A stretch of 64,000 nt of DNA from Octopus sinensis (taxonomy: Eukaryota): the NCBI RefSeq assembly GCF_006345805.1, contig NC_043026.1:12751579-12815578 (forward strand), in the 5' to 3' direction. The stretch's first letter is position 1. Each line of letters begins with the position of its first letter. This document shows, piece by piece, positions 1 to 64,000 of this stretch. Made by a program: the position numbers and the translations under genes. The notes below the pieces were generated by a model, which worked only from the letters and a program-made list of their open reading frames with translations, did no database searches and had not been told where the DNA came from.

Positions 1-728
1 TTACGCACTGGAATCGATGTAATCGATTTAATCCCATTGTCTGTCCTTGTTTGTCCCCTCTGTGTTTAGCCCCTTGTGGGTAGTAAAGAAATATATCTCT
101 GTGTCAGGGGGTGGAGGGGTGATAGGTATTTGACTGTTATGTATGTCAGGTCGATTAAATAAGTACCAGTTACGCACTGGGGTCGATGTAATCGACTTAA
201 TCCTTTTGTCTGTCCTTGTTTGTCCCCTCTGTGTTTAGCCCCTTGTGGGTAGTAAAGAAATATATCTGTGTCAGGGGGTGGAGGGGTGATAGGTATTTGA
301 CTGTTATGTATGTCAGGTCGATTAAATAAGTACCAGTTACGCACTGGGGTCGATATAATCGACTTAATCCCTTTGTCTGTCCCCTCTGTGTTTAGCCCCT
401 TGTGGGTAGTAAAGAAGTATATCTCTGTGTCAGGGTGTAGAGGAGTGATAGGTATTTGACTGTTATGTATGTCAGGTCACTTAAATAAGTACCAGTTACG
501 CACTGGGGGTCAATGTAATTGACTTAATCCCTTTGTCTGTCCTTGTTTGTCCCCTCTGTGTTTAGCCCCTTGTGGGTAGTAAAGAAGTATATCTCTGTGG
601 AGGGGTGATAGGTATTTGACTGTTATGTATGTCAGGTCAATTAAATAAGTACCAGTTACGCACTGAGGTCAATGTAATCGACTTAATCCCTTTGTCTGTC
701 CTTGTTTAGCCCCTTGTGGGTAGTAAAG
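1..728 (+). repeat. Tandem array (~4.5 units, period 159-169 bp) built on the 3' part of SINE family B
   Basis: TTACGCACTGG unit starts at 1, 170, 337, 496, 656; the unit contains the GTCGATGTAATCGACTTAATCC...TTTAGCCCCTTGTGGGTAGTAAAGAAATA tail of the SINE at 29637; probably continues left of the window. Confidence 0.9.
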
Positions 729-1169
729 CAATGCATTTTTTGGTATGGAGTTCCCTTCCTTGCGCCTCCCCACTAAGGGTCAGAATATTTATATTTATTT
801 CTTTACTACCCACAAGGGGCTAAACACAGAATATTTGTATTGACAGTTTTACCTTTCGAATATTTCTCTCATAACTTTTTTTTAATTATTTTTTGGAATT
901 TTCGTAAAATCTTTGCGTCTTTTGCATTGTAGCTTGGGAATGAATAGGATCGTGCAAAAAATTCCAGTTCTTTCGGAATGAGGAATCCAATTAAATGCTG
1001 AAAAATAACGGAGGATGAAGTTAATGGTGGTTGCTGTTTGGGTACTACTTGAGAAGTGGTCCCCGTGCGCGCACTCGCGTACCCGCGCTAGCTAGTCGTG
1101 ACTAGTCGATCCTTTGTATGTTATTTACTTTGTTTAAAAAATTATTTATTTTGTGTCTTATTCACTTTA

Positions 1170-1369
1170 CTCTTTTACTTGTTTCAGTCATCTGACTGCG
1201 GCCATGCTGGAGCACCGCCTTTAATCGAGCAACTCCACCGCAGGACTTATTCTTTTGTAAGCCCAGTACTTATTCTATCAGTCTCTTTTGCCGAACCGCT
1301 AAGTATCGGAGACATAAACACACCAGCATCGGTTGCCAAGCAATGCTAGGGGGACAAACACAAATACCC

Positions 1370-1412
<43 letters not shown>

Positions 1413-1565
1413 TACATATATACGACGGGCTTCTTTCAGTTTCCATCTACCAAATCCACTCACAAGGCTTTGGTCGGCCCGGGGCTATAGCAGAAGACAC
1501 TTGCCCAAGATGTCACGCAGTGGGACTGAACCCGGAACCATGTGGTTGGTTAGCAAGCTAGTTAC
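1170..1565 (-). mobile_element. SINE family A (tRNA-like head, internal (TA)n)
   Basis: Matches the many copies with head GGCGCAGGAGTGGCTGTGTGGT...GGTTCAGTCCC (A/B-box-like) and tail GCAGTCAAATGACTGAAACAAGTAAAAGAG; head truncated. Confidence 0.85.
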
Positions 1566-1779
1566 CATACAGCCTTCCCTCCGTTCGCCCACATCGGGAT
1601 CTTTCTTTCTTCTTTCTTCCTTCTCTTATGTTTCCGACGAAGAGCTCCGCTCGAAACGTCATACCCTCCTTCTTCCCTTTTTCCTGAGCGCCTAATAATA
1701 ATAATACTTTAATTGTTCCACGTGTTGTTGTTTTTTCTGTTTTCCCGTTTGGATTAACCTTATATATATATATATATAC

Positions 1780-1895
1780 ATATATACGATGGGCTTCTTT
1801 CAGTTTCCGTCTACCAAATCCACTCACAAGGCTTTGGTCGGCCCAAGGCTATAGTAGAAGACACTTGTCTAAGGTGCCATGCAGTGGGACTGAGT
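1780..1895 (-). mobile_element. SINE family A fragment
   Basis: TACGATGGGCTTCTTTCAGTTTCCGTCTACCAAATCCACTCACAAGG segment. Confidence 0.75.
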
Positions 1896-2475
1896 TTAAC
1901 AAAAATTATTTACTTTGTGTAAAAAAATTATTTAATTTGTGTTTTATTTACATTGCTAGGTAGTCGTAGAATCGAGTAGTCACGACTAGCTAGCGCGGAT
2001 GCGCGACTAGGCAAGTGCGCGCACCGGAACCACTGTTCTTCATTTTGATTTCCATTTTGATCTCTCCTCTCTATCTAAATACTGTTTCTTTATTATTTCA
2101 GATTTACGGATGACATTGGCACAAAACAACTTTTTAACTTTGGATACATCTGGAATATTTATCATATTTTAGAGAACAGATATAAAAATCCATCTCCTCT
2201 TAATCTGGGCTTGAATTACTGTGAAATATTTGCTTTTTCTCCGTCTGATTATCTGGTGCTTTTGCATTCTAATTAAACTTGGATAAATTTATGCTTTGAC
2301 AGCATCTTTAGATATCAGTGAAGATCAGAGTTGATAGCAGTTGATATTTCTAAGGAATCAATAATTATAAGAAGAACAAGGAGAAAACTATTTGATGTGG
2401 TGAGAAAAAGATAAAGAAAAACTTTAATATTGTGAGAAACTTCAATGATTCGGGCTGTTTTTATCCCTTAAAGAG

Positions 2476-3672
2476 ATGTCGAAAGAATTAGGAAAATCAT
2501 ATCACTGTAATATCTGCACGAAATCATTCTCTGAAAAACGTAATCTAACAATTCACAAATGCTTTCATACAAAAAGGAAGCCTTTTGACTGTGATGTCTG
2601 TGGTAAATCATTCTCAGAAAATGCTGACTTGACTAAACACAAGCGTGTTCATACAGGAGAGAAGCCATATCACTGTGATATATGTCGTAAATCTTTCTCC
2701 CAAATATCCAACTTGACTAAGCACAAACGTATTCATACAAATGAAAAACCATACAATTGCGATATCTGTGGTAAATCATTCTCTCAAATATCAAACATGA
2801 CTTCTCATAAACGTATCCATACAAAAGAGAAGCCATTTCACTGTGCTACCTGTGGTAAATCATTCTCTCAAATATCTAATTTGACTTCTCACAAACGTAT
2901 TCATACAGGTGAGAAGACATATCACTGTAATACCTGCGGCAAATCATTCTCTGCTGGTGGTGACTTAACTACTCACATGCGTATTCATACTGGAGAGAAA
3001 CCATATCACTGTGATGTCTGTGGCAAAGCTTTCACTACAAGTAGTGCTTTAACTTCTCACAGACGTATTCATACAGGTGAAAAGCCATATCACTGTGATA
3101 CCTGTGGTAAATCATACCGCAGAAGTGGTGACTTGACGAAACATACTCGCATTCATACAGGTGAGAGGCCATTTCACTGTGACACCTGTGCTAAATCATT
3201 CTCTGAAAATGGTGCCTTAACTAAACATAAACGTATTCATACAGGTGAGAAGCCACATCACTGTGATGTCTGTGGTAAATCATTCACTCAAATGTCTAAC
3301 CTGACTTCTCACAAACGTATTCATACAGGTGAGAAGCCATTCCATTGTGATGTCTGTGGTAAATCATTCTCTGCAAGTACTGCATTAACTTCTCACATAC
3401 GTATTCATACAGGTGAGAAGCCATATCGCTGTGGTATTTGTGATAAGTCATTCCCTGTAAGCAGTGCCTTAACATTTCATGAGCGTATTCATACAGGGGA
3501 GAAGCCATTTCACTGTGATGTCTGTGGTGAATTGTTCTCTGCAAGTGGTGCTTTAACTTCTCACAGACGTATTCATACAGGTGAGAAGCCATTTCACTGT
3601 GATACCTGTGGCAAATCATTCTCTCAAAAAGGTAACTTAAAAACGCACATGTCTATCCATACAAAATTATGA
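2476..3672 (+). CDS. ZNF1: C2H2 zinc-finger protein, 14 fingers, 398 aa, no effector domain
   Basis: 14 CxxC-x12-HxxxH units with TGEKP-type linkers; conserved acceptor TTTCTTTATTATTTCAG ends at 2101; exon 1 not found in the window. Confidence 0.93.
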
Positions 3673-3712
3673 TTGTATCATTTTGAAATTTCTTCACAAC
3701 ACACAACCAACC

Positions 3713-3848
3713 ATGCCGACGACCGCTCGGTTCAAAGTCTCCCTTGACCACAAGTAGCCTGATCTCTTTACATGAACTCCGTGTCCCCCTACATGGCCTT
3801 GGTTTTTGATTTTTGAGCCAAAAAATTAACTAACTAATTAACTAATCT
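3713..3848 (+). mobile_element. CR1-like LINE 3' end fragment with (TAAC)n-type tail
   Basis: Near copy of 6256-6392. Confidence 0.6.
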
Positions 3849-3897
3849 TTGGAAACAATTTTTTTTTCCTCTGCTATGTAAAAAATCTTTTATAACC

Positions 3898-4062
3898 ACG
3901 GAGTGGCTGTGTGGTAAGTAGCTTGTCTACCAACCACATGGTTCCGGGTTCAGTTCCACTGCATGGCACCTTAGGCAAGTGTCTTCTACTATAGCCTCGG
4001 GCCAACCAAAGCCTTGTGAGTGGATTTGGTAGACGGAAACTGAAAGAAGCCTGTCGTATATT

Positions 4063-4110
<48 letters not shown>

Positions 4111-4315
4111 TGTGAGTGTTTGTGCGTCTGTTTGTCCCCTAGCATTGCTTGACAACCGATGCTGGTGTGTTTACGTCCCCGTCACTTAGCGGTTCGGCAA
4201 AAGAGACCGACAGAATAAGTACTGGGCTTACAAAAGAACAAGTCCCGGGGTCGAGTTGCTCGATTAAAGGCGGTGCTCCAGCGTGGCCGCAGTCAAAGGA
4301 CTGAAACAAGTCAAA
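3898..4315 (+). mobile_element. SINE family A
   Basis: Head GAGTGGCTGTGTGGT, internal (TA)n, tail GCAGTCAAAGGACTGAAACAAG. Confidence 0.9.
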
Positions 4316-4455
4316 GTAAATGTATTCACATGTGAAAGATGATTCAGCAGTGTGATATTTGAAATATAACAATTCCCATATATATTCCATATCATATATT
4401 TCCGTCAAAAATATAGCAGACTGTAAAAGGAAGTATTTCATCAAACCATTGTAGA

Positions 4456-4710
4456 AGAGTGCTTCTCAAAGTGGTGGTCTGCAGACTGGTGCCAGTAGAT
4501 GGTGAGTTTCCAGAAAAGAAAGAAACATTATAAAATGCCTGTGTAATATTGTATTATTTGTTTACAAAATAAATTAAGATCAAAAAAGTTGTCAACTTTT
4601 ATTATATTTATTATGTATGTTGTTTCTGGTATAAATTAATATTACGAAGAAATATTACTGGTTCCTGGCACTTTGGGTATGGCCACGTCAGGTAACCTCA
4701 GAAGCACTAC
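4456..4710. mobile_element. Possible short-TIR MITE (hAT/Charlie-like)
   Basis: AGTGCTTCTCAAAGTGG at the left end and CAGAAGCACT at the right end form a short inverted repeat around an AT-rich core. Confidence 0.35.
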
Positions 4711-4725
4711 TGTGGAACATGTATG

Positions 4726-5725
4726 TATTTCTTTACTGCCCATGAGGGGCTAAACATAGAGGGGACAAACAAAGTGATTAAGTCAATTACATCGACCCCA
4801 GTGCGAAACTGGTACTTTATTTATCGACCCTGAAAGGATGAAAGGCAAAGTCGACCTCGGCAGAATTTGAACTCAGAATGTAAAGACAGACGAAATACCT
4901 ATTTCTTTACTGCCCACAAGGGGCTAAACACAGAAGAGACAAACAAGGACAGAGAAATGGATTAAGTCAATTACATTGTCCCCAGTGCGAAACTGGTACT
5001 TTATTTATCGACCCTGAAAGGATGAAAGGCAAAGTCGACCTCGGCAGAATTTGAACTCAGAACGTAAAGACAGACGAAATACCTATTTCTTTACTGCCCA
5101 CAAGGGGCTAAACACAGAAGAGACAAACAAGGACAGAGAAATGGATTAAGTCAATTACATTGTCCCCAGTGCGAAACTGGTACTTTATTTATCGACCCCC
5201 GAAAGGATGAAAGGCAAAGTCGACCTCGGCAGAATTTGAACTCAGAACGTAACGGCAGGCGAAATACCTATTTCTTTACTACCCACAAGGGGCTAAACAC
5301 AGAAGAGACAAACAAGGACAGAGAAATGGATTAAGTCAATTACATCGACTCCAGTGCGAAACTGGTACTTTATTTATCGACCCCCGAAAGGATGAAAGGC
5401 AAAGTCGACCTCGGCAGAATTTGAACTCAGAACGTAAAGACAGACGAAATACCTATTTCTTTACTGCCCACAAGGGGACAAACAAGGACAGAGAAATGGA
5501 TTAAGTCAATTACATTGACCCCAGTGCGTAACTGGTACTTTATTTATCGACCCCCGAAAGGATGAAAGGCAAAGTCGACCTCGGCAGAATTTGAACTCAG
5601 AACGTAACGGCAGACGAAATGCCTATTTCTTTACTACCCACAAGGGGCTAAACACAGAAGGGACAAACAAGGACAGACAAACGGATTAAGTCAATTATAT
5701 CGACCCCAGTGCGAAACTGGTACTT
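4726..5725 (-). repeat. Tandem array (~5.5 units, ~170-186 bp) of SINE family B body, reverse orientation
   Basis: TATTTCTTTACT...GAAAGGATGAAAGGCAAAGTCGACCTCGGCAGAATTTGAACTCAG recurs head to tail. Confidence 0.9.
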
Positions 5726-6204
5726 AGCTGATCACTGCTTCTCTCTCTTTTATTTATAGATTTGATTATTATATAATAAGCAAAATTTGTTACTTTTGAA
5801 ATGCAGCTGTAAAGGACCAGTCATCAGATTCCCATATGGGAGCAAACTATATTTCATGCATTAACATATAAAACATGTTAGACCACAAACGTGTCTGTCA
5901 GGCACAGGTCGACAGGCTACGATCGTGGCCCAGATAGATGCATTTAATTCATGAGCGTTTGTTGGGATCTAATGTCACTCAAAGGTCCTGATACCCCCCC
6001 CCCAGAATGCAAGAGTTCAACTAACGACTTTTCAGGTGATGTAAAACTTGCCACCGTTATATAACTAAGAAGATATTTTAACTATTTTTGTTTTTCATGT
6101 GTCCATGGTAGTCTTTTCATGAAAAATGCGCTCAGAAGTCCATGCTTATGTAAGTGCAAATCCCAGTGCTTTACGGGTTAATTAATTTCACTGTGAGGCT
6201 TTCT

Positions 6205-6392
6205 CCGTCTGGGTTGCGGATCCGTGGAATAAGCTGCCGGACGAGATGGTGAAGATGCCGACGACCGCTCAGTTCAAAGTCTCCCTTGACCACAAGTGGC
6301 CTGAACTCTTTACATGAACACCACCCTGTACATAACTCCATGGCCTTGCTTTTTGCTTTCTGAGCCAAAAATTAACTAACTAACTAACTGAT
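6205..6392 (+). mobile_element. CR1-like LINE 3' end
   Basis: Translates RVADPWNKLPDEMVKMPTTAQFKVSLDHKWPELFT*, resembling the WNxLP C-terminal motif of CR1-type ORF2; (TAAC)n tail. Confidence 0.65.
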
Positions 6393-6442
6393 CAATTATC
6401 AAGTCATCTGTATTTTCTATACAATCTTTGTTTTTATTAGGG

Positions 6443-6514
6443 ACTAGCAGTATCGCGCGGCGTTGCTCGGGTTTGTAAGCGCTGTAACCCGGCAACGCCG
6501 GGTCATAGTGCTAG
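6443..6514 (+). mobile_element. Tiny internally deleted Helitron-like element
   Basis: CCCGGC-AAC-GCCGGG hairpin (6488-6502) 8 nt before a terminal CTAG (6511-6514) followed by T. Confidence 0.5.
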
Positions 6515-6673
6515 TTATTTATATAACCCTGTTCATTGTTCTTTTCTGTTAAGAGAGAAAATACTTTTGCCTGTAATCCATATTTTTTTCCCATTAAAAA
6601 AATCTGAAAAAAACAAAGTACATCGTTTTAATGCATTTATTTGACTAACTTTTATTTGTTTTAATTTTTCCTT

Positions 6674-7399
6674 TAACACTTTAGTGTTTAAACCGGCTAT
6701 ATCCGGCCCAAATATTCTACATGTTTTATATTCAAACTGGTGATATCTGGCCTCTCACACCTAACCTACATTGACATTCTAAAAATAAAGAATGACATCA
6801 CTGAAACCTCAAAAGCTATAAGATCATCATCATCATTGTTCGACCGTGGTCGAGACAATGGAATTTACCATGCTACTCCAGACTTCACAGTCCATCATAG
6901 CATTACGGAGGTCCTGTTGCTGGATGCCTGTATCCCTGGAGATTACATCAGGGTAGGAGAGTGTGCGCCCTCTGGTATTGCGAGTAGATGGCTTCCAGAG
7001 GAGAAGAGTAGAAATTACCTCGTTTTCAGCTCTACAACAATGTCCAGCAAACTGGACTCTCCTACCTTTCACAAGAGATGACACAGGTGGTAATTTCCCA
7101 TATACTTGCATTTTGGTTGGATGGCGCTTCCACGAGAGATTTTGAGCTCTGATAAGGAGGCGAGTGTAGGTTCCATCCAACTGCCTCTCAAGCTTCTTTG
7201 ATAACGTCCAGGTTTCTGAGCCATATAGTAGAATTGGTTCGACTGTGGCTTTGAAGATTTCAAGTTTGAAGTCTCTACTTAGATTTGATGACCAGATCTT
7301 ATGCATGTCATTGCTATAAGATAATGCAGGATTAATTAAAAACAATTTGAGTAAAAAAATATTACATTTAACAGAGTAATCTGAACCCTAAAGGGTTAA
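6674..7399. mobile_element. piggyBac-type MITE interrupted by an RTE insertion
   Basis: Ends TTAACACTTT... and ...AAAGGGTTAA (TTAA-flanked CCCTTT-like TIR). Confidence 0.5.
6825..7312 (-). mobile_element. 5'-truncated RTE-clade LINE (3' end of ORF) with TSD
   Basis: Translation IFKATVEPILLYGSETWTL...RRVQFAGHC; (TGA)n tail; 10-bp direct repeat GCTATAAGAT at 6815-6824 and 7313-7322. Confidence 0.88.
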
Positions 7400-7854
7400 T
7401 AATAATCTTTAACATTCACATTTTGCTGATATTTTTATCCAGTTGTGCCTCTTCTGTGCAGGGTGGTCAGGAATCTAGTGTCAATTAAACAGTGAACTGC
7501 ATTAAGCTTCTACAGAAAGACAGACGAAAAAGGTGTGCTGGTATTTGTACACACACATATACACAGGCGCAGGAGTGGCTGTGTGGTAAGTAGCTGGCTG
7601 GCTAACTTGAACTTTTTGAATGTTTTAAAAAGAAAAATTGTATCATTGCCTCATTGTGACTTTTGTGAAATTTTGTGACTTTTTGAATTTTTTGAAAAAA
7701 GAATGTTGTCTTAGAGAAGTGGAAGTCGGCAGGCGCTTTCGTCTTCTCCCATCACCATCTTCGTTCCATCACCATCATTCATACCATCAATGTCTACGTC
7801 CAGCCTGCAAAGCTACATCTATGTACTGCCTTCATGGCAAATTTAATGAATAAA

Positions 7855-8002
7855 AGTAGCTTGCTAACCAACCACATGGTTCCCGGTTCAGTCCCACTGC
7901 GTGGCATCTTGGGCAAGTGTCTTCTACTAAAGCCTCGGGCCGACCAAAGCCTTGTGAGTGGATTTGGTAGACGGAAACTGAAAGAAGCCCGTCGTATATA
8001 TG

Positions 8003-8033
<31 letters not shown>

Positions 8034-8210
8034 GTGTTTGTGTGTTTGTCCCCCTAGCATTGCTTGACAACCGATGCTGGTGTGTTTGGCAAAAGAGACC
8101 GATAGAAAAAGTACTGGGCTTACAAAAGAATAAGTCCCGGGGTCGAGTTGCTCGATCAAAGGCAGTGCTCCAGCATGGCCGCAGTCAAATGACTGAAACT
8201 AGTAAAAGAG
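7855..8210 (+). mobile_element. SINE family A
   Basis: Family A body and tail. Confidence 0.85.
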
Positions 8211-8390
8211 TAGAGTATATATATATACATATATATATATAAATATATTTGAAATGAGGTACTCAGAAATTCGGATCGTTTTATATTTACAGATATTTAT
8301 TTGTATATTACATGTTTTTATACATCATATAACTTAGATCATGTATTAGCGCTTTCGTCCATTCTGGTGAATTTTTCAAATGGAACTATA

Positions 8391-8428
<38 letters not shown>

Positions 8429-8514
8429 TAGCATAATTAGTATGTATATATACCTGTATACATTAACATGTATGTATGCAGATAAACCTGTTGCTGTATA
8501 ATGTATAAGTATGT

Positions 8515-8905
8515 ATACTCTTTACTTGTTTCAGTCAGTTGACTGCGGCCATGCTGGAGCACTACCTTTCGTCGAGCAAATCGACCCCGGGACTTATTCT
8601 TTGTAAGCCCAGAACTTATTCTATCGGTCTCTTTTGCCGAACCGCTAAGTGACGGGGACTTAAACACACCAGCATCGGTTGTCAAGAAATGCTAGGGGGA
8701 CAAACACAGACACACAAATGCATATATATATATACATATATACGGCAGGTTTCTTTCAGTTTCCGTCTACCAAATTCACTCACAAGGCATTGGTTGGCCC
8801 GGGACTATAGCAGAAGACACTTGCTCAAGATGCCACGCAGTGGGACTGAACCCGGAACCATGTGGTTGGTTAGCAAGCTACTTACTACACAGCCACTCCT
8901 GGGCC
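8515..8905 (-). mobile_element. SINE family A
   Basis: Full-length reverse copy ending CACAGCCACTCCTG. Confidence 0.9.
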
Positions 8906-9419
8906 TATGTATGCATATATATAATTTAATATATACATATATCCTTATATATATGATTTTGATTTTTGATTTTTCCAGTTTCAGCTCATGAGCTGTGGCC
9001 ATCTAACTCTCCCCTCTAAGCCTTGCAACAGTGACCCACCAATCCTTCCTGAATTTTTGATCCCCTGCCGAAGCTCTCTGATATTCATTATATTACCTTA
9101 TTGGTATTCTCCGACACCTTTTCATCACCTGCTTTATCTCGCATTCCAGGTCTGCATCAGTTCCTCAAAGCCATTTTTATACAATGTTGAGTGGCCAGTG
9201 TATAATTCTACTATATGGCTCAGAAACCATAGAGTAGCCCGGAAAGGATGAAAGGCAAAGTTGACCTCTGCAGAATCTGAACTCAGAACATAAAAGACAA
9301 ACGGAATATCACTAAGCATTTTGTCCAACGTTCTAAGGAATTCTCCATCTTATTGCCCCTCTCCCTTCAGAAATTGGCGATGGACAGGAAAATGATGCTG
9401 ATTTTATGCTCTTTTACAC

Positions 9420-9805
9420 TTTTACTTGTTTCAGCCATTTGACTGCGGCCATGCTGGAGCACCGCCTTTAGTCAAGTAAATCGACCCCGGGACTTATTCT
9501 TTGTAAGCCTAGTACTTATTATATCGGTCTCTTATGCCGAACTGCTAAGTAACGGGGCCATAAACACACCAGCATCGGTTGTCAAGCAATGCTAGGGGGA
9601 CAAACACAGACACACACACGCATATATACATGTACATATATACAACGAGCTTCTTTCAGTTTCCGTCTACCAAATCTACTCACAAGGCTTTGGTCGGCCT
9701 GAGGCTATAGTAGAAGACACTTGTCCAAGGTGCCACGCAGTGGGACTGAACCCGGAACCATGTGGTTGGTAAACAAGCTACTTACCACACAGCCACTCCT
9801 GCGCC
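9420..9805 (-). mobile_element. SINE family A
   Basis: Full-length reverse copy; same insertion present in the duplicated block at 38910-39410. Confidence 0.9.
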
Positions 9806-10762
9806 TACTGGGAATTTTTAACGTTATTTTTCTCTACTTTTCTGAGTCGGTCTTTGAAAATTGTTACGCTTGGCTTCTGAAGATGAAGGTAGAAGGGCCG
9901 GGTGTTATTCGTGGTGAAGGCCAGAATACTAGAAGGCATTCTTTCCGTGTACATAAACAACCAGCACCCATTTACTGCCCGCATCACAGCAACAACATCA
10001 GGAACTTCATACAAGCACACACAAAAGCAACCTGTGTCCAGGTAAACTACGTGAATGCCATGTAAGAATCTACTTTTTCACAAAACACTCGACAGATTCG
10101 AGAAATGGTTTGTCCGCAACCTTATGCCTCTTCTTGGGAGTGTAAGAAACAACATTGCCCTGTCTTCTTTTTTCTCCAAAACACAATCTTCAACTTGGTC
10201 CTGAATAGAATGGATAGAATACACATTCATGTGCTTGCCTGTCTGTGTTTGTGTATATATGCACCTCTGTCCCCTTGTGTGTGTGTGTGTTATGTAACTA
10301 TGTACCATGTTTGTATGTATGGATGTGCATCTTTATATGTGTGGATCCGTGTCTTCACATGTGTCTGTTCATATAGTCTACATACCTATCCGTCTGTATA
10401 TTGATCTGTATATTGATAACAGCTTGTTATCACACACACATATCTTTTTTTTACTATGTGAATAAATTTATGTTTACAAGTTATTTTCTGAATGGAATGG
10501 AGTTTAAAAAGCTACCTGTGTCCAGGTAAACTATGTGAATGCCATGTAAGAATCTACTAAAGTGGTTGACATAAGGAAGGGCATCTGACTATAAAAAAAC
10601 ATCTCAATGTGGTAACTTTGATGAGTATGGTTACTGTCAGGGGTTAAAGAAGTCAATGATTATTGCTAAGGGCACAAAGATTAAGCCATGCTTTAGCAGG
10701 GGAAACAGTTTTAAAATATTGGTTATTGTGGGATGTTTTAATGATGTCTGACAATGATACAA

Positions 10763-11497
<735 letters not shown>

Positions 11498-11954
11498 TCA
11501 CCTCAGCATATAATTCCTTTTTTCTTTTTCTTGTAGTAATTTATTCCTTAGAAATATTTCTACTGCTATCAACTGTGATCTTTATCAATATCTAAAGATG
11601 CTGCAAACTCCTTTGTAAATATATTCAAGTTCAATTAGAATGCAAAAGCACCAGATAATGAGATGGAGAAATGTTGCTATGAATCTTCACTCAGGGCCAA
11701 TATTTCACAGTAATTCAATCCTGGATTTATAGCAGTTGGGTTATTATATCTGTTCTCTAAAACGTTTTCCTTTCGTCTTAAAAAAACATGGTAAATATTC
11801 CAGATGTATCCAATGTACAAAAGTCGTTTTATGCCAATGTCATCCGTAAATCTGAAATAATAAAGAAACAGTTTTAGATTAGAGAGGAGAGATCAAATTG
11901 GAAATCGTTCAACGTCATATAACATTGGGTGAAATCTAAAAATTTGTAAACACA

Positions 11955-12369
11955 CAGGACCCACAAAGTGTAAAGCTGAAAACCTGGTCATCTTCGAAGA
12001 AAGGAAGGGCGGAACCGAATACTCGATACACGGTACAGTATTCCCGGATTTCTGGAAGCCAGGTAAGAGATCCGGCACGTACGATCGATCGATAGATAGG
12101 TGTGTATATCTTACCTGTTATGCTTTACAAATCAATATGACCAGAGAAGCTAAAGAGACGGGGGCGGCAGCAAGGAAGGCCACAGTCCCTCAGGACCCAC
12201 AAAGTGTAAAGATGAAAACCTGGTCATCTTCGAAGAAAGGAAGGGCGGAACCGAATACTCGATACACGGTGTAAGTATTCCCGGATTTCTTGAAGCCAGG
12301 TAAGAGATCCGGCATGTACGATCGATCGATAGGTGTGTATATCTTACCTGTTATGCTTTACAAATCAAT
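11955..12369 (-). repeat. ~237-bp intron-1 VNTR of ZNF2 (~1.8 units)
   Basis: Two copies of GGACCCACAAAGTGTAAAG...CGATCGATCGAT...CTTACCTGTTATGCTTTACAAATCAAT. Confidence 0.85.
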
Positions 12370-12396
12370 ATTTAGAGTGAAAATATATTTACTCAC

Positions 12397-12492
12397 ATCA
12401 AAATCTCCGCGAAAACACAAAAACACGTTTCTGTTGTTTTTCCCGATTTAAATAGGTTTTGGCGGAAACGGAAGTAGGGTGTGTCATGTGAC
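12397..12492 (-). promoter_or_regulatory. ZNF2 promoter / non-coding exon 1
   Basis: GTCATGTGAC (12483-12492), GGCGGAAACGGAAGT tandem ETS (12461-12475), GGAGATTTTGAT|GTGAGT donor on the minus strand. Confidence 0.7.
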
Positions 12493-12559
12493 AAATGTAA
12501 TCAAATTAAAACAGTTGAATTAAGTTTGTTATTTCACAAACACATATATAATACCTGGG

Positions 12560-12700
12560 TCGACTTTGCCTTTCATCCTTTCGGGGTCGATAAATAAAGC
12601 ACCAGTTTCGCACTGGGGTCGATATAATCGACTCGATCCCTTTCATCTGTCCTTGTTTGTCCCCTTCTAGTTTAGCCCCTTCTGGGCAATAAAGAAATAT
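12560..12700 (+). mobile_element. SINE family B 3' fragment
   Basis: GTCGACTTTGCCTTTCATCCTTTCGGGGTCGATAAAT core. Confidence 0.75.
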
Positions 12701-13109
12701 ATATAATACCTAGGGTCGTGAAAAAAACCTTGTGATGAAAAACGGGATCATGAAGCGATGATTTAATACATTCAAAAACACATTCCATTCGACAGATTTT
12801 ATTTAGTTTATACAAAGAGCATGAGTGACCCCTTTTCGACTCTACTCCGTCGAGTTATCCTCACCAACATTCACCAAAAACTTTACATTTCCGAAAAATC
12901 ATGCTAGACAAAGGGACTTCATACGCTTTTATAAATTTCCCATTAAGGAATTGCGGCGAATCTTCGGTATACGTACCGTTGTAAATACCGGATACATTTA
13001 AAATAAGTGTTGTTTTTTTTTTATATGGGGGGTTAGGGTTTGTGTTAGAATTAGTGGTGGGAGAAAAGGGTTTTTCTGTTACCTTCAGAAATGTAAACAA
13101 AGTCAGGTG

Positions 13110-13463
13110 TGTACTTATACCTATTTCTTTAATACCTACCAGGGGCTAAACACAGAATTTGAAATCAGAATGTAAAGACAGACGAAATACCTATTTCTTT
13201 ACTACCCACAAGGGGACAAACAAGAACAGAGAAATGGATTAAGTCGATTACATCGACCCCAGTGCGTAACTTGTACTTAATTTATCGACCCCGAAAGGAT
13301 GAAAGGCAAAGTCGACCTCGGCGGAATTTGAACTCAGAACGTAACGGAAGACGAAATACCTGTTTCTTTATTACCCACAAGGAGCTAAACATAGAGGGGA
13401 CAGACATAGGTATTAAGTCGATTACATCGATCCCCAGTGCGTAACTGGTACTTAATTTATCGA
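13110..13463 (-). mobile_element. SINE family B, two partial tandem copies
   Basis: Same core in reverse. Confidence 0.75.
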
Positions 13464-13876
13464 AAATTCATTTATCAGAATTCATTAGAACGTCCAACAA
13501 CAGCCGAAATCTTAAATCCATTCAACCAAATACAGCTACCAAACTCAGATAGTTTAATTTTAAAATAGATGGATCATAAAAAAAAAATTTAAAAAAAAGG
13601 CACGTAACGATGTAATTTAATTATTATGATATCGCTTTTGTGAAATATAGTTAAAAGCAAAAACTTACGTTTAACTTTTGCTGAGTGGCGTGAGAGCCAT
13701 AGGATGCTCACCTCTGTTTTAGAACATTCACAAAGGCCGCGGAGGACAACAAAGGACATTCGTTAAATCGTTGACGCGGTAACCATGGTGATCTGCATCA
13801 AAATAATGTTCCCCCTTTTCCCTCTTTATCTTAACATTTTTGGTTTTATTTACTAGAGAGCGGTGGGTTAACTCCT

Positions 13877-13971
13877 GTCACGTGACAGTACTTCCGTTTT
13901 CGTTACATTCTGTTTTTGACTCGGGAGAGGAACAAAAAAGTGTTTTTCTCTGTCTTCACGGAGATTTTGAT
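13877..13971 (+). promoter_or_regulatory. ZNF3 promoter / non-coding exon 1 (head-to-head with ZNF2)
   Basis: GTCACGTGAC (13877-13886), ACTTCCGTTTTCG (13890-13902), GGAGATTTTGAT|GTGAGT donor at 13972. Confidence 0.72.
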
Positions 13972-13998
13972 GTGAGTAAACATATTTTCACTTTAAAC

Positions 13999-14472
13999 AT
14001 TGATTTGTGTAGCATAACGCGTAAGATATCCACACCTATCGATCGATCGATCGTACGTGCCGGATCTCTTATCCGGCTTCCAGAAATCCGGGAATACTTA
14101 TACCGTGTATCGAGTATTCGGTTCCGCCCTCCCTTTTTCCGAAGATGACCAGGTTTTCATCTTTACACTTTGTGGGTCCTGAGGGACTGTGGCCTTCCTT
14201 GCTGCTGCCCCCCTCTCTTTAGAATCTCTGGTCATATTGATTTGTGTAGCATAACAGGTAAGATATCGACACCTATCGATCGATCGATCGTACGTGCCGG
14301 ATCTCTTATCCGGCTTCCAGAAATCCGGGAATACTTATACCGTGTATCGAGTATTCGGTTCCGCCCTTCCTTTCTTCGAAGATGACCAGGTTTTCAGCTT
14401 TACACTTTGTGGGTCCTGAGGGACTGTGGCCTTCCTTGCTGCCGCCCCCGTCTCTTTAGCTTCTCTGGTCAT
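13999..14472 (+). repeat. ~237-bp intron-1 VNTR of ZNF3 (2 units)
   Basis: ATTGATTTGTGTAGCATAAC at 13999 and 14236. Confidence 0.85.
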
Positions 14473-14699
14473 ATCTAATTCGGATTGCTTTACTCCTCCA
14501 GAGCACACAACACTACGCTTCAGTGAGCGATGTTGAGCAGAATCTTCCGCTACTACAAGCGAATAGTGGTCCCGTTGCGCGCACTCGCGCTAGCTAGTCG
14601 ATCCTAAATAATTTTTTAAACTAAGTAAATAAATTATTTTTATAAACAACGTAGGGTTAGGGTTAATAAGCTTTCTGCACATTTTCAGTATTTATTGCC

Positions 14700-15740
14700 C
14701 CTGAGCATTTGCCAAACACAAAAACTATCTTCCCAGTTTGCCTTCCTTTGACATTGTTGCACCTCTTATGTGTCCACAGCTTACACCAGGTACATCTTAT
14801 AGAGTTTCCACCTACACTTTTTCTACAGATCAAGCAGGGCCATCTACCTGAAGGCGTATGTGATTTGTCTGTCTTCCTTCTTATTAAGACTTTGGTTTTT
14901 GTTAGATTGACTCTAAGGCCCTTCTATTCTAGACCTTGCTTCCACACCTGAAACTCTAGTTCTGAAAGTGATTCAGCTATTAGAGCAAGGTCATCAGCAT
15001 TGAGAAGCTCCAAGGGATGTCCTGTCTTGAATTCCTCTGTTATTGCCTGGAGGACTATGATAAAAAGGAGGGGACTGAGGACTGAACCTTGGTGGACCCC
15101 CTACCTCTACCTGGAATTCTTCATTGTACTCATTGCCAACCCTCACCTTACTGACAGCGTCCCTGTACATGGCTTGCACAGCTCTCACTAACCATTCATC
15201 TATCCCTAGTTTCCTCATTGACCACCAGATAAGGAGGGATTGGGGGGACCCTATCAAAGGCTTTCTCCATGTCAATGAAAGCCATTTACAGAGCTTTATC
15301 TTTGGCTAGGTATTTCTCTTGCAGCTGTCTTACCAGAAATATAGCATCAGTGGTGCTTTTCGCTGGCACAAACCCAAACTGTATCTTGTCTAAGCTAACT
15401 CTCTCCCTAATTAATTGAGTTATGACCCTCTCCTTGACTTTCATTACCTAAATTATTTGTATCTAATGCATCACCTTTACCTTGGTAGCAGTTGACTATG
15501 GTGCTGCTACACCAGTCATTTGTTATGACTCCTTCGTGTATCCCTGATTGACTATATGGGTGTCTAAACTATAGCTGGCACCGCCAGATATTTTAAGAAT
15601 CTCTGTGATGATTCCTGATAGGCTGGAGACTTTCCCTTTCTTCATACCTTTAATTGCATCATCTACTGAGGTATTGCCAATTTGGATAGCTGATCTCTCT
15701 ATTGGGTCGACATTCAGCAGACTCTTCCCTCCCCCCATTC
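14700..15740 (-). mobile_element. Degraded RTE-clade LINE (RT domain and Cys-rich region)
   Basis: Fragmented frames WSMRKLGIDEWLVRAVQAMY, HQGSVLSPLLF, NADDLALIAES, WPCLICRK...RCTWCKLWTHKRC. Confidence 0.85.
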
Positions 15741-16373
15741 ATTCTCTTCATTTAATAACCTTTCATAGTGGCATCTCCTAGTCTCTGGTTTGCAGCCTCA
15801 TTAAATGCAAGTGAGCTGTCGTCCATTATGTATATGTATGTATACACACACAATGTGAAGGTGAAGTTGGAGTTCACAAATTGTTAGGTTGTACCCAATG
15901 TTATATGATGTCGTTTGTTAATCAATATAGAAATGTAACAATCCTATTTTGATCTCTCCTCTCTATCTAAATACTGTTTCTTTATTATTTCAGATTCACA
16001 GATGACATTGGCATGAAACAACTTTTGTACATTGGAGACATCTGGAATATTTATCAGTTTTTTAAAGACTAGAGGAAAATATTATAGAGAACAGATATAA
16101 TAACCCAACTGCTATAAATCCAGGATTGAATTACTGTGAAATATTTGCCCTGAGCAACATTTCTCCATCTCCTTACCTGTTGCTTTTGCATTCTAATTAA
16201 ACTTGAATATATTTCTAAAGGGGTTTGCAGCATCTTTAGATATTGATAAAGATCACAGTTGATTACAGTAGAAATATTTCTAAGGAAAAGGAAAAGGAAA
16301 TTATATTCTGTGTTGAGAGAAGAAAGACAAGGGAAAAGTTTAATGGTTGGATCCATTTGTATTCCTTAGAGAA

Positions 16374-17570
16374 ATGTCAAAAGATTTAGGAGAATCACAA
16401 CATGGTTGTGAAATCTGTGGTAAATCCTTCCCCACAGGTAATGATTTGGTTAAGCACATTTGTTTTCATACAGGTGAGAAGCCATTTCACTGTGATACCT
16501 GTGGTAAATCCTTCTCTCAAAACGGTAGCTTGAGTAAACACAGGCGTATTCACACAGGAGAGAAACCATTTCACTGTGATGTCTGTGGTAAATCTTTCAC
16601 GTTAAACAGTACCTTATTTGTGCATAAAAATATTCATTCTGCGGAAAAACCGTATAATTGTGATGTCTGTGGTAAATCATTCTCTGCAAGTAGCACCTTA
16701 ATTAAACATATACGTATCCACACAGGAGAGAAACCATATGAATGTGATATCTGCGGACAGGCATTCACTGAGGATGGTCAATTAAAAAGTCACAGGCGTA
16801 TTCACACAGGTGAGAGACCTTATCAGTGTGATATCTGTGGTGAATCATTCTCTGTAAGTAGCACCTTAACTAAACATATACGTATCCACACAGGAGAGAA
16901 ACCATATGAATGTAATATCTGCGGAAAGGCATTCACTGAGGATGGTCAGTTAAAAAGGCACAGGCGTATTCACACAGGAGAGAGGCCATATCAGTGTGAT
17001 ATCTGTAGTAAAACGTTCCCTGGAATTACTGACTTGAATACACACAAACGTATTCATACAAGGGAGAGACCATATCAGTGTGATATCTGTGGTAAATCTT
17101 TCACTTTAAACAGTACCTTGTTTATGCATAAAAATATTCATTCTGCAGGAAAACCATATAATTGTGATGTCTGTGGTAAATCATTCTCTGCAAGTAGTAC
17201 CTTAACTAAACATATACGTATCCACACAGGAGAGAAACCATGTGAATGTAATATCTGTGGAAAGGCATTCACTGAGGATGGTCAATTAAGAAGACACAGG
17301 CGTATTCACACAGGTGAGAGACCATATCAGTGTGATATCTGTAGTAAATCATTCGCTGGAATTACTGACTTGAATACACACAAACGTATTCATACAGGTG
17401 AGAGACCATATCAGTGTGATATCTGTAGCAAATCATTCTCTGCCAACTCTAGCTTCATTCGACACAAACGTGTTCATACAGGTGAGAAGCCACATCGCTG
17501 TGATATCTGTGGCAAAGCATTCTCTCAAAACAGTGATTTAACTAAACACAAAGGTATTCACACAGTGTGA
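16374..17570 (+). CDS. ZNF3: C2H2 zinc-finger protein, 14 fingers, 398 aa
   Basis: ATG at 16374; acceptor ends at 15993; terminates at a linker deletion (CACAG|TGTGA). Confidence 0.92.
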
Positions 17571-17811
17571 TAAATCTGTGGTAAATCATTCTCTGGAATT
17601 ACTGACTTGACTACAGACAAACGTTTTCATACAGGTGAGGAGCCATTTCACTGTGATACCTGTGGTAAATCCTTCTCTGACAACCCCGAACTTAACACGA
17701 CACCAACGTATTCATTCAGGGGAGAGACTATATCACTGTAGTATCTGGGGTTAAACATTCTCTCGGAGAAGTAACTTAACTACACATGCATCTGTCCATG
17801 TAAAAGTGTGA
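17565..17811 (+). pseudogene. About three decayed zinc fingers downstream of the ZNF3 stop
   Basis: Finger-like codons with frameshifts, ending in the family terminus [13 protein letters not shown]. Confidence 0.8.
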
Positions 17812-18061
17812 TTGCATCATTGTCAAACATCGTTAAAACACCCAACAACAATTAATATTTGCCAACCTGGTGACCTCTTCTGCAGGCAATGTAGTTGTAA
17901 GAGATGAAGATGAATCTAATCCCACTACTTGCCAGCAAAGCAAGGCCCAACTCTGCCAGACATGAATGTTGGTCAAGTGTGGCCGGGAACCAAACCTAAA
18001 GAGATGCTCCCCTGTGGCTCTCAAAGCCTCAACAAGAACAACAGAATCAACAAAACTAATG

Positions 18062-18865
18062 CAGCTTCACTGCAACCAACAACAGCTGACTTGGCAGACA
18101 CCCATAAAATTATTAACCATCTTACAAACAATAACTCTGAGCACCTTTTCAAACTCCACCTGTCTAACACCTATGGACATGTTTGCAAAGTCAGAAAACA
18201 GCACAGCTCCCATGACTTCAGAAAACATTTTTCACGCTAAGAGTTGCTGAAGCATGGAACAAACTGCCAGCATCAGTTGTTAGTTGTCGGAGCACTGCAT
18301 CCTTCAAAACTTCCATGCTTCCTGAGATTCGCCAACACTACACCTGATTTTCTACACACGCAAGCATGTATCTGACAACCAAGAGAATACCCTCCATCAG
18401 GCATTTGCCATATTATGAACGCCTTACTTCCCTGGGCATGGACACATTGAAACTCCGACGTCTGGCAGCTGACTTGGCAGACACCCATAAAGTTATTAAC
18501 CATTGCACAAACAATAACTCTGAGCACCTTTTCAAACTCCACCCATGGTCATATTTACAAAGTCAGCAAACAGCACAGCTCCCAAGACTTCAGGAAACAT
18601 TTTTTCATGCTAAGAGTTGCTGAAGCATGGAACAAACTGCCGGCATCACTTGTTAGTTGTCGGAGCACTGCATCCTTCAAAACTTCCATGCTTCCTGAGA
18701 TTCGCCAACACTACACCTGATTTTCTCCCCTCCATACACACACAAGCATGTATCTGACTCATACATTGTTCGCTTTCCAGACATTTCTACATTACTGCAT
18801 ATACTTTATACGCACTTTCTGACAAGTTGTGGTGCACCTGAGCACTGTATACAATAATTTCATTA
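18062..18865 (+). mobile_element. CR1-like LINE 3' ends, two in tandem
   Basis: Homologous to 27850-28160 (HKIINHLTNNNSEHLF...WNKLPASVV); block repeated twice; mirror arm has one copy. Confidence 0.85.
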
Positions 18866-19164
18866 TATTTAAGATTTTATTAAAAATATCGCAATGCTAA
18901 GTTATCTCCCTTGCATAGATAGAGTCGTGGACAAGATGTATATATGAAACGGTGCCCTCCAACCTTTTTTCTACAATGGACCGGCTTCATGCCAGACAAT
19001 AATTATGCGGACCGGTTGTGGTACATGGATGATTCCATTGCATTTCGATTCAGAGGGGAAATAATAAAAGAGTGATTTATTAAAGAGAAGACAAAGTGTA
19101 TAATTTTTTTCTCTCTCGTGTAGCGAATTTCTTTCGAATCTGAAAATTAGTTGAATTACATACT

Positions 19165-19545
19165 CTCTTTCTTGTTTCAGTAATTTGACTGCGGCCATGC
19201 TGGAGCACCGCCTTTAATCGAGCAACTCGACCCCAGGACTTGTTCTTTTGTAAGCCCAGTACTTATTCTATCGGTCTCTTTTGCCGAACCGCTAAGTAAC
19301 GGGGACATAAACACACCAGCATCGGTTGTCAAGCAATGATACGGGGGACAAACACAGACACACACGCATATATATATATACATATATACGACGGGCTTCT
19401 TTCAGTTTCCGTCTACCAAATCCACTCACAAGACTGTGGTCGGCCTGGGGCTATAGCAGAAGGCACTTGCCCAAGGTGCCACACAGTGGGACTGAACCCG
19501 GAACCATGTGGTTGGTAAACAAGCTACTTACCACTCCTGCGCCTA
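19165..19545 (-). mobile_element. SINE family A
   Basis: Reverse copy; mirrored at 50282-50695. Confidence 0.9.
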
Positions 19546-20705
19546 TAAATAAAAAATATACATTAATTGCAAAATGTAGCCAATGTTATTATAGATAGTA
19601 AAGGTAGACGTAAAATACTCAGTAATTATAGAATTATACTTTAATTATAAATGTGGTTACGTTATGAGAGTATTGAGCAGAGATGAATATTGAATATTTA
19701 AACAATTCTTTTAAAATTCAAGTCCAATATTCAATTTAATTATTATATAATTTTAAACAAATGAATTATTTCTTTGCAGCCTGGTAGCAAAAGTTCCACA
19801 GGTGGGTTCCGATATGCAATCCGTTGGTTGGGACTTCTCATATAAAATACAAAGTCCGTAGTTGCTCTCATATACAAGATTACATTGTCTGTCCTGTGTC
19901 CATTTATGGTTCTAGAAGATATTTTATATTTATGGTTACATAAGATACATATTTTGAGAAGCAATTTCGACATAGTATTTGTATCCAGTTTGGAACAGAA
20001 GTGGAAACAGATAGAATCCCATCTCCCTGTCTGTTGCCAGGGGCTACAAACAGAGAAACAGGTAAAAGAAGAAAAGAATATATTCAGCTGAATTTTATTT
20101 GTTCATCAATATTTTCTTTTTGTTTGATCAATATATGGTCACTTCACCTGCTAGAAACAACAGCTAAATTCTATGCAATTTAAGCCTTCTGGTTCTGAAA
20201 ATTAAAGACTACTTGCTGATGTAATGCTGGATAAAGAACGTCAGAAAAAAAAACTGGAGAGTCATGGATGGAATGTAACTGCATCTGCTGAAGAAGTCTG
20301 AGGATTAATATGCAAGAGAAAGAGAAAGACTGTTGCAGTGAGGGAGGTGGGTTTGTGAGTGTAAGAGGAGAGTGGGAGGTAGACAGGGGAGGAAAAGGGA
20401 GGGGGATGCAGTGAGTGGTGAAGCTTTGTATATTGAGGAGCAGAAAGAGAGAAATGATACAGTTGGAAGTGGGAGACTAGAAGACAGAGAGAGGAGAGAG
20501 TGGTGTTGGGGAGGAGGTGGAGGAAAGGGATTGTAGTGGATGATGAGGTGTAGTGGGGGGGGGGAGAAGACATAATACACACCCTAATAAGGGACAGTCC
20601 AGGGGAAAGGAGGGGACTCCACTGAGATGAATGTCTGTCTTGGCATTGGTCCCATGTATTAACACCATCACAGAAGTTACAAGGTCTTCTAAACACTATC
20701 AGTGG

Positions 20706-20736
<31 letters not shown>

Positions 20737-20817
20737 TCCAGGGAAAATAATCTCTGTAAATATTTAAAGAGCAACAGTATTGAATCACCAAATTAAGATT
20801 TAGATGAAGATCAGGAT

Positions 20818-23800
20818 TTACTGAAGATTTTGGATTTCCATTTCCAGTCAACTTCTGCTCTGAAACTTCTCCAGTCTCAACAAATTGGGTCCAGATGTCA
20901 TTGCAGAGCTTCTTGCATCAATCGAGGGCATTCATAATACAATTCATGGCATTTGCATTCTTCTTCATTCACCCGGGTCTCTTATTACTGAAGATTTTGG
21001 ATTTCCATTTCCAGTCAACTTCTGCTCTGAAACTTCTCCAGTCTCAACAAATTGGGTCCAGATGTCATTGCAGAGCTTCTTGCATCAATCGAGGGCATTC
21101 ATAATACAATTCATGGCATTTGCATTCTTCTTCATTCACCCGGGTCTCTTATTACTGAAGATTTTGGATTTCCATTTCCAGTCAACTTCTGCTCTGAAAC
21201 TTCTCCAGTCTCAACAAATTGGGTCCAGATGTCATTGCAGAGCTTCTTGCATCAATCGAGGGCATTCATAATACAATTCATGGCATTTGCATTCTTCTTC
21301 ATTCACCCGGGTCTCTTATTACTGAAGATTTTGGATTTCCATTTCCAGTCAACCTCTGCTCTGAAACTTCTCCAGTCTCAACAAATTGGGTCCAGATGTC
21401 ATTGCAGAGCTTCTTGCATCAATCGAGGGCATTCATAATACAATTCATGGCATTTGCATTCTTCTTCATTCACCCAGGTCTCTTATTACTGAAGAATTTG
21501 GATTTCCATTTCCAGTCAACTTCTGCTCTGAAACTTCTCCAGTCTCAACAAATTGGGTCCAGATGTCATTGCAGAGCTTCTTGCATCAATCGAGGGCATT
21601 CATAATACAATTCATGGCATTTGCATTCTTCTTCATTCACCCGGGTCTCTTATTACTGAAGATTTTGGATTTCCATTTCCAGTCAACTTCTGCTCTGAAA
21701 CTTCTCCAGTCTCAACAAATTGGGTCCAGATGTCATTGCAGAGCTTCTTGCATCAATCGAGGGCATTCATAATACAATTCATGGCATTTGCATTCTTCTT
21801 CATTCACCCGGGTCTCTTATTACTGAAGATTTTGGATTTCCATTTCCAGTCAACTTCTGCTCTGAAACTTCTCCAGTCTCAACAAATTGGGTCCAGATGT
21901 CATTGCAGAGCTTCTTGCATCAATCGAGGGCATTCATAATACAATTCATGGCATTTGCATTCTTCTTCATTCACCCGGTCTCTTATTACTGAAGATTTTG
22001 GATTTCCATTTCCAGTCAACCTCTGCTCTGAAACTTCTCCAGTCTCAACAAATTGGGTCCAGATGTCATTGCAGAGCTTCTTGCATCAATCGAGGGCATT
22101 CATAATACAATTCATGGCATTTGCATTCTTCTTCATTCACCCAGGTCTCTTATTACTGAAGATTTTGGATTTCCATTTCCAGTCAACTTCTGCTCTGAAA
22201 CTTCTCCAGTCTCAACAAATTAGGTCCAGATGTCATTGCAGAGCTTCTTGCATCAATCGAGGGCATTCATAATACAATTCATGGCATTTGCATTCTTCTT
22301 CATTCACCCAGGTCTCTTATTACTGAAGATTTTGGATTTCCATTTCCAGTCAACTTCTGCTCTGAAACTTCTCCAGTCTCAACAAATTGGGTCCAGATGT
22401 CATTGCAGAGCTTCTTGCATCAATCGAGGGCATTCATAATACAATTCATGGCATTTGCATTCTTCTTCATTCACCCAGGTCTCTTATTACTGAAGATTTT
22501 GGATTTCCATTTCCAGTCAACTTCTGCTCTGAAACTTCTCCAGTCTCAACAAATTGGGTCCAGATGTCATTGCAGAGCTTCTTGCATCAATCGAGGGCAT
22601 TCATAATACAATTCATGGCATTTGCATTCTTCTTCATTCACCCGGTCTCTTATTACTGAAGATTTTGGATTTCCATTTCCAGTCAACTTCTGCTCTGAAA
22701 CTTCTCCAGTCTCAACAAATTGGGTCCAGATGTCATTGCAGAGCTTCTTGCATCAATCGAGGGCATTCATAATACAATTCATGGCATTTGCATTCTTCTT
22801 CATTCACCCAGGTCTCTTATTACTGAAGATTTTGGATTTCCATTTCCAGTCAACTTCTGCTCTGAAACTTCTCCAGTCTCAACAAATTGGGTCCAGATGT
22901 CATTGCAGAGCTTCTTGCATCAATCGAGGGCATTCATAATACAATTCATGGCATTTGCATTCTTCTTCATTCACCCAGGTCTCTTATTACTGAAGATTTT
23001 GGATTTCATTTCCAGTCAACTTCTGCTCTGAAACTTCTCCAGTCTCAACAAATTGGGTCCAGATGTCATTGCAGAGCTTCTTGCATCAATCGAGGGCATT
23101 CATAATACAATTCATGGCATTTGCATTCTTCTTCATTCACCCAGGTCTCTTATTACTGAAGATTTTGGATTTACCATTTCCAGTCAACTTCTGCTCTGAA
23201 ACTTCTCCAGTCTCAACAAATTGGGTCCAGATGTCATTGCAGAGCTTCTTGCATCAATCGAGGGCATTCATAATACAATTCATGGCATTTGCATTCTTCT
23301 TCATTCACCCAGGTCTCTTATTACTGAAGATTTTGGATTTACATTTCCAGTCAACTTCTGCTCTGAAACTTCTCCAGTCTCAACAAATTGGGTCCAGATG
23401 TCATTGCAGAGCTTCTTGCATCAATCGAGGGCATTCATAATACAATTCATGGCATTTGCATTCTTCTTCATTCACCCAGGTCTCTTATTACTGAAGATTT
23501 TGGATTTACATTTCCAGTCAACTTCTGCTCTGAAACTTCTCCAGTCTCAACAAATTGGGTCCAGATGTCATTGCAGAGCTTCTTGCATCAATCGAGGGCA
23601 TTCATAATACAATTCATGGCATTTGCATTCTTCTTCATTCACCCAGGTCTCTTATTACTGAAGATTTTGGATTTACATTTCCAGTCAACTTCTGCTCTGA
23701 AACTTCTCCAGTCTCAACAAATTGGGTCCAGATGTCATTGCAGAGCTTCTTGCATCAATCGAGGGCATTCATAATACAATTCATGGCATTTGCATTCTTC

Positions 23801-24326
23801 TTCATTCACCCAGGTCTCTTATTACTGAAGATTTTGGATTACATTTCCAGTCAACTTCTGCTCTGAAACTTCTCCAGTCTCAACAAATTGGGTCCAGATG
23901 TCATTGCAGAGCTTCTTGCATCAATCGAGGGCATTCATAATACAATTCATGGCATTTGCATTCTTCTTCATTCACCCAGGTCTCTTATTACTGAAGATTT
24001 TGGATTTACATTTCCAGTCAACTTCTGCTCTGAAACTTCTCCAGTCTCAAAAATTGGGTCCAGATGTCATTGCAGAGCTTCTTGCATCAATCGAGGGCAT
24101 TCATAATACAATTCATGGCATTTGCATTCTTCTTCATTCACCCGGGTCTCTTATTACTGAAGATTTTGGATTTCCATTTCCAGTCAACCTCTGCTCTGAA
24201 ACTTCTCCAGTCTCAACAAATTGGGTCCAGATGTCATTGCAGAGCTTCTTGCATCAATCGAGGGCATTCATAATACAATTCATGGCATTTGCATTCTTCT
24301 TCATTCACCCGGGTCTCTTATTACTG
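20818..24326 (+). repeat. 167-bp tandem array, 21 units
   Basis: TTACTG boundary at 20818 and 24321 (3503 bp = 21 x 167 less a few 1-bp indels); ORF track repeats every 167 bp. Confidence 0.97.
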
Positions 24327-25118
24327 TGCAGCACCACATATGTTTATGATAAAATTTCACTTCTACACAGAGAATATCCAGATTCTTGTCTTTGGTAAGG
24401 CTCCAAGGTCATGTTTTTTTGGGGTTTTTTTTCACAAAACACTCGACAGATTCGAGAAATGGTTTGTCCGCAACCTTATGCCTCTTCTTGGGAGTGTAAG
24501 AAACAACATTGCCCTGTCTTCTTTTTTCTCCAAAACACAATCTTCAACTTGGTCCTGAATAGAATGGATAGAATACACATTCATGTGCTTGCCTGTCTGT
24601 GTTTGTGTATATATGCACCTCTGTCTCCTTGCGTGTGTGTGTGTTTATGTAACTATGTACCATGTTTGTATGTATGGATGTGCATCTTTATATGTGAGGA
24701 TCTGTGTCTCCAAATGTGTCTGTTCATATAGTCTACATACCTATCCGTCTGTATATTGATCTGTATATTGATAACAGCTTGTTATCACACACACATATCT
24801 TTTTTTTACTATGTGAATAAATTTATGTTTACAAGTTATTTTCTGAATGGAATGGATTTTAAAAAGCAACCTGTGTCCAGGTAAACTATGTGAATGCCAG
24901 GTAAGAATCTACTAAAGTGGCTGAAGTGGTTGGCATAGGGAAGGGCATCTGGCTGTAAAAAAACCATCTCAATGTGGTAACTTTGATGAGTATGGTTTCT
25001 GTCAGGAGTTAATGATTGCTGTTAAGGGCACAAAGGTTAAGCCGTGATTTACCAGAGAGAATGGTTTTAAGATTTCGGCTGTTGTTGGATGTTCTAATGA
25101 ATTCTGACAATGATACAA

Positions 25119-26066
25119 TCACACTTTTACATGGACAGATGCATGTGTAGTTAAGTTACTTCTCTGAGAGAAAGATTTTCCACAGATATCACAATTATAT
25201 GGCATCTCACCTGTATGAATATGTTTGTGTTTAGTTAAATTTGAGTTGTCAGAGAATGATTTGCCACAGATATCACAGTGATGTGGTTTTTCTCTCGTAT
25301 GAATACGTTTGTGAGTAGTTAAGCTGTTGCTCTGAGAGAATGATTTATCACAGATGTCACAGTGATATGGTTTCTCCCCTGTATGAACACGTCTGTGCTT
25401 AATTAAGTTCTGTTTTGCAGTGAATGATTTACCACAGGTGTCACACTGATATGGTCTTTCCCCTGTGTGAATATATTTGTGAGTAGTTAACACACTATTT
25501 TGAAAGAATGATGTACCACAGATATTGCAGCGATATGGCTTCTTTCCTGTGTGAATACGTTTGTGTGTTGTTAAGGCATTACCTTCAGAGAATGACTTAC
25601 CACAGGTAACACATTGAAATGGCTTTTCTCCTGTATGAAAACGTTTGTGTCCGTGTAAGTGACCATACAAAGTGAATGCCTTACCACAGATATCACAGGG
25701 ATATGGTTTCTCTCCTGTGTGAATATATTTGTGTTTAGTTAACGTACTACTTGCAGAGAATGATTTACCACAGACATCACAGTGAAATGGTTTCTCCCCT
25801 GTATGGATACGCTTGTGATATGTTAAATGACAATTATGAGAGAATGATTTACCACAGGTATCACAGTCAAATGGCCGCTCCCCGGTATGAATACGTTTAT
25901 GTCCAGTTAAGTGATGTCTTAGAGAGAATGATTTACCACAGGTATCACAGTCAAATGGCTTCTCACCTGTATGAACACGAATGTGTTTAATCAAATCATT
26001 ACCTGTGTGGAAGAATTTACCACAGATTTCACACCAATGTTGTGATTCTCTCAGTTCTTTTGACAT
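25119..26066 (-). CDS. ZNF4: C2H2 zinc-finger protein, 11 fingers, 315 aa
   Basis: Intact ORF; acceptor at 26470-26472; donors at 28897 and 29903. Confidence 0.93.
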   Translation of the reverse strand: MSKELRESQHWCEICGKFFHTGNDLIKHIRVHTGEKPFDCDTCGKSFSLRHHLTGHKRIHTGERPFDCDTCGKSFSHNCHLTYHKRIHTGEKPFHCDVCGKSFSASSTLTKHKYIHTGEKPYPCDICGKAFTLYGHLHGHKRFHTGEKPFQCVTCGKSFSEGNALTTHKRIHTGKKPYRCNICGTSFFQNSVLTTHKYIHTGERPYQCDTCGKSFTAKQNLIKHRRVHTGEKPYHCDICDKSFSQSNSLTTHKRIHTREKPHHCDICGKSFSDNSNLTKHKHIHTGEMPYNCDICGKSFSQRSNLTTHASVHVKV

Positions 26067-26612
26067 TTCTCTAAAGGATACAAATCAACCCAACCATTGA
26101 AGTTTCTCACAGTATCAAATTTTTCCTTTACCGTTCTTCTCTGACCAAATCATATAATTTCCTTTTTCTTGTTCTTTTGTAATAATTTATTCCTCAGAAA
26201 TATTTCTACTGCTATCAACAGTGATCATTATCAATATCTAAAGATGCTGTTTAATTAGAATGCAAAAGCACCGGGTAATGAGATGGAGAAATGTTGCTAT
26301 GAATCTCAGGTGAGAGCCAATATTTCACAGCAATCCAACCCTAGATTTATAGCAGTAGGGTTATTATATCTGTTCCCTAAGACATTTTCCTTTAGTCTTT
26401 AAGACATGATAGATATTCCAGATGTATCCAATATACAGAAGTCGTTTTGTGCCTATGTCATCTGTGAATCTGAAATAATAAAGAAACAGTTTTAGATAGA
26501 GAGGAGAGATCAAAATGGAAATGTTACAACATTTCTTTATAAATTAACAAATGGCATCATATAACATTGGGTGAAATCTAAAAATCTGTAGACTACAACT
26601 ACTCCATCACAC

Positions 26613-26661
<49 letters not shown>

Positions 26662-26667
26662 ATTCAC

Positions 26668-26949
26668 ACAAGAAAAAAGCAGCAAGAATGGATTAGTTGT
26701 TCAGTACAATTGTTTCATACAAAGAACAGATTTATTAAAAGCTGCAAATACAAGTGTCCCGTATTCATCAGCCAAAACACATATGAGTTTACCAAACCCC
26801 CTAGGATGTTTGGAAAACTCATATGTGTTTTGGCTGATGAATACAGGACACTTGTATTTGCTGCAATATTTGCAGCTTTAAATAAATCTGTTCTTCGTAT
26901 GAAACAATTGTACTGAACAACTGATCCATTCTTGTTGCTTTTTTCTTGT
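26668..26949. mobile_element. Near-perfect inverted repeat (~130-bp arms), probable Penelope-like element LTR pair with hammerhead-like motifs
   Basis: 26668-26797 is the reverse complement of 26806-26949; each arm has CTGATGA-ATAC...GTAT-GAAA-CAATTG-TA; absent from the mirror arm. Confidence 0.6.
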
Positions 26950-27223
26950 TTATAATCACCCCACATTATTTTATGGTTAATACCATAAAGATTTCTGGTG
27001 CATATAAGTTAAGTACCACATTCATGTGAATTCATTGGAACTCACTTGAATCTTAATTATTTTACTGAAAAGAATATATACATATATATATATAATATAT
27101 TAAATTAGAGACAAAACCACTATTAGGCAAATCATATAATATATTACTATAAAATTGGATTTAATCCTAAATCTGATTTTTCCCTGTAAGTTTGGATTTA
27201 TTCCCTAATATTTATTATTATTA

Positions 27224-28163
27224 TCTGTCCTTGGTCCCCTCTTGTTTGTGGCATACATTAACGACATAGATGCCAATTTAAAGAATGCCACAGTATTGAA
27301 ATATGCAAACGACATCAAGCTGTACCTTGAAATCAAGAGGACAGATCCTGATGTCTACAACTCTTTCCTGCAATCAGACCTAGACACAATGCAGCAATGG
27401 ATCACAGACTGGCAACTGAAACTGGCTGTGGACAAGTGTACCACCATGCATTTTGGGAGAAAAAACCCTGCGTTCACATATTCCCTCCACATCACTGATA
27501 TCAAGAAATCCTCTTGCGAGCGTGACCTAGGCATCACTGTCAGCAGTGATTTGCGTTGGACAAAGCATATCTCTAAAATTGTCAAGAAGGCCGAGGGTGT
27601 CTTGGCATCACTCAGCAGGTCTTTTGTTAGCCGCTCCCCAGCCATCTATTTAAAACTGTATACAGCTATGGTACGACCACACTTGGAATTCGCATCATCA
27701 GTTTGGAACCCCTATCTTGCACAGAACATTGACCTCCTGGAATCTGTCCAGAGACGTGCAACCAAACGCATACCCTCCATCAGACACCTACCATATTCTG
27801 AGCGCCTTGTTTCCCTGGGCATGGATTCACTGAAGCTCCGGCATCTGGCGACGGACTTGGTAAACACCCACAAGGTTATCAACCACCTCACCAACAACAA
27901 CACTGAACACCTTTTTGATCTCCATGTGTCTAACACACGTGGACATGCCTACAAAGTCAGAAAACAACACAGCTCCCATGACTTTCGGAAACATTTTTTC
28001 ACGCTGAGAGTTGCTGAAGCATGGAACAAACTGCCTGCGTCAGTTGTTGACTGCCATGACACTGCATCTTTTAAGGCCCTCATGCTTTCTGAAATCCGCC
28101 GAAACTACACCTGATTATATATACACTTTAGATGAGTTGTAGTGCACCTGAGCACTGTACACA

Positions 28164-28195
<32 letters not shown>
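27224..28195 (+). mobile_element. 5'-truncated CR1-clade LINE (RT C-terminal half to 3' tail), left arm only
   Basis: Open frame SVLGPLLFVAYIND...YAND(YADD)...ERDLG...VRPHLEF...LESVQRRATK...WNKLP; (ATT)n tail; lies within a (TA)n tract that is uninterrupted at 45809-45846. Confidence 0.93.
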
Positions 28196-28229
<34 letters not shown>

Positions 28230-28707
28230 GCACATACATTGGATGAGGAGAGCTGTGTAAATAAAGTACCACTCCCAAACAGTTGAATGAATCCGGGGTT
28301 GAGGTAGCCCCAGGAAGACATGGGATGAGGTAGTGAAGCATGGCCTTTGAACATTATGCCTCACAGAGGCAATGACAAAAAAACCGAGACCTCTGGAGAT
28401 ATGCTGCGACTGCGAAGAACTGGCAAACAAAGTGCCATTTCTCATAAGGTCCACTGCGACAAGAATACTCGTGCAATTCATTGATGCAATTTCGACTGTG
28501 AATCGATTTTACGTTTGTAAAATAGGAAATTAGGCCGTGTTGTGTTGAGGGTCTCATTCCGTCTGTTCTTTGGTGAAACTTAGTCTAACTTTGGAAGATT
28601 CTGCTCAACATCGCTCACTGAAGCGTAGTGTTGTGTGCTCTGGAGGAGGAAAACAATCCGAATTAGATATGACCAGAGAAGGGGGAGGCAGCAAGGAAGG
28701 CCACAGT

Positions 28708-28870
28708 CGTCCCTCAGGACCCACAAAGTGTAAAGATGAAAACCTGGTCATCTTATACACGGTATAAGTATTCCCGGATTTCTGGAAGCCGGATAAGAGA
28801 TCCGGCACCTACGATCGATCGATCGATAGATAGGTGTGGATATCTTACTTGTTATGCTACACAAATCAAT
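28708..28870 (-). repeat. Single shortened intron-1 VNTR unit of ZNF4
   Basis: Internally deleted version of the 237-bp unit; mirrored at 45172-45372. Confidence 0.75.
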
Positions 28871-28897
28871 ATTTAGAGTGAAAATATGTTTACTCAC

Positions 28898-29011
28898 CTC
28901 AAAATCTCCGTGAAAAACAAACAAAAACACTTTACGGTTCTTCTCCCGCGTCAGGCAGGATGTAGCGGAAACGGAAGTGTGGGGTGTCATGTGACAAAAG
29001 TAATCCGCCCC
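28898..29011 (-). promoter_or_regulatory. ZNF4 proximal promoter / exon 1
   Basis: GC box TCCGCCCC (29004-29011), GTCATGTGAC (28986-28995), GCGGAAACGGAAGT (28965-28978), GGAGATTTTGAG|GTGAGT donor. Confidence 0.72.
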
Positions 29012-29214
29012 CTCTTTCGATCTGCGGGGATCCCCCCCCCCGTCCCCAGAACCAACTCCTTAAGGGATACTTATTCCCTCCGCTCCAAAAGGGGAGGAGG
29101 AAATAGGGACTATGAAAACTCTGCGCTCGATATAATCGTCTCGTCCCCTTCTCCCCAAATCGCTCCCTTCTGGCAAAATTTGAAACCCTTATTTCATAAT
29201 AATAATAATAATAA

Positions 29215-29400
29215 CGAAATTATTGTATCCAGGGCTCAGGTGCCCCACAACCTGTCAGAAAGTGTGTAATAAAGCATATGGAGTAATGTAGAAATGCCTG
29301 GGAAGCGAACAGTGTATGAGTCAGATACGTGTTTGTGTGTGTATGGAGGGGAGAAAGATCAGGTGTAGTGTTGGTGAATCTCAGGAAGCATGGAATATTA
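29215..29400 (-). mobile_element. CR1-like 3' UTR fragment with (ATT)n tail
   Basis: Matches 18690-18860; mirrored at 44640-44845. Confidence 0.75.
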
Positions 29401-29636
29401 TGATCAATAATTGCTAAGAGGCTAAATTACGGTATGGGTACCGTTGCAGTCAAACTGGTGAACATTCTTTTGTTTACATTTGAAGAAGAAGATCGTTGCT
29501 CACCGTAAAAATTTCTATTTTTTTTATATATGTGGGATGGGGGAAGGGTGTCTTTTTCAAGTCGGCATATTCCCGGATTTCTGGAAGCCAGGTAAGAGGT
29601 CCGGCACGTATGATCAATCGATAGATAGGTATGTAA

Positions 29637-29855
29637 AGGCGGCGAGCTGGCAGAATCGTTAGCACGCCGGGCGAAATGTGTAGCCGTATTTCGTCCGCCG
29701 CTACGTTCTGGGTTCAAATTCCGCCGAGGTCGACTTTGCCTTTCATCCTTTCGGGGTCGATAAATAAAGTACCAGCTATCCACTGGGGTCGATGTAATCG
29801 ACTTAATGCCTTTCTTTGTCCCCTCTATGTTTAGCCCCTTGTGGGCAATAAATAA
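29637..29855 (+). mobile_element. SINE family B, near full length
   Basis: tRNA-like head GGCGGCGAGCTGGCAGAATCG...GGGTTCAAATTCC, core GGTCGACTTTGCCTTTCATCC. Confidence 0.85.
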
Positions 29856-29903
29856 ATATATGCTATACAAATCAATATTTAGTGTGAAAATATATTTACT
29901 CAC

Positions 29904-30000
29904 ACCAAAATCTCCGTGTAAAACATACAAAAATATGTTATTGATATTCTCCTGGGTGAAACAGGTTGTAACGGAAAACACTCGGCGAGAAACGGAAGAA
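29904..30000 (-). promoter_or_regulatory. Second (distal) exon-1-like module of ZNF4
   Basis: GGAGATTTTGGT|GTGAGT donor at 29903; CGGAA motifs retained, E-box lost; mirrored at 43785-43886. Confidence 0.5.
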
Positions 30001-30144
30001 AATTTGAAGAAAGAAGGAAAAAAATAGTAATAATATTTTGATGCAAATCACCATGGTTACTGTGGTTAATATCTTGGCTGTGATAAACGCATCTTTGTTG
30101 TTCCCAGCAACGGCCTTGGTGGCCATGTTCTTAAAGAAATTACT

Positions 30145-30343
30145 CTCTTTTATTTGTTTCAGTCATTTGACTGCGGCCATGCTGGAGCACCGCCTTTAGT
30201 CGAGCAAATCGACCCCGGGACTTATTCTTTTGTAAGCCCAGTACTTATTCTATCGGTCTCTTTTTGCCGAACCACTAAGTGACGGGGACGTAAAGACACC
30301 AGCATCGGTTCTCAAGCGATGTTGAGTGGGCGGACAAACACAG

Positions 30344-30396
<53 letters not shown>

Positions 30397-30555
30397 CATA
30401 TATATGACAGGCTTCTTTCAGTTTCCGTCACAAGGCACTGGTCGGTCTGGGGCTATAGCAGAAGACACTTGCCCAAGATGCCACGCAGTGAGGCTGAACC
30501 CCGAACCATGTGGTTAGTTAGCAAGCTACTTACCACACAGCCACTCCTGCGCCTA
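30145..30555 (-). mobile_element. SINE family A, left arm only
   Basis: Full-length reverse copy with no counterpart at the mirror position. Confidence 0.85.
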
Positions 30556-30867
30556 TATATATATTTTATATTTTTCGTTCCAGCACACGATCTCAGATCA
30601 GGTCACTTGCTATGCAAGTACATCTCCATAATAAAAATATATATCATCCTTTCCCTGAACAGCCACCTCAGGGGCACCCAACAAGTTGAAGGGGCTCACT
30701 CACTCGCTATAGAGTAACTACTCAGACACGAGTCAGCGCCACCAATGATGATATACATATTGTCATGATAATGGAATTGCTTTTATTTTTACTCCTGAAT
30801 ATTTTGGAAGATTTAAAAGCAGAAGTTTCTAAGCAGCCATGGATCCAATTATTGCTAAGCGTTCGCT

Positions 30868-31110
30868 TCATCATCATCATCATCGTTTAACATCCGTTTT
30901 CCGCGCTAGCACGGGTTGATGGTTCGACCGGGGATCTGGGAAGCCAGGGGCTGCACCAGAATCCAGTCTGATCTGGCAGTATTTCTACAGCTGGATGCCC
31001 TTCCTAACGCCAACCACTCCATGAGTGTAGTGGGTGCTTCTTACGTGCCACTGGCACAAGTGCCAGGGGAGTCTGGCAGCGGCTACGATCGGTTGGTGCT
31101 ATTAACAATT
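30868..31110 (-). mobile_element. SINE family C 3' part with (GAT)n tail
   Basis: GTTGGCGTTAGGAAGGGCATCCAGC core, (GAT)n tail like the RTE; mirrored at 41945-42187. Confidence 0.7.
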
Positions 31111-31293
31111 TCATAAAATTGACATGGCTTAATACTTTGTCCGCATCAGCATTTATAAGTGGTACAATTAGAAGTATCAAAATTAACTTAAATATTCATC
31201 GTCTGAAAGTCTCCACTTTTGGATGTGTGCATGTATATATATATGTACATACATACATATATATGTATATACATACATATATATGTATATACA

Positions 31294-31510
31294 TAGGCGC
31301 AGGAGTGGCTCTGTGGTAAGTAGCTTGCTTACCAGCCACATGGTTCTGGGTTCAGTCCCTCTGCATGGCATCTTGGGCAAGTGTCTTCTGCTATAGCCTC
31401 GGGCCGACCAATGCCTTGTGAGTGGATTTGGTAGACGGAAACTGAAAGAAGCCTGTCATATATATGGTTATATATATATGTGTGTGTGTATGTGTTTGCC
31501 CCTCTAGCAT
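31294..31510 (+). mobile_element. SINE family A 5' half
   Basis: Head AGGCGCAGGAGTGGCT; mirrored at 41520-41740. Confidence 0.85.
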
Positions 31511-31536
31511 TGAACAAATTTCAACTATATATATAT

Positions 31537-32010
31537 CATCATCATCATCATCATTTAGCGTCCGCTTTCCATGCTAGCATGGGTTGGACAGTTCAACTGG
31601 GGTCTGGGAAGCCAGAAGGCTGCACCAGGCCCAGTCTGATCTGGCAATGTTTCAACGGCTGGATGGCCTTCCTAACGCCAACCACTCCGTGAGTATAGTG
31701 GGTGCTCTTTACGTGGCTGGTGGGGGCTAAACACAGAGGGGCCAAACAAGGACAGACAAAGGGATTAAGTCAATTACATCGACCCCAGTGCGAAACTGGT
31801 GCTTTACTTATCGACCCCGAAAGGATGAAAGGCAAAGTCGACCTCGGCAGAATTTGAACTCAGGTCAACTTTGTCTTTCATCCTTTCGGGGTCGATAAAT
31901 AAAGTACCAGTTTCGCACTGGGGTCGATGTAATCGACTTAATCCCTTTGTCTATCCTTGTTTGTTCCCTCAGTGTTTAGCCCCTTGTGGGTAGTAAAGAA
32001 ATATATATAT
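31537..32010. mobile_element. SINE family C fragment plus back-to-back SINE family B fragments
   Basis: (CAT)n-flanked family C piece at 31537-31715, inverted family B pieces at 31725-32010; mirrored at 41035-41500. Confidence 0.7.
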
Positions 32011-32266
32011 AGTTGAAATTTACAGAAAAGCAAAACACAAAGACGGGTGTGTGAACAAGCAAGTTTATTGGTTTCAAACACAGGAAAGTGAGAGTCTTTT
32101 ATGTTTCAAGCCTATGCTCTTCAGCAGAGAGGAAAAAGAGAAAATAAACAGAGAGAGAGAGAGAGAAAAGAAAAGAAAAAGATTTAGCGGTCAAGTATGA
32201 CAGGAGAGGTAGAAAGAATATATTGTTTGCTGTTGGGTGTTTTAATGAATTTTGACAACGATATAA

Positions 32267-33382
32267 TCAAACTTTTACATGGATGGATGCATGCCTGGTT
32301 AAGTTACTTCTCTGAGAGAATGATTTACCACAGACATCACATTGATACGGTCTCTCCCCTGTATGAATACGTTTGTGACTAGTTAAGCTGTTATTCTCAG
32401 AGAATGATTTACCACAGATGTCACAATGATATGGTTTTTCTCCCGTATGAGTACGTCTATGTTTAGTCAAGTCACCATCTCGAGAGAATGATTTACCACA
32501 GACATCACATTGAAATGGCTTTTCTCCAGTGTGAATAACCTTGTGTTGACTTAAACAAGAAATTCTAGAGAATGATTTACCACAGACATCACAATTATAT
32601 GGTCTTTCTCCTGTATGAGTACGTTTGTGTTGAGTGAAGTCACCAATTCGAGAGAATGATTTATCGCAGACATCACATTGAAATGGCTTTTCTCCAGTGT
32701 GAATACATTTGTGTTGAATTAAATAGGAGGTTGTCGAGAATGATTTACCACAGATAACACAATGATATGGTTTTTCTCCCGTATGAGTACGTGTGTGTGT
32801 AGTCAGGTCACTACTCCCACAGAATGATTTACCACAGACATCACAGTGAAATGGTTTTTCTCCTGTGTGAATACGCATGTGTTTAGTTAAGCTACATTTT
32901 GTAGAAAGTGTTTTACCACAGACATCACAGTGATATGGTGTCTCCCCTGTATGAATACATTTGTGTTTAGTTAAGTTTTTCTTTTCAGAGAATGATTCAC
33001 CACAGACATCACACTCGTATGGTTTCTCACCTGTATGAATACGTATGTGTTTAGTTAAATTGTTCTTTTCAGAGAATGATTGACCACAGGTATCACAGTG
33101 AAATGGCTTCTCACCTGTATGAATATATTTGTGTCTAATTAAGCTATCTTTTGTAGAAAATGATCTACCACAGATAACACAGCGATGTGGTTTCTCTCCT
33201 GTATGAATACGTATGTGTTTAATTAAGTTACCGTTTTGACAGAATGATTTACCACAGGTAACACAGCGAAATGGTTTCTCACCTGTATGAACACGAATGT
33301 GTTTAACCAAGTTACTATTTGTAGAGAATGATTTACCACAAATTTTACAATGATATCCTAATTTTCCTAATGCTTTTGACAT
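32267..33382 (-). CDS. ZNF5: C2H2 zinc-finger protein, 13 fingers, 371 aa
   Basis: ATG at 33382; acceptor at 33809-33811; no cognate GTGAGT exon 1 found upstream. Confidence 0.9.
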   Translation of the reverse strand: MSKALGKLGYHCKICGKSFSTNSNLVKHIRVHTGEKPFRCVTCGKSFCQNGNLIKHIRIHTGEKPHRCVICGRSFSTKDSLIRHKYIHTGEKPFHCDTCGQSFSEKNNLTKHIRIHTGEKPYECDVCGESFSEKKNLTKHKCIHTGETPYHCDVCGKTLSTKCSLTKHMRIHTGEKPFHCDVCGKSFCGSSDLTTHTRTHTGEKPYHCVICGKSFSTTSYLIQHKCIHTGEKPFQCDVCDKSFSRIGDFTQHKRTHTGERPYNCDVCGKSFSRISCLSQHKVIHTGEKPFQCDVCGKSFSRDGDLTKHRRTHTGEKPYHCDICGKSFSENNSLTSHKRIHTGERPYQCDVCGKSFSQRSNLTRHASIHVKV

Positions 33383-34153
33383 TTTTCTAAGGGATACAAA
33401 CAGACCCAACCATTGAAGTTTCTCACAGTATTAAATTTTCCCCTTATCTTTCTTCTCTCACCACAGAATGTAATTTTCTTATTCTCGTTCTTGTAATTTA
33501 TTCCTTGGAAATATTTCAACTGTTATCAACCTTGATTTTATTGATATCCAAAATTCTGCAAACTCCCTTTGTAAATATATTCAAGTTTAATTAGAATGCA
33601 AAAGCCCCAGATAACGAGATGGGCAAATGTTGCTATGAATCTTCACTCAGGGCAAATATTTCACAGTAATTCAATCCTGGATTTATAGCAGTTGGGTTAT
33701 TATATCTGTTCTCTAAAACGTTTTCCTTTCGTCTTCAAAAAAACATGGTAAATATTCCAGATGTCTCCAATGAACAAAAGTCGTTTTGTGCCAATGTCAT
33801 CTGTGAATCTGAAATAATAAAGAAACAATATTTAGATTTAGAGGAGAGATCAAAAGAGAAATGTTACAACATTTCTTTATTAATTAACAAATGACATCAT
33901 ATAACATTGGGTGAAATGTAAAAATTTGTAAACCACAATTACACATGCACATTGAGTGTGTATGTATATGTGTATATACATACATATATGTAAAGAATTT
34001 AAGTATTTATACACGAAAGAGGTGGCCTTTCCCAGGACACCTTACATGCTAGAAAGGGCAGTCAAAGCCCAAATCACGAATAAAAGCACTTTCAAAAGGA
34101 ATGAAAATATAAAATATTTTTGTAGTTATCCTCACAACTACACCTAGACATTG

Positions 34154-34184
<31 letters not shown>

Positions 34185-34452
34185 CACGTGACCGACAAGT
34201 CCATCAGATGTAGTTACACATCGCTGGTCACAATGCGTTCGCATTGTTTTAGCCTTCGAATGACGCCACCCCGCTGGAACAGAAGGAAGAGTGGTGAAAG
34301 AGTACAGCAGGGATCGCCACCACCCCCTGCCGGAGCCTCGTGGAGCTTTTAGGTGTTTTCGGTCAATAAACACTCACAACGCCCGGTCTGGGAATCGAAA
34401 CCGCGATCCTACGACTTCGAGTCCGCTGCTCCTAACCACTGGGCCATTGCGC

Positions 34453-34454
<2 letters not shown>
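34185..34454 (-). mobile_element. tRNA-derived SINE (family D)
   Basis: Minus-strand head GGCGCAATGGCCCAGTGG (A box) ... GGTTTCGATTCCC (B box), non-tRNA body. Confidence 0.8.
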
Positions 34455-34503
<49 letters not shown>

Positions 34504-34789
34504 AATATATATACACAAAAGTGGTAACCTTTGATAGGACACCTTACATGCTAGAAAGGGCAGTCAAAGCCCAACCCACGAATAAAAGCAAATTCAAAGG
34601 GAATGAAAATGAATTAATTTGCTATCCATACATCATCAGTGCCATGGATTTGAAGATTATAATGCACAAGTATGCAGCACGCGTGATTTTGGTGCAATTT
34701 GCTGCATAAATCTGCATTAATCTGATGAAGTACGGATTGAAAATTTATTTATTTGCAAATTGAAACAGAAAATTGAGTTTGAGGGTAAC

Positions 34790-35280
34790 TACAAAAATAT
34801 TTTGGCGATCTTTCGTCTCTAGTAGACCTTTCCGTCGATTTCCGTAAAAAAAATTTTTTTGTTACATATGGGCTTGCGGGAACTTTTGAAGTAATATACA
34901 TACATATACACACATACATAGATACATACACACACACACATACATGCATACATACATATACACATACACCGAGTAAAAAATTTTAGTTATCTCTTTATTT
35001 CACACATTACTCTGTCTCTTCACACACACTAACAGAAGCACTTCACTTACACAACATACTGCCTGTCTCCCACACCCCACCAAACACACACACACACACA
35101 TGTACATCAATGCTTCCCCTGAACGGTAACTTCAAAAGAACTTCCCTCGTCATACAATCGCTTTCTCTTAGTCTCTTTCGCTCTCATAACTTGAAAAGTT
35201 CCCGCAAGCCCATGTGTAAAAAAAAAAAATTTTTTACGGAAATCGACGGAAAGCTCTACAAGAGACGAAAGATTGCCAAT
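34790..35280. mobile_element. MITE/HINE-like element with subterminal inverted repeats and (CATA/CA)n core
   Basis: TTCCGTCGATTTCCGTAAAA...GGGCTTGCGGGAACTTTT vs AAAAGTTCCCGCAAGCCC...TTTTACGGAAATCGACGGAA; related element at 61530-61990; outer inverted repeat 33990-34120 vs 35280-35400. Confidence 0.65.
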
Positions 35281-35681
35281 ATTTTATATTTTCATTCCTT
35301 TTGAAATTGCTTTTATTCGTGGTTTGGGCTTTGACTGCCCTTTCTAGCATGTAAGGTGTCCTGGGAAAGGGCATCCCTTTCGTGTATAAATACTTAAATT
35401 GCTCATACACTCCTCAATATGAACATACGTTGACTATTGACATTATTACTAAAATTATTCTAAATTTTCTACCTTTACCATTTTCACAGTATATATATAT
35501 CTGTAAATGTAATATGTGACTATTATTCGGTAGCCAAGATAAAACTCTGAGTTTCGGATGCCGAGGTGGAGATCCACAACACCTTCTCTTCGGTTGTCCG
35601 TCGATCGGAAAAATGACCATTTCCCTCCATTTATCGTAAGTTTTTTGGTTTTATTCACTAGAGAGCGTTGAGTTTATTGTT

Positions 35682-35779
35682 GTCATATGATACCCCGTAC
35701 TTCCGGTTCCGCTGCAGCTTTTTTGACTCTGGAGAAGAAACAAAACGTGTTTTTGTTTGTTTTTCACGGAGATTTTGAG
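35682..35779 (+). promoter_or_regulatory. ZNF6 promoter / exon 1
   Basis: GTCATATGAT variant E-box, ACTTCCGGTTCCGC (35699-35712), GGAGATTTTGAG|GTGAGT donor at 35780. Confidence 0.7.
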
Positions 35780-35807
35780 GTGAGTAAACATATTTTCACT
35801 CTAAATA

Positions 35808-36125
35808 TTGATTTGTGTAGCATAACGCGTAAGATATCCACACCTATCTATCGATCGATCGTAGGTGCCGGATCTCTTATCCGGCTTCCAGAAATCCGGG
35901 AATACTTATACCGTGTATCGAGTATTCGGTTCCGCCCTTCCTTTTTCTGAAGATGACCAGGTTTTCATCTTTACACTTTGTGGGTCCTGAGGGACTGTGG
36001 CCTTACTGTGGCCTTCCTTGCTGCCGCCCCCTTTCTTTTTCTGGAAGCCAGGTAAGAGGTCCGGCACCCCGATCGATAGATAGGTGTGGATATCTTACCT
36101 GTTATGCTTTACAAATCAATATTTA
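35808..36125. repeat. Intron-1 VNTR unit of ZNF6 followed by a fold-back inverted partial unit
   Basis: Plus-orientation unit to ~36030, then reverse-orientation copy of the unit start at 36040-36125. Confidence 0.75.
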
Positions 36126-36139
36126 GTGTGAAAATATAT

Positions 36140-36380
36140 ATATATATAATTAAATTATTGTATACATTGCCCAGGTGCACCACAACCTGTCAGAAAGTGC
36201 GTATAAAGCATATGCAGTAATGTACAATTGTCTGAGAAGTGAACAGTGTATGAGTCAGATACATGCTTGTGTGTGTATGGAGGGGAGAAAATCAGGTGTA
36301 GTGTTGGCGAATCTCAGGAAGCATGGAAGTTTTGAACGATGCAGTGTTCCGACAACTAACAACCGATGCCGGCAGTCTGT
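36140..36380 (-). mobile_element. CR1-like 3' end fragment
   Basis: Reverse complement of the 18640-18870-type sequence. Confidence 0.8.
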
Positions 36381-36388
36381 ATATATAT

Positions 36389-36459
<71 letters not shown>

Positions 36460-36794
36460 GTGTGATGGAGTAGTTGTAGTCTACAAATTTTCAGATTTCA
36501 CCTAAAGTTATTTGATGTCATTTGTTATTCAATATAGAAATGTCGTAACATTTCCGTATTGATCACCCCTCTCTATGTCTAATATTGTTTCTTTATTATT
36601 TCAGATTCACAGATGACATTGGCACATCTGTTGTACATTGGATACATCTGGAATATTTACCATGTTTTTTGAAGACCAAAAGAAAATGTTTTAGAGAACA
36701 GATATAATAACCCAACAGTTAGAAAGCTTTGAGCTGAGATTTATAGAAACATTACTCCCTTTCATTATCTGGTATGTTTGCATTCTAATTGAAC

Positions 36795-37913
36795 ATGTCA
36801 AAAGCGTTAGGGAAATTAGGATATCATTGTAAAATTTGTAGTAAATCATTCTCTACAAATAGTAATTTGGTTGAACACATTTGTGTTCAAACAGGTGAGA
36901 AGCCATTTCGCTGTGTTACCTGTGGTAAATCATTTTCTCACAATGTTAAATTAAGAACACACATACGTATTCATACAGGAGAGGAACCATATCACTGTGA
37001 TACCTGTGGTAGATCATTCTCTCAAAACGGCAACTTAAGAAAACACATGCGTATTCATACAGGTGAGAAACCATACCCCTGTGATACCTGTGGTAAATCA
37101 TTGTCTTCAAAGGGTAGCTTAATTGCACACAAATATATTCATACAGGTGAGCAGCCATTTCACTGTCATACCTGTGGTAAATCATTCTCTGCAAAAGACA
37201 GCTTAATTGCACACAAATATGTTCATACAGGTGAAAAGCCATTTCACTGTGATACCTGTGGTAAATCATTCTCTACGAATGGTAACTTAACAAGACACAA
37301 GCATTTCCATACAGGAGAAAAGCCATTTTCATGTGTCACCTGTGGTGAGTCATTCTCTACAAAAGATTACTTAATTTCGCACAAATATGTTCATACAGGT
37401 GAGAAACCATTTCACTGCGATACCTGTGGCAAATCATTCTCTCATGCCAGTAGCTTAAGTCAACACATACGTATTCATACAGGAGAAAAGCCATTTCACT
37501 GTGTTATCTGTGGTAAGTCAGTTTCTACCAAAGGGAGCTTAACTAAACACATCCGTACTCATACAGGTGAGAAACCATTTCACTGTGATGTCTGTGAAAA
37601 ATCTTTTTCTCGATTCGGTGACTTGACTACACACAGACGTATTCATACGGGAGAAAAACCATTTCACTGTGATGTCTGTGAAAAATCATTCTGCACAAGC
37701 TCTCATTTAATTCAACATAAACGTATTCACACTGGAGAAAAGCCATTTCACTGTGATGTCTGTGGTAAATCATTCTCTCGAATTGGTGACTTGACTAAAC
37801 ACAGACGTACTCATACGGGAGAAAAACCATATAATTGCGACATCTGTGGCAAAGCATTCTCTCAGAGCAGCAGCTTAACTAGTCACAAACGTATTCATAC
37901 AGGAGAGAGATGA
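36795..37913 (+). CDS. ZNF6: C2H2 zinc-finger protein, 13 fingers (first lacks its second His), 372 aa; last ancestral finger lost to nonsense changes
   Basis: ATG 36795; acceptor ends at 36604; after TGA the frame continues [25 protein letters not shown] to 37994. Confidence 0.9.
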
Positions 37914-38520
37914 TTTCACTAAGGTGCCTGTAGAAAGTCATTCTCTCAGAGAAGTAACTTAACTAGACATGCATCTATCCATGTAAAGGTGTGATTTGGA
38001 TCATTGTCAAAATTCATTAGAACACTGAACAATAGCCAATATTTTAAAACCATTTCCTCTGCTGAATCATGGCTTGACTATTCTGCCCTGAACAGTACTC
38101 ATTGACCCCTTCACAGCATGTTTCAAATGTAAACCTGCTTATATATCTATTCCATATAACATAGTTGAAGGACATAGGAAAGATACTGTTGTTATGTTTA
38201 ATGTTGGGGGCAAATATTAAGACCACAATCTGGGGCAGAGTTTTTGGCATGTCTGGTAAAATGTTTATCAGGATTTCATCTGTCTTTATAAAGTGAAGGA
38301 AAGGACCAAGATGAAGATTGTGTTTTGGAGCTGAGGAGAAAAGAAAGACAAGGAAATGTTGTTCTTTACACTCTGAAGTAGCGTGAGATTGTGGATAAAC
38401 CATTTCTTGAACTTGTGGTGAGCTTAGTGATAGAAAATCAACATAGGACCCTTACCAAGGACAAGAAACGGGATATTTTCACTGTACAAATTACATTTGT
38501 CATAAACATTTTGTGATGCA

Positions 38521-38694
38521 CAGTAATAAGAGAGTTGGCTGAATGAAGAAGAATGCAGATGCCATGAACCATAACTGCGAATGTCCTCCGTCAAAGTAAG
38601 AAGCTCTGCACTGACATCTTGTCCAAATTTGTTGAGACTGGAGAAATTTCTGAGCGGAAGATGACTGGAAATTGAAATTGAAAGGCTTCGGTAG
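38521..38694 (-). repeat. Diverged single-copy monomer of the 167-bp array unit, with homologous flanks
   Basis: Aligns by eye to the unit; flank 38290-38520 matches 24326-24560 in reverse. Confidence 0.85.
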
Positions 38695-38909
38695 TTCTTG
38701 GTCTTCATCTAAATCTAAATTGGTGATTCAATAATTGGCCAGGAAAGGATGAAAGCCAAAGTTGACCTCTGCAGAAACTGAACTCAGAACATAAAAGACA
38801 AACGGAATATCACTAAGCATTTTGTCCAATGTTCTGAGGAATTCTCCATCTTATTGCCCCTCTCCCTTCAGAAACTGGCGATAGACAGGAAAATGATGCT
38901 GATTTTATG

Positions 38910-39410
<501 letters not shown>

Positions 39411-39810
39411 TACTGGGAATTTTTTACATTATCTTTCTCTACTTTTCTGAGTCGGTCTTTTAAAATCATTTCGCTTGCCTTCTGAATTTGAGAGATAATT
39501 TATCACACATTCTCAAAATGACTGTTCTCCTTACACACATGCGTACACACTGTAATACAAATGTTATATGTTACTTCTTTCAGTGCAAAAGCAAAAATCA
39601 AAACTTTCCTTGTATGTAAACACATGTTTATGTATCATACTCCATGCTTCCACCACAAAAGGTGAACACAGAATAAACAATATATTCATACACAAAAATG
39701 TCTTCTGGTGATTCATATTAATCGCTTTTCTATTTAATACTGCACGCTTGTGCAGCCAACGTCAGCTGCTATGAAATGGTATGTAATTATGGTTCAGCTT
39801 GTCGTCGTAG

Positions 39811-40431
39811 ATTCAACACAAAATTATTCATACTGGAGAAAAGCCATTTCACTGTGATGTCTGTGGTAAATCATTCTGTGGGAGTAGTGACCTGACTACA
39901 CACACACGTACTCATACGGGAGAAGAACCATATCACTGTGTTATCTGTGGTAAATCATTCTCGACAACCTCCTATTTAATTCAACACAAACGTATTCACA
40001 CTGGAGAAAAGCCATTTCAATGTGATGTCTGCGATAAATCATTCTCTCGAATTGGTGACTTCACTCAACACAAACGTACTCATACAGGAGAAAGACCATA
40101 TAATTGTGATGTCTGTGGTAAATCATTCTCTAGAATTTCTTGTTTAAGTCAACACAAAGTTATTCATACTGGAGAAAAGCCATTTCACTGTGATGTCTGT
40201 GGTAAGTCATTCTCTCGAGATGGTGATTTGACTAAACACAAACGTACTCATACGGGTGAAAAACCATATAATTGTGACATCTGTGGTAAATCATTCTCTG
40301 AGAATAACAGCTTAACTAGTCACAAACGTATTCATACAGGGGAGAGACCGTATCAATGTGATGTCTGTGGTAAATCATTCTCTCAGAGAAGTAACTTAAC
40401 CAGGCATGCATCCATCCATGTAAAAGTTTGA
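39811..40431 (+). pseudogene. ZNF7: 5'-truncated copy of the last 7 fingers of ZNF5; open frame without ATG
   Basis: 206 open codons [13 protein letters not shown]...HASIHVKV* preceded by in-frame TAG at 39808-39810; helices identical to ZNF5 fingers 7-13. Confidence 0.85.
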
Positions 40432-41944
40432 TTATATCGTTGTCAAAATTCATTAAAACACCCAACAGCAAACAATATTTTAAAACCTTTTCACCTGCTG
40501 AATCATGGCTGCTACCCACCTCTCCTCTCCTCTCTTGCTCTCACAACTCCTTACTCTCTTCACTCCTACCCAAATTCTCTCTTCATTGGTACACCCCACC
40601 ACTCCACATGCACTAGCACTGACTACTTCACAGTACCTATACCACACACCTACACATAACCATCTACACACTCACACATTACAGACACACACACACAAGC
40701 GCACATCCATACGTCAACGTCACTAACCCCTATACACACACACACACACACATTCTCATATATGCACACACGTCTGTATCTGCATTTTGGGATCACCAAT
40801 GCTTTACCTCCCCTTCTTTCTACCTCTCCTGTCATACTTGACCGCTAAATCTTTTTCTTTTCTTTTCTCTCTCTCTCTCTCTGTTTATTTTCTATTTTTC
40901 CTCTCTGCTGAAGAGCATAGGCTTGAAACATAAAAGACTCACTTTCCTGAGTTTGAAACCAATAAACTTGCTTGTTCACACACCCGTCTTTGTGTTTTGC
41001 TTTTCTGTAAATTTCAACTATATATACATATATATTTCTTTACTACCCACAAGGGGCTAAACACAGAGGGGACAAACAAGGATAGACAAAGGGATTAAGT
41101 CGATTACATCGACCCCAGTGCGAAACTGGTACTTTATTTATCGACCCCGAAAGGATGAAAGACAAAGTTGACCCGAGTTCAAATTCCGCCGAGGTCGACT
41201 TTGCTTTTCATCCTTTTGGGGTCAATTAAATAAAGTACCAGTTTCACACTGGGGTCGATGTAATCGACTTAATCCCTTTTGTCTGTCCTTGTTTGGCCCC
41301 TCTGTGTTTAGCCCCCAGCAGCCACGTAAAGAGCACCCACTACACTCACGGAGTGGTTGGCGTTAGGAAGGGCATCCAGCCGTAGAAACATTGCCAGATC
41401 AGACTGGGCCTGGTGCAGCCTTCTGGCTTCCCAGACCCCAGTTGAACCGTCCAACCCATGCTAGCATGAAAAGCGGATGCTAAATGATGATGATGATGAT
41501 ATATATATAGTTGAAATTTGTCCAATGCTAGAGGGACAAACACATACACACACGCACATATATATATACATATATATGACAGACTTCTTTCAGTTTCCGT
41601 CTACCAAATCCACTCACAAGGCATTGGTCAGTCCGAGGCTATAGCAGAAGACACTTGCCCAAGATGCCATGCAGTGGGACTGAACCCGGAACCATATGGC
41701 TGGTAAGCAAGCAACTTACCACACAGCCACTCCTGCGCCTATGTATATACATATATATGTATGTATATACATATATATGTATGTATATACATATATATGT
41801 ATGTATGTACATATATATATACATGCACACATCCAAAAGTGGAGACTTTCAGACAATGAATATTTAAGTTAACTTTGATACTTTTAATTGTACCACTTAT
41901 AAATGCTGATGCGGACAAAGTATTAAGCCATGTCAATTTTATGA

Positions 41945-42187
41945 AATTGTTAATAGCACCAACCGATCGTAGCCGCTGCCAGACTCCCCTGGCACTTGTG
42001 CCAGTGACACGTAAGAAGCACCCACTACACTCATGGAGTGGTTGGCGTTAGGAAGGGCATCCAGCTGTAGAAATACTGCCAGATCAGACTGGATTCTGGT
42101 GCAGCCCCTGGCCTCCCAGATCCCCGGTCGAACCATCAACCCGTGCTAGCGCGGAAAACGGATGTTAAACGATGATGATGATGATGA
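41945..42187 (+). mobile_element. SINE family C 3' part
   Basis: Mirror of 30868-31110. Confidence 0.7.
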
Positions 42188-42490
42188 AGCGAACGCTTAG
42201 CAATAATTGGATCCATGGCTGCTTAGAAACTTCTGCTTTTAAATCTTCCAAAATATTCAGGAGTAAAAATAAAAGCAATTCCATTATCATGACAATATGT
42301 ATATCATCATTGGTGGCGCTGACTCGTGTCTGAGTAGTTACTCTATAGCGAGTGAGTGAGCCCCTTCATCTTGTTGGGTGCCCCTGAGGTGGCTGTTCAG
42401 GGAAAGGATGATATATATTTTTATTATGGAGATGTACTTGCATAGCAAGTGACCTGATCTGAGATCGTGTGCTGGAAGGAAAACAATTGC

Positions 42491-42752
42491 AGCATGGAAG
42501 GTGTTTATAAGCCATTTAAGAAACACACAAAAACCGTGAGATTCACTTCAACAATTAAATTTAATTTGTTAATATATTTTCATTTCTTTGAGGCTGAGAC
42601 ATATTCACTGCAGGACAGAATTTTGTCAGTGAACAGGTCGTGGTCTGAAAGCGACGAAAATATTTTGACAAATTAAATTTAAATGTTGAAGTGAATCTAA
42701 CGGTTTTTGTGTGTTTCTTAAATGGCTTAGAAACACCTTCCATGCTGCGATT

Positions 42753-42760
<8 letters not shown>
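42491..42760. mobile_element. Inverted-repeat element (~95-bp arms), probable Penelope-like LTR pair, right arm only
   Basis: AGCATGGAAGGTGTTT...AATTAAATTTAATTTG vs CAAATTAAATTTAA...AAACACCTTCCATGCT; hammerhead-like fold at 42622-42672. Confidence 0.55.
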
Positions 42761-42797
<37 letters not shown>

Positions 42798-42799
42798 TA

Positions 42800-43200
42800 T
42801 ATATTTCATTTCATTTCATTTGAGTTTGAGTCCATGCTCAGGCCAAGTCGAAGACTCCACCCTCAAAGTCTGGTGTGGTTGCCAGGTTGTATTCTCTGTT
42901 TAATTTTGACATGTGTAGGAGCGAGTTTGAGTCAGTTTGTGCTCGTTGTGTATATCCTGGGAGATGGGGTTCATCTCTTATGGTGCTTAAGTATCTATCC
43001 AGCTGCAATTTGAATGATTCCACACTGCATCCTGATAGATTTCTGACATGTACCGGAATGGAGTTGAATAGTTGTGCTCCTCGAACCAACAGACTTGACT
43101 CTCGCAGGGTTTTTGCTGATGATGAGAACCTAATAATGTTTGAAAATCGATTTAGGTTGTTCATTATTTTCAGTCTGCAGAGAAACAGGTAAAAATTTGT
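42800..43200 (-). mobile_element. CR1/L2-group LINE 3' end, right arm only
   Basis: Translation RGAQLFNSIPVHVRN...FKLQLDRYLSTIRDEP...SNSLL; (TGAAA)n tail. Confidence 0.75.
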
Positions 43201-43339
43201 CATGCTTAAATTATACCATATTTTACATATATATATATATATTGTAGTGAATTAATTTAGATATAAAGTAGATTCGAACCTAAATCGGCAAATTCCCCCA
43301 AATATCGATGTTAGTAATTCAATATTATGAATTTCGTCG

Positions 43340-44400
43340 ACCCTGAAAGGATGAAAGGTGGAATTTGAAGTCAGGCCGTAGCGACGAGTGAAATACCAGT
43401 TTTGACAGCACGTAAAAGATTCTTATTTCTTTACTGCTCACAAGGGGCTAATTAAGTCGATTACTGCGTAACTGGTACTTAATTTATCGACCCCGAAGGG
43501 TTAAAAGACAAAGTCGACCTCGGCAGAATTTGAACTCACAACATAGCGGCAGACGAAATACCGCTAAGAATTTCGCCCGGCGCGCTAACGTTTCTGTCAG
43601 CTCGCCGCCTTATGCTTGGTTAACCACAATTAAGTATAAAATATATCTTTTAGAACATCGTCACCAAGGCCGTTGCTGGGAACAACGAAGATGCGTTTAT
43701 CACAGCCAAGATATTAACCACAGTAACCATGGTGATTTGCATCAAAATATTATTACTATTTTTTTCCCTTCTTTCTTCAAATTTTCTTCCGTTTCTCGCC
43801 GAGTGTTTTCCGTTACAACCTGTTTCACCCAGGAGAATATCAATAACATATTTTTGTATGTTTTACACGGAGATTTTGGTGTGAGTAAATATATTTTCAC
43901 ACTAAATATTGATTTGTATTGCATATATTTCTTTATTGCCCACAAGGGGCTAAACATAGAGGGGACAAACAAAGGCAGACAAAGGGAAAAAGTCGATTAC
44001 ATCGACTCCAGTGCGTAACTGGTACTTTATTTATCGACCCCGAAAGGATTAAAGGCAAAGTTGAACTCAGAACGTTGCGGCAGACGAAATACTGCTAAGC
44101 ATTGCGGCCGGCGTGCTAACGATTCTGCCAGCTCGCCGCCTTATTGATTTCTTTAGAATAACATGTAAGATATACATACGTGTTTCTTTATTGCCCAGAA
44201 GGGGACAAACAAGGACAGACAAACGGATTAAGTCGATTACATCGACCCCAGTGCATAACTGGTACTTTATTTATCGACCCCGAAAGGATTAAAGGAAAAG
44301 TCGACCTCGGCGGAATTTGAACCCAGAACGTAGCGGCGGACGAAATACGGCTACACATTTCGCCCGGCGTGCTAACGATTCTGCCAGCTCGCCGCCTTTA
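43340..44400 (-). mobile_element. Several SINE family B copies flanking the distal exon-1 module
   Basis: Family B cores at ~43340-43612, 43925-44143 and 44185-44400. Confidence 0.7.
43785..43880 (+). promoter_or_regulatory. Distal exon-1-like module of ZNF8
   Basis: GGAGATTTTGGT|GTGAGT donor at 43881; mirror of 29904-30000. Confidence 0.5.
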
Positions 44401-45030
44401 CATACCTATCTATCGATTGATCATACGTGCCGGACTTCTTGTCTGGCTTCCAGAAATCCGGGAATATGCCGACTTGAAAAATACACCCTTCCCCCACCCC
44501 ACATATATAAAAAAAAAAGAAGAAATTTTTACGGTGAGCAACGATCTTCTTCTTCAAATGTAAACAAAAGACCGTTCACCAGTTTGACTGCAACGGTACC
44601 CATACCGTAATTTAGCCTCTTAGGCAATTATTGATCATAATATTCCATGCTTCCTGAGATTCACCAACACTACACCTGATCTTTCTCCCCTCCATACACA
44701 CACAAACACGTATCTGACTCATACACTGTTCGCTTCCCAGGCATTTCTACATTACTCCATATGCTTTATTACACACTTTCTGACAGGTTGTGGGGCACCT
44801 GAGCCCTGGATACAATAATTTCGTTATTATTATTATTATTATTATGAAATAAGGGTTTCAAATTTTGCCAGAAGGGAGCGATTTGGGGAGAAGGGGACGA
44901 GACGATTATATCGAGCGCAGAGTTTTCATAGTACCTATTTCCTCCTCCCCTTTTGGAGCGGAGGGAATAAGTACCCCTTAAGGAGTTGGTTCTGGGGACG
45001 GGGGGGGGGGATATCCGCAGGTCGAAAGAG

Positions 45031-45143
45031 GGGGCGGATTACTTTTATCACATGACACCCCACACTTCCGTTTCCGCTACATCCTGCCTGACGCGGGAGA
45101 AGAACCGTAAAGTGTTTTTGTTTGTTTTTCACGAGATTTTGAG
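45031..45143 (+). promoter_or_regulatory. ZNF8 proximal promoter / exon 1
   Basis: GGGGCGGA, ATCACATGAC (45047-45056), ACTTCCGTTTCCGC (45064-45077), GAGATTTTGAG|GTGAGT donor at 45144. Confidence 0.72.
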
Positions 45144-45807
45144 GTGAGTAAACATATTTTCACTCTAAATATTGATTTGTGTAGCATAACAAGTAAGATA
45201 TCCACACCTATCTATCGATCGATCGATCGTAGGTGCCGGATCTCTTATCCGGCTTCCAGAAATCCGGGAATACTTATACCGTGTATAAGATGACCAGGTT
45301 TTCATCTTTACACTTTGTGGGTCCTGAGGGACGACTGTGGCCTTCCTTGCTGCCTCCCCCTTCTCTGGTCATATCTAATTCGGATTGTTTTCCTCCTCCA
45401 GAGCACACAACACTACGCTTCAGTGAGCGATGTTGAGCAGAATCTTCCAAAGTTAGACTAAGTTTCACCAAAGAACAGACGGAATTACACCCTCAACACA
45501 ACACGGCCTAATTTCCTATTTTACAAACGTAAAATCGATTCACAGTCGAAATTGCATCAATGAATTGCACGAGTATTCTTGTCGCAGTGGACCTTATGAG
45601 AAATGGCACTTTGCCAGTTCTTCGCAGTCGCAGCATATCTCCAGAGGTCTCGGTTTTTTTGTCATTGCCTCTGTGAGGCATAATGTTCAAAGGCCATGCT
45701 TCACTACCTCATCCCATGTCTTCCTGGGGCTACCTCAACCCCGGATTCATTCAACTGTTTGGGAGTGGTACTTTATTTACACAGCTCTCCTCATCCAATG
45801 TATGTGC

Positions 45808-45856
<49 letters not shown>

Positions 45857-46401
45857 AGTGTGATGGAGTAGTTGTAGTCTACAAATTTTTAGATTTCACC
45901 CAATGATGTCAATATAGAAATGTTATAACATTTCTCTTTTGATCTCTCCTCTCTATCTAAATACTGTTTCTTTATTATTTCAGATTAACGGATGACATTG
46001 GCATAAAACGACTTTTGTTCATAGGAGACATTTGGAATATTTACCATATTTTAAAGACTAAAGGAAAACGTTTTAGGGAACAAATATAATAACCCTACTG
46101 CTATAAATCTGGGATTGAATTACTGTGAAATATTGGCTCTCACCTGAGATTCATACCAACATTTCTCCATCTCCTTACCTGGTGCTTTTGCTTTCTAATT
46201 AAATTTGAATATATTTTTAAAGGGGTTTGCAGCATCTTTAGATATTTATAATGATCACAGTTGATAGCAGTAGAAATATTTCTAAGGAGTAAATTATTAC
46301 AAAAGAACAAGAAAAAGGAAATTATATGATTTGGTCAGAGAAGAAAAATTTAATATTGTGAGAAACTTCAATGGTTGGGTTGATTTGTATCCTTTAGAGA
46401 A

Positions 46402-47265
46402 ATGTCAAAAGAACTGAGAAAATCAAAACATTGGTGTGAAATCTGTGGTAAATCATTCTTTAGAAGTACTGAGTTGATTAAACACATTCGTGTTCATACA
46501 GGTGAGAAGCCATTTGACTGTGATACCTGTGGTAAATCATTCTCTCTAAGACATCACTTAACTGAACATAAACGTATTCATACTGGGGAGCGGCCACATC
46601 ACTGTGATGTCTGTGGTAAATCATTCTCTGCAAGTAGTACGTTAACTAAACACAAACGTATTCACACAGGAGAGAAACCATATCCCTGTGATATCTGTGG
46701 TAAGGCATTCACTGAGAATGGTCACTTACACAGACACAAACGTTTTCATACAGGAGAAAAGCCATTTCAATGTGTCACCTGTGGTAAGTCATTCTCTGAA
46801 GGTAATGCCTTAACAACACACAAACGTATTCACACAGGAGAGAAGCCATATCGCTGCAATATCTGTGGTACATCATTTTCTGAATGCGGAGTCTTAGTAA
46901 GACACAGACGTATTCACACGGGAGAGAGACCGTATCACTGTGTTATCTGTGGTAAATCATTCTCTGGAATTAATGACTTGACTAGACACAAACGTATTCA
47001 CACAGGGGAGAGACCATATCAGTGTGACACCTGTGGTAAATCATTCACTGCAAAACAGAACTTAATTAAGCACAGACGTGTTCATACAGGGGAGAAACCA
47101 TATCACTGTGACATCTGTGATAAATCATTCTCTCAGAGCAACAGCTTAACTACTCACAAACGTATTCATACGAGAGAAAAACCACATCACTGTGATATCT
47201 GTGGTAAATCTTTCTCTCAGAGAAGTAACTTAACTACACATGCATCTGTCCATGCGAAAGTGTGA
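46402..47265 (+). CDS. ZNF8: C2H2 zinc-finger protein, 10 fingers, 287 aa (arm paralog of ZNF4)
   Basis: Intact ORF; acceptor ends at 45983. Confidence 0.93.
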   Translation: MSKELRKSKHWCEICGKSFFRSTELIKHIRVHTGEKPFDCDTCGKSFSLRHHLTEHKRIHTGERPHHCDVCGKSFSASSTLTKHKRIHTGEKPYPCDICGKAFTENGHLHRHKRFHTGEKPFQCVTCGKSFSEGNALTTHKRIHTGEKPYRCNICGTSFSECGVLVRHRRIHTGERPYHCVICGKSFSGINDLTRHKRIHTGERPYQCDTCGKSFTAKQNLIKHRRVHTGEKPYHCDICDKSFSQSNSLTTHKRIHTREKPHHCDICGKSFSQRSNLTTHASVHAKV

Positions 47266-48028
47266 TTGTATCATTGTCAGAATTCATTAGAACATCCAAC
47301 AACAGCCGAAATCTTAAAACCGTTCTCTCTGGTAAATCACGGCTTAACCTTTGTGCCCTTAACAGTAACCATACTCATCAAAGTTACCACGTTGAGATGT
47401 TTTTTTATAGTCAGATGCCCTTCCTTATGCCAACCACTTTAGTAGATTCTTACCTGGCATTCACATAGTTTACCTGGACACAGGTTGCTTTTTAAAATCC
47501 ATTCCATTCAGAAAATAACTTGTAAACATAAATTTATTCACATAGTAAAAAAAAGATATGTGTGTGTGATAACAAATTGTTATCAATATACAGATCAATA
47601 TACAGACGGATAGGTATGTAGACTATATGAACAGACACATTTGGAGACACAGATCCTCACATATAAAGATGCACATCCATACATACAAACATGGTACATA
47701 GTTACATAACACACACACACACGCAAGGAGACAGAGGTGCATATATACACAAACACAGACAGGCAAGCACATGAATGTGTATTCTATCCATTCTATTCAG
47801 GACCAAGTTGAAGATTGTGTTTTGGAGAAAAAAGAAGACAGGGCAATGTTGTTTCTTACACTCCCAAGAAGAGGCATAAGGTTGCGGACAAACCATTTCT
47901 CGAATCTGTCGAGTGTTTTGTGAAAAAAACCCCCCAAAAAACACGACCTTGGAGCCTTACCAAAGACAAGAATCTGGATATTCTCTGTGTAGAAGTGAAA
48001 TTTTATCATAAACATATGTGGTGCTGCA

Positions 48029-49037
48029 CAGTAATAAGAGACCTGGGTGAATGAAGAAGAATGCAAATGCCATGAATTGTATTATGAATGCCCTCGATTG
48101 ATGCAAGAAGCTCTGCAATGACATCTGGACCCAATTTGTTGAGACTGGAGAAGTTTCAGAGCAGAAGTTGACTGGAAATGGAAATCCAAAATCTTCAGTA
48201 ATAAGAGACCCGGGTGAATGAAGAAGAATGCAAATGCCATGAATTGTATTATGAATGCCCTCGATTGATGCAAGAAGCTCTGCAATGACATCTGGACCCA
48301 ATTTGTTGAGACTGGAGAAGTTTCAGAGCAGAAGTTGACTGGAAATGGAAATCCAAAATCTTCAGTAATAAGAGACCCGGGTGAATGAAGAAGAATGCAA
48401 ATGCCATGAATTGTATTATGAATGCCCTCGATTGATGCAAGAAGCTCTGCAATGACATCTGGACCCAATTTGTTGAGACTGGAGAAGTTTCAGAGCAGAA
48501 GTTGACTGGAAATGGAAATCCAAAATCTTCAGTAATAAGAGACCCGGGTGAATGAAGAAGAATGCAAATGCCATGAATTGTATTATGAATGCCCTCGATT
48601 GATGCAAGAAGCTCTGCAATGACATCTGGACCCAATTTGTTGAGACTGGAGAAGTTTCAGAGCAGAAGTTGACTGGAAATGGAAATCCAAAATCTTCAGT
48701 AATAAGAGACCCGGGTGAATGAAGAAGAATGCAAATGCCATGAATTGTATTATGAATGCCCTCGATTGATGCAAGAAGCTCTGCAATGACATCTGGACCC
48801 AATTTGTTGAGACTGGAGAAGTTTCAGAGCAGAAGTTGACTGGAAATGGAAATCCAAAATCTTCAGTAATAAGAGACCCGGGTGAATGAAGAAGAATGCA
48901 AATGCCATGGATTGTATTATGAATGCCCTCGATTGATGCAAGAAGCTCTGCAATGACATCTGGACCCAATTTGTTGAGACTGGAGAAGTTTCAGGGGTAG
49001 AAGTTGACTGGAAATGGAAATCCAAAATCTTCAGTAA
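48029..49037 (-). repeat. 167-bp tandem array, 6 units (mirror of 20818-24326)
   Basis: CAGTAA boundaries at 48029 and 49032 (1003 bp). Confidence 0.97.
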
Positions 49038-50281
49038 ATCCTGATCTTCATCTAAATCTTAATTTGGTGATTCAATACTGTTGCTCTTTAAATATTTACA
49101 GAGATTTTTTTTCTCTGAAGGATATATATATATATATATATGTATATATATTCCACTGATAGTGTTTAGAAGACCTTGTAACTTCTGCGATGGTGTTAAT
49201 AGATGGGACCAATGCCAAGACAGACATTCATTTCAGTGGAATCCCCTCGACTGTCCCTTATTAGGGTGTGTATTATGTCTTCCCCTCCCCCCACTACAAT
49301 CCCTTTCCTCCACCTCCTCCCCAACACCACTCTCTCCTCTCTCTGTCTTCTAGTCTCCCACTTCCAACTGTATCATTTCTCTCTTTCTGCTCCTCAATAT
49401 ACAAAGCTTCACCACTCACTGCATCCCCCTCCCTTTTCCTCCCCCTCTTCTCTTACACTCACAAACCCACCTCCCTCACTGCAACAGTCTTTCTCTTTCT
49501 CTTGCATATTAATCCTCAGACTTCTTCAGCAGATGCAGTTACATTCCATCCATGACTCTCCTGTTTTTTGGGGGTTTTTTCTGATGTTCTTTATCCAGCA
49601 TTAAATCAGCAAGTAATCTCTAGTTTTCAGGACCAGAAGGTTTAAATTGCATAGAATTTAGCTGTTGTTTCTAGCAGGTGAAGTGACCATATATTGATCA
49701 AACAAAAACAAAATATTGATAAACAAATAAAATTCAGCTGAATATATTCTTTTCTTCTTTTACCTGTTTCTCTGTTTGTAGCCCCTGGCAACGGACAGGG
49801 AGATGGGATTCTATCTGTTTCCACTTCTGTTCTAAACTGGATACAAATACTATGTCGAAATTGCTTCTCAAAATATGTATCTTATGTAACCATAAATATA
49901 AAATATCTTCTAGAACCATAAACGGACACAGGACAGACAATGTAATCTTGTATATGAGAGCAACTACGGACTTTGTATTTTATATGAGAAGTCCCAACCA
50001 ACGGAGCGCATATCGGAACCCACCTGTGGAACTTTTGCTACCAGGCTGCAAAGAAATAATTCATTTGTTTAAAATTATATAATAATTAAATTGAATATTG
50101 GACTTGAATTTTAAAAGAATTGTTTAAATATTCAATATTCATCTCTGCTCAATACTCTCATAACTGTAACCACATTTATAATTAAAGTATAATTCTATAA
50201 TTACTGAGTATTTTACATCTACCATTACTATCTATAATAACATTGGCTACATTTTGCAATTAATGTATATTTTTTATTTAT

Positions 50282-50437
50282 AGGCGCAGGAGTGGTAAGT
50301 AGCTTGCTAACCAACCACATGGTTCCGGGTTCAGTCCCACTGTGTGGCACCTTGGGCAAGTGTCTTCTGCTATAGCCCCAGGCCGACCACAGCCTTGTGA
50401 GTGGATTTGGTAGACAGAAACTGAAAGAAGCCCGTCG

Positions 50438-50495
<58 letters not shown>

Positions 50496-50695
50496 TGTGT
50501 GTCTGTGTTTGTCCCAGTAGCATTGCTTGACAACCGATGCTGGTGTGTTTATGTCCCCGTTACTTAGCGGTTCGGCAAAAGAGACCGATGGAATACGTAC
50601 TGGGCTTACAAAAGAATCAGTCCCGGGGTCGAGTTGCTCGATTAAAGGCGGTGCTCCAGCATGGCCGCAGTCAAATTACTGAAACAAGAAAGAGA
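50282..50695 (+). mobile_element. SINE family A
   Basis: Mirror of 19165-19545. Confidence 0.9.
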
Positions 50696-50989
50696 GTATG
50701 TAATTCAACTAATTTTCAGATTCAAAAGAAATTCGCTACATGAGAGAGAAAAAAATTATACACTTTGTCTTCTCTTTAATAAATCACTCTTTTATTATTT
50801 CCCCTCTGAATCGAAATGCAATGGAATCATCCATGTACCACAACCGGTCCGCATAATTATTGTCTGGCACGAAGCCGGTCCATTGTAGAAAAAAGGTTGG
50901 AGGGCACCGTTTCATATATACATCTTGTCCACGACTCTATCTATGCAAGGGAGATAACTTAGCATTGCGATATTTTTAATAAAATCTTA

Positions 50990-51420
50990 AATATAATGAA
51001 ATTATTGTATACAGTGCTCATGTGCACCACAACTTGTCAGAAAGTGCGTATAAAGCATATGCAGTAATGTAGAAATGTCTGGAAAGCGAACAGTGTATGA
51101 GTCAGATACATGCTTGTGTGTGTATGGAGGGGAGAAAATCAGGTGTAGTGTTGGCGAATCTCAGGAAGCATGGAAGTTTTGAAGGATGCAGTGCTCCGAC
51201 AACTAACAACTGATGCCGGCAGTTTGTTCCATGCTTCAGCAACTCTCAGCGTGAAAAAATGTTTCCTGAAGTCATGGGAGCTGTGCTGTTTTCTGACTTT
51301 GCAAACATGTCCATGGGTGTTAGACAGGTGGAGTTTGAAAAGGTGCTCAGAGTTATTGTTTGTAAGATGGTTAATAATTTTATGGGTGTCTGCCAAGTCA
51401 GCTGTTGTTGGTTGCAGTGA
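50990..51420 (-). mobile_element. CR1-like LINE 3' end
   Basis: ORF 51139-51576 ends FFTLRVAEAWNKLPASVV...RQHYT. Confidence 0.85.
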
Positions 51421-51696
51421 AGCTGCATTAGTTTTGTTGATTCTGTTGTTCTTATTGTTGTTGTTGTTTGTGTTGAGGCTTTGAGAGCCACAGGGGAGCA
51501 TCTCTTTAGGTTTGGTTCCCGGCCACACTTGACCAACATTCATGTCTGGCAGAGTTGGGCCTTGCTTTGCTGGCAAGTAGTGGGATTAGATTCATCTTCA
51601 TCTCTTACAACTACAACATTGCCTGCAGAAGAGGTCACCAGGTTGTCAAATATTAATTGTTGTTGGGTGTTTTAACGATGTTTGACAATGATGCAA

Positions 51697-51940
51697 TCAC
51701 ACTTTTACATGGACAGATGCATGTGTAGTTAAGTTACTTCTCCGAGAGAATGTTTAACCCCAGATACTACAGTGATATAGTCTCTCCCCTGAATGAATAC
51801 GTTGGTGTCGTGTTAAGTTCGGGGTTGTCAGAGGATTTACCACAGGTATCACAGTAAAATGGCTCCTCACCTGTATGAAAACGTTTGTCTGTAGTCAAGT
51901 CAGTAATTCCAGAGAATGATTTACCACAGATTTATCACAC
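51697..51940 (-). pseudogene. Decayed zinc fingers downstream of the ZNF9 stop
   Basis: Mirror of 17565-17811. Confidence 0.8.
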
Positions 51941-52795
51941 TGTGTGAATACCTTTGTGTTTAGTTAAATCACTGTTTTGAGAGAAGGCTTTGCCACAGAT
52001 ATCACAGCGATGTGGCTTCTCACCTGTATGAACACGTTTGTGTCGAATGAAGCTAGAGTTGGCAGAGAATGATTTGCTACAGATATCACACTGATATGGT
52101 TTCTCCCTTGTATGAATACGTTTGTGTGTATTCAAGTCAGAAATTCCAGCAAATGATTTACTACAGATATCACACTGATATGGCCTCTCTCCTGTGTGAA
52201 TACGCCTGTGTCTTCTTAATTGACCATCCTCAGTGAATGCTTTCCCGCAAATATCACATTCACATGGTTTCTCTCCTGTGTGGATACGTATATGTTTAGT
52301 TAAGGTACTACTTACAGAGAATGATTTACTACAGATATCACACTGATATGGTCTCTCACCTGTGTGAATACGCCTGTGACTTTTTAATTGACCATCCTCA
52401 GTGAATGCCTGTCCGCAGATATCACATTCATATGGTTTCTCTCCTGTGTGGATACGTATATGTTTAATTAAGGTGCTACTTGCAGAGAATGATTTACCAC
52501 AGACATCACAATTATATGGTTTTTCTGCAGAATGAATATTTTTATGCACAAATAAGGTACTGTTTAAAGTGAAAGATTTACCACAGATATCACAGTGAAA
52601 TGGTTTCTCTCCTGTGTGAGTACGCCTGTGTTTACTCAAGCTACCGTTTTGAGAGAAGGATTTGCCACAGGTATCACAGTGAAATGGCTTCTCACCTGTA
52701 TGAAAACAAATGTGTTTAACCAAATCATTACCTGTGGGGAAGGATTTACCACAGATTTCACAACCATGTTGTGATTCTTCTAATTCTTTTGACAT
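51935..52795 (-). CDS. ZNF9: C2H2 zinc-finger protein, 10 fingers, 286 aa (arm paralog of ZNF3)
   Basis: ATG at 52795; acceptor at 53196-53198; exon-1 module missing upstream. Confidence 0.9.
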
Positions 52796-53309
52796 TTTTC
52801 TAAGGAATACAAATGGATCCAACCATTAAACTTTTCCCTTGTTTTTCTTCTCTCAACACAGAATATAATTTCTTTTTCTTTGTTGTTGTTGTTATCATTT
52901 ATTCCTTATTTCTACTGCGATCAACTGTTATTTTATCAATATTTAAAATTCTGCAAACTCCTTTGCAAATAGATTCAACTTAATTAGAATGCAAAAGCAA
53001 CAGATAACGAGATGGAGAAATGTTGCTATGAATCTCAGCTCAGATCAAATGTTTCACAGCAATTCAATCCTAGATTTATAACAGTTGGGATATTATATCT
53101 GTTCTCTATAATATTTCCCTCTAGTCTTTAAATTATAAATATTCCAGATGTCTCCAATGTACAAAAGTTGTTTTGTGCCAATGTCATCCGTGAATCTGAA
53201 ATAATAAAGAAACAGAATTAGATAGAGAGGAGAGATCAAAATAGGATTGTTACATTTCTATATTGAATAACAAATGACATCATATAACATTGAGTGAAAT
53301 CTAAAACTT

Positions 53310-53685
53310 TATGTGTGGTAAGTAGCTTGTTTACCAACCACATGGTACCGGTTGAGTCCCACTGCGTGGCACCTTGGGCGAGTGTCTTCTACTACAGCCT
53401 TGGGCCGACCAAAGCCTTGTGAGTCGACTTGGTAGACGGAAACTGAAAGAAGCCCGTCGTATTTATGTATATGTGTGTGTGCGTGTATGTTTGTGTTTGT
53501 CCCCCTAGCATTGCTTGACAACCGATGCTGGCGTGTTTATAACCCCGTCACTTAGCAGTTCGGCAAAACAGACCGGTAGAATAAGTACTGGGCTTACAAA
53601 GAATAAGTCCCGGGGTTGTGTTGCTCGATTAAAGGCGGTGCTCCAGCATGGCCGCAGTCAAATGACTGAAACAAGTAAAAGAGTA
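53310..53685 (+). mobile_element. SINE family A
   Basis: Family A body and tail, head clipped. Confidence 0.85.
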
Positions 53686-53941
53686 ATAACTATATGTTTA
53701 CATTATGTAACATTTTATATGGCTGCTGGGGGTGTTTGTCTCCCCTTCATAAATATATAAGGACACAGGAAAAAATGTGTCGAAGCCATCAGGAAGCGTC
53801 GATGCTTCCTAGGGCTAAACAGCGGTAGTGTAATCCCCTACTGTCACGTTAGATTGACAGTATACAACCATTCTATCGCTCCACCACCGTACATATCTCT
53901 GAGATATTTAGAAATTTAATATTTCTGATATATATATATAT

Positions 53942-54350
53942 ACTCTTTTACTTGTTTCAGTCATTTGACTGCGGCCATGCTGGAGCACCGCCTTTAGTCG
54001 AGCAAATCGACCCTGGGACTTATTCTTTGTAAGCCCAGTACTTATTCTATCGGTCTCTTTTTGCCGAACCGCTAAGTGACGAGGACGTAAACACACCAGC
54101 ATCGATTGTCAAGCAATGCTAGGGGGACAAACACAGACACACAAACATATACACGCAGATACATATATATATATATATATATATACGACAGGCTTCTTTC
54201 AGTTTCTGTCTGCCAAATCCACTCACAAGGCTTTGGTCAGCCCGAGGCTATAGCAGAAGACACTTGCCCAAGATGCCATGCAGTGGGACTGAACCCGGAA
54301 CCATGTGGTTGGTAAGCAAGCTACTTACCACACAGCCACTCCTGCGCCTA
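53942..54350 (-). mobile_element. SINE family A
   Basis: Full-length reverse copy. Confidence 0.9.
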
Positions 54351-54562
54351 ACTGTTTATATATATAAAATACAAAAACGGTCTCTAACGCAAAACATCCA
54401 GAAAGTTAGGTGAAACAAAAAAGAGACAACAAAATATCCAGACAGATGATACAAAGAAAACAAGGACGGATCATTTGGAGTTTTCTATCCTCAGTCGAGT
54501 TCCAGATTATCTTTGCAATTTCAGCTGATATATGATATATATATATATATATATATATCCCC

Positions 54563-55130
54563 CTAGGTAGGTGGCCCTGCTCGATCTGTAGAAACTCCAT
54601 AAGATGTACCCAGTGTAAGCTATGGACGCATAAGAGGTGCAGCAACATCAAAGGAACGTTAACCGAGAAGATAGCTTTCATGTGCGGCAGATGCACAGGG
54701 GCAATAGACACCACAGACACTCAGAAAACAGATTCCATTACACTCCAGGGGGATAAACTAGAAGTAGTTAATAGTTCCCGTTACCTAGGTGACCAGGTAA
54801 GTAGTGGAGGTGGATGCTGAGAGAGTGTTACCACTAGAATAAGAATAGCCTGGGCAAAGTTTAGAAAGCTTCTTCCCCTACTGGTGACAAAGGGTCTCTC
54901 GCTCAGAGTGAAAGGTAGATTGTACGACGCATGTGTGTGAACTGCCTTGCTTCATGGCAGTGAAACATGGACCATGACTGTGGAGGACATGCGTAGGCTT
55001 GAAAGAAATGAAGCTAGCATGACCCACTGGATGTGTAATGCCAGTGTCCATGCACGACAGAGTGTAAGCACCCTGAGAGAAAGGTTGGACATAAGAAGCA
55101 TCGGATGTGGCATGCAGGAGAGGCGTCATC
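54563..55130 (+). mobile_element. Degraded RTE-clade LINE (post-RT region)
   Basis: Frames RCTQCKLWTHKRC, YLGDQV, RIRIAWAKFRKLLP, LLHGSETWTMTVED. Confidence 0.85.
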
Positions 55131-56011
55131 ATCGTTTAATGTCCATTTTCCAACCATGGCTTGACAACAGATGTTAGAGCGAGAAAGACACACATGAAGA
55201 TGATCGTAGAATATGCTAGAAACAACAGCCAAATCTCCATTTAATCACACACCTTTAAGTCTGACAATATTTACTCTTTTTTTAACGGAAAGGGCTTCTC
55301 TTATGGTTTTAAGTGCGTAATGCCAACGAAATCAAGTAAATCGGGGGAGTAAAGGACGAGGAGGGGGTCGTTAAAAAGCTAAATCTCTCGAAAAAAGGCA
55401 CTACTTAAATATAGGTCCCGATGCATCTACGTAACAATGTTTTTAGGTTAGGGTTATGTAGATGCGTCAAGACCTTTGTATTTAAGTAGTATGGGAAAAA
55501 TTTCTTTTTTTAAATGATGCTTCAAATCAATTTCAAGTGTGCATTCTAAGACAAAATCTGAAAAATTCCAACATATGTGGGCCACCTACCGCTGACGACC
55601 ACCGTATTTTCTACGCTTTCTTCACAATCTGCTGGAATAGAGGAGACATGAACGACGGTAGTATGTACAAAAACAAAGCGAGCATTCGTCAAGGCAGTTG
55701 GTTTGAAAACAGTCATCTCACTTTGTTCAATACCATCTTTCTATCATATTGCTGGGCCCAGGACTTTTCTCTCTCAAAGACATTTCTCATAAGGTCCACT
55801 GCGACAAGAATACTCGTGCAATTCATTGATGCAATTTCGACTGTGAATCGATTTTACGTTTGTAAAATAGGAAATTAGGCCGTGTTGTGTTGAGGGTGTA
55901 ATTCCGTCTGTTCTTTGGTGAAACTTAGTCTAACTTTGGAAGATTCTGCTCAACATCGCTCACTGAAGCGTAGTGTTGTGTGCTCTGGAGGAGTAAAGCA
56001 ATCCGAATTAG

Positions 56012-56724
56012 ATATGACCAGGGAAGCTAAAGAGACGGGGGCGGCAGCAAGGAAGGCCACAGTACCTCAGGACCCACAAAGTGTAAAGATGAAAACCTGG
56101 TCATCTTCGGAAAAAGGGAGGGCGGAACCGAATACTCGATACACGGTATAAGTATTCCCGGATTTCTGGAAGCCGGATAAGAGATCCGGCACGTACGATC
56201 GATCGATAGATAGGTGTGGATATCTTACCAATTATGCTTTACAAATCAATATGACCAGAGAAGCTAAAGAGACGGGGGCGGCAGTAAGGAAGGCCACAGT
56301 ACCTCAGGACCCACAAAGTGTAAAGATGAAAACCTGGTCATCTTCGGAAAAAGGGAGGGCGGAACCGAATACTCGATACACGGTATAAGTATTCCCGGAT
56401 TTCTGGAAGCCGGATAAGAGATCCGGCACGTACGATCGATCGATAGATAGGTGTGGATATCTTACCAATTATGCTTTACAAATCAATATGACCAGAGAAG
56501 CTAAAGAGACGGGGGCGGCAGCAAGGAAGGCCACAGTACCTCAGGACCCACAAAGTGTAAAGATGAAAACCTGGTCATCTTCGGAAAAAGGGAGGGCGGA
56601 ACCGAATACTCGATACACGATATAAGTATTCCCGGATTTCTGGAAGCCGGATAGGAGATCCGGCACGTACGATCGATCGATAGATAGGTGTGTATATCTT
56701 ACCTGTTATGCTACACAAATCAAT
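56012..56724 (-). repeat. 237-bp intron-1 VNTR upstream of ZNF9 (3 units)
   Basis: ATATGACCAG at 56012, 56249, 56486 (period 237). Confidence 0.92.
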
Positions 56725-57013
56725 GTTATCTTGCCAATGTAGATTATAAGAGTGGCTATAAAATATATTGTGATAACAGCTCGTTAACACACTCAGGTAA
56801 GAATTTACTAAAGTGGCTGAAGTGGTTGATATAAGGAAGAGTATCTGGCTGTAAAAAAGTATCTGAAAAGGGTGACCACGAAGTGTATGGTTACTTTCAG
56901 GGGTCAATGATTACTTTTAAGGGCACAAAGGTTAAGCCATGATTTTCCAGGGAGAAAGGTTCCAAGATATTGAATGTTGCTGTGTGTTCTAATGAATTTT
57001 GACAATGATACAA

Positions 57014-57793
57014 TCACACTTTCGCATGGATAGATGCATGTGTATTTAAGTTACTTCTCTGAGAGAATGATTTACCACAGATATCACAGTGATATGGTTT
57101 TTCTCCTGTATGTATAAGTTTGTGTTTAGTTAAGTCACAACTTTGAGAGAAAGCGAGACCACATGTATCACAATTATATGGTGTCTTCCCTGTGTGAATG
57201 CGTTTGTGTTTAGTTAAGTTTGAGTTATCAGAGAATGATTTACCACAGGTGTCACAGTGAAATGGTTTTTCACCTGAATGAATACGTTGGTGTGTAGTCA
57301 AGTCGCTAATTCCAGAGAATGATTTGCCACAGGTAACACAATGATACGGTCTCTCTCCTGTGTGAATACGTTCGTGTCTTCTTAAGATTTTACTGTCAGA
57401 GAATGCTTTGCCACAGATATCGCAACAATATGGTTTCTCACCTGTATGAATACGTTTGTGTGTTGTTAATTGACTACCTACAGAGAATGATTTAGCACAG
57501 GTAATACAGTGAAATGGCTTTTCCCCTGTATGAAAACGTTTGTGTCTGCTTAAGTGACTATTCTCAGTGAATGCCTTTCCACAGATATCACAGGTATATG
57601 GTCTCTCACCTGTATGAATACGTTTGTGCCGACTTAAGCTACTGTTCTGAGAGAATGATTTACCACAGGTATCACAGTGAAATGGCTTCTCACCTGTATG
57701 GATACGAACGTGCTTAATCAACTCACTACTTCTAGAATATGATTTACCACAGATTTCACAATAATGTTCTGATTTCCCTAATTCTTTTGACAT
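57014..57793 (-). CDS. ZNF10: C2H2 zinc-finger protein, 9 fingers, 259 aa
   Basis: ATG at 57793; acceptor at 58182-58184; promoter at ~62.8 kb. Confidence 0.92.
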   Translation of the reverse strand: MSKELGKSEHYCEICGKSYSRSSELIKHVRIHTGEKPFHCDTCGKSFSQNSSLSRHKRIHTGERPYTCDICGKAFTENSHLSRHKRFHTGEKPFHCITCAKSFSVGSQLTTHKRIHTGEKPYCCDICGKAFSDSKILRRHERIHTGERPYHCVTCGKSFSGISDLTTHQRIHSGEKPFHCDTCGKSFSDNSNLTKHKRIHTGKTPYNCDTCGLAFSQSCDLTKHKLIHTGEKPYHCDICGKSFSQRSNLNTHASIHAKV

Positions 57794-58481
57794 TTCTCCA
57801 AGAGACAAAATAGACCCAACCGTTAAAGTTTCTCACAGTATTAAATTTTCCCCTTATCTTTCTTCTCTCACCACAGAATGTAATTTCCTTCTACTTGTGC
57901 TTGTTATAACTTAGAAATATTTCTACTGCTATGGACTAAAATTCTGCAAACTCCTTTGCAAATAGATTCAACTTTAATCAGAATGCAAAAGCAACAGGTA
58001 AGGAGATGGAGAAATGTTGCTACGAATCTTTGCTCAGAGCAAATATTTCACAGTAATCCAACCCTAGTAGGGTTATTATATCTGTTCCCTAAGACATTTT
58101 CCTTTAGTCTTTAAGACATGATAGATATTCCAGAGGTATCCAATGAACAAAAGATGTTTTGTGCCAATGTCATCTGTGAATCTGAAATAATAAAGAAATA
58201 GTTTTAGATATAGAAAACAGATCAAAACAGAAGTGTTGCAACATTTCTATATTGATTAACAAATGACATCAAATAACTTTAGGTGAAAATTTATAAACTA
58301 CAACTACACCTTCACATTGTTTGTGTATACATATATATCAGGTAGAGTAAAAAGTAAGCAACGTTTTGAACCATGAGGAATTTCTACTGGATTTTTGCAG
58401 TGTTTTGAATTTTTAAAAACATTTTTTTGCAATTGTCTGATAATATAGATATAGCCTTGCCCAAATGCATCAATAAATTAA

Positions 58482-58850
58482 TACTCTTTTACTTGTTTAA
58501 GTCATTTGACTGCAGCCATGCTGGAGCACCGTCTTTAGTCGAGCAAATCGACCCCGGGACTTATTCGTTGTAAGCCCAGTACTTATTCTATCGGTCTCTT
58601 TTGCCAAACCGCTAAGTGACGGGGACATAAACACAGCAGCATCGGTTGTCAAGCAATGCTAGGGGAACAAACACACACATATACATATATACGACAGGCT
58701 TCTTTCAATTTCCGTCTACCAAATCCACTCACAAGGCATTGGTCGGCCCGGGGCTATAGCAGACGACACTTGCCCAAGATGCTACGCAGTGGGACTGAAC
58801 CCGGAACCATGTGGTTGGTTAGCAAGCTACTTACCACACAGCCACTCCTG
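58482..58850 (-). mobile_element. SINE family A
   Basis: Full-length reverse copy. Confidence 0.9.
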
Positions 58851-58889
58851 ATATTGATATTTTTTTCCCTGTCCTTACAATCATCTGAA

Positions 58890-60210
58890 ACAGAACTGTC
58901 AAAGAACGATATTCAAGCAATTTTGCAATTCAAATTCAAAAAAGGTCGTAAAGCAGCTGAAACTGCTTGCGATATCAACAAAATGTTTGGTGTGGAAACG
59001 ACCAGTGAGTGGTCAGCTTGGAAATGGTTTAAATGATTTCGCAGTGGAGACCAGAGCCTTCAAGATCGTTAGTGCAGTGGACGCCCATCTGTCATTGATA
59101 ACAAGTCAATTAAGGACTGTCATTAAGAAAGACCCATGCGAAACCACTCGAGAAGTGGCAAAAGAACTTCAATGAAAATCAGAAGATGTGCAGATATGAA
59201 ATTTGCTTGTAGCTTCTTCTCCATAACCAGACCGACCCATTTCTTGACTGTATTGTAACTTGTGATGAAAAGTGGATCCTGTACATCATCAACATCGTTT
59301 AGCGTCCGCTTTCCATGCTGGCATGGGTTGGACGGTTCAACTGGGGGTCTGTGAAGCCCGAAGGCTGCACCAGGTCAGTCAGATCTGGCAGTGTTTCTAC
59401 AGCTGGAAGCCCTTCCTAACGCCAACCACTCCGTGAGTGTAGTGGGTGGTGCTTTTTATGTGCCAGGCGAGGCTGGCACGGCCACGATCGGATGGTGTTT
59501 TTTTGTGCCACCGACACAGGTGCCAGACAAGGCTGGCGAATGGTGTTTTTCACATGCCACCGGCATGGAGGCCAGGCAAGGCCACGCTCAGATGGTGTTT
59601 TTTACGTGCCCACTGCACGGAGGCCAGTCGATGCGGTACTGGCTACGGCCACGTTCGGATGGTTTTCTATGTGCCACCGGCACTGGTATCACAAAAATAC
59701 AAATTCCATTGATGTTCATCAATTTTGATTTGATTTGATTTTCACTTGCCTCAACAGGTCTTCACAAGTAGTGTTATGTGTTCGAATGATAAAAAAATGT
59801 TCTTTGCAGTGGTTGGAACAAATAAAGCACCAAAAACCTTCCCTAAATTTGAGCCCTTCAAAAAGAAGGTTATGGTGACTGTTTGGTGGTGTACTGCTGG
59901 ACTCTTCCACTATAACTTCTTAAAACCTGGAAAAACCATTACTGCAGAAACATATTGCCATGAAATTGCCGAGATGAATGCAAAACTGAATCTCCTCCGT
60001 CCCAAGACTGGTCAACAGAAGACGGCCAATCATTCTTCATGATAATGCTTGACCACATTTCACTAACGATGATCCAGATGTTAGGGGAACCTGGCTACTA
60101 AGTACTTCTCCACCACCCAGCTTATTCCCCAAACCTTTCTCCTACTGACCACCACAGCTTTCAAGCACTTTGAAGGAGTTCAAAGTCAAACTGTGGAAAA
60201 TGTATTCAAA
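58890..60210 (+). mobile_element. Degraded mariner-family transposase, interrupted by a SINE family C insertion (~59285-59745)
   Basis: Broken frames FKKGRKAAETACDIN (HTH), CIVTCDEKWIL, KKVMVTVWW...LKPGKTITAETYC, HPAYSPNLSPTDHH (YSPDL-like). Confidence 0.88.
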
Positions 60211-60346
60211 AGCGCAGGAGTGGTTGTGTGGTAAGTAGCTTGTTTACCAACTGCATGGCACCTTGGGCAAGTGTCTTCTGCTATAGCCCCGGGCCGACCA
60301 ATACCTTGTGAGTGGATTTGGTAGACGGAAACTGAAAGAAGCCCGT

Positions 60347-60380
<34 letters not shown>

Positions 60381-60600
60381 TGTGTGTGTTGTGTGTCTGT
60401 GTTTGTTTCCCTAGCATTGCTTGACAACCGATGCTGGTGTGTTTATGTCCCCGTCACTTAGCGGTTCGGCAAAAGAGACCGATAGGATAAGTACTGGGCT
60501 TACAAAAGAATAAGTCCCGGGGTCGAGTTGCTCGATTAAAGGCGGTGCTCCAGCATGGCCGCAGTCAAATGACTGAAACAAGTAAAAGAGTAAAGAGTTC
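60211..60600 (+). mobile_element. SINE family A
   Basis: Head GCGCAGGAGTGG, tail GACTGAAACAAGTAAAAGAG. Confidence 0.9.
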
Positions 60601-60846
60601 ATCAGCTCCAGAACTCTAGATTTTTACGTTACCAGAATAAACAAACTTGTAACTCGTTAGCAAAAATGTGTTGATTGCAATGGTACCTACTTTGATGAAT
60701 AAAATTTCTGCATTGTTGAAATATATTGTGATGAAATTTCCTGCTTCGAAACTTTGCTTATTTTTTACTGCTACATTGAAGTTCAGAATAATGGACAACA
60801 ATATACTTCTCTCAAAAAATATATTGCCATTGCTCTTTACCTCCAT

Positions 60847-61195
60847 GGCGCATGGCTCAGTGGTTAGAGCGTTGAGCTTACGATCGTGAGGTTGTGAGCT
60901 GGAATCCCGGACCGGACCGGGCTGCGTGTTGTGTTCTCGAGCGAGGCACTTTATTTCACGTTGCTCCGGTTCACTCAGCCTTAGAAATGAGTTGCGACGT
61001 CACTGGTGCCAAGCTGTATCGGCCCCTTTGCCTTTCCCTTGGATAACACTTGTGGCGTGGAGAGGGGAGGCTGGTATGCATGGGCGACTGCTGGTCTTCC
61101 ATAAACAACCTTGCCCGGTCTTGTGTCTAGGAGGGTAACTTTCTAGGTGCAATCCCATGGTCATTCATGACCGAAGGGGGTCTTTACCCTTTACC
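60847..61195 (+). mobile_element. tRNA-derived SINE (family E)
   Basis: GGCGCATGGCTCAGTGG A box, degenerate B box GCTGGAATCCC, body GCACTTTATTTCACGTTGCTCCGGTTCACTCAGC, (TTTACCC)n-like tail. Confidence 0.75.
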
Positions 61196-61529
61196 ACCAG
61201 ATCAGTAATGACTGAGCAGACTTATGATTAAAAAACATTCCATCCATGACTATCCTGTTTTTCCTTCTGACATCCAGGATTACATCAGCAAGTACAGTCA
61301 TCAATTTTCAGGACCAGAAGGTTTAAATTGAATAGAATTTAGCTGTTGTTACTAGCACATGAAGTGACCATGTATGGATCAAACAAAGAGAGAAATGGTG
61401 ATGAACAAGTAAAATTCAACTGAATATATTCTTTTCTTCTTTTGCATGTTTCAGTCATTTGACTGCGGCCATGCTGGAGCACACACATTAAAGGATTTTA
61501 GTAAAGAGCAATTTCAACTGTGAGTTGAT

Positions 61530-61990
61530 TTTAGGGACGTCGATTTCCTCCGTCGATTGTCGATTTCCGTAAAAAATGTAAACACTGAATCGGCCATACA
61601 TACATACACACACACACATACACCGAGTAAAAAATTACACTGAATCGGCCATACATACACACATACATAGATACATACACACACACACATACACCGAGTA
61701 AAAAATTTCGGTTATCTCTCTCTTTCACACATTACTCTCTCTTCGCACACACTAACAGAAGCACTTCACTTACACAACATACTGTCTGTCTCCCACACCC
61801 TATCAAACACACACACGGGGACTTCAAAAAGAAATTCCCTCGTCATAAAATCGCTTCCTCTTAGTCTCTTTCGCTCTCATTACTTCAAATATTCCCGCAA
61901 AGCCATATGTAAAAAAATAAAAGTTTTTTACGGAAATCGACGGAAACGTGTGCTACTACAAACGAAACATTGCCATTTGGCGATCCTTCG
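61530..61990. mobile_element. MITE/HINE-like element related to 34790-35280
   Basis: CCGTCGATT...TTTCCGTAAAA vs TTTTACGGAAATCGACGG; shared internal sequence. Confidence 0.6.
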
Positions 61991-62271
61991 GTATAGGTAC
62001 ACACGTGACTTTGTTTACATTTCTGAAAATAAGAGAAACCCCCCCCCCCCATATATAAAAAAACCTCTTCAAATGTATCCGGTACTTTTGGTACTTATAC
62101 CGAAGTTAGGCCAAATTGTTTACCTTGAGTGCGCGCACCTACACCACTTTTCTTAAATAGTACCCATCTGTTCTTTGGTGAAACTTAGTCTAACTTTGGA
62201 AGATTCTGCTCAACATCGCTCACTGAAGCGTAGTGTTGTGTGCTCTGGGGGAGGAAAGCAATCCGAATTAG

Positions 62272-62748
62272 ATATGACCAGAGAAGCTAGAGAGACGGGG
62301 GCGACAGAAAGGAAGGCCACAGTACCTCAGGACCCACAAAGTGTAAAGATGAAAACCTGGTCATCTTCGAAGAAAGGAAGGGCGGAACCGAATACTCGAT
62401 ACACGGTGTAAGTATTCCCGGATTTCTGGAAGCCGGATAAAAAATCCGGCACGTACGATCGATCGATAGATAGGTGTGGATATCTTACCTGTTATGCTTT
62501 ACAAATCAATATGACCAGAGAAGCTAAAGAGACGGGGGCGGCAGCAAGGAAGGCCACAGTCCCTCAGGACCCACAAAGTGTAAAGATGAAAACCTGGTCA
62601 TCTTCGAAGAAAGGAAGGGCGGAACCGAATACTCGATACACGGTGTAAGTATTCCCGGATTTCTGGAAGCCGGATAAAAAATCCGGCACGTACGATCGAT
62701 CGATAGATAGGTGTGGATATCTTACCTGTTATGCTACACAAATCAATA
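62272..62748 (-). repeat. 237-bp intron-1 VNTR of ZNF10 (2 units)
   Basis: ATATGACCAG at 62272 and 62509. Confidence 0.92.
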
Positions 62749-62774
62749 TTTAGAGTGAAAATATATTTACTCAA

Positions 62775-62886
62775 ACCCAAATCTCCGTCAAGACATACAA
62801 AAACACGTTACGGTTCTTCTCCCGCGTCAGGCAGGATGTAGCGGAAACGGAAGTGTGGGGTGTCATGTGACGAACGTAATCCGCCC
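62775..62886 (-). promoter_or_regulatory. ZNF10 promoter / exon 1 with a mutated donor
   Basis: GC box, GTCATGTGAC (62862-62871), GCGGAAACGGAAGT (62841-62854); donor reads TTGAGT instead of GTGAGT. Confidence 0.68.
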
Positions 62887-64000
62887 GTTCTCTACTAAAT
62901 AAAACCAATAATGTCAAGATCAGGTGGGGAGGAAGAAATAATATTTTGATGCAAATCACCATGGTTACCGTGGTTAATATCTCGGCTGTGATAAACGAAT
63001 GTTCATTATTGTTACCGTTGGCCTTGCTGACGATATTTTAAAAGATGGGATCTTTTCCGTTTGACCGGCAGTTTTTAAAAATAATTTCCACCTAACTAAA
63101 CACTTTCAAACTTCGTTTTCTGGTAGAATGTGTTTATAAAACATCTTTTTCTCTTGGCTTTATTGAGAAAATTCTATAGTTTGTAAGATATTTGTTGTTG
63201 TTTTTTTCTCCAATTTCTGCAATTTCAACCAATCAATGACGTCTATTGAGGTGAAAACATTCTGTGCCGTATGAATATGTCCCTCGTTTAAGAAACTGAT
63301 TGGGTTTATTTACATTTCTGAAGAAAAAAAGATACCCTTCCCCCCACCCCTAACCCTAAAAGAGATTGAAATGCAATAGATCGTTTCAAGGGTCATAATT
63401 ATGGGTGACAATTTCATATGACACCGCTAGAAAAAACTGCCGTAAATAATATTTAATCAACTTATCCATTCTGTAGCTTTTAACTAATACATTGTTCCTA
63501 CACCTGTATTTGTCTTTTTTTTTTTTTTTGTAAATTTGAACCATATACCTGTTTGTGTGATTGGATGGATGCATGGACGGACGAACAGACAGTCTCTCTA
63601 CAGAAAGAGAGTGTTACTTTTCACTCGCAACCACTTTTATTAAATAGGATCATATTCGGAATAGGCAGAGTGAATGCAGAAAGAAGTAGGAGCACCTGAT
63701 TTTAATTTGTGATAAAACAAGATAACAATCCTTAATTGTAAGTCATGCTCAGTTTTCTTAAAATAACAAGTCACCAGAAAATAAATGGAATAAACTGATA
63801 TTATCAAATGGTACGGCGACACCTGACAAGTAAACAATCCCATGGGGTAAACAATGTTGTCAAATGGTGCCAGCTCACTCGAGGGGTCAGTCACGCTGTC
63901 CATTGATGTTATTCAACATTAATATTGGCTTACACACTCATGTTTTGTAATTAATCTTCTTTCCTCTAGAGTGAATTTGTTTATGTCTTTTTAAATGATT

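What the first reader, a model, noticed from the sequence alone, without database searches (positions are those of the whole stretch)
16295..52875. ~36-kb nested palindrome of zinc-finger genes with breakpoints inside ZNF genes
Seen: landmarks mirror in exact reverse order: ZNF3/ZNF9, CR1 tails, SINE 19165/50282, 167-bp arrays, ZNF4/ZNF8, both exon-1 modules, SINE clusters, ZNF5/ZNF7. Left arm is ~16.3-32.9 kb and right arm ~39.8-52.9 kb, around a ~7-kb spacer holding the ZNF5 5' end and ZNF6. High identity starts in the ZNF3/ZNF9 5'UTRs (upstream they look only paralog-like) and ends inside the finger array of ZNF5/ZNF7. Inference: recombination between oppositely oriented ZNF paralogs builds the palindrome, which may then promote arm-to-arm gene conversion, as established for mammalian Y-chromosome palindromes. 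This would be a generative mechanism for the cephalopod ZNF expansion.
Basis: partly seen in the sequence, partly recalled or inferred. Interest (0 to 1): 0.85.

Follow-up and report, generated by a model that had tools for sequence, protein, structure and literature searches.

The report
Real octopus zinc-finger gene palindrome
A block of three zinc-finger genes in Octopus sinensis was copied in reverse next to itself before this species split from O. vulgaris, and the two copies have since exchanged patches of sequence; it is a genuine but ordinary kind of inverted duplication.

Summary
The window is Octopus sinensis CM016888.1:12,751,579-12,815,578. The left arm (15866/15875-32885) and right arm (39813-53313) are inverted copies around a 6.9-kb spacer (32886-39812). 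That spacer holds the ZNF5 5' half and an intact ZNF6. The arms are 97.1% identical over 10,597 aligned columns.

It is not a haplotype mis-join. An independent de novo nanopore assembly of O. vulgaris carries the same left arm, spacer, inner junction and inverted right arm. O. sinensis also has a separate haplotig of the left arm.

Four-way comparison of both arms in both species gives 113 arm-specific sites, so the duplication predates the roughly 2.5-My species split. It also gives 11 clustered sites where both arms of one species agree, against 2 of the discordant kind. Four of those 11 are derived states shared by both O. sinensis arms. That is post-speciation arm-to-arm gene conversion.

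Conversion is patchy. It leaves the ZNF4/ZNF8 unit about 5% diverged in both species.

The inner breakpoint lies inside a finger array and leaves ZNF7 truncated. The outer "identity step" at about 16290 is more likely the edge of a conversion tract. Homology runs on to the edge of the ZNF unit.

Formation by paralogue-paralogue recombination is not shown. This is a new member of a known kind.

The parts
15866..32885 (.). Left arm (the original copy): ZNF3, CR1-like tail, SINEs, 167-bp array, ZNF4, LINE fragment, TE-rich block, SINE cluster, 3' 7 fingers of ZNF5
   Evidence: conserved in O. vulgaris L005/L003 at 99.2%
39813..53313 (.). Right arm (the inverted copy): truncated ZNF7, SINE cluster, TE-rich block, ZNF8, 167-bp array, SINEs, CR1-like tail, ZNF9
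   Evidence: window 39813-49655 is present in O. vulgaris L003 at 98.2%
32886..39812 (.). Spacer, 6,927 bp: ZNF5 5' half and upstream region, TEs, ZNF6 with its 3' flank (one diverged copy of the 167-bp unit at 38521-38693), SINEs, and 400 bp unique within the window (39413-39810)
   Evidence: collinear in O. vulgaris
16374..17570 (+). ZNF3, 398 aa, 14 C2H2 fingers; carries a 336-bp (4-finger) internal duplication that ZNF9 lacks
   Evidence: identical protein in O. vulgaris and in the O. sinensis haplotig
51935..52795 (-). ZNF9, 286 aa, 10 fingers; arm partner of ZNF3 (276/286 aligned residues identical, omega 0.17)
25119..26066 (-). ZNF4, 315 aa, 11 fingers
46402..47265 (+). ZNF8, 287 aa, 10 fingers; arm partner of ZNF4 but with finger gains and losses and different DNA-contact residues (omega 0.61)
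32267..33382 (-). ZNF5, 371 aa, 13 fingers; only its 3' 7 fingers lie inside the left arm
39811..40431 (+). ZNF7: 5'-truncated copy of ZNF5 with 7 fingers, no start codon and an in-frame stop just upstream; not annotated as a gene; further deleted in O. vulgaris
39811..39843 (+). Inner junction: 33 bp of finger-linker-like sequence, about 70% matched to the cognate ZNF5 position (23/33) but 2-3 mismatches from other fingers; high identity begins at 39844
   Evidence: the same junction is in O. vulgaris
36795..37913 (+). ZNF6, 372 aa, in the spacer; head-to-head with ZNF5 as an older inverted pair of about 80% identity (32231-33992 vs 38031-36420); all 8 of 8 nucleotide differences from O. vulgaris are synonymous
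20818..24326 (.). 167-bp minisatellite, 21 copies (left arm)
   Evidence: 16 copies in the haplotig and 18 in the O. vulgaris left arm
48029..49037 (.). 167-bp minisatellite, 6 copies (right arm); about 3 copies in the O. vulgaris right arm
26625..28192 (+). 5'-truncated LINE (C-terminal part of RVT_1 plus a CR1-like tail), present in the left arm only in both species, so inserted after the duplication and before speciation
24332..24760 (.). Conversion tract (right partner about 48023-47595): O. sinensis arms 0.00% diverged, O. vulgaris arms 4.5%; 4 derived substitutions shared by both O. sinensis arms
28210..29460 (.). Homogenised tract (right partner about 45827-44577): O. sinensis arms 0.54% diverged, O. 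vulgaris arms 1.63%; 1 ARM site in 1,107
30573..31170 (.). Tract homogenised in both species (0.35% and 0.52%; no ARM sites, 3 SPECIES sites)
24761..26620 (.). Unconverted ZNF4/ZNF8 unit: 71 arm-specific sites shared by both species (arms 4.85% and 5.45% diverged; orthologues 0.07% and 0.80%)
53314..53472 (-). 3'-truncated SINE abutting the outer end of the right arm; the right arm lacks the first ~30 bp and the (TA)n(CA)n microsatellite that begin every other ZNF unit

Best explanation
This is a genuine inverted segmental duplication (a palindrome with a spacer) in a C2H2 zinc-finger gene cluster on a small, probably autosomal, chromosome of Octopus sinensis.

Origin. A block of about 13-17 kb carrying ZNF3, ZNF4 and the 3' seven fingers of ZNF5 was copied in reverse orientation. 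The copy was placed 6.9 kb to the right of its source, beyond ZNF6. The right arm is the copy: its ZNF5 homologue (ZNF7) is 5'-truncated, and its outer end lacks the first ~30 bp of the ZNF unit.

Timing. The event predates the O. sinensis / O. vulgaris split. Taking 3-4% divergence in unconverted arm segments against about 0.7-1% between orthologues gives a rough age of 7-15 My. This figure is inferred.

Later history. The arms acquired arm-specific TE insertions. The minisatellite arrays changed length independently. ZNF copies gained and lost fingers and changed contact residues. Patches of the arms, mostly intergenic, were homogenised by arm-to-arm gene conversion, some of it after speciation and still polymorphic in O. 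sinensis. The ZNF4/ZNF8 unit escaped conversion in both species. This is probably because indels and about 5% divergence block heteroduplex formation, or because homogenisation is selected against (inferred).

Formation mechanism (inferred, least certain). I favour a non-homologous or microhomology-mediated replicative template switch or fold-back event. One end fell in a finger linker and the other near the microsatellite-bounded edge of a ZNF unit. I do not favour homologous recombination between inverted ZNF paralogues.
For: Structure.

Reality of the duplication:
- The ZNF6 protein look-up returned O. vulgaris OX597841.1. That locus is collinear with window 26654-49655, including the spacer, the inner junction and the inverted right arm.
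- That assembly is de novo NextDenovo ONT and was passed through purge_dups.
- There are no Ns in the window or the loci.
- A separate O. sinensis contig (VCDQ01005994.1) is a 99.68% haplotig of the left flank and left arm. The right arm therefore cannot be the second haplotype.

Age: 113 ARM sites against 11 SPECIES and 2 CROSS sites among 5,053 four-way sites. The LINE and SINE indels are arm-specific in both species.

Conversion:
- SPECIES versus CROSS, 11 versus 2, binomial p = 0.011.
- Strong clustering of site classes: 40 runs against 79 expected, 0 of 20,000 permutations as extreme.
- In the tract 24332-24760 the arms are 0.00% diverged in O. sinensis and 4.5% in O. vulgaris.
- 4 of 4 SPECIES sites at 24626-24703 are derived on both O. 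sinensis arms relative to the ZNF2-flank outgroup. Two of them are still ancestral in the haplotig.
- O. vulgaris arms are 93.6-95.8% identical where O. sinensis arms are 97-99%.

Right arm is the copy.

Non-homologous junctions.
Against: - The outer end of the O. vulgaris right arm (window 49655-53313) could not be fetched, so only the inner junction is confirmed across species.
- No outgroup carrying the pre-duplication state was available, so the breakpoints and the formation mechanism are inferred from one derived state.
- Both boundaries pass from paralogue-like similarity (91.5% over 400 bp at the outer end; about 70% over 33 bp at the inner end) to high identity.
- The outer end falls within ~30 bp of a ZNF-unit edge. 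A random breakpoint does not explain this, unless the unit-edge microsatellite is itself a breakage hotspot.
- The long runs of O. vulgaris-right-arm-private sites are mostly derived relative to the outgroup (12:2 sites, about 8:2 events). They may therefore reflect change on that arm rather than conversion in O. sinensis.
- No GC bias was seen (16 S>W against 15 W>S).
- Part of the unevenness in identity may come from ectopic conversion with other ZNF paralogues. ZNF4 shares five otherwise unique upstream variants with ZNF10.
Confidence: 0.72

Rival explanations
1. The palindrome was built by homologous recombination, long-tract conversion or break-induced replication between pre-existing, oppositely oriented ZNF paralogues. 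A ZNF3-like gene already sat at the ZNF9 position and a ZNF fragment at the ZNF7 position. The interval between them was overwritten by an inverted copy of ZNF3...ZNF5, so both edges of high identity are crossover points inside paralogues.
For: - Identity changes fairly sharply at about 16290/52881, from 91.5% to 96.5-98.5%.
- At 39844 it changes from about 70% over 33 finger-like bases to 100% over the next 51.
- The outer limit of all homology coincides with the 5' edge common to every ZNF unit, as expected if that stretch is the recipient gene's own upstream region.
Against: - Only 33 bp of ZNF-like sequence lies beyond the inner edge, followed by DNA unique within the window. No chimeric gene is present.
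- The ZNF4/ZNF8 upstream region, deep inside the arms, shows the same roughly 9% arm divergence as the distal ZNF3/ZNF9 upstream region, and that divergence is shared by both species. So about 91% is simply what unconverted ZNF-unit DNA of this duplication looks like.
- ZNF3 and ZNF9 share derived indels in the distal stretch.
- From established knowledge, reciprocal exchange between inverted repeats gives inversions, not duplications. The model therefore needs a double switch at 77-91% identity.
Confidence: 0.18
2. Assembly artefact: two haplotypes of one locus joined in inverted orientation. A variant is an inverted haplotig inserted during scaffolding.
For: - The background arm divergence of about 1% is close to the 1.22% heterozygosity reported for O. 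vulgaris.
- The O. sinensis assembly has 5.2% duplicated BUSCOs against 0.5% for O. vulgaris.
- The arm differences (VNTR length, TE indels, finger number) are of kinds also seen between alleles.
- The arm ends lie in repeats.
Against: - The same left arm, spacer, inner junction and inverted right arm are present in the independent, purged, de novo O. vulgaris assembly.
- 113 arm-specific differences are shared by the two species.
- A true haplotig of the left arm exists separately, 99.68% identical to the left arm and clearly distinct from the right arm.
- There are no gaps in the window.
Confidence: 0.02
3. There is no arm-to-arm conversion. The mosaic of identity comes only from ectopic conversion of ZNF-unit DNA by other paralogues, plus local differences in mutation rate and alignment noise.
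For: - ZNF4 shares five otherwise unique upstream variants with ZNF10.
- Synonymous divergence in the ZNF exons (dS 0.09-0.21) exceeds the intergenic background.
- sVR sites in the tract 24332-24760 are mostly derived on the O. vulgaris right arm.
Against: - Four clustered substitutions are derived and shared by both O. sinensis arms but absent from both O. vulgaris arms and from the outgroup. Two are still polymorphic against the haplotig.
- SPECIES versus CROSS is 11 versus 2.
- A 353-site tract is identical between O. sinensis arms but 4.5% diverged between O. vulgaris arms.
- A right-arm-type 4-bp deletion and an A at 28308 occur in the left-arm haplotig.
Confidence: 0.08

Closest known systems
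Large palindromes of mammalian sex chromosomes (human Y P1-P8; X-chromosome palindromes conserved in primates)
   Same: Two inverted arms around a unique spacer, carrying genes, conserved between related species, with arm-to-arm gene conversion seen as species-specific shared states (compare PMC8600007 and PMC8981503).
   Different: - The arms here are only 97.1% identical overall (89-100% locally), against more than 99% (PMC8981503).
- Conversion is patchy and spares the genes.
- No GC bias was detected.
- The chromosome is probably an autosome. The O. sinensis Z is described as a large chromosome, 'chr20', whereas this record is 15 Mb. This is an inference.
- The arms are short (13-17 kb) and differ by many indels.
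Inverted segmental duplications with interlocus gene conversion in vertebrate autosomes
   Same: A young inverted duplicate of a multigene block, with a mosaic of converted and unconverted tracts and TE indels specific to each copy. This comparison rests on my own knowledge, not on a test here.
   Different: Found in a cephalopod, within the lineage-specific C2H2 ZNF expansion. The cephalopod C2H2 paper I checked does not mention inverted duplication, palindromes or gene conversion.
Inverted duplications formed by fold-back priming or by replicative template switching (FoSTeS/MMBIR), including inverted-repeat-mediated DUP-TRP/INV-DUP
   Same: An inverted copy sits next to its source with a spacer of a few kb. 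The junctions lack extended homology. A short non-cognate templated-looking stretch (33 bp) sits at one junction. An older inverted ZNF5/ZNF6 pair lies at the centre. The comparison rests on my own knowledge.
   Different: No chimeric inverted repeat is seen at a junction (ZNF6 is intact). The event is ancient and fixed, so its intermediates cannot be observed. The mechanism is not tested.
Tandem in-situ duplication of KRAB-ZNF clusters in mammals, and the tandem model of the cephalopod C2H2 expansion
   Same: Local multigene duplication enlarges a ZNF cluster, and the copies then diverge in finger number and contact residues.
   Different: The orientation is inverted rather than tandem, and one product is a truncated gene.

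Membership tests
Spacer-containing genomic palindrome (inverted segmental duplication) | Two long arms in inverted orientation, collinear in mirror order | tested here: met
   Arms of 17.0 and 13.5 kb, with 10,597 aligned columns at 97.1% identity and all landmarks mirrored
Spacer-containing genomic palindrome (inverted segmental duplication) | A non-duplicated spacer between the arms | tested here: met
   A 6,927-bp spacer at 32886-39812 with ZNF6 and DNA unique within the window
Spacer-containing genomic palindrome (inverted segmental duplication) | Real in the genome rather than an assembly product | tested here: met
   Present in the independent O. vulgaris assembly, and a separate haplotig exists in O. 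sinensis. Read depth and spanning reads could not be tested.
Sex-chromosome-type palindrome maintained by gene conversion | Arm-to-arm identity above 99% along the arms | tested here: not met
   97.1% overall, and 89-95% in the ZNF units. Identity of 99.5-100% is reached only in tracts.
Sex-chromosome-type palindrome maintained by gene conversion | Concerted evolution: arms within a species are more alike than orthologous arms between species | tested here: inconclusive
   True in tracts (24332-24760, parts of 28210-29460) and supported by SPECIES versus CROSS of 11 versus 2. Over most sites the orthology pattern dominates, with 113 ARM sites.
Sex-chromosome-type palindrome maintained by gene conversion | GC-biased conversion | tested here: not met
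   16 S>W against 15 W>S at candidate converted sites. The sample is small.
Sex-chromosome-type palindrome maintained by gene conversion | Located on a sex chromosome | not tested
   The only indication is that the O. sinensis Z is described as a large chromosome, 'chr20', while this record is 15.1 Mb.
Homology-mediated rearrangement between inverted paralogues | Junctions lie within extended homologous paralogue sequence and leave a chimeric paralogue | tested here: inconclusive
   Inner junction: only 33 bp of ZNF-like sequence, then unique DNA, and no chimera. Outer junction: identity steps from 91.5% to 97% inside ZNF3/ZNF9 upstream homology, which can equally be a conversion-tract edge.
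False inverted duplication (haplotig mis-join) | Absent from independent assemblies, with the second copy being the only other haplotype | tested here: not met
   Present in O. vulgaris, and a third left-arm-like sequence (the haplotig) exists in O. sinensis
C2H2 zinc-finger genes | Tandem C2H2 fingers with H/C links | tested here: met
   Pfam zf-C2H2 and zf-H2C2_2 hits. There are 7-14 fingers per gene and an 84-bp periodicity.

The most novel reading that the evidence does not exclude
Inverted multigene duplications may be a recurrent way in which octopus C2H2 ZNF clusters grow. After each such event, arm-to-arm conversion would keep the intergenic and regulatory DNA of the two arms alike. 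The finger-coding units would be systematically excluded from conversion and left free to diversify. That would make palindromes an engine of ZNF diversification rather than of gene preservation, the opposite of the role proposed for Y-chromosome palindromes.
Probability: 0.12. Interest if true: 0.6.

Novelty: new member of a known kind. Interest (0 to 1): 0.4.

Why it matters
- It shows, with sequence from two species, that at least one step of the octopus C2H2 expansion was an inverted duplication of a three-gene block rather than a tandem one.
- That single event yielded two intact new ZNF genes with altered finger number and contact residues, and one decaying fragment.
- It gives a dated, cross-species example of patchy arm-to-arm gene conversion in an invertebrate, probably on an autosome.
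- It is also a practical caution. The O. sinensis assembly retains haplotigs, so apparent duplications there need the kind of cross-species check used here.

Tried and rejected
- The search for homologous proteins with ZNF5 returned only generic 35-56% identical ZNFs from other animals and no octopus orthologue.
- The listing of cluster members did not contain any of the window's ZNF proteins, with or without the stop codon.
- Look-ups of short ORFs spanning the inner and outer junctions, intended to find independent contigs, found nothing.
- Look-ups of ZNF9, ZNF10 and ZNF5 found nothing. The O. vulgaris outer right boundary and the rest of the O. sinensis haplotig could therefore not be fetched.
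- My first BLAST chaining chose wrong HSPs. I replaced it with global alignment.
- The five-sequence MAFFT alignment inflated arm differences in non-homologous stretches. I replaced it with composed pairwise maps.
- A test for GC-biased conversion found no bias.
- Reconstructing an ancestral insertion site from the truncated SINE at 53314 and the sequence left of 39812 found no match (by inspection).
- ARAGORN found no tRNA-like SINE heads.
- I considered ZNF6 as a ZNF5/ZNF6 chimeric junction and rejected it, because its identity to ZNF5 and ZNF7 is uniformly about 80%.

Full report
**Source and structure.** Exact look-ups of the ZNF4 and ZNF8 proteins place the window on Octopus sinensis GCA_006345805.1, record CM016888.1 (15.1 Mb), at 12,751,579-12,815,578 in the record's orientation. 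The window contains no N. Self-BLAST finds kilobase-scale inverted matches at 93-99% identity. A global alignment of the left side against the reverse complement of the right side fixes the anatomy:

- Left arm 15875-32885, with identity of at least 96.5% from 16288.
- Right arm 53313-39813.
- Spacer 32886-39812, 6,927 bp.
- Outside the 167-bp arrays, 10,597 columns align at 97.1%.

ZNF3(+)/ZNF9(-), ZNF4(-)/ZNF8(+) and ZNF5(-)/ZNF7(+) are pairs. So are the CR1-like tails, the SINEs and the 167-bp arrays of 21 and 6 copies. Pfam confirms C2H2 fingers. It also shows that the left-only 1,568-bp insert (26625-28192) is a 5'-truncated LINE with the C-terminal part of a reverse transcriptase.

**Gene units.** Nine ZNF coding exons begin with ATGTC(A/G)AAAG. 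In each paralogue except ZNF1 and ZNF9, the roughly 500 bp upstream starts at a (TA)n(CA)n microsatellite. All of them contain a conserved splice acceptor (tttcag|ATTCAC). ZNF9 lacks the microsatellite. The cluster is therefore built of repeated units with a common 5' edge.

- ZNF3 has 14 fingers and ZNF9 has 10. The difference is a 336-bp, 4-finger duplication in ZNF3.
- ZNF4 has 11 fingers and ZNF8 has 10, with different contact residues.
- ZNF7 has the last 7 fingers of ZNF5, no start codon and a stop just upstream.
- Arm-pair omega values are 0.17, 0.61 and 0.25.
- ZNF6 in the spacer is head-to-head with ZNF5. The two form an older inverted pair of about 80% identity. That is the only sense in which the structure is 'nested'.

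**Is it an assembly artefact?** This was a serious possibility. Background arm divergence is near 1%. The O. vulgaris genome paper reports 1.22% heterozygosity for that species. It also reports 5.2% duplicated BUSCOs for the O. sinensis assembly, against 0.5% for its own.

The ZNF6 protein look-up, however, returned a second place: O. vulgaris GCA_951406725.2, OX597841.1. That 21-kb locus (L003, no N) is collinear with window 26654-49655:

- Left-arm interior including the LINE fragment: 98.0%.
- ZNF5, spacer and ZNF6: 98.3%.
- The rest of the spacer, across the 39812/39813 junction and into ZNF7: 96.0%.
- The inverted right arm through ZNF8 into the 167-bp array: 96.6-96.8%.

L003 is itself an inverted repeat. 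The O. vulgaris assembly is de novo (NextDenovo on ONT reads, Hypo polishing, purge_dups) and was only compared with O. sinensis afterwards.

The ZNF3 look-up gave the O. vulgaris left side (L005). It also gave a second O. sinensis record, the 283-kb contig VCDQ01005994.1 (L006). L006 follows the left flank and left arm at 99.68% and is clearly unlike the right arm. It is therefore the real alternative haplotype, and the right arm cannot be. The mis-join hypothesis is rejected.

**Age and gene conversion.** I composed pairwise alignments of the O. sinensis left and right arms (SL, SR) and the O. vulgaris left and right arms (VL, VR). This gave 5,053 ungapped four-way sites over left coordinates 20175-32880.

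| Site pattern | Meaning | Count |
|---|---|---|
| ARM | SL=VL, differing from SR=VR | 113 |
| SPECIES | SL=SR, differing from VL=VR | 11 |
| CROSS | SL=VR, differing from SR=VL | 2 |
| sVR | private to VR | 60 |
| sSR | private to SR | 16 |
| sVL | private to VL | 13 |
| sSL | private to SL | 4 |

The dominance of ARM sites means that the duplication, and most arm differences, predate the species split. That split is dated at 2.5 My in the paper read.

The excess of SPECIES over CROSS sites (binomial p = 0.011) and the strong clustering of site classes show a mosaic history. The clustering test found 40 runs against 79 expected, with 0 of 20,000 permutations as extreme. Arm and orthologue divergence by segment:

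| Left coordinates | O. sinensis arms | O. vulgaris arms | Note |
|---|---|---|---|
| 24332-24760 | 0.00% | 4.5% | 353 sites |
| 28210-29460 | 0.54% | 1.63% | |
| 30573-31170 | 0.35% | 0.52% | |
| 24761-26620 (ZNF4/ZNF8 unit) | 4.85% | 5.45% | orthologues 0.07% and 0.80% |
| 29736-30169 | 3.96% | 4.49% | |
| 31171-31506 | 5.3% | 6.4% | |

I used the ZNF2 3' flank as an outgroup (91% identical). All four SPECIES sites at 24626-24703 are derived states present on both O. sinensis arms and absent from both O. vulgaris arms. At two of them the O. sinensis haplotig still has the ancestral base. The haplotig also carries a right-arm-type 4-bp deletion and one right-arm-type base in a left-arm background. 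These observations require sequence transfer between arms after speciation.

The long runs of VR-private sites are ambiguous. Against the outgroup they are mostly derived on VR (12:2 sites, about 8:2 events). No GC bias is seen.

For the age, I compared about 3-4% in unconverted arm segments with about 0.7-1% between orthologues. This suggests a duplication age of roughly 7-15 My. It is an inference that assumes a clock and no hidden conversion.

**Boundaries.**

*Inner boundary.* High identity begins at 39844. The 33 bases before it (39811-39843) look like a finger linker. They match the cognate ZNF5 position at only 23 of 33 bases, yet differ by 2-3 mismatches from linkers two and four fingers away. 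Upstream of that lie 400 bp with no similarity to anything else in the window. The same junction is present in O. vulgaris.

*Outer boundary.* Identity is 91.5% over 15875-16287 and 96.5-98.5% after about 16290. A 20-bp indel sits at the change point. All homology ends at 15866-15875 / 53313. On the right, a 3'-truncated SINE abuts a unit that lacks its first ~30 bp and its microsatellite.

The ZNF4/ZNF8 upstream region lies in the middle of the arms. It shows the same roughly 9% arm divergence, fixed in both species. I therefore read the 16290 step as the edge of a conversion tract, stopped at a heterology. I read the unit edge as the end of the original duplication.

It would explain why the outer end coincides with a unit edge. 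A breakage-prone microsatellite at that edge would explain the same coincidence.

**After the duplication.**

- Changes shared by both species, and so older than the split: a LINE in the left arm, and a 250-bp element in the right arm.
- Array copy numbers are arm-specific: 21, 16 and 18 copies on left arms, 6 and 3 on right arms.
- O. vulgaris has lost window 39949-41565. Its ZNF7 remnant is a fused, SINE-interrupted fragment.
- ZNF6 shows 8 nucleotide differences between species, all synonymous. ZNF3 shows 2, both synonymous. Both genes are under constraint.
- ZNF4 shares five otherwise unique upstream variants with ZNF10. This indicates additional ectopic exchange among paralogues.

**Comparison and verdict.** The structure works like the spacer-containing palindromes of mammalian sex chromosomes, in that the arms exchange sequence. 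It fails their defining arm identity of more than 99%, shows no GC bias, and is probably autosomal. It is best filed as an inverted segmental duplication with interlocus gene conversion.

A recent paper on the cephalopod C2H2 expansions does not mention inverted duplication, palindromes or gene conversion. A full-text search for octopus, C2H2, zinc finger and inverted duplication found no paper among those listed that used the phrase 'inverted duplication'. The instance therefore appears to be undescribed, but the kind is well known.

Noticed in passing
L006 (O. sinensis VCDQ01005994.1:137519-158715), matching window 6678-29105: A 283-kb contig in the same assembly duplicates the left flank and left arm at 99.68%. 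It differs by structural variants: no 372-bp duplication, a 317-bp gap, and 16 instead of 21 array copies. It appears to be a retained haplotig, which fits the 5.2% duplicated BUSCOs reported for this assembly.
   Followed up: partly
window 20818-24326 and 48029-49037; single diverged copy at 38521-38693: The 167-bp minisatellite derives from the 3' flank of the ZNF unit. ZNF6 has one unexpanded copy at about 81% identity, and the ZNF2 flank is related. Copy number is 21/16/18 on the left arms (window, haplotig, O. vulgaris) and 6/3 on the right arms.
   Followed up: partly
window: upstream of ZNF2, ZNF3, ZNF4, ZNF5, ZNF6, ZNF8 and ZNF10, e.g. 15830-15862, 26614-26663, 45809-45850: These ZNF units start with a (TA)n(CA)n microsatellite, followed by about 500 conserved bp with a splice acceptor. 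The microsatellite is a possible recurrent duplication endpoint.
   Followed up: partly
window 26100-26600 (ZNF4 upstream) vs 57800-58330 (ZNF10 upstream): ZNF4 shares five variants with ZNF10 alone among nine paralogues, within about 80 alignment columns. This suggests ectopic gene conversion between non-arm paralogues.
   Followed up: partly
L003 12988-13160 vs window 39813-41565: O. vulgaris lacks about 1.6 kb of the right arm (most of ZNF7 and its 3' flank). The remnant is a fused finger that runs into a SINE.
   Followed up: partly
O. vulgaris OX597841.1, about 5,977,875-5,984,991 (between L005 and L003): Sequence equivalent to window 26654-28042 (the LINE fragment) occurs twice, about 7.1 kb apart, in O. 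vulgaris. The intervening 5.7 kb was not fetched. It could be a local duplication, a longer LINE or an assembly problem.
   Followed up: no
window 13999-14474, 56012-56724, 62272-62749; partial copies at 35805-36007 and 11955-12138: A repeat family with internal 237-bp tandem units occurs on both flanks of the palindrome, in mirror orientation at 95.6% identity (13999-14548 vs 56487-55938). Further copies elsewhere in the window make this look like a transposable element rather than an outer arm.
   Followed up: partly
window 18083-18353 and 18466-18726: A tandem duplication at about 91% identity inside the CR1-like tail of the left arm. It is present in the window and in O. vulgaris but absent from the O. 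sinensis haplotig and from the right arm.
   Followed up: partly
window 36795-37913 (ZNF6) and 16374-17570 (ZNF3): The protein sequences are identical between O. sinensis and O. vulgaris, despite 8 and 2 nucleotide differences respectively, all synonymous. ZNF4, ZNF5 and ZNF8 have 2-5 amino-acid changes.
   Followed up: yes
window 1-718 and 4776-5725: Tandem arrays with periods of 159 bp and 185/355 bp, built from SINE-like sequence. They lie outside the palindrome.
   Followed up: no
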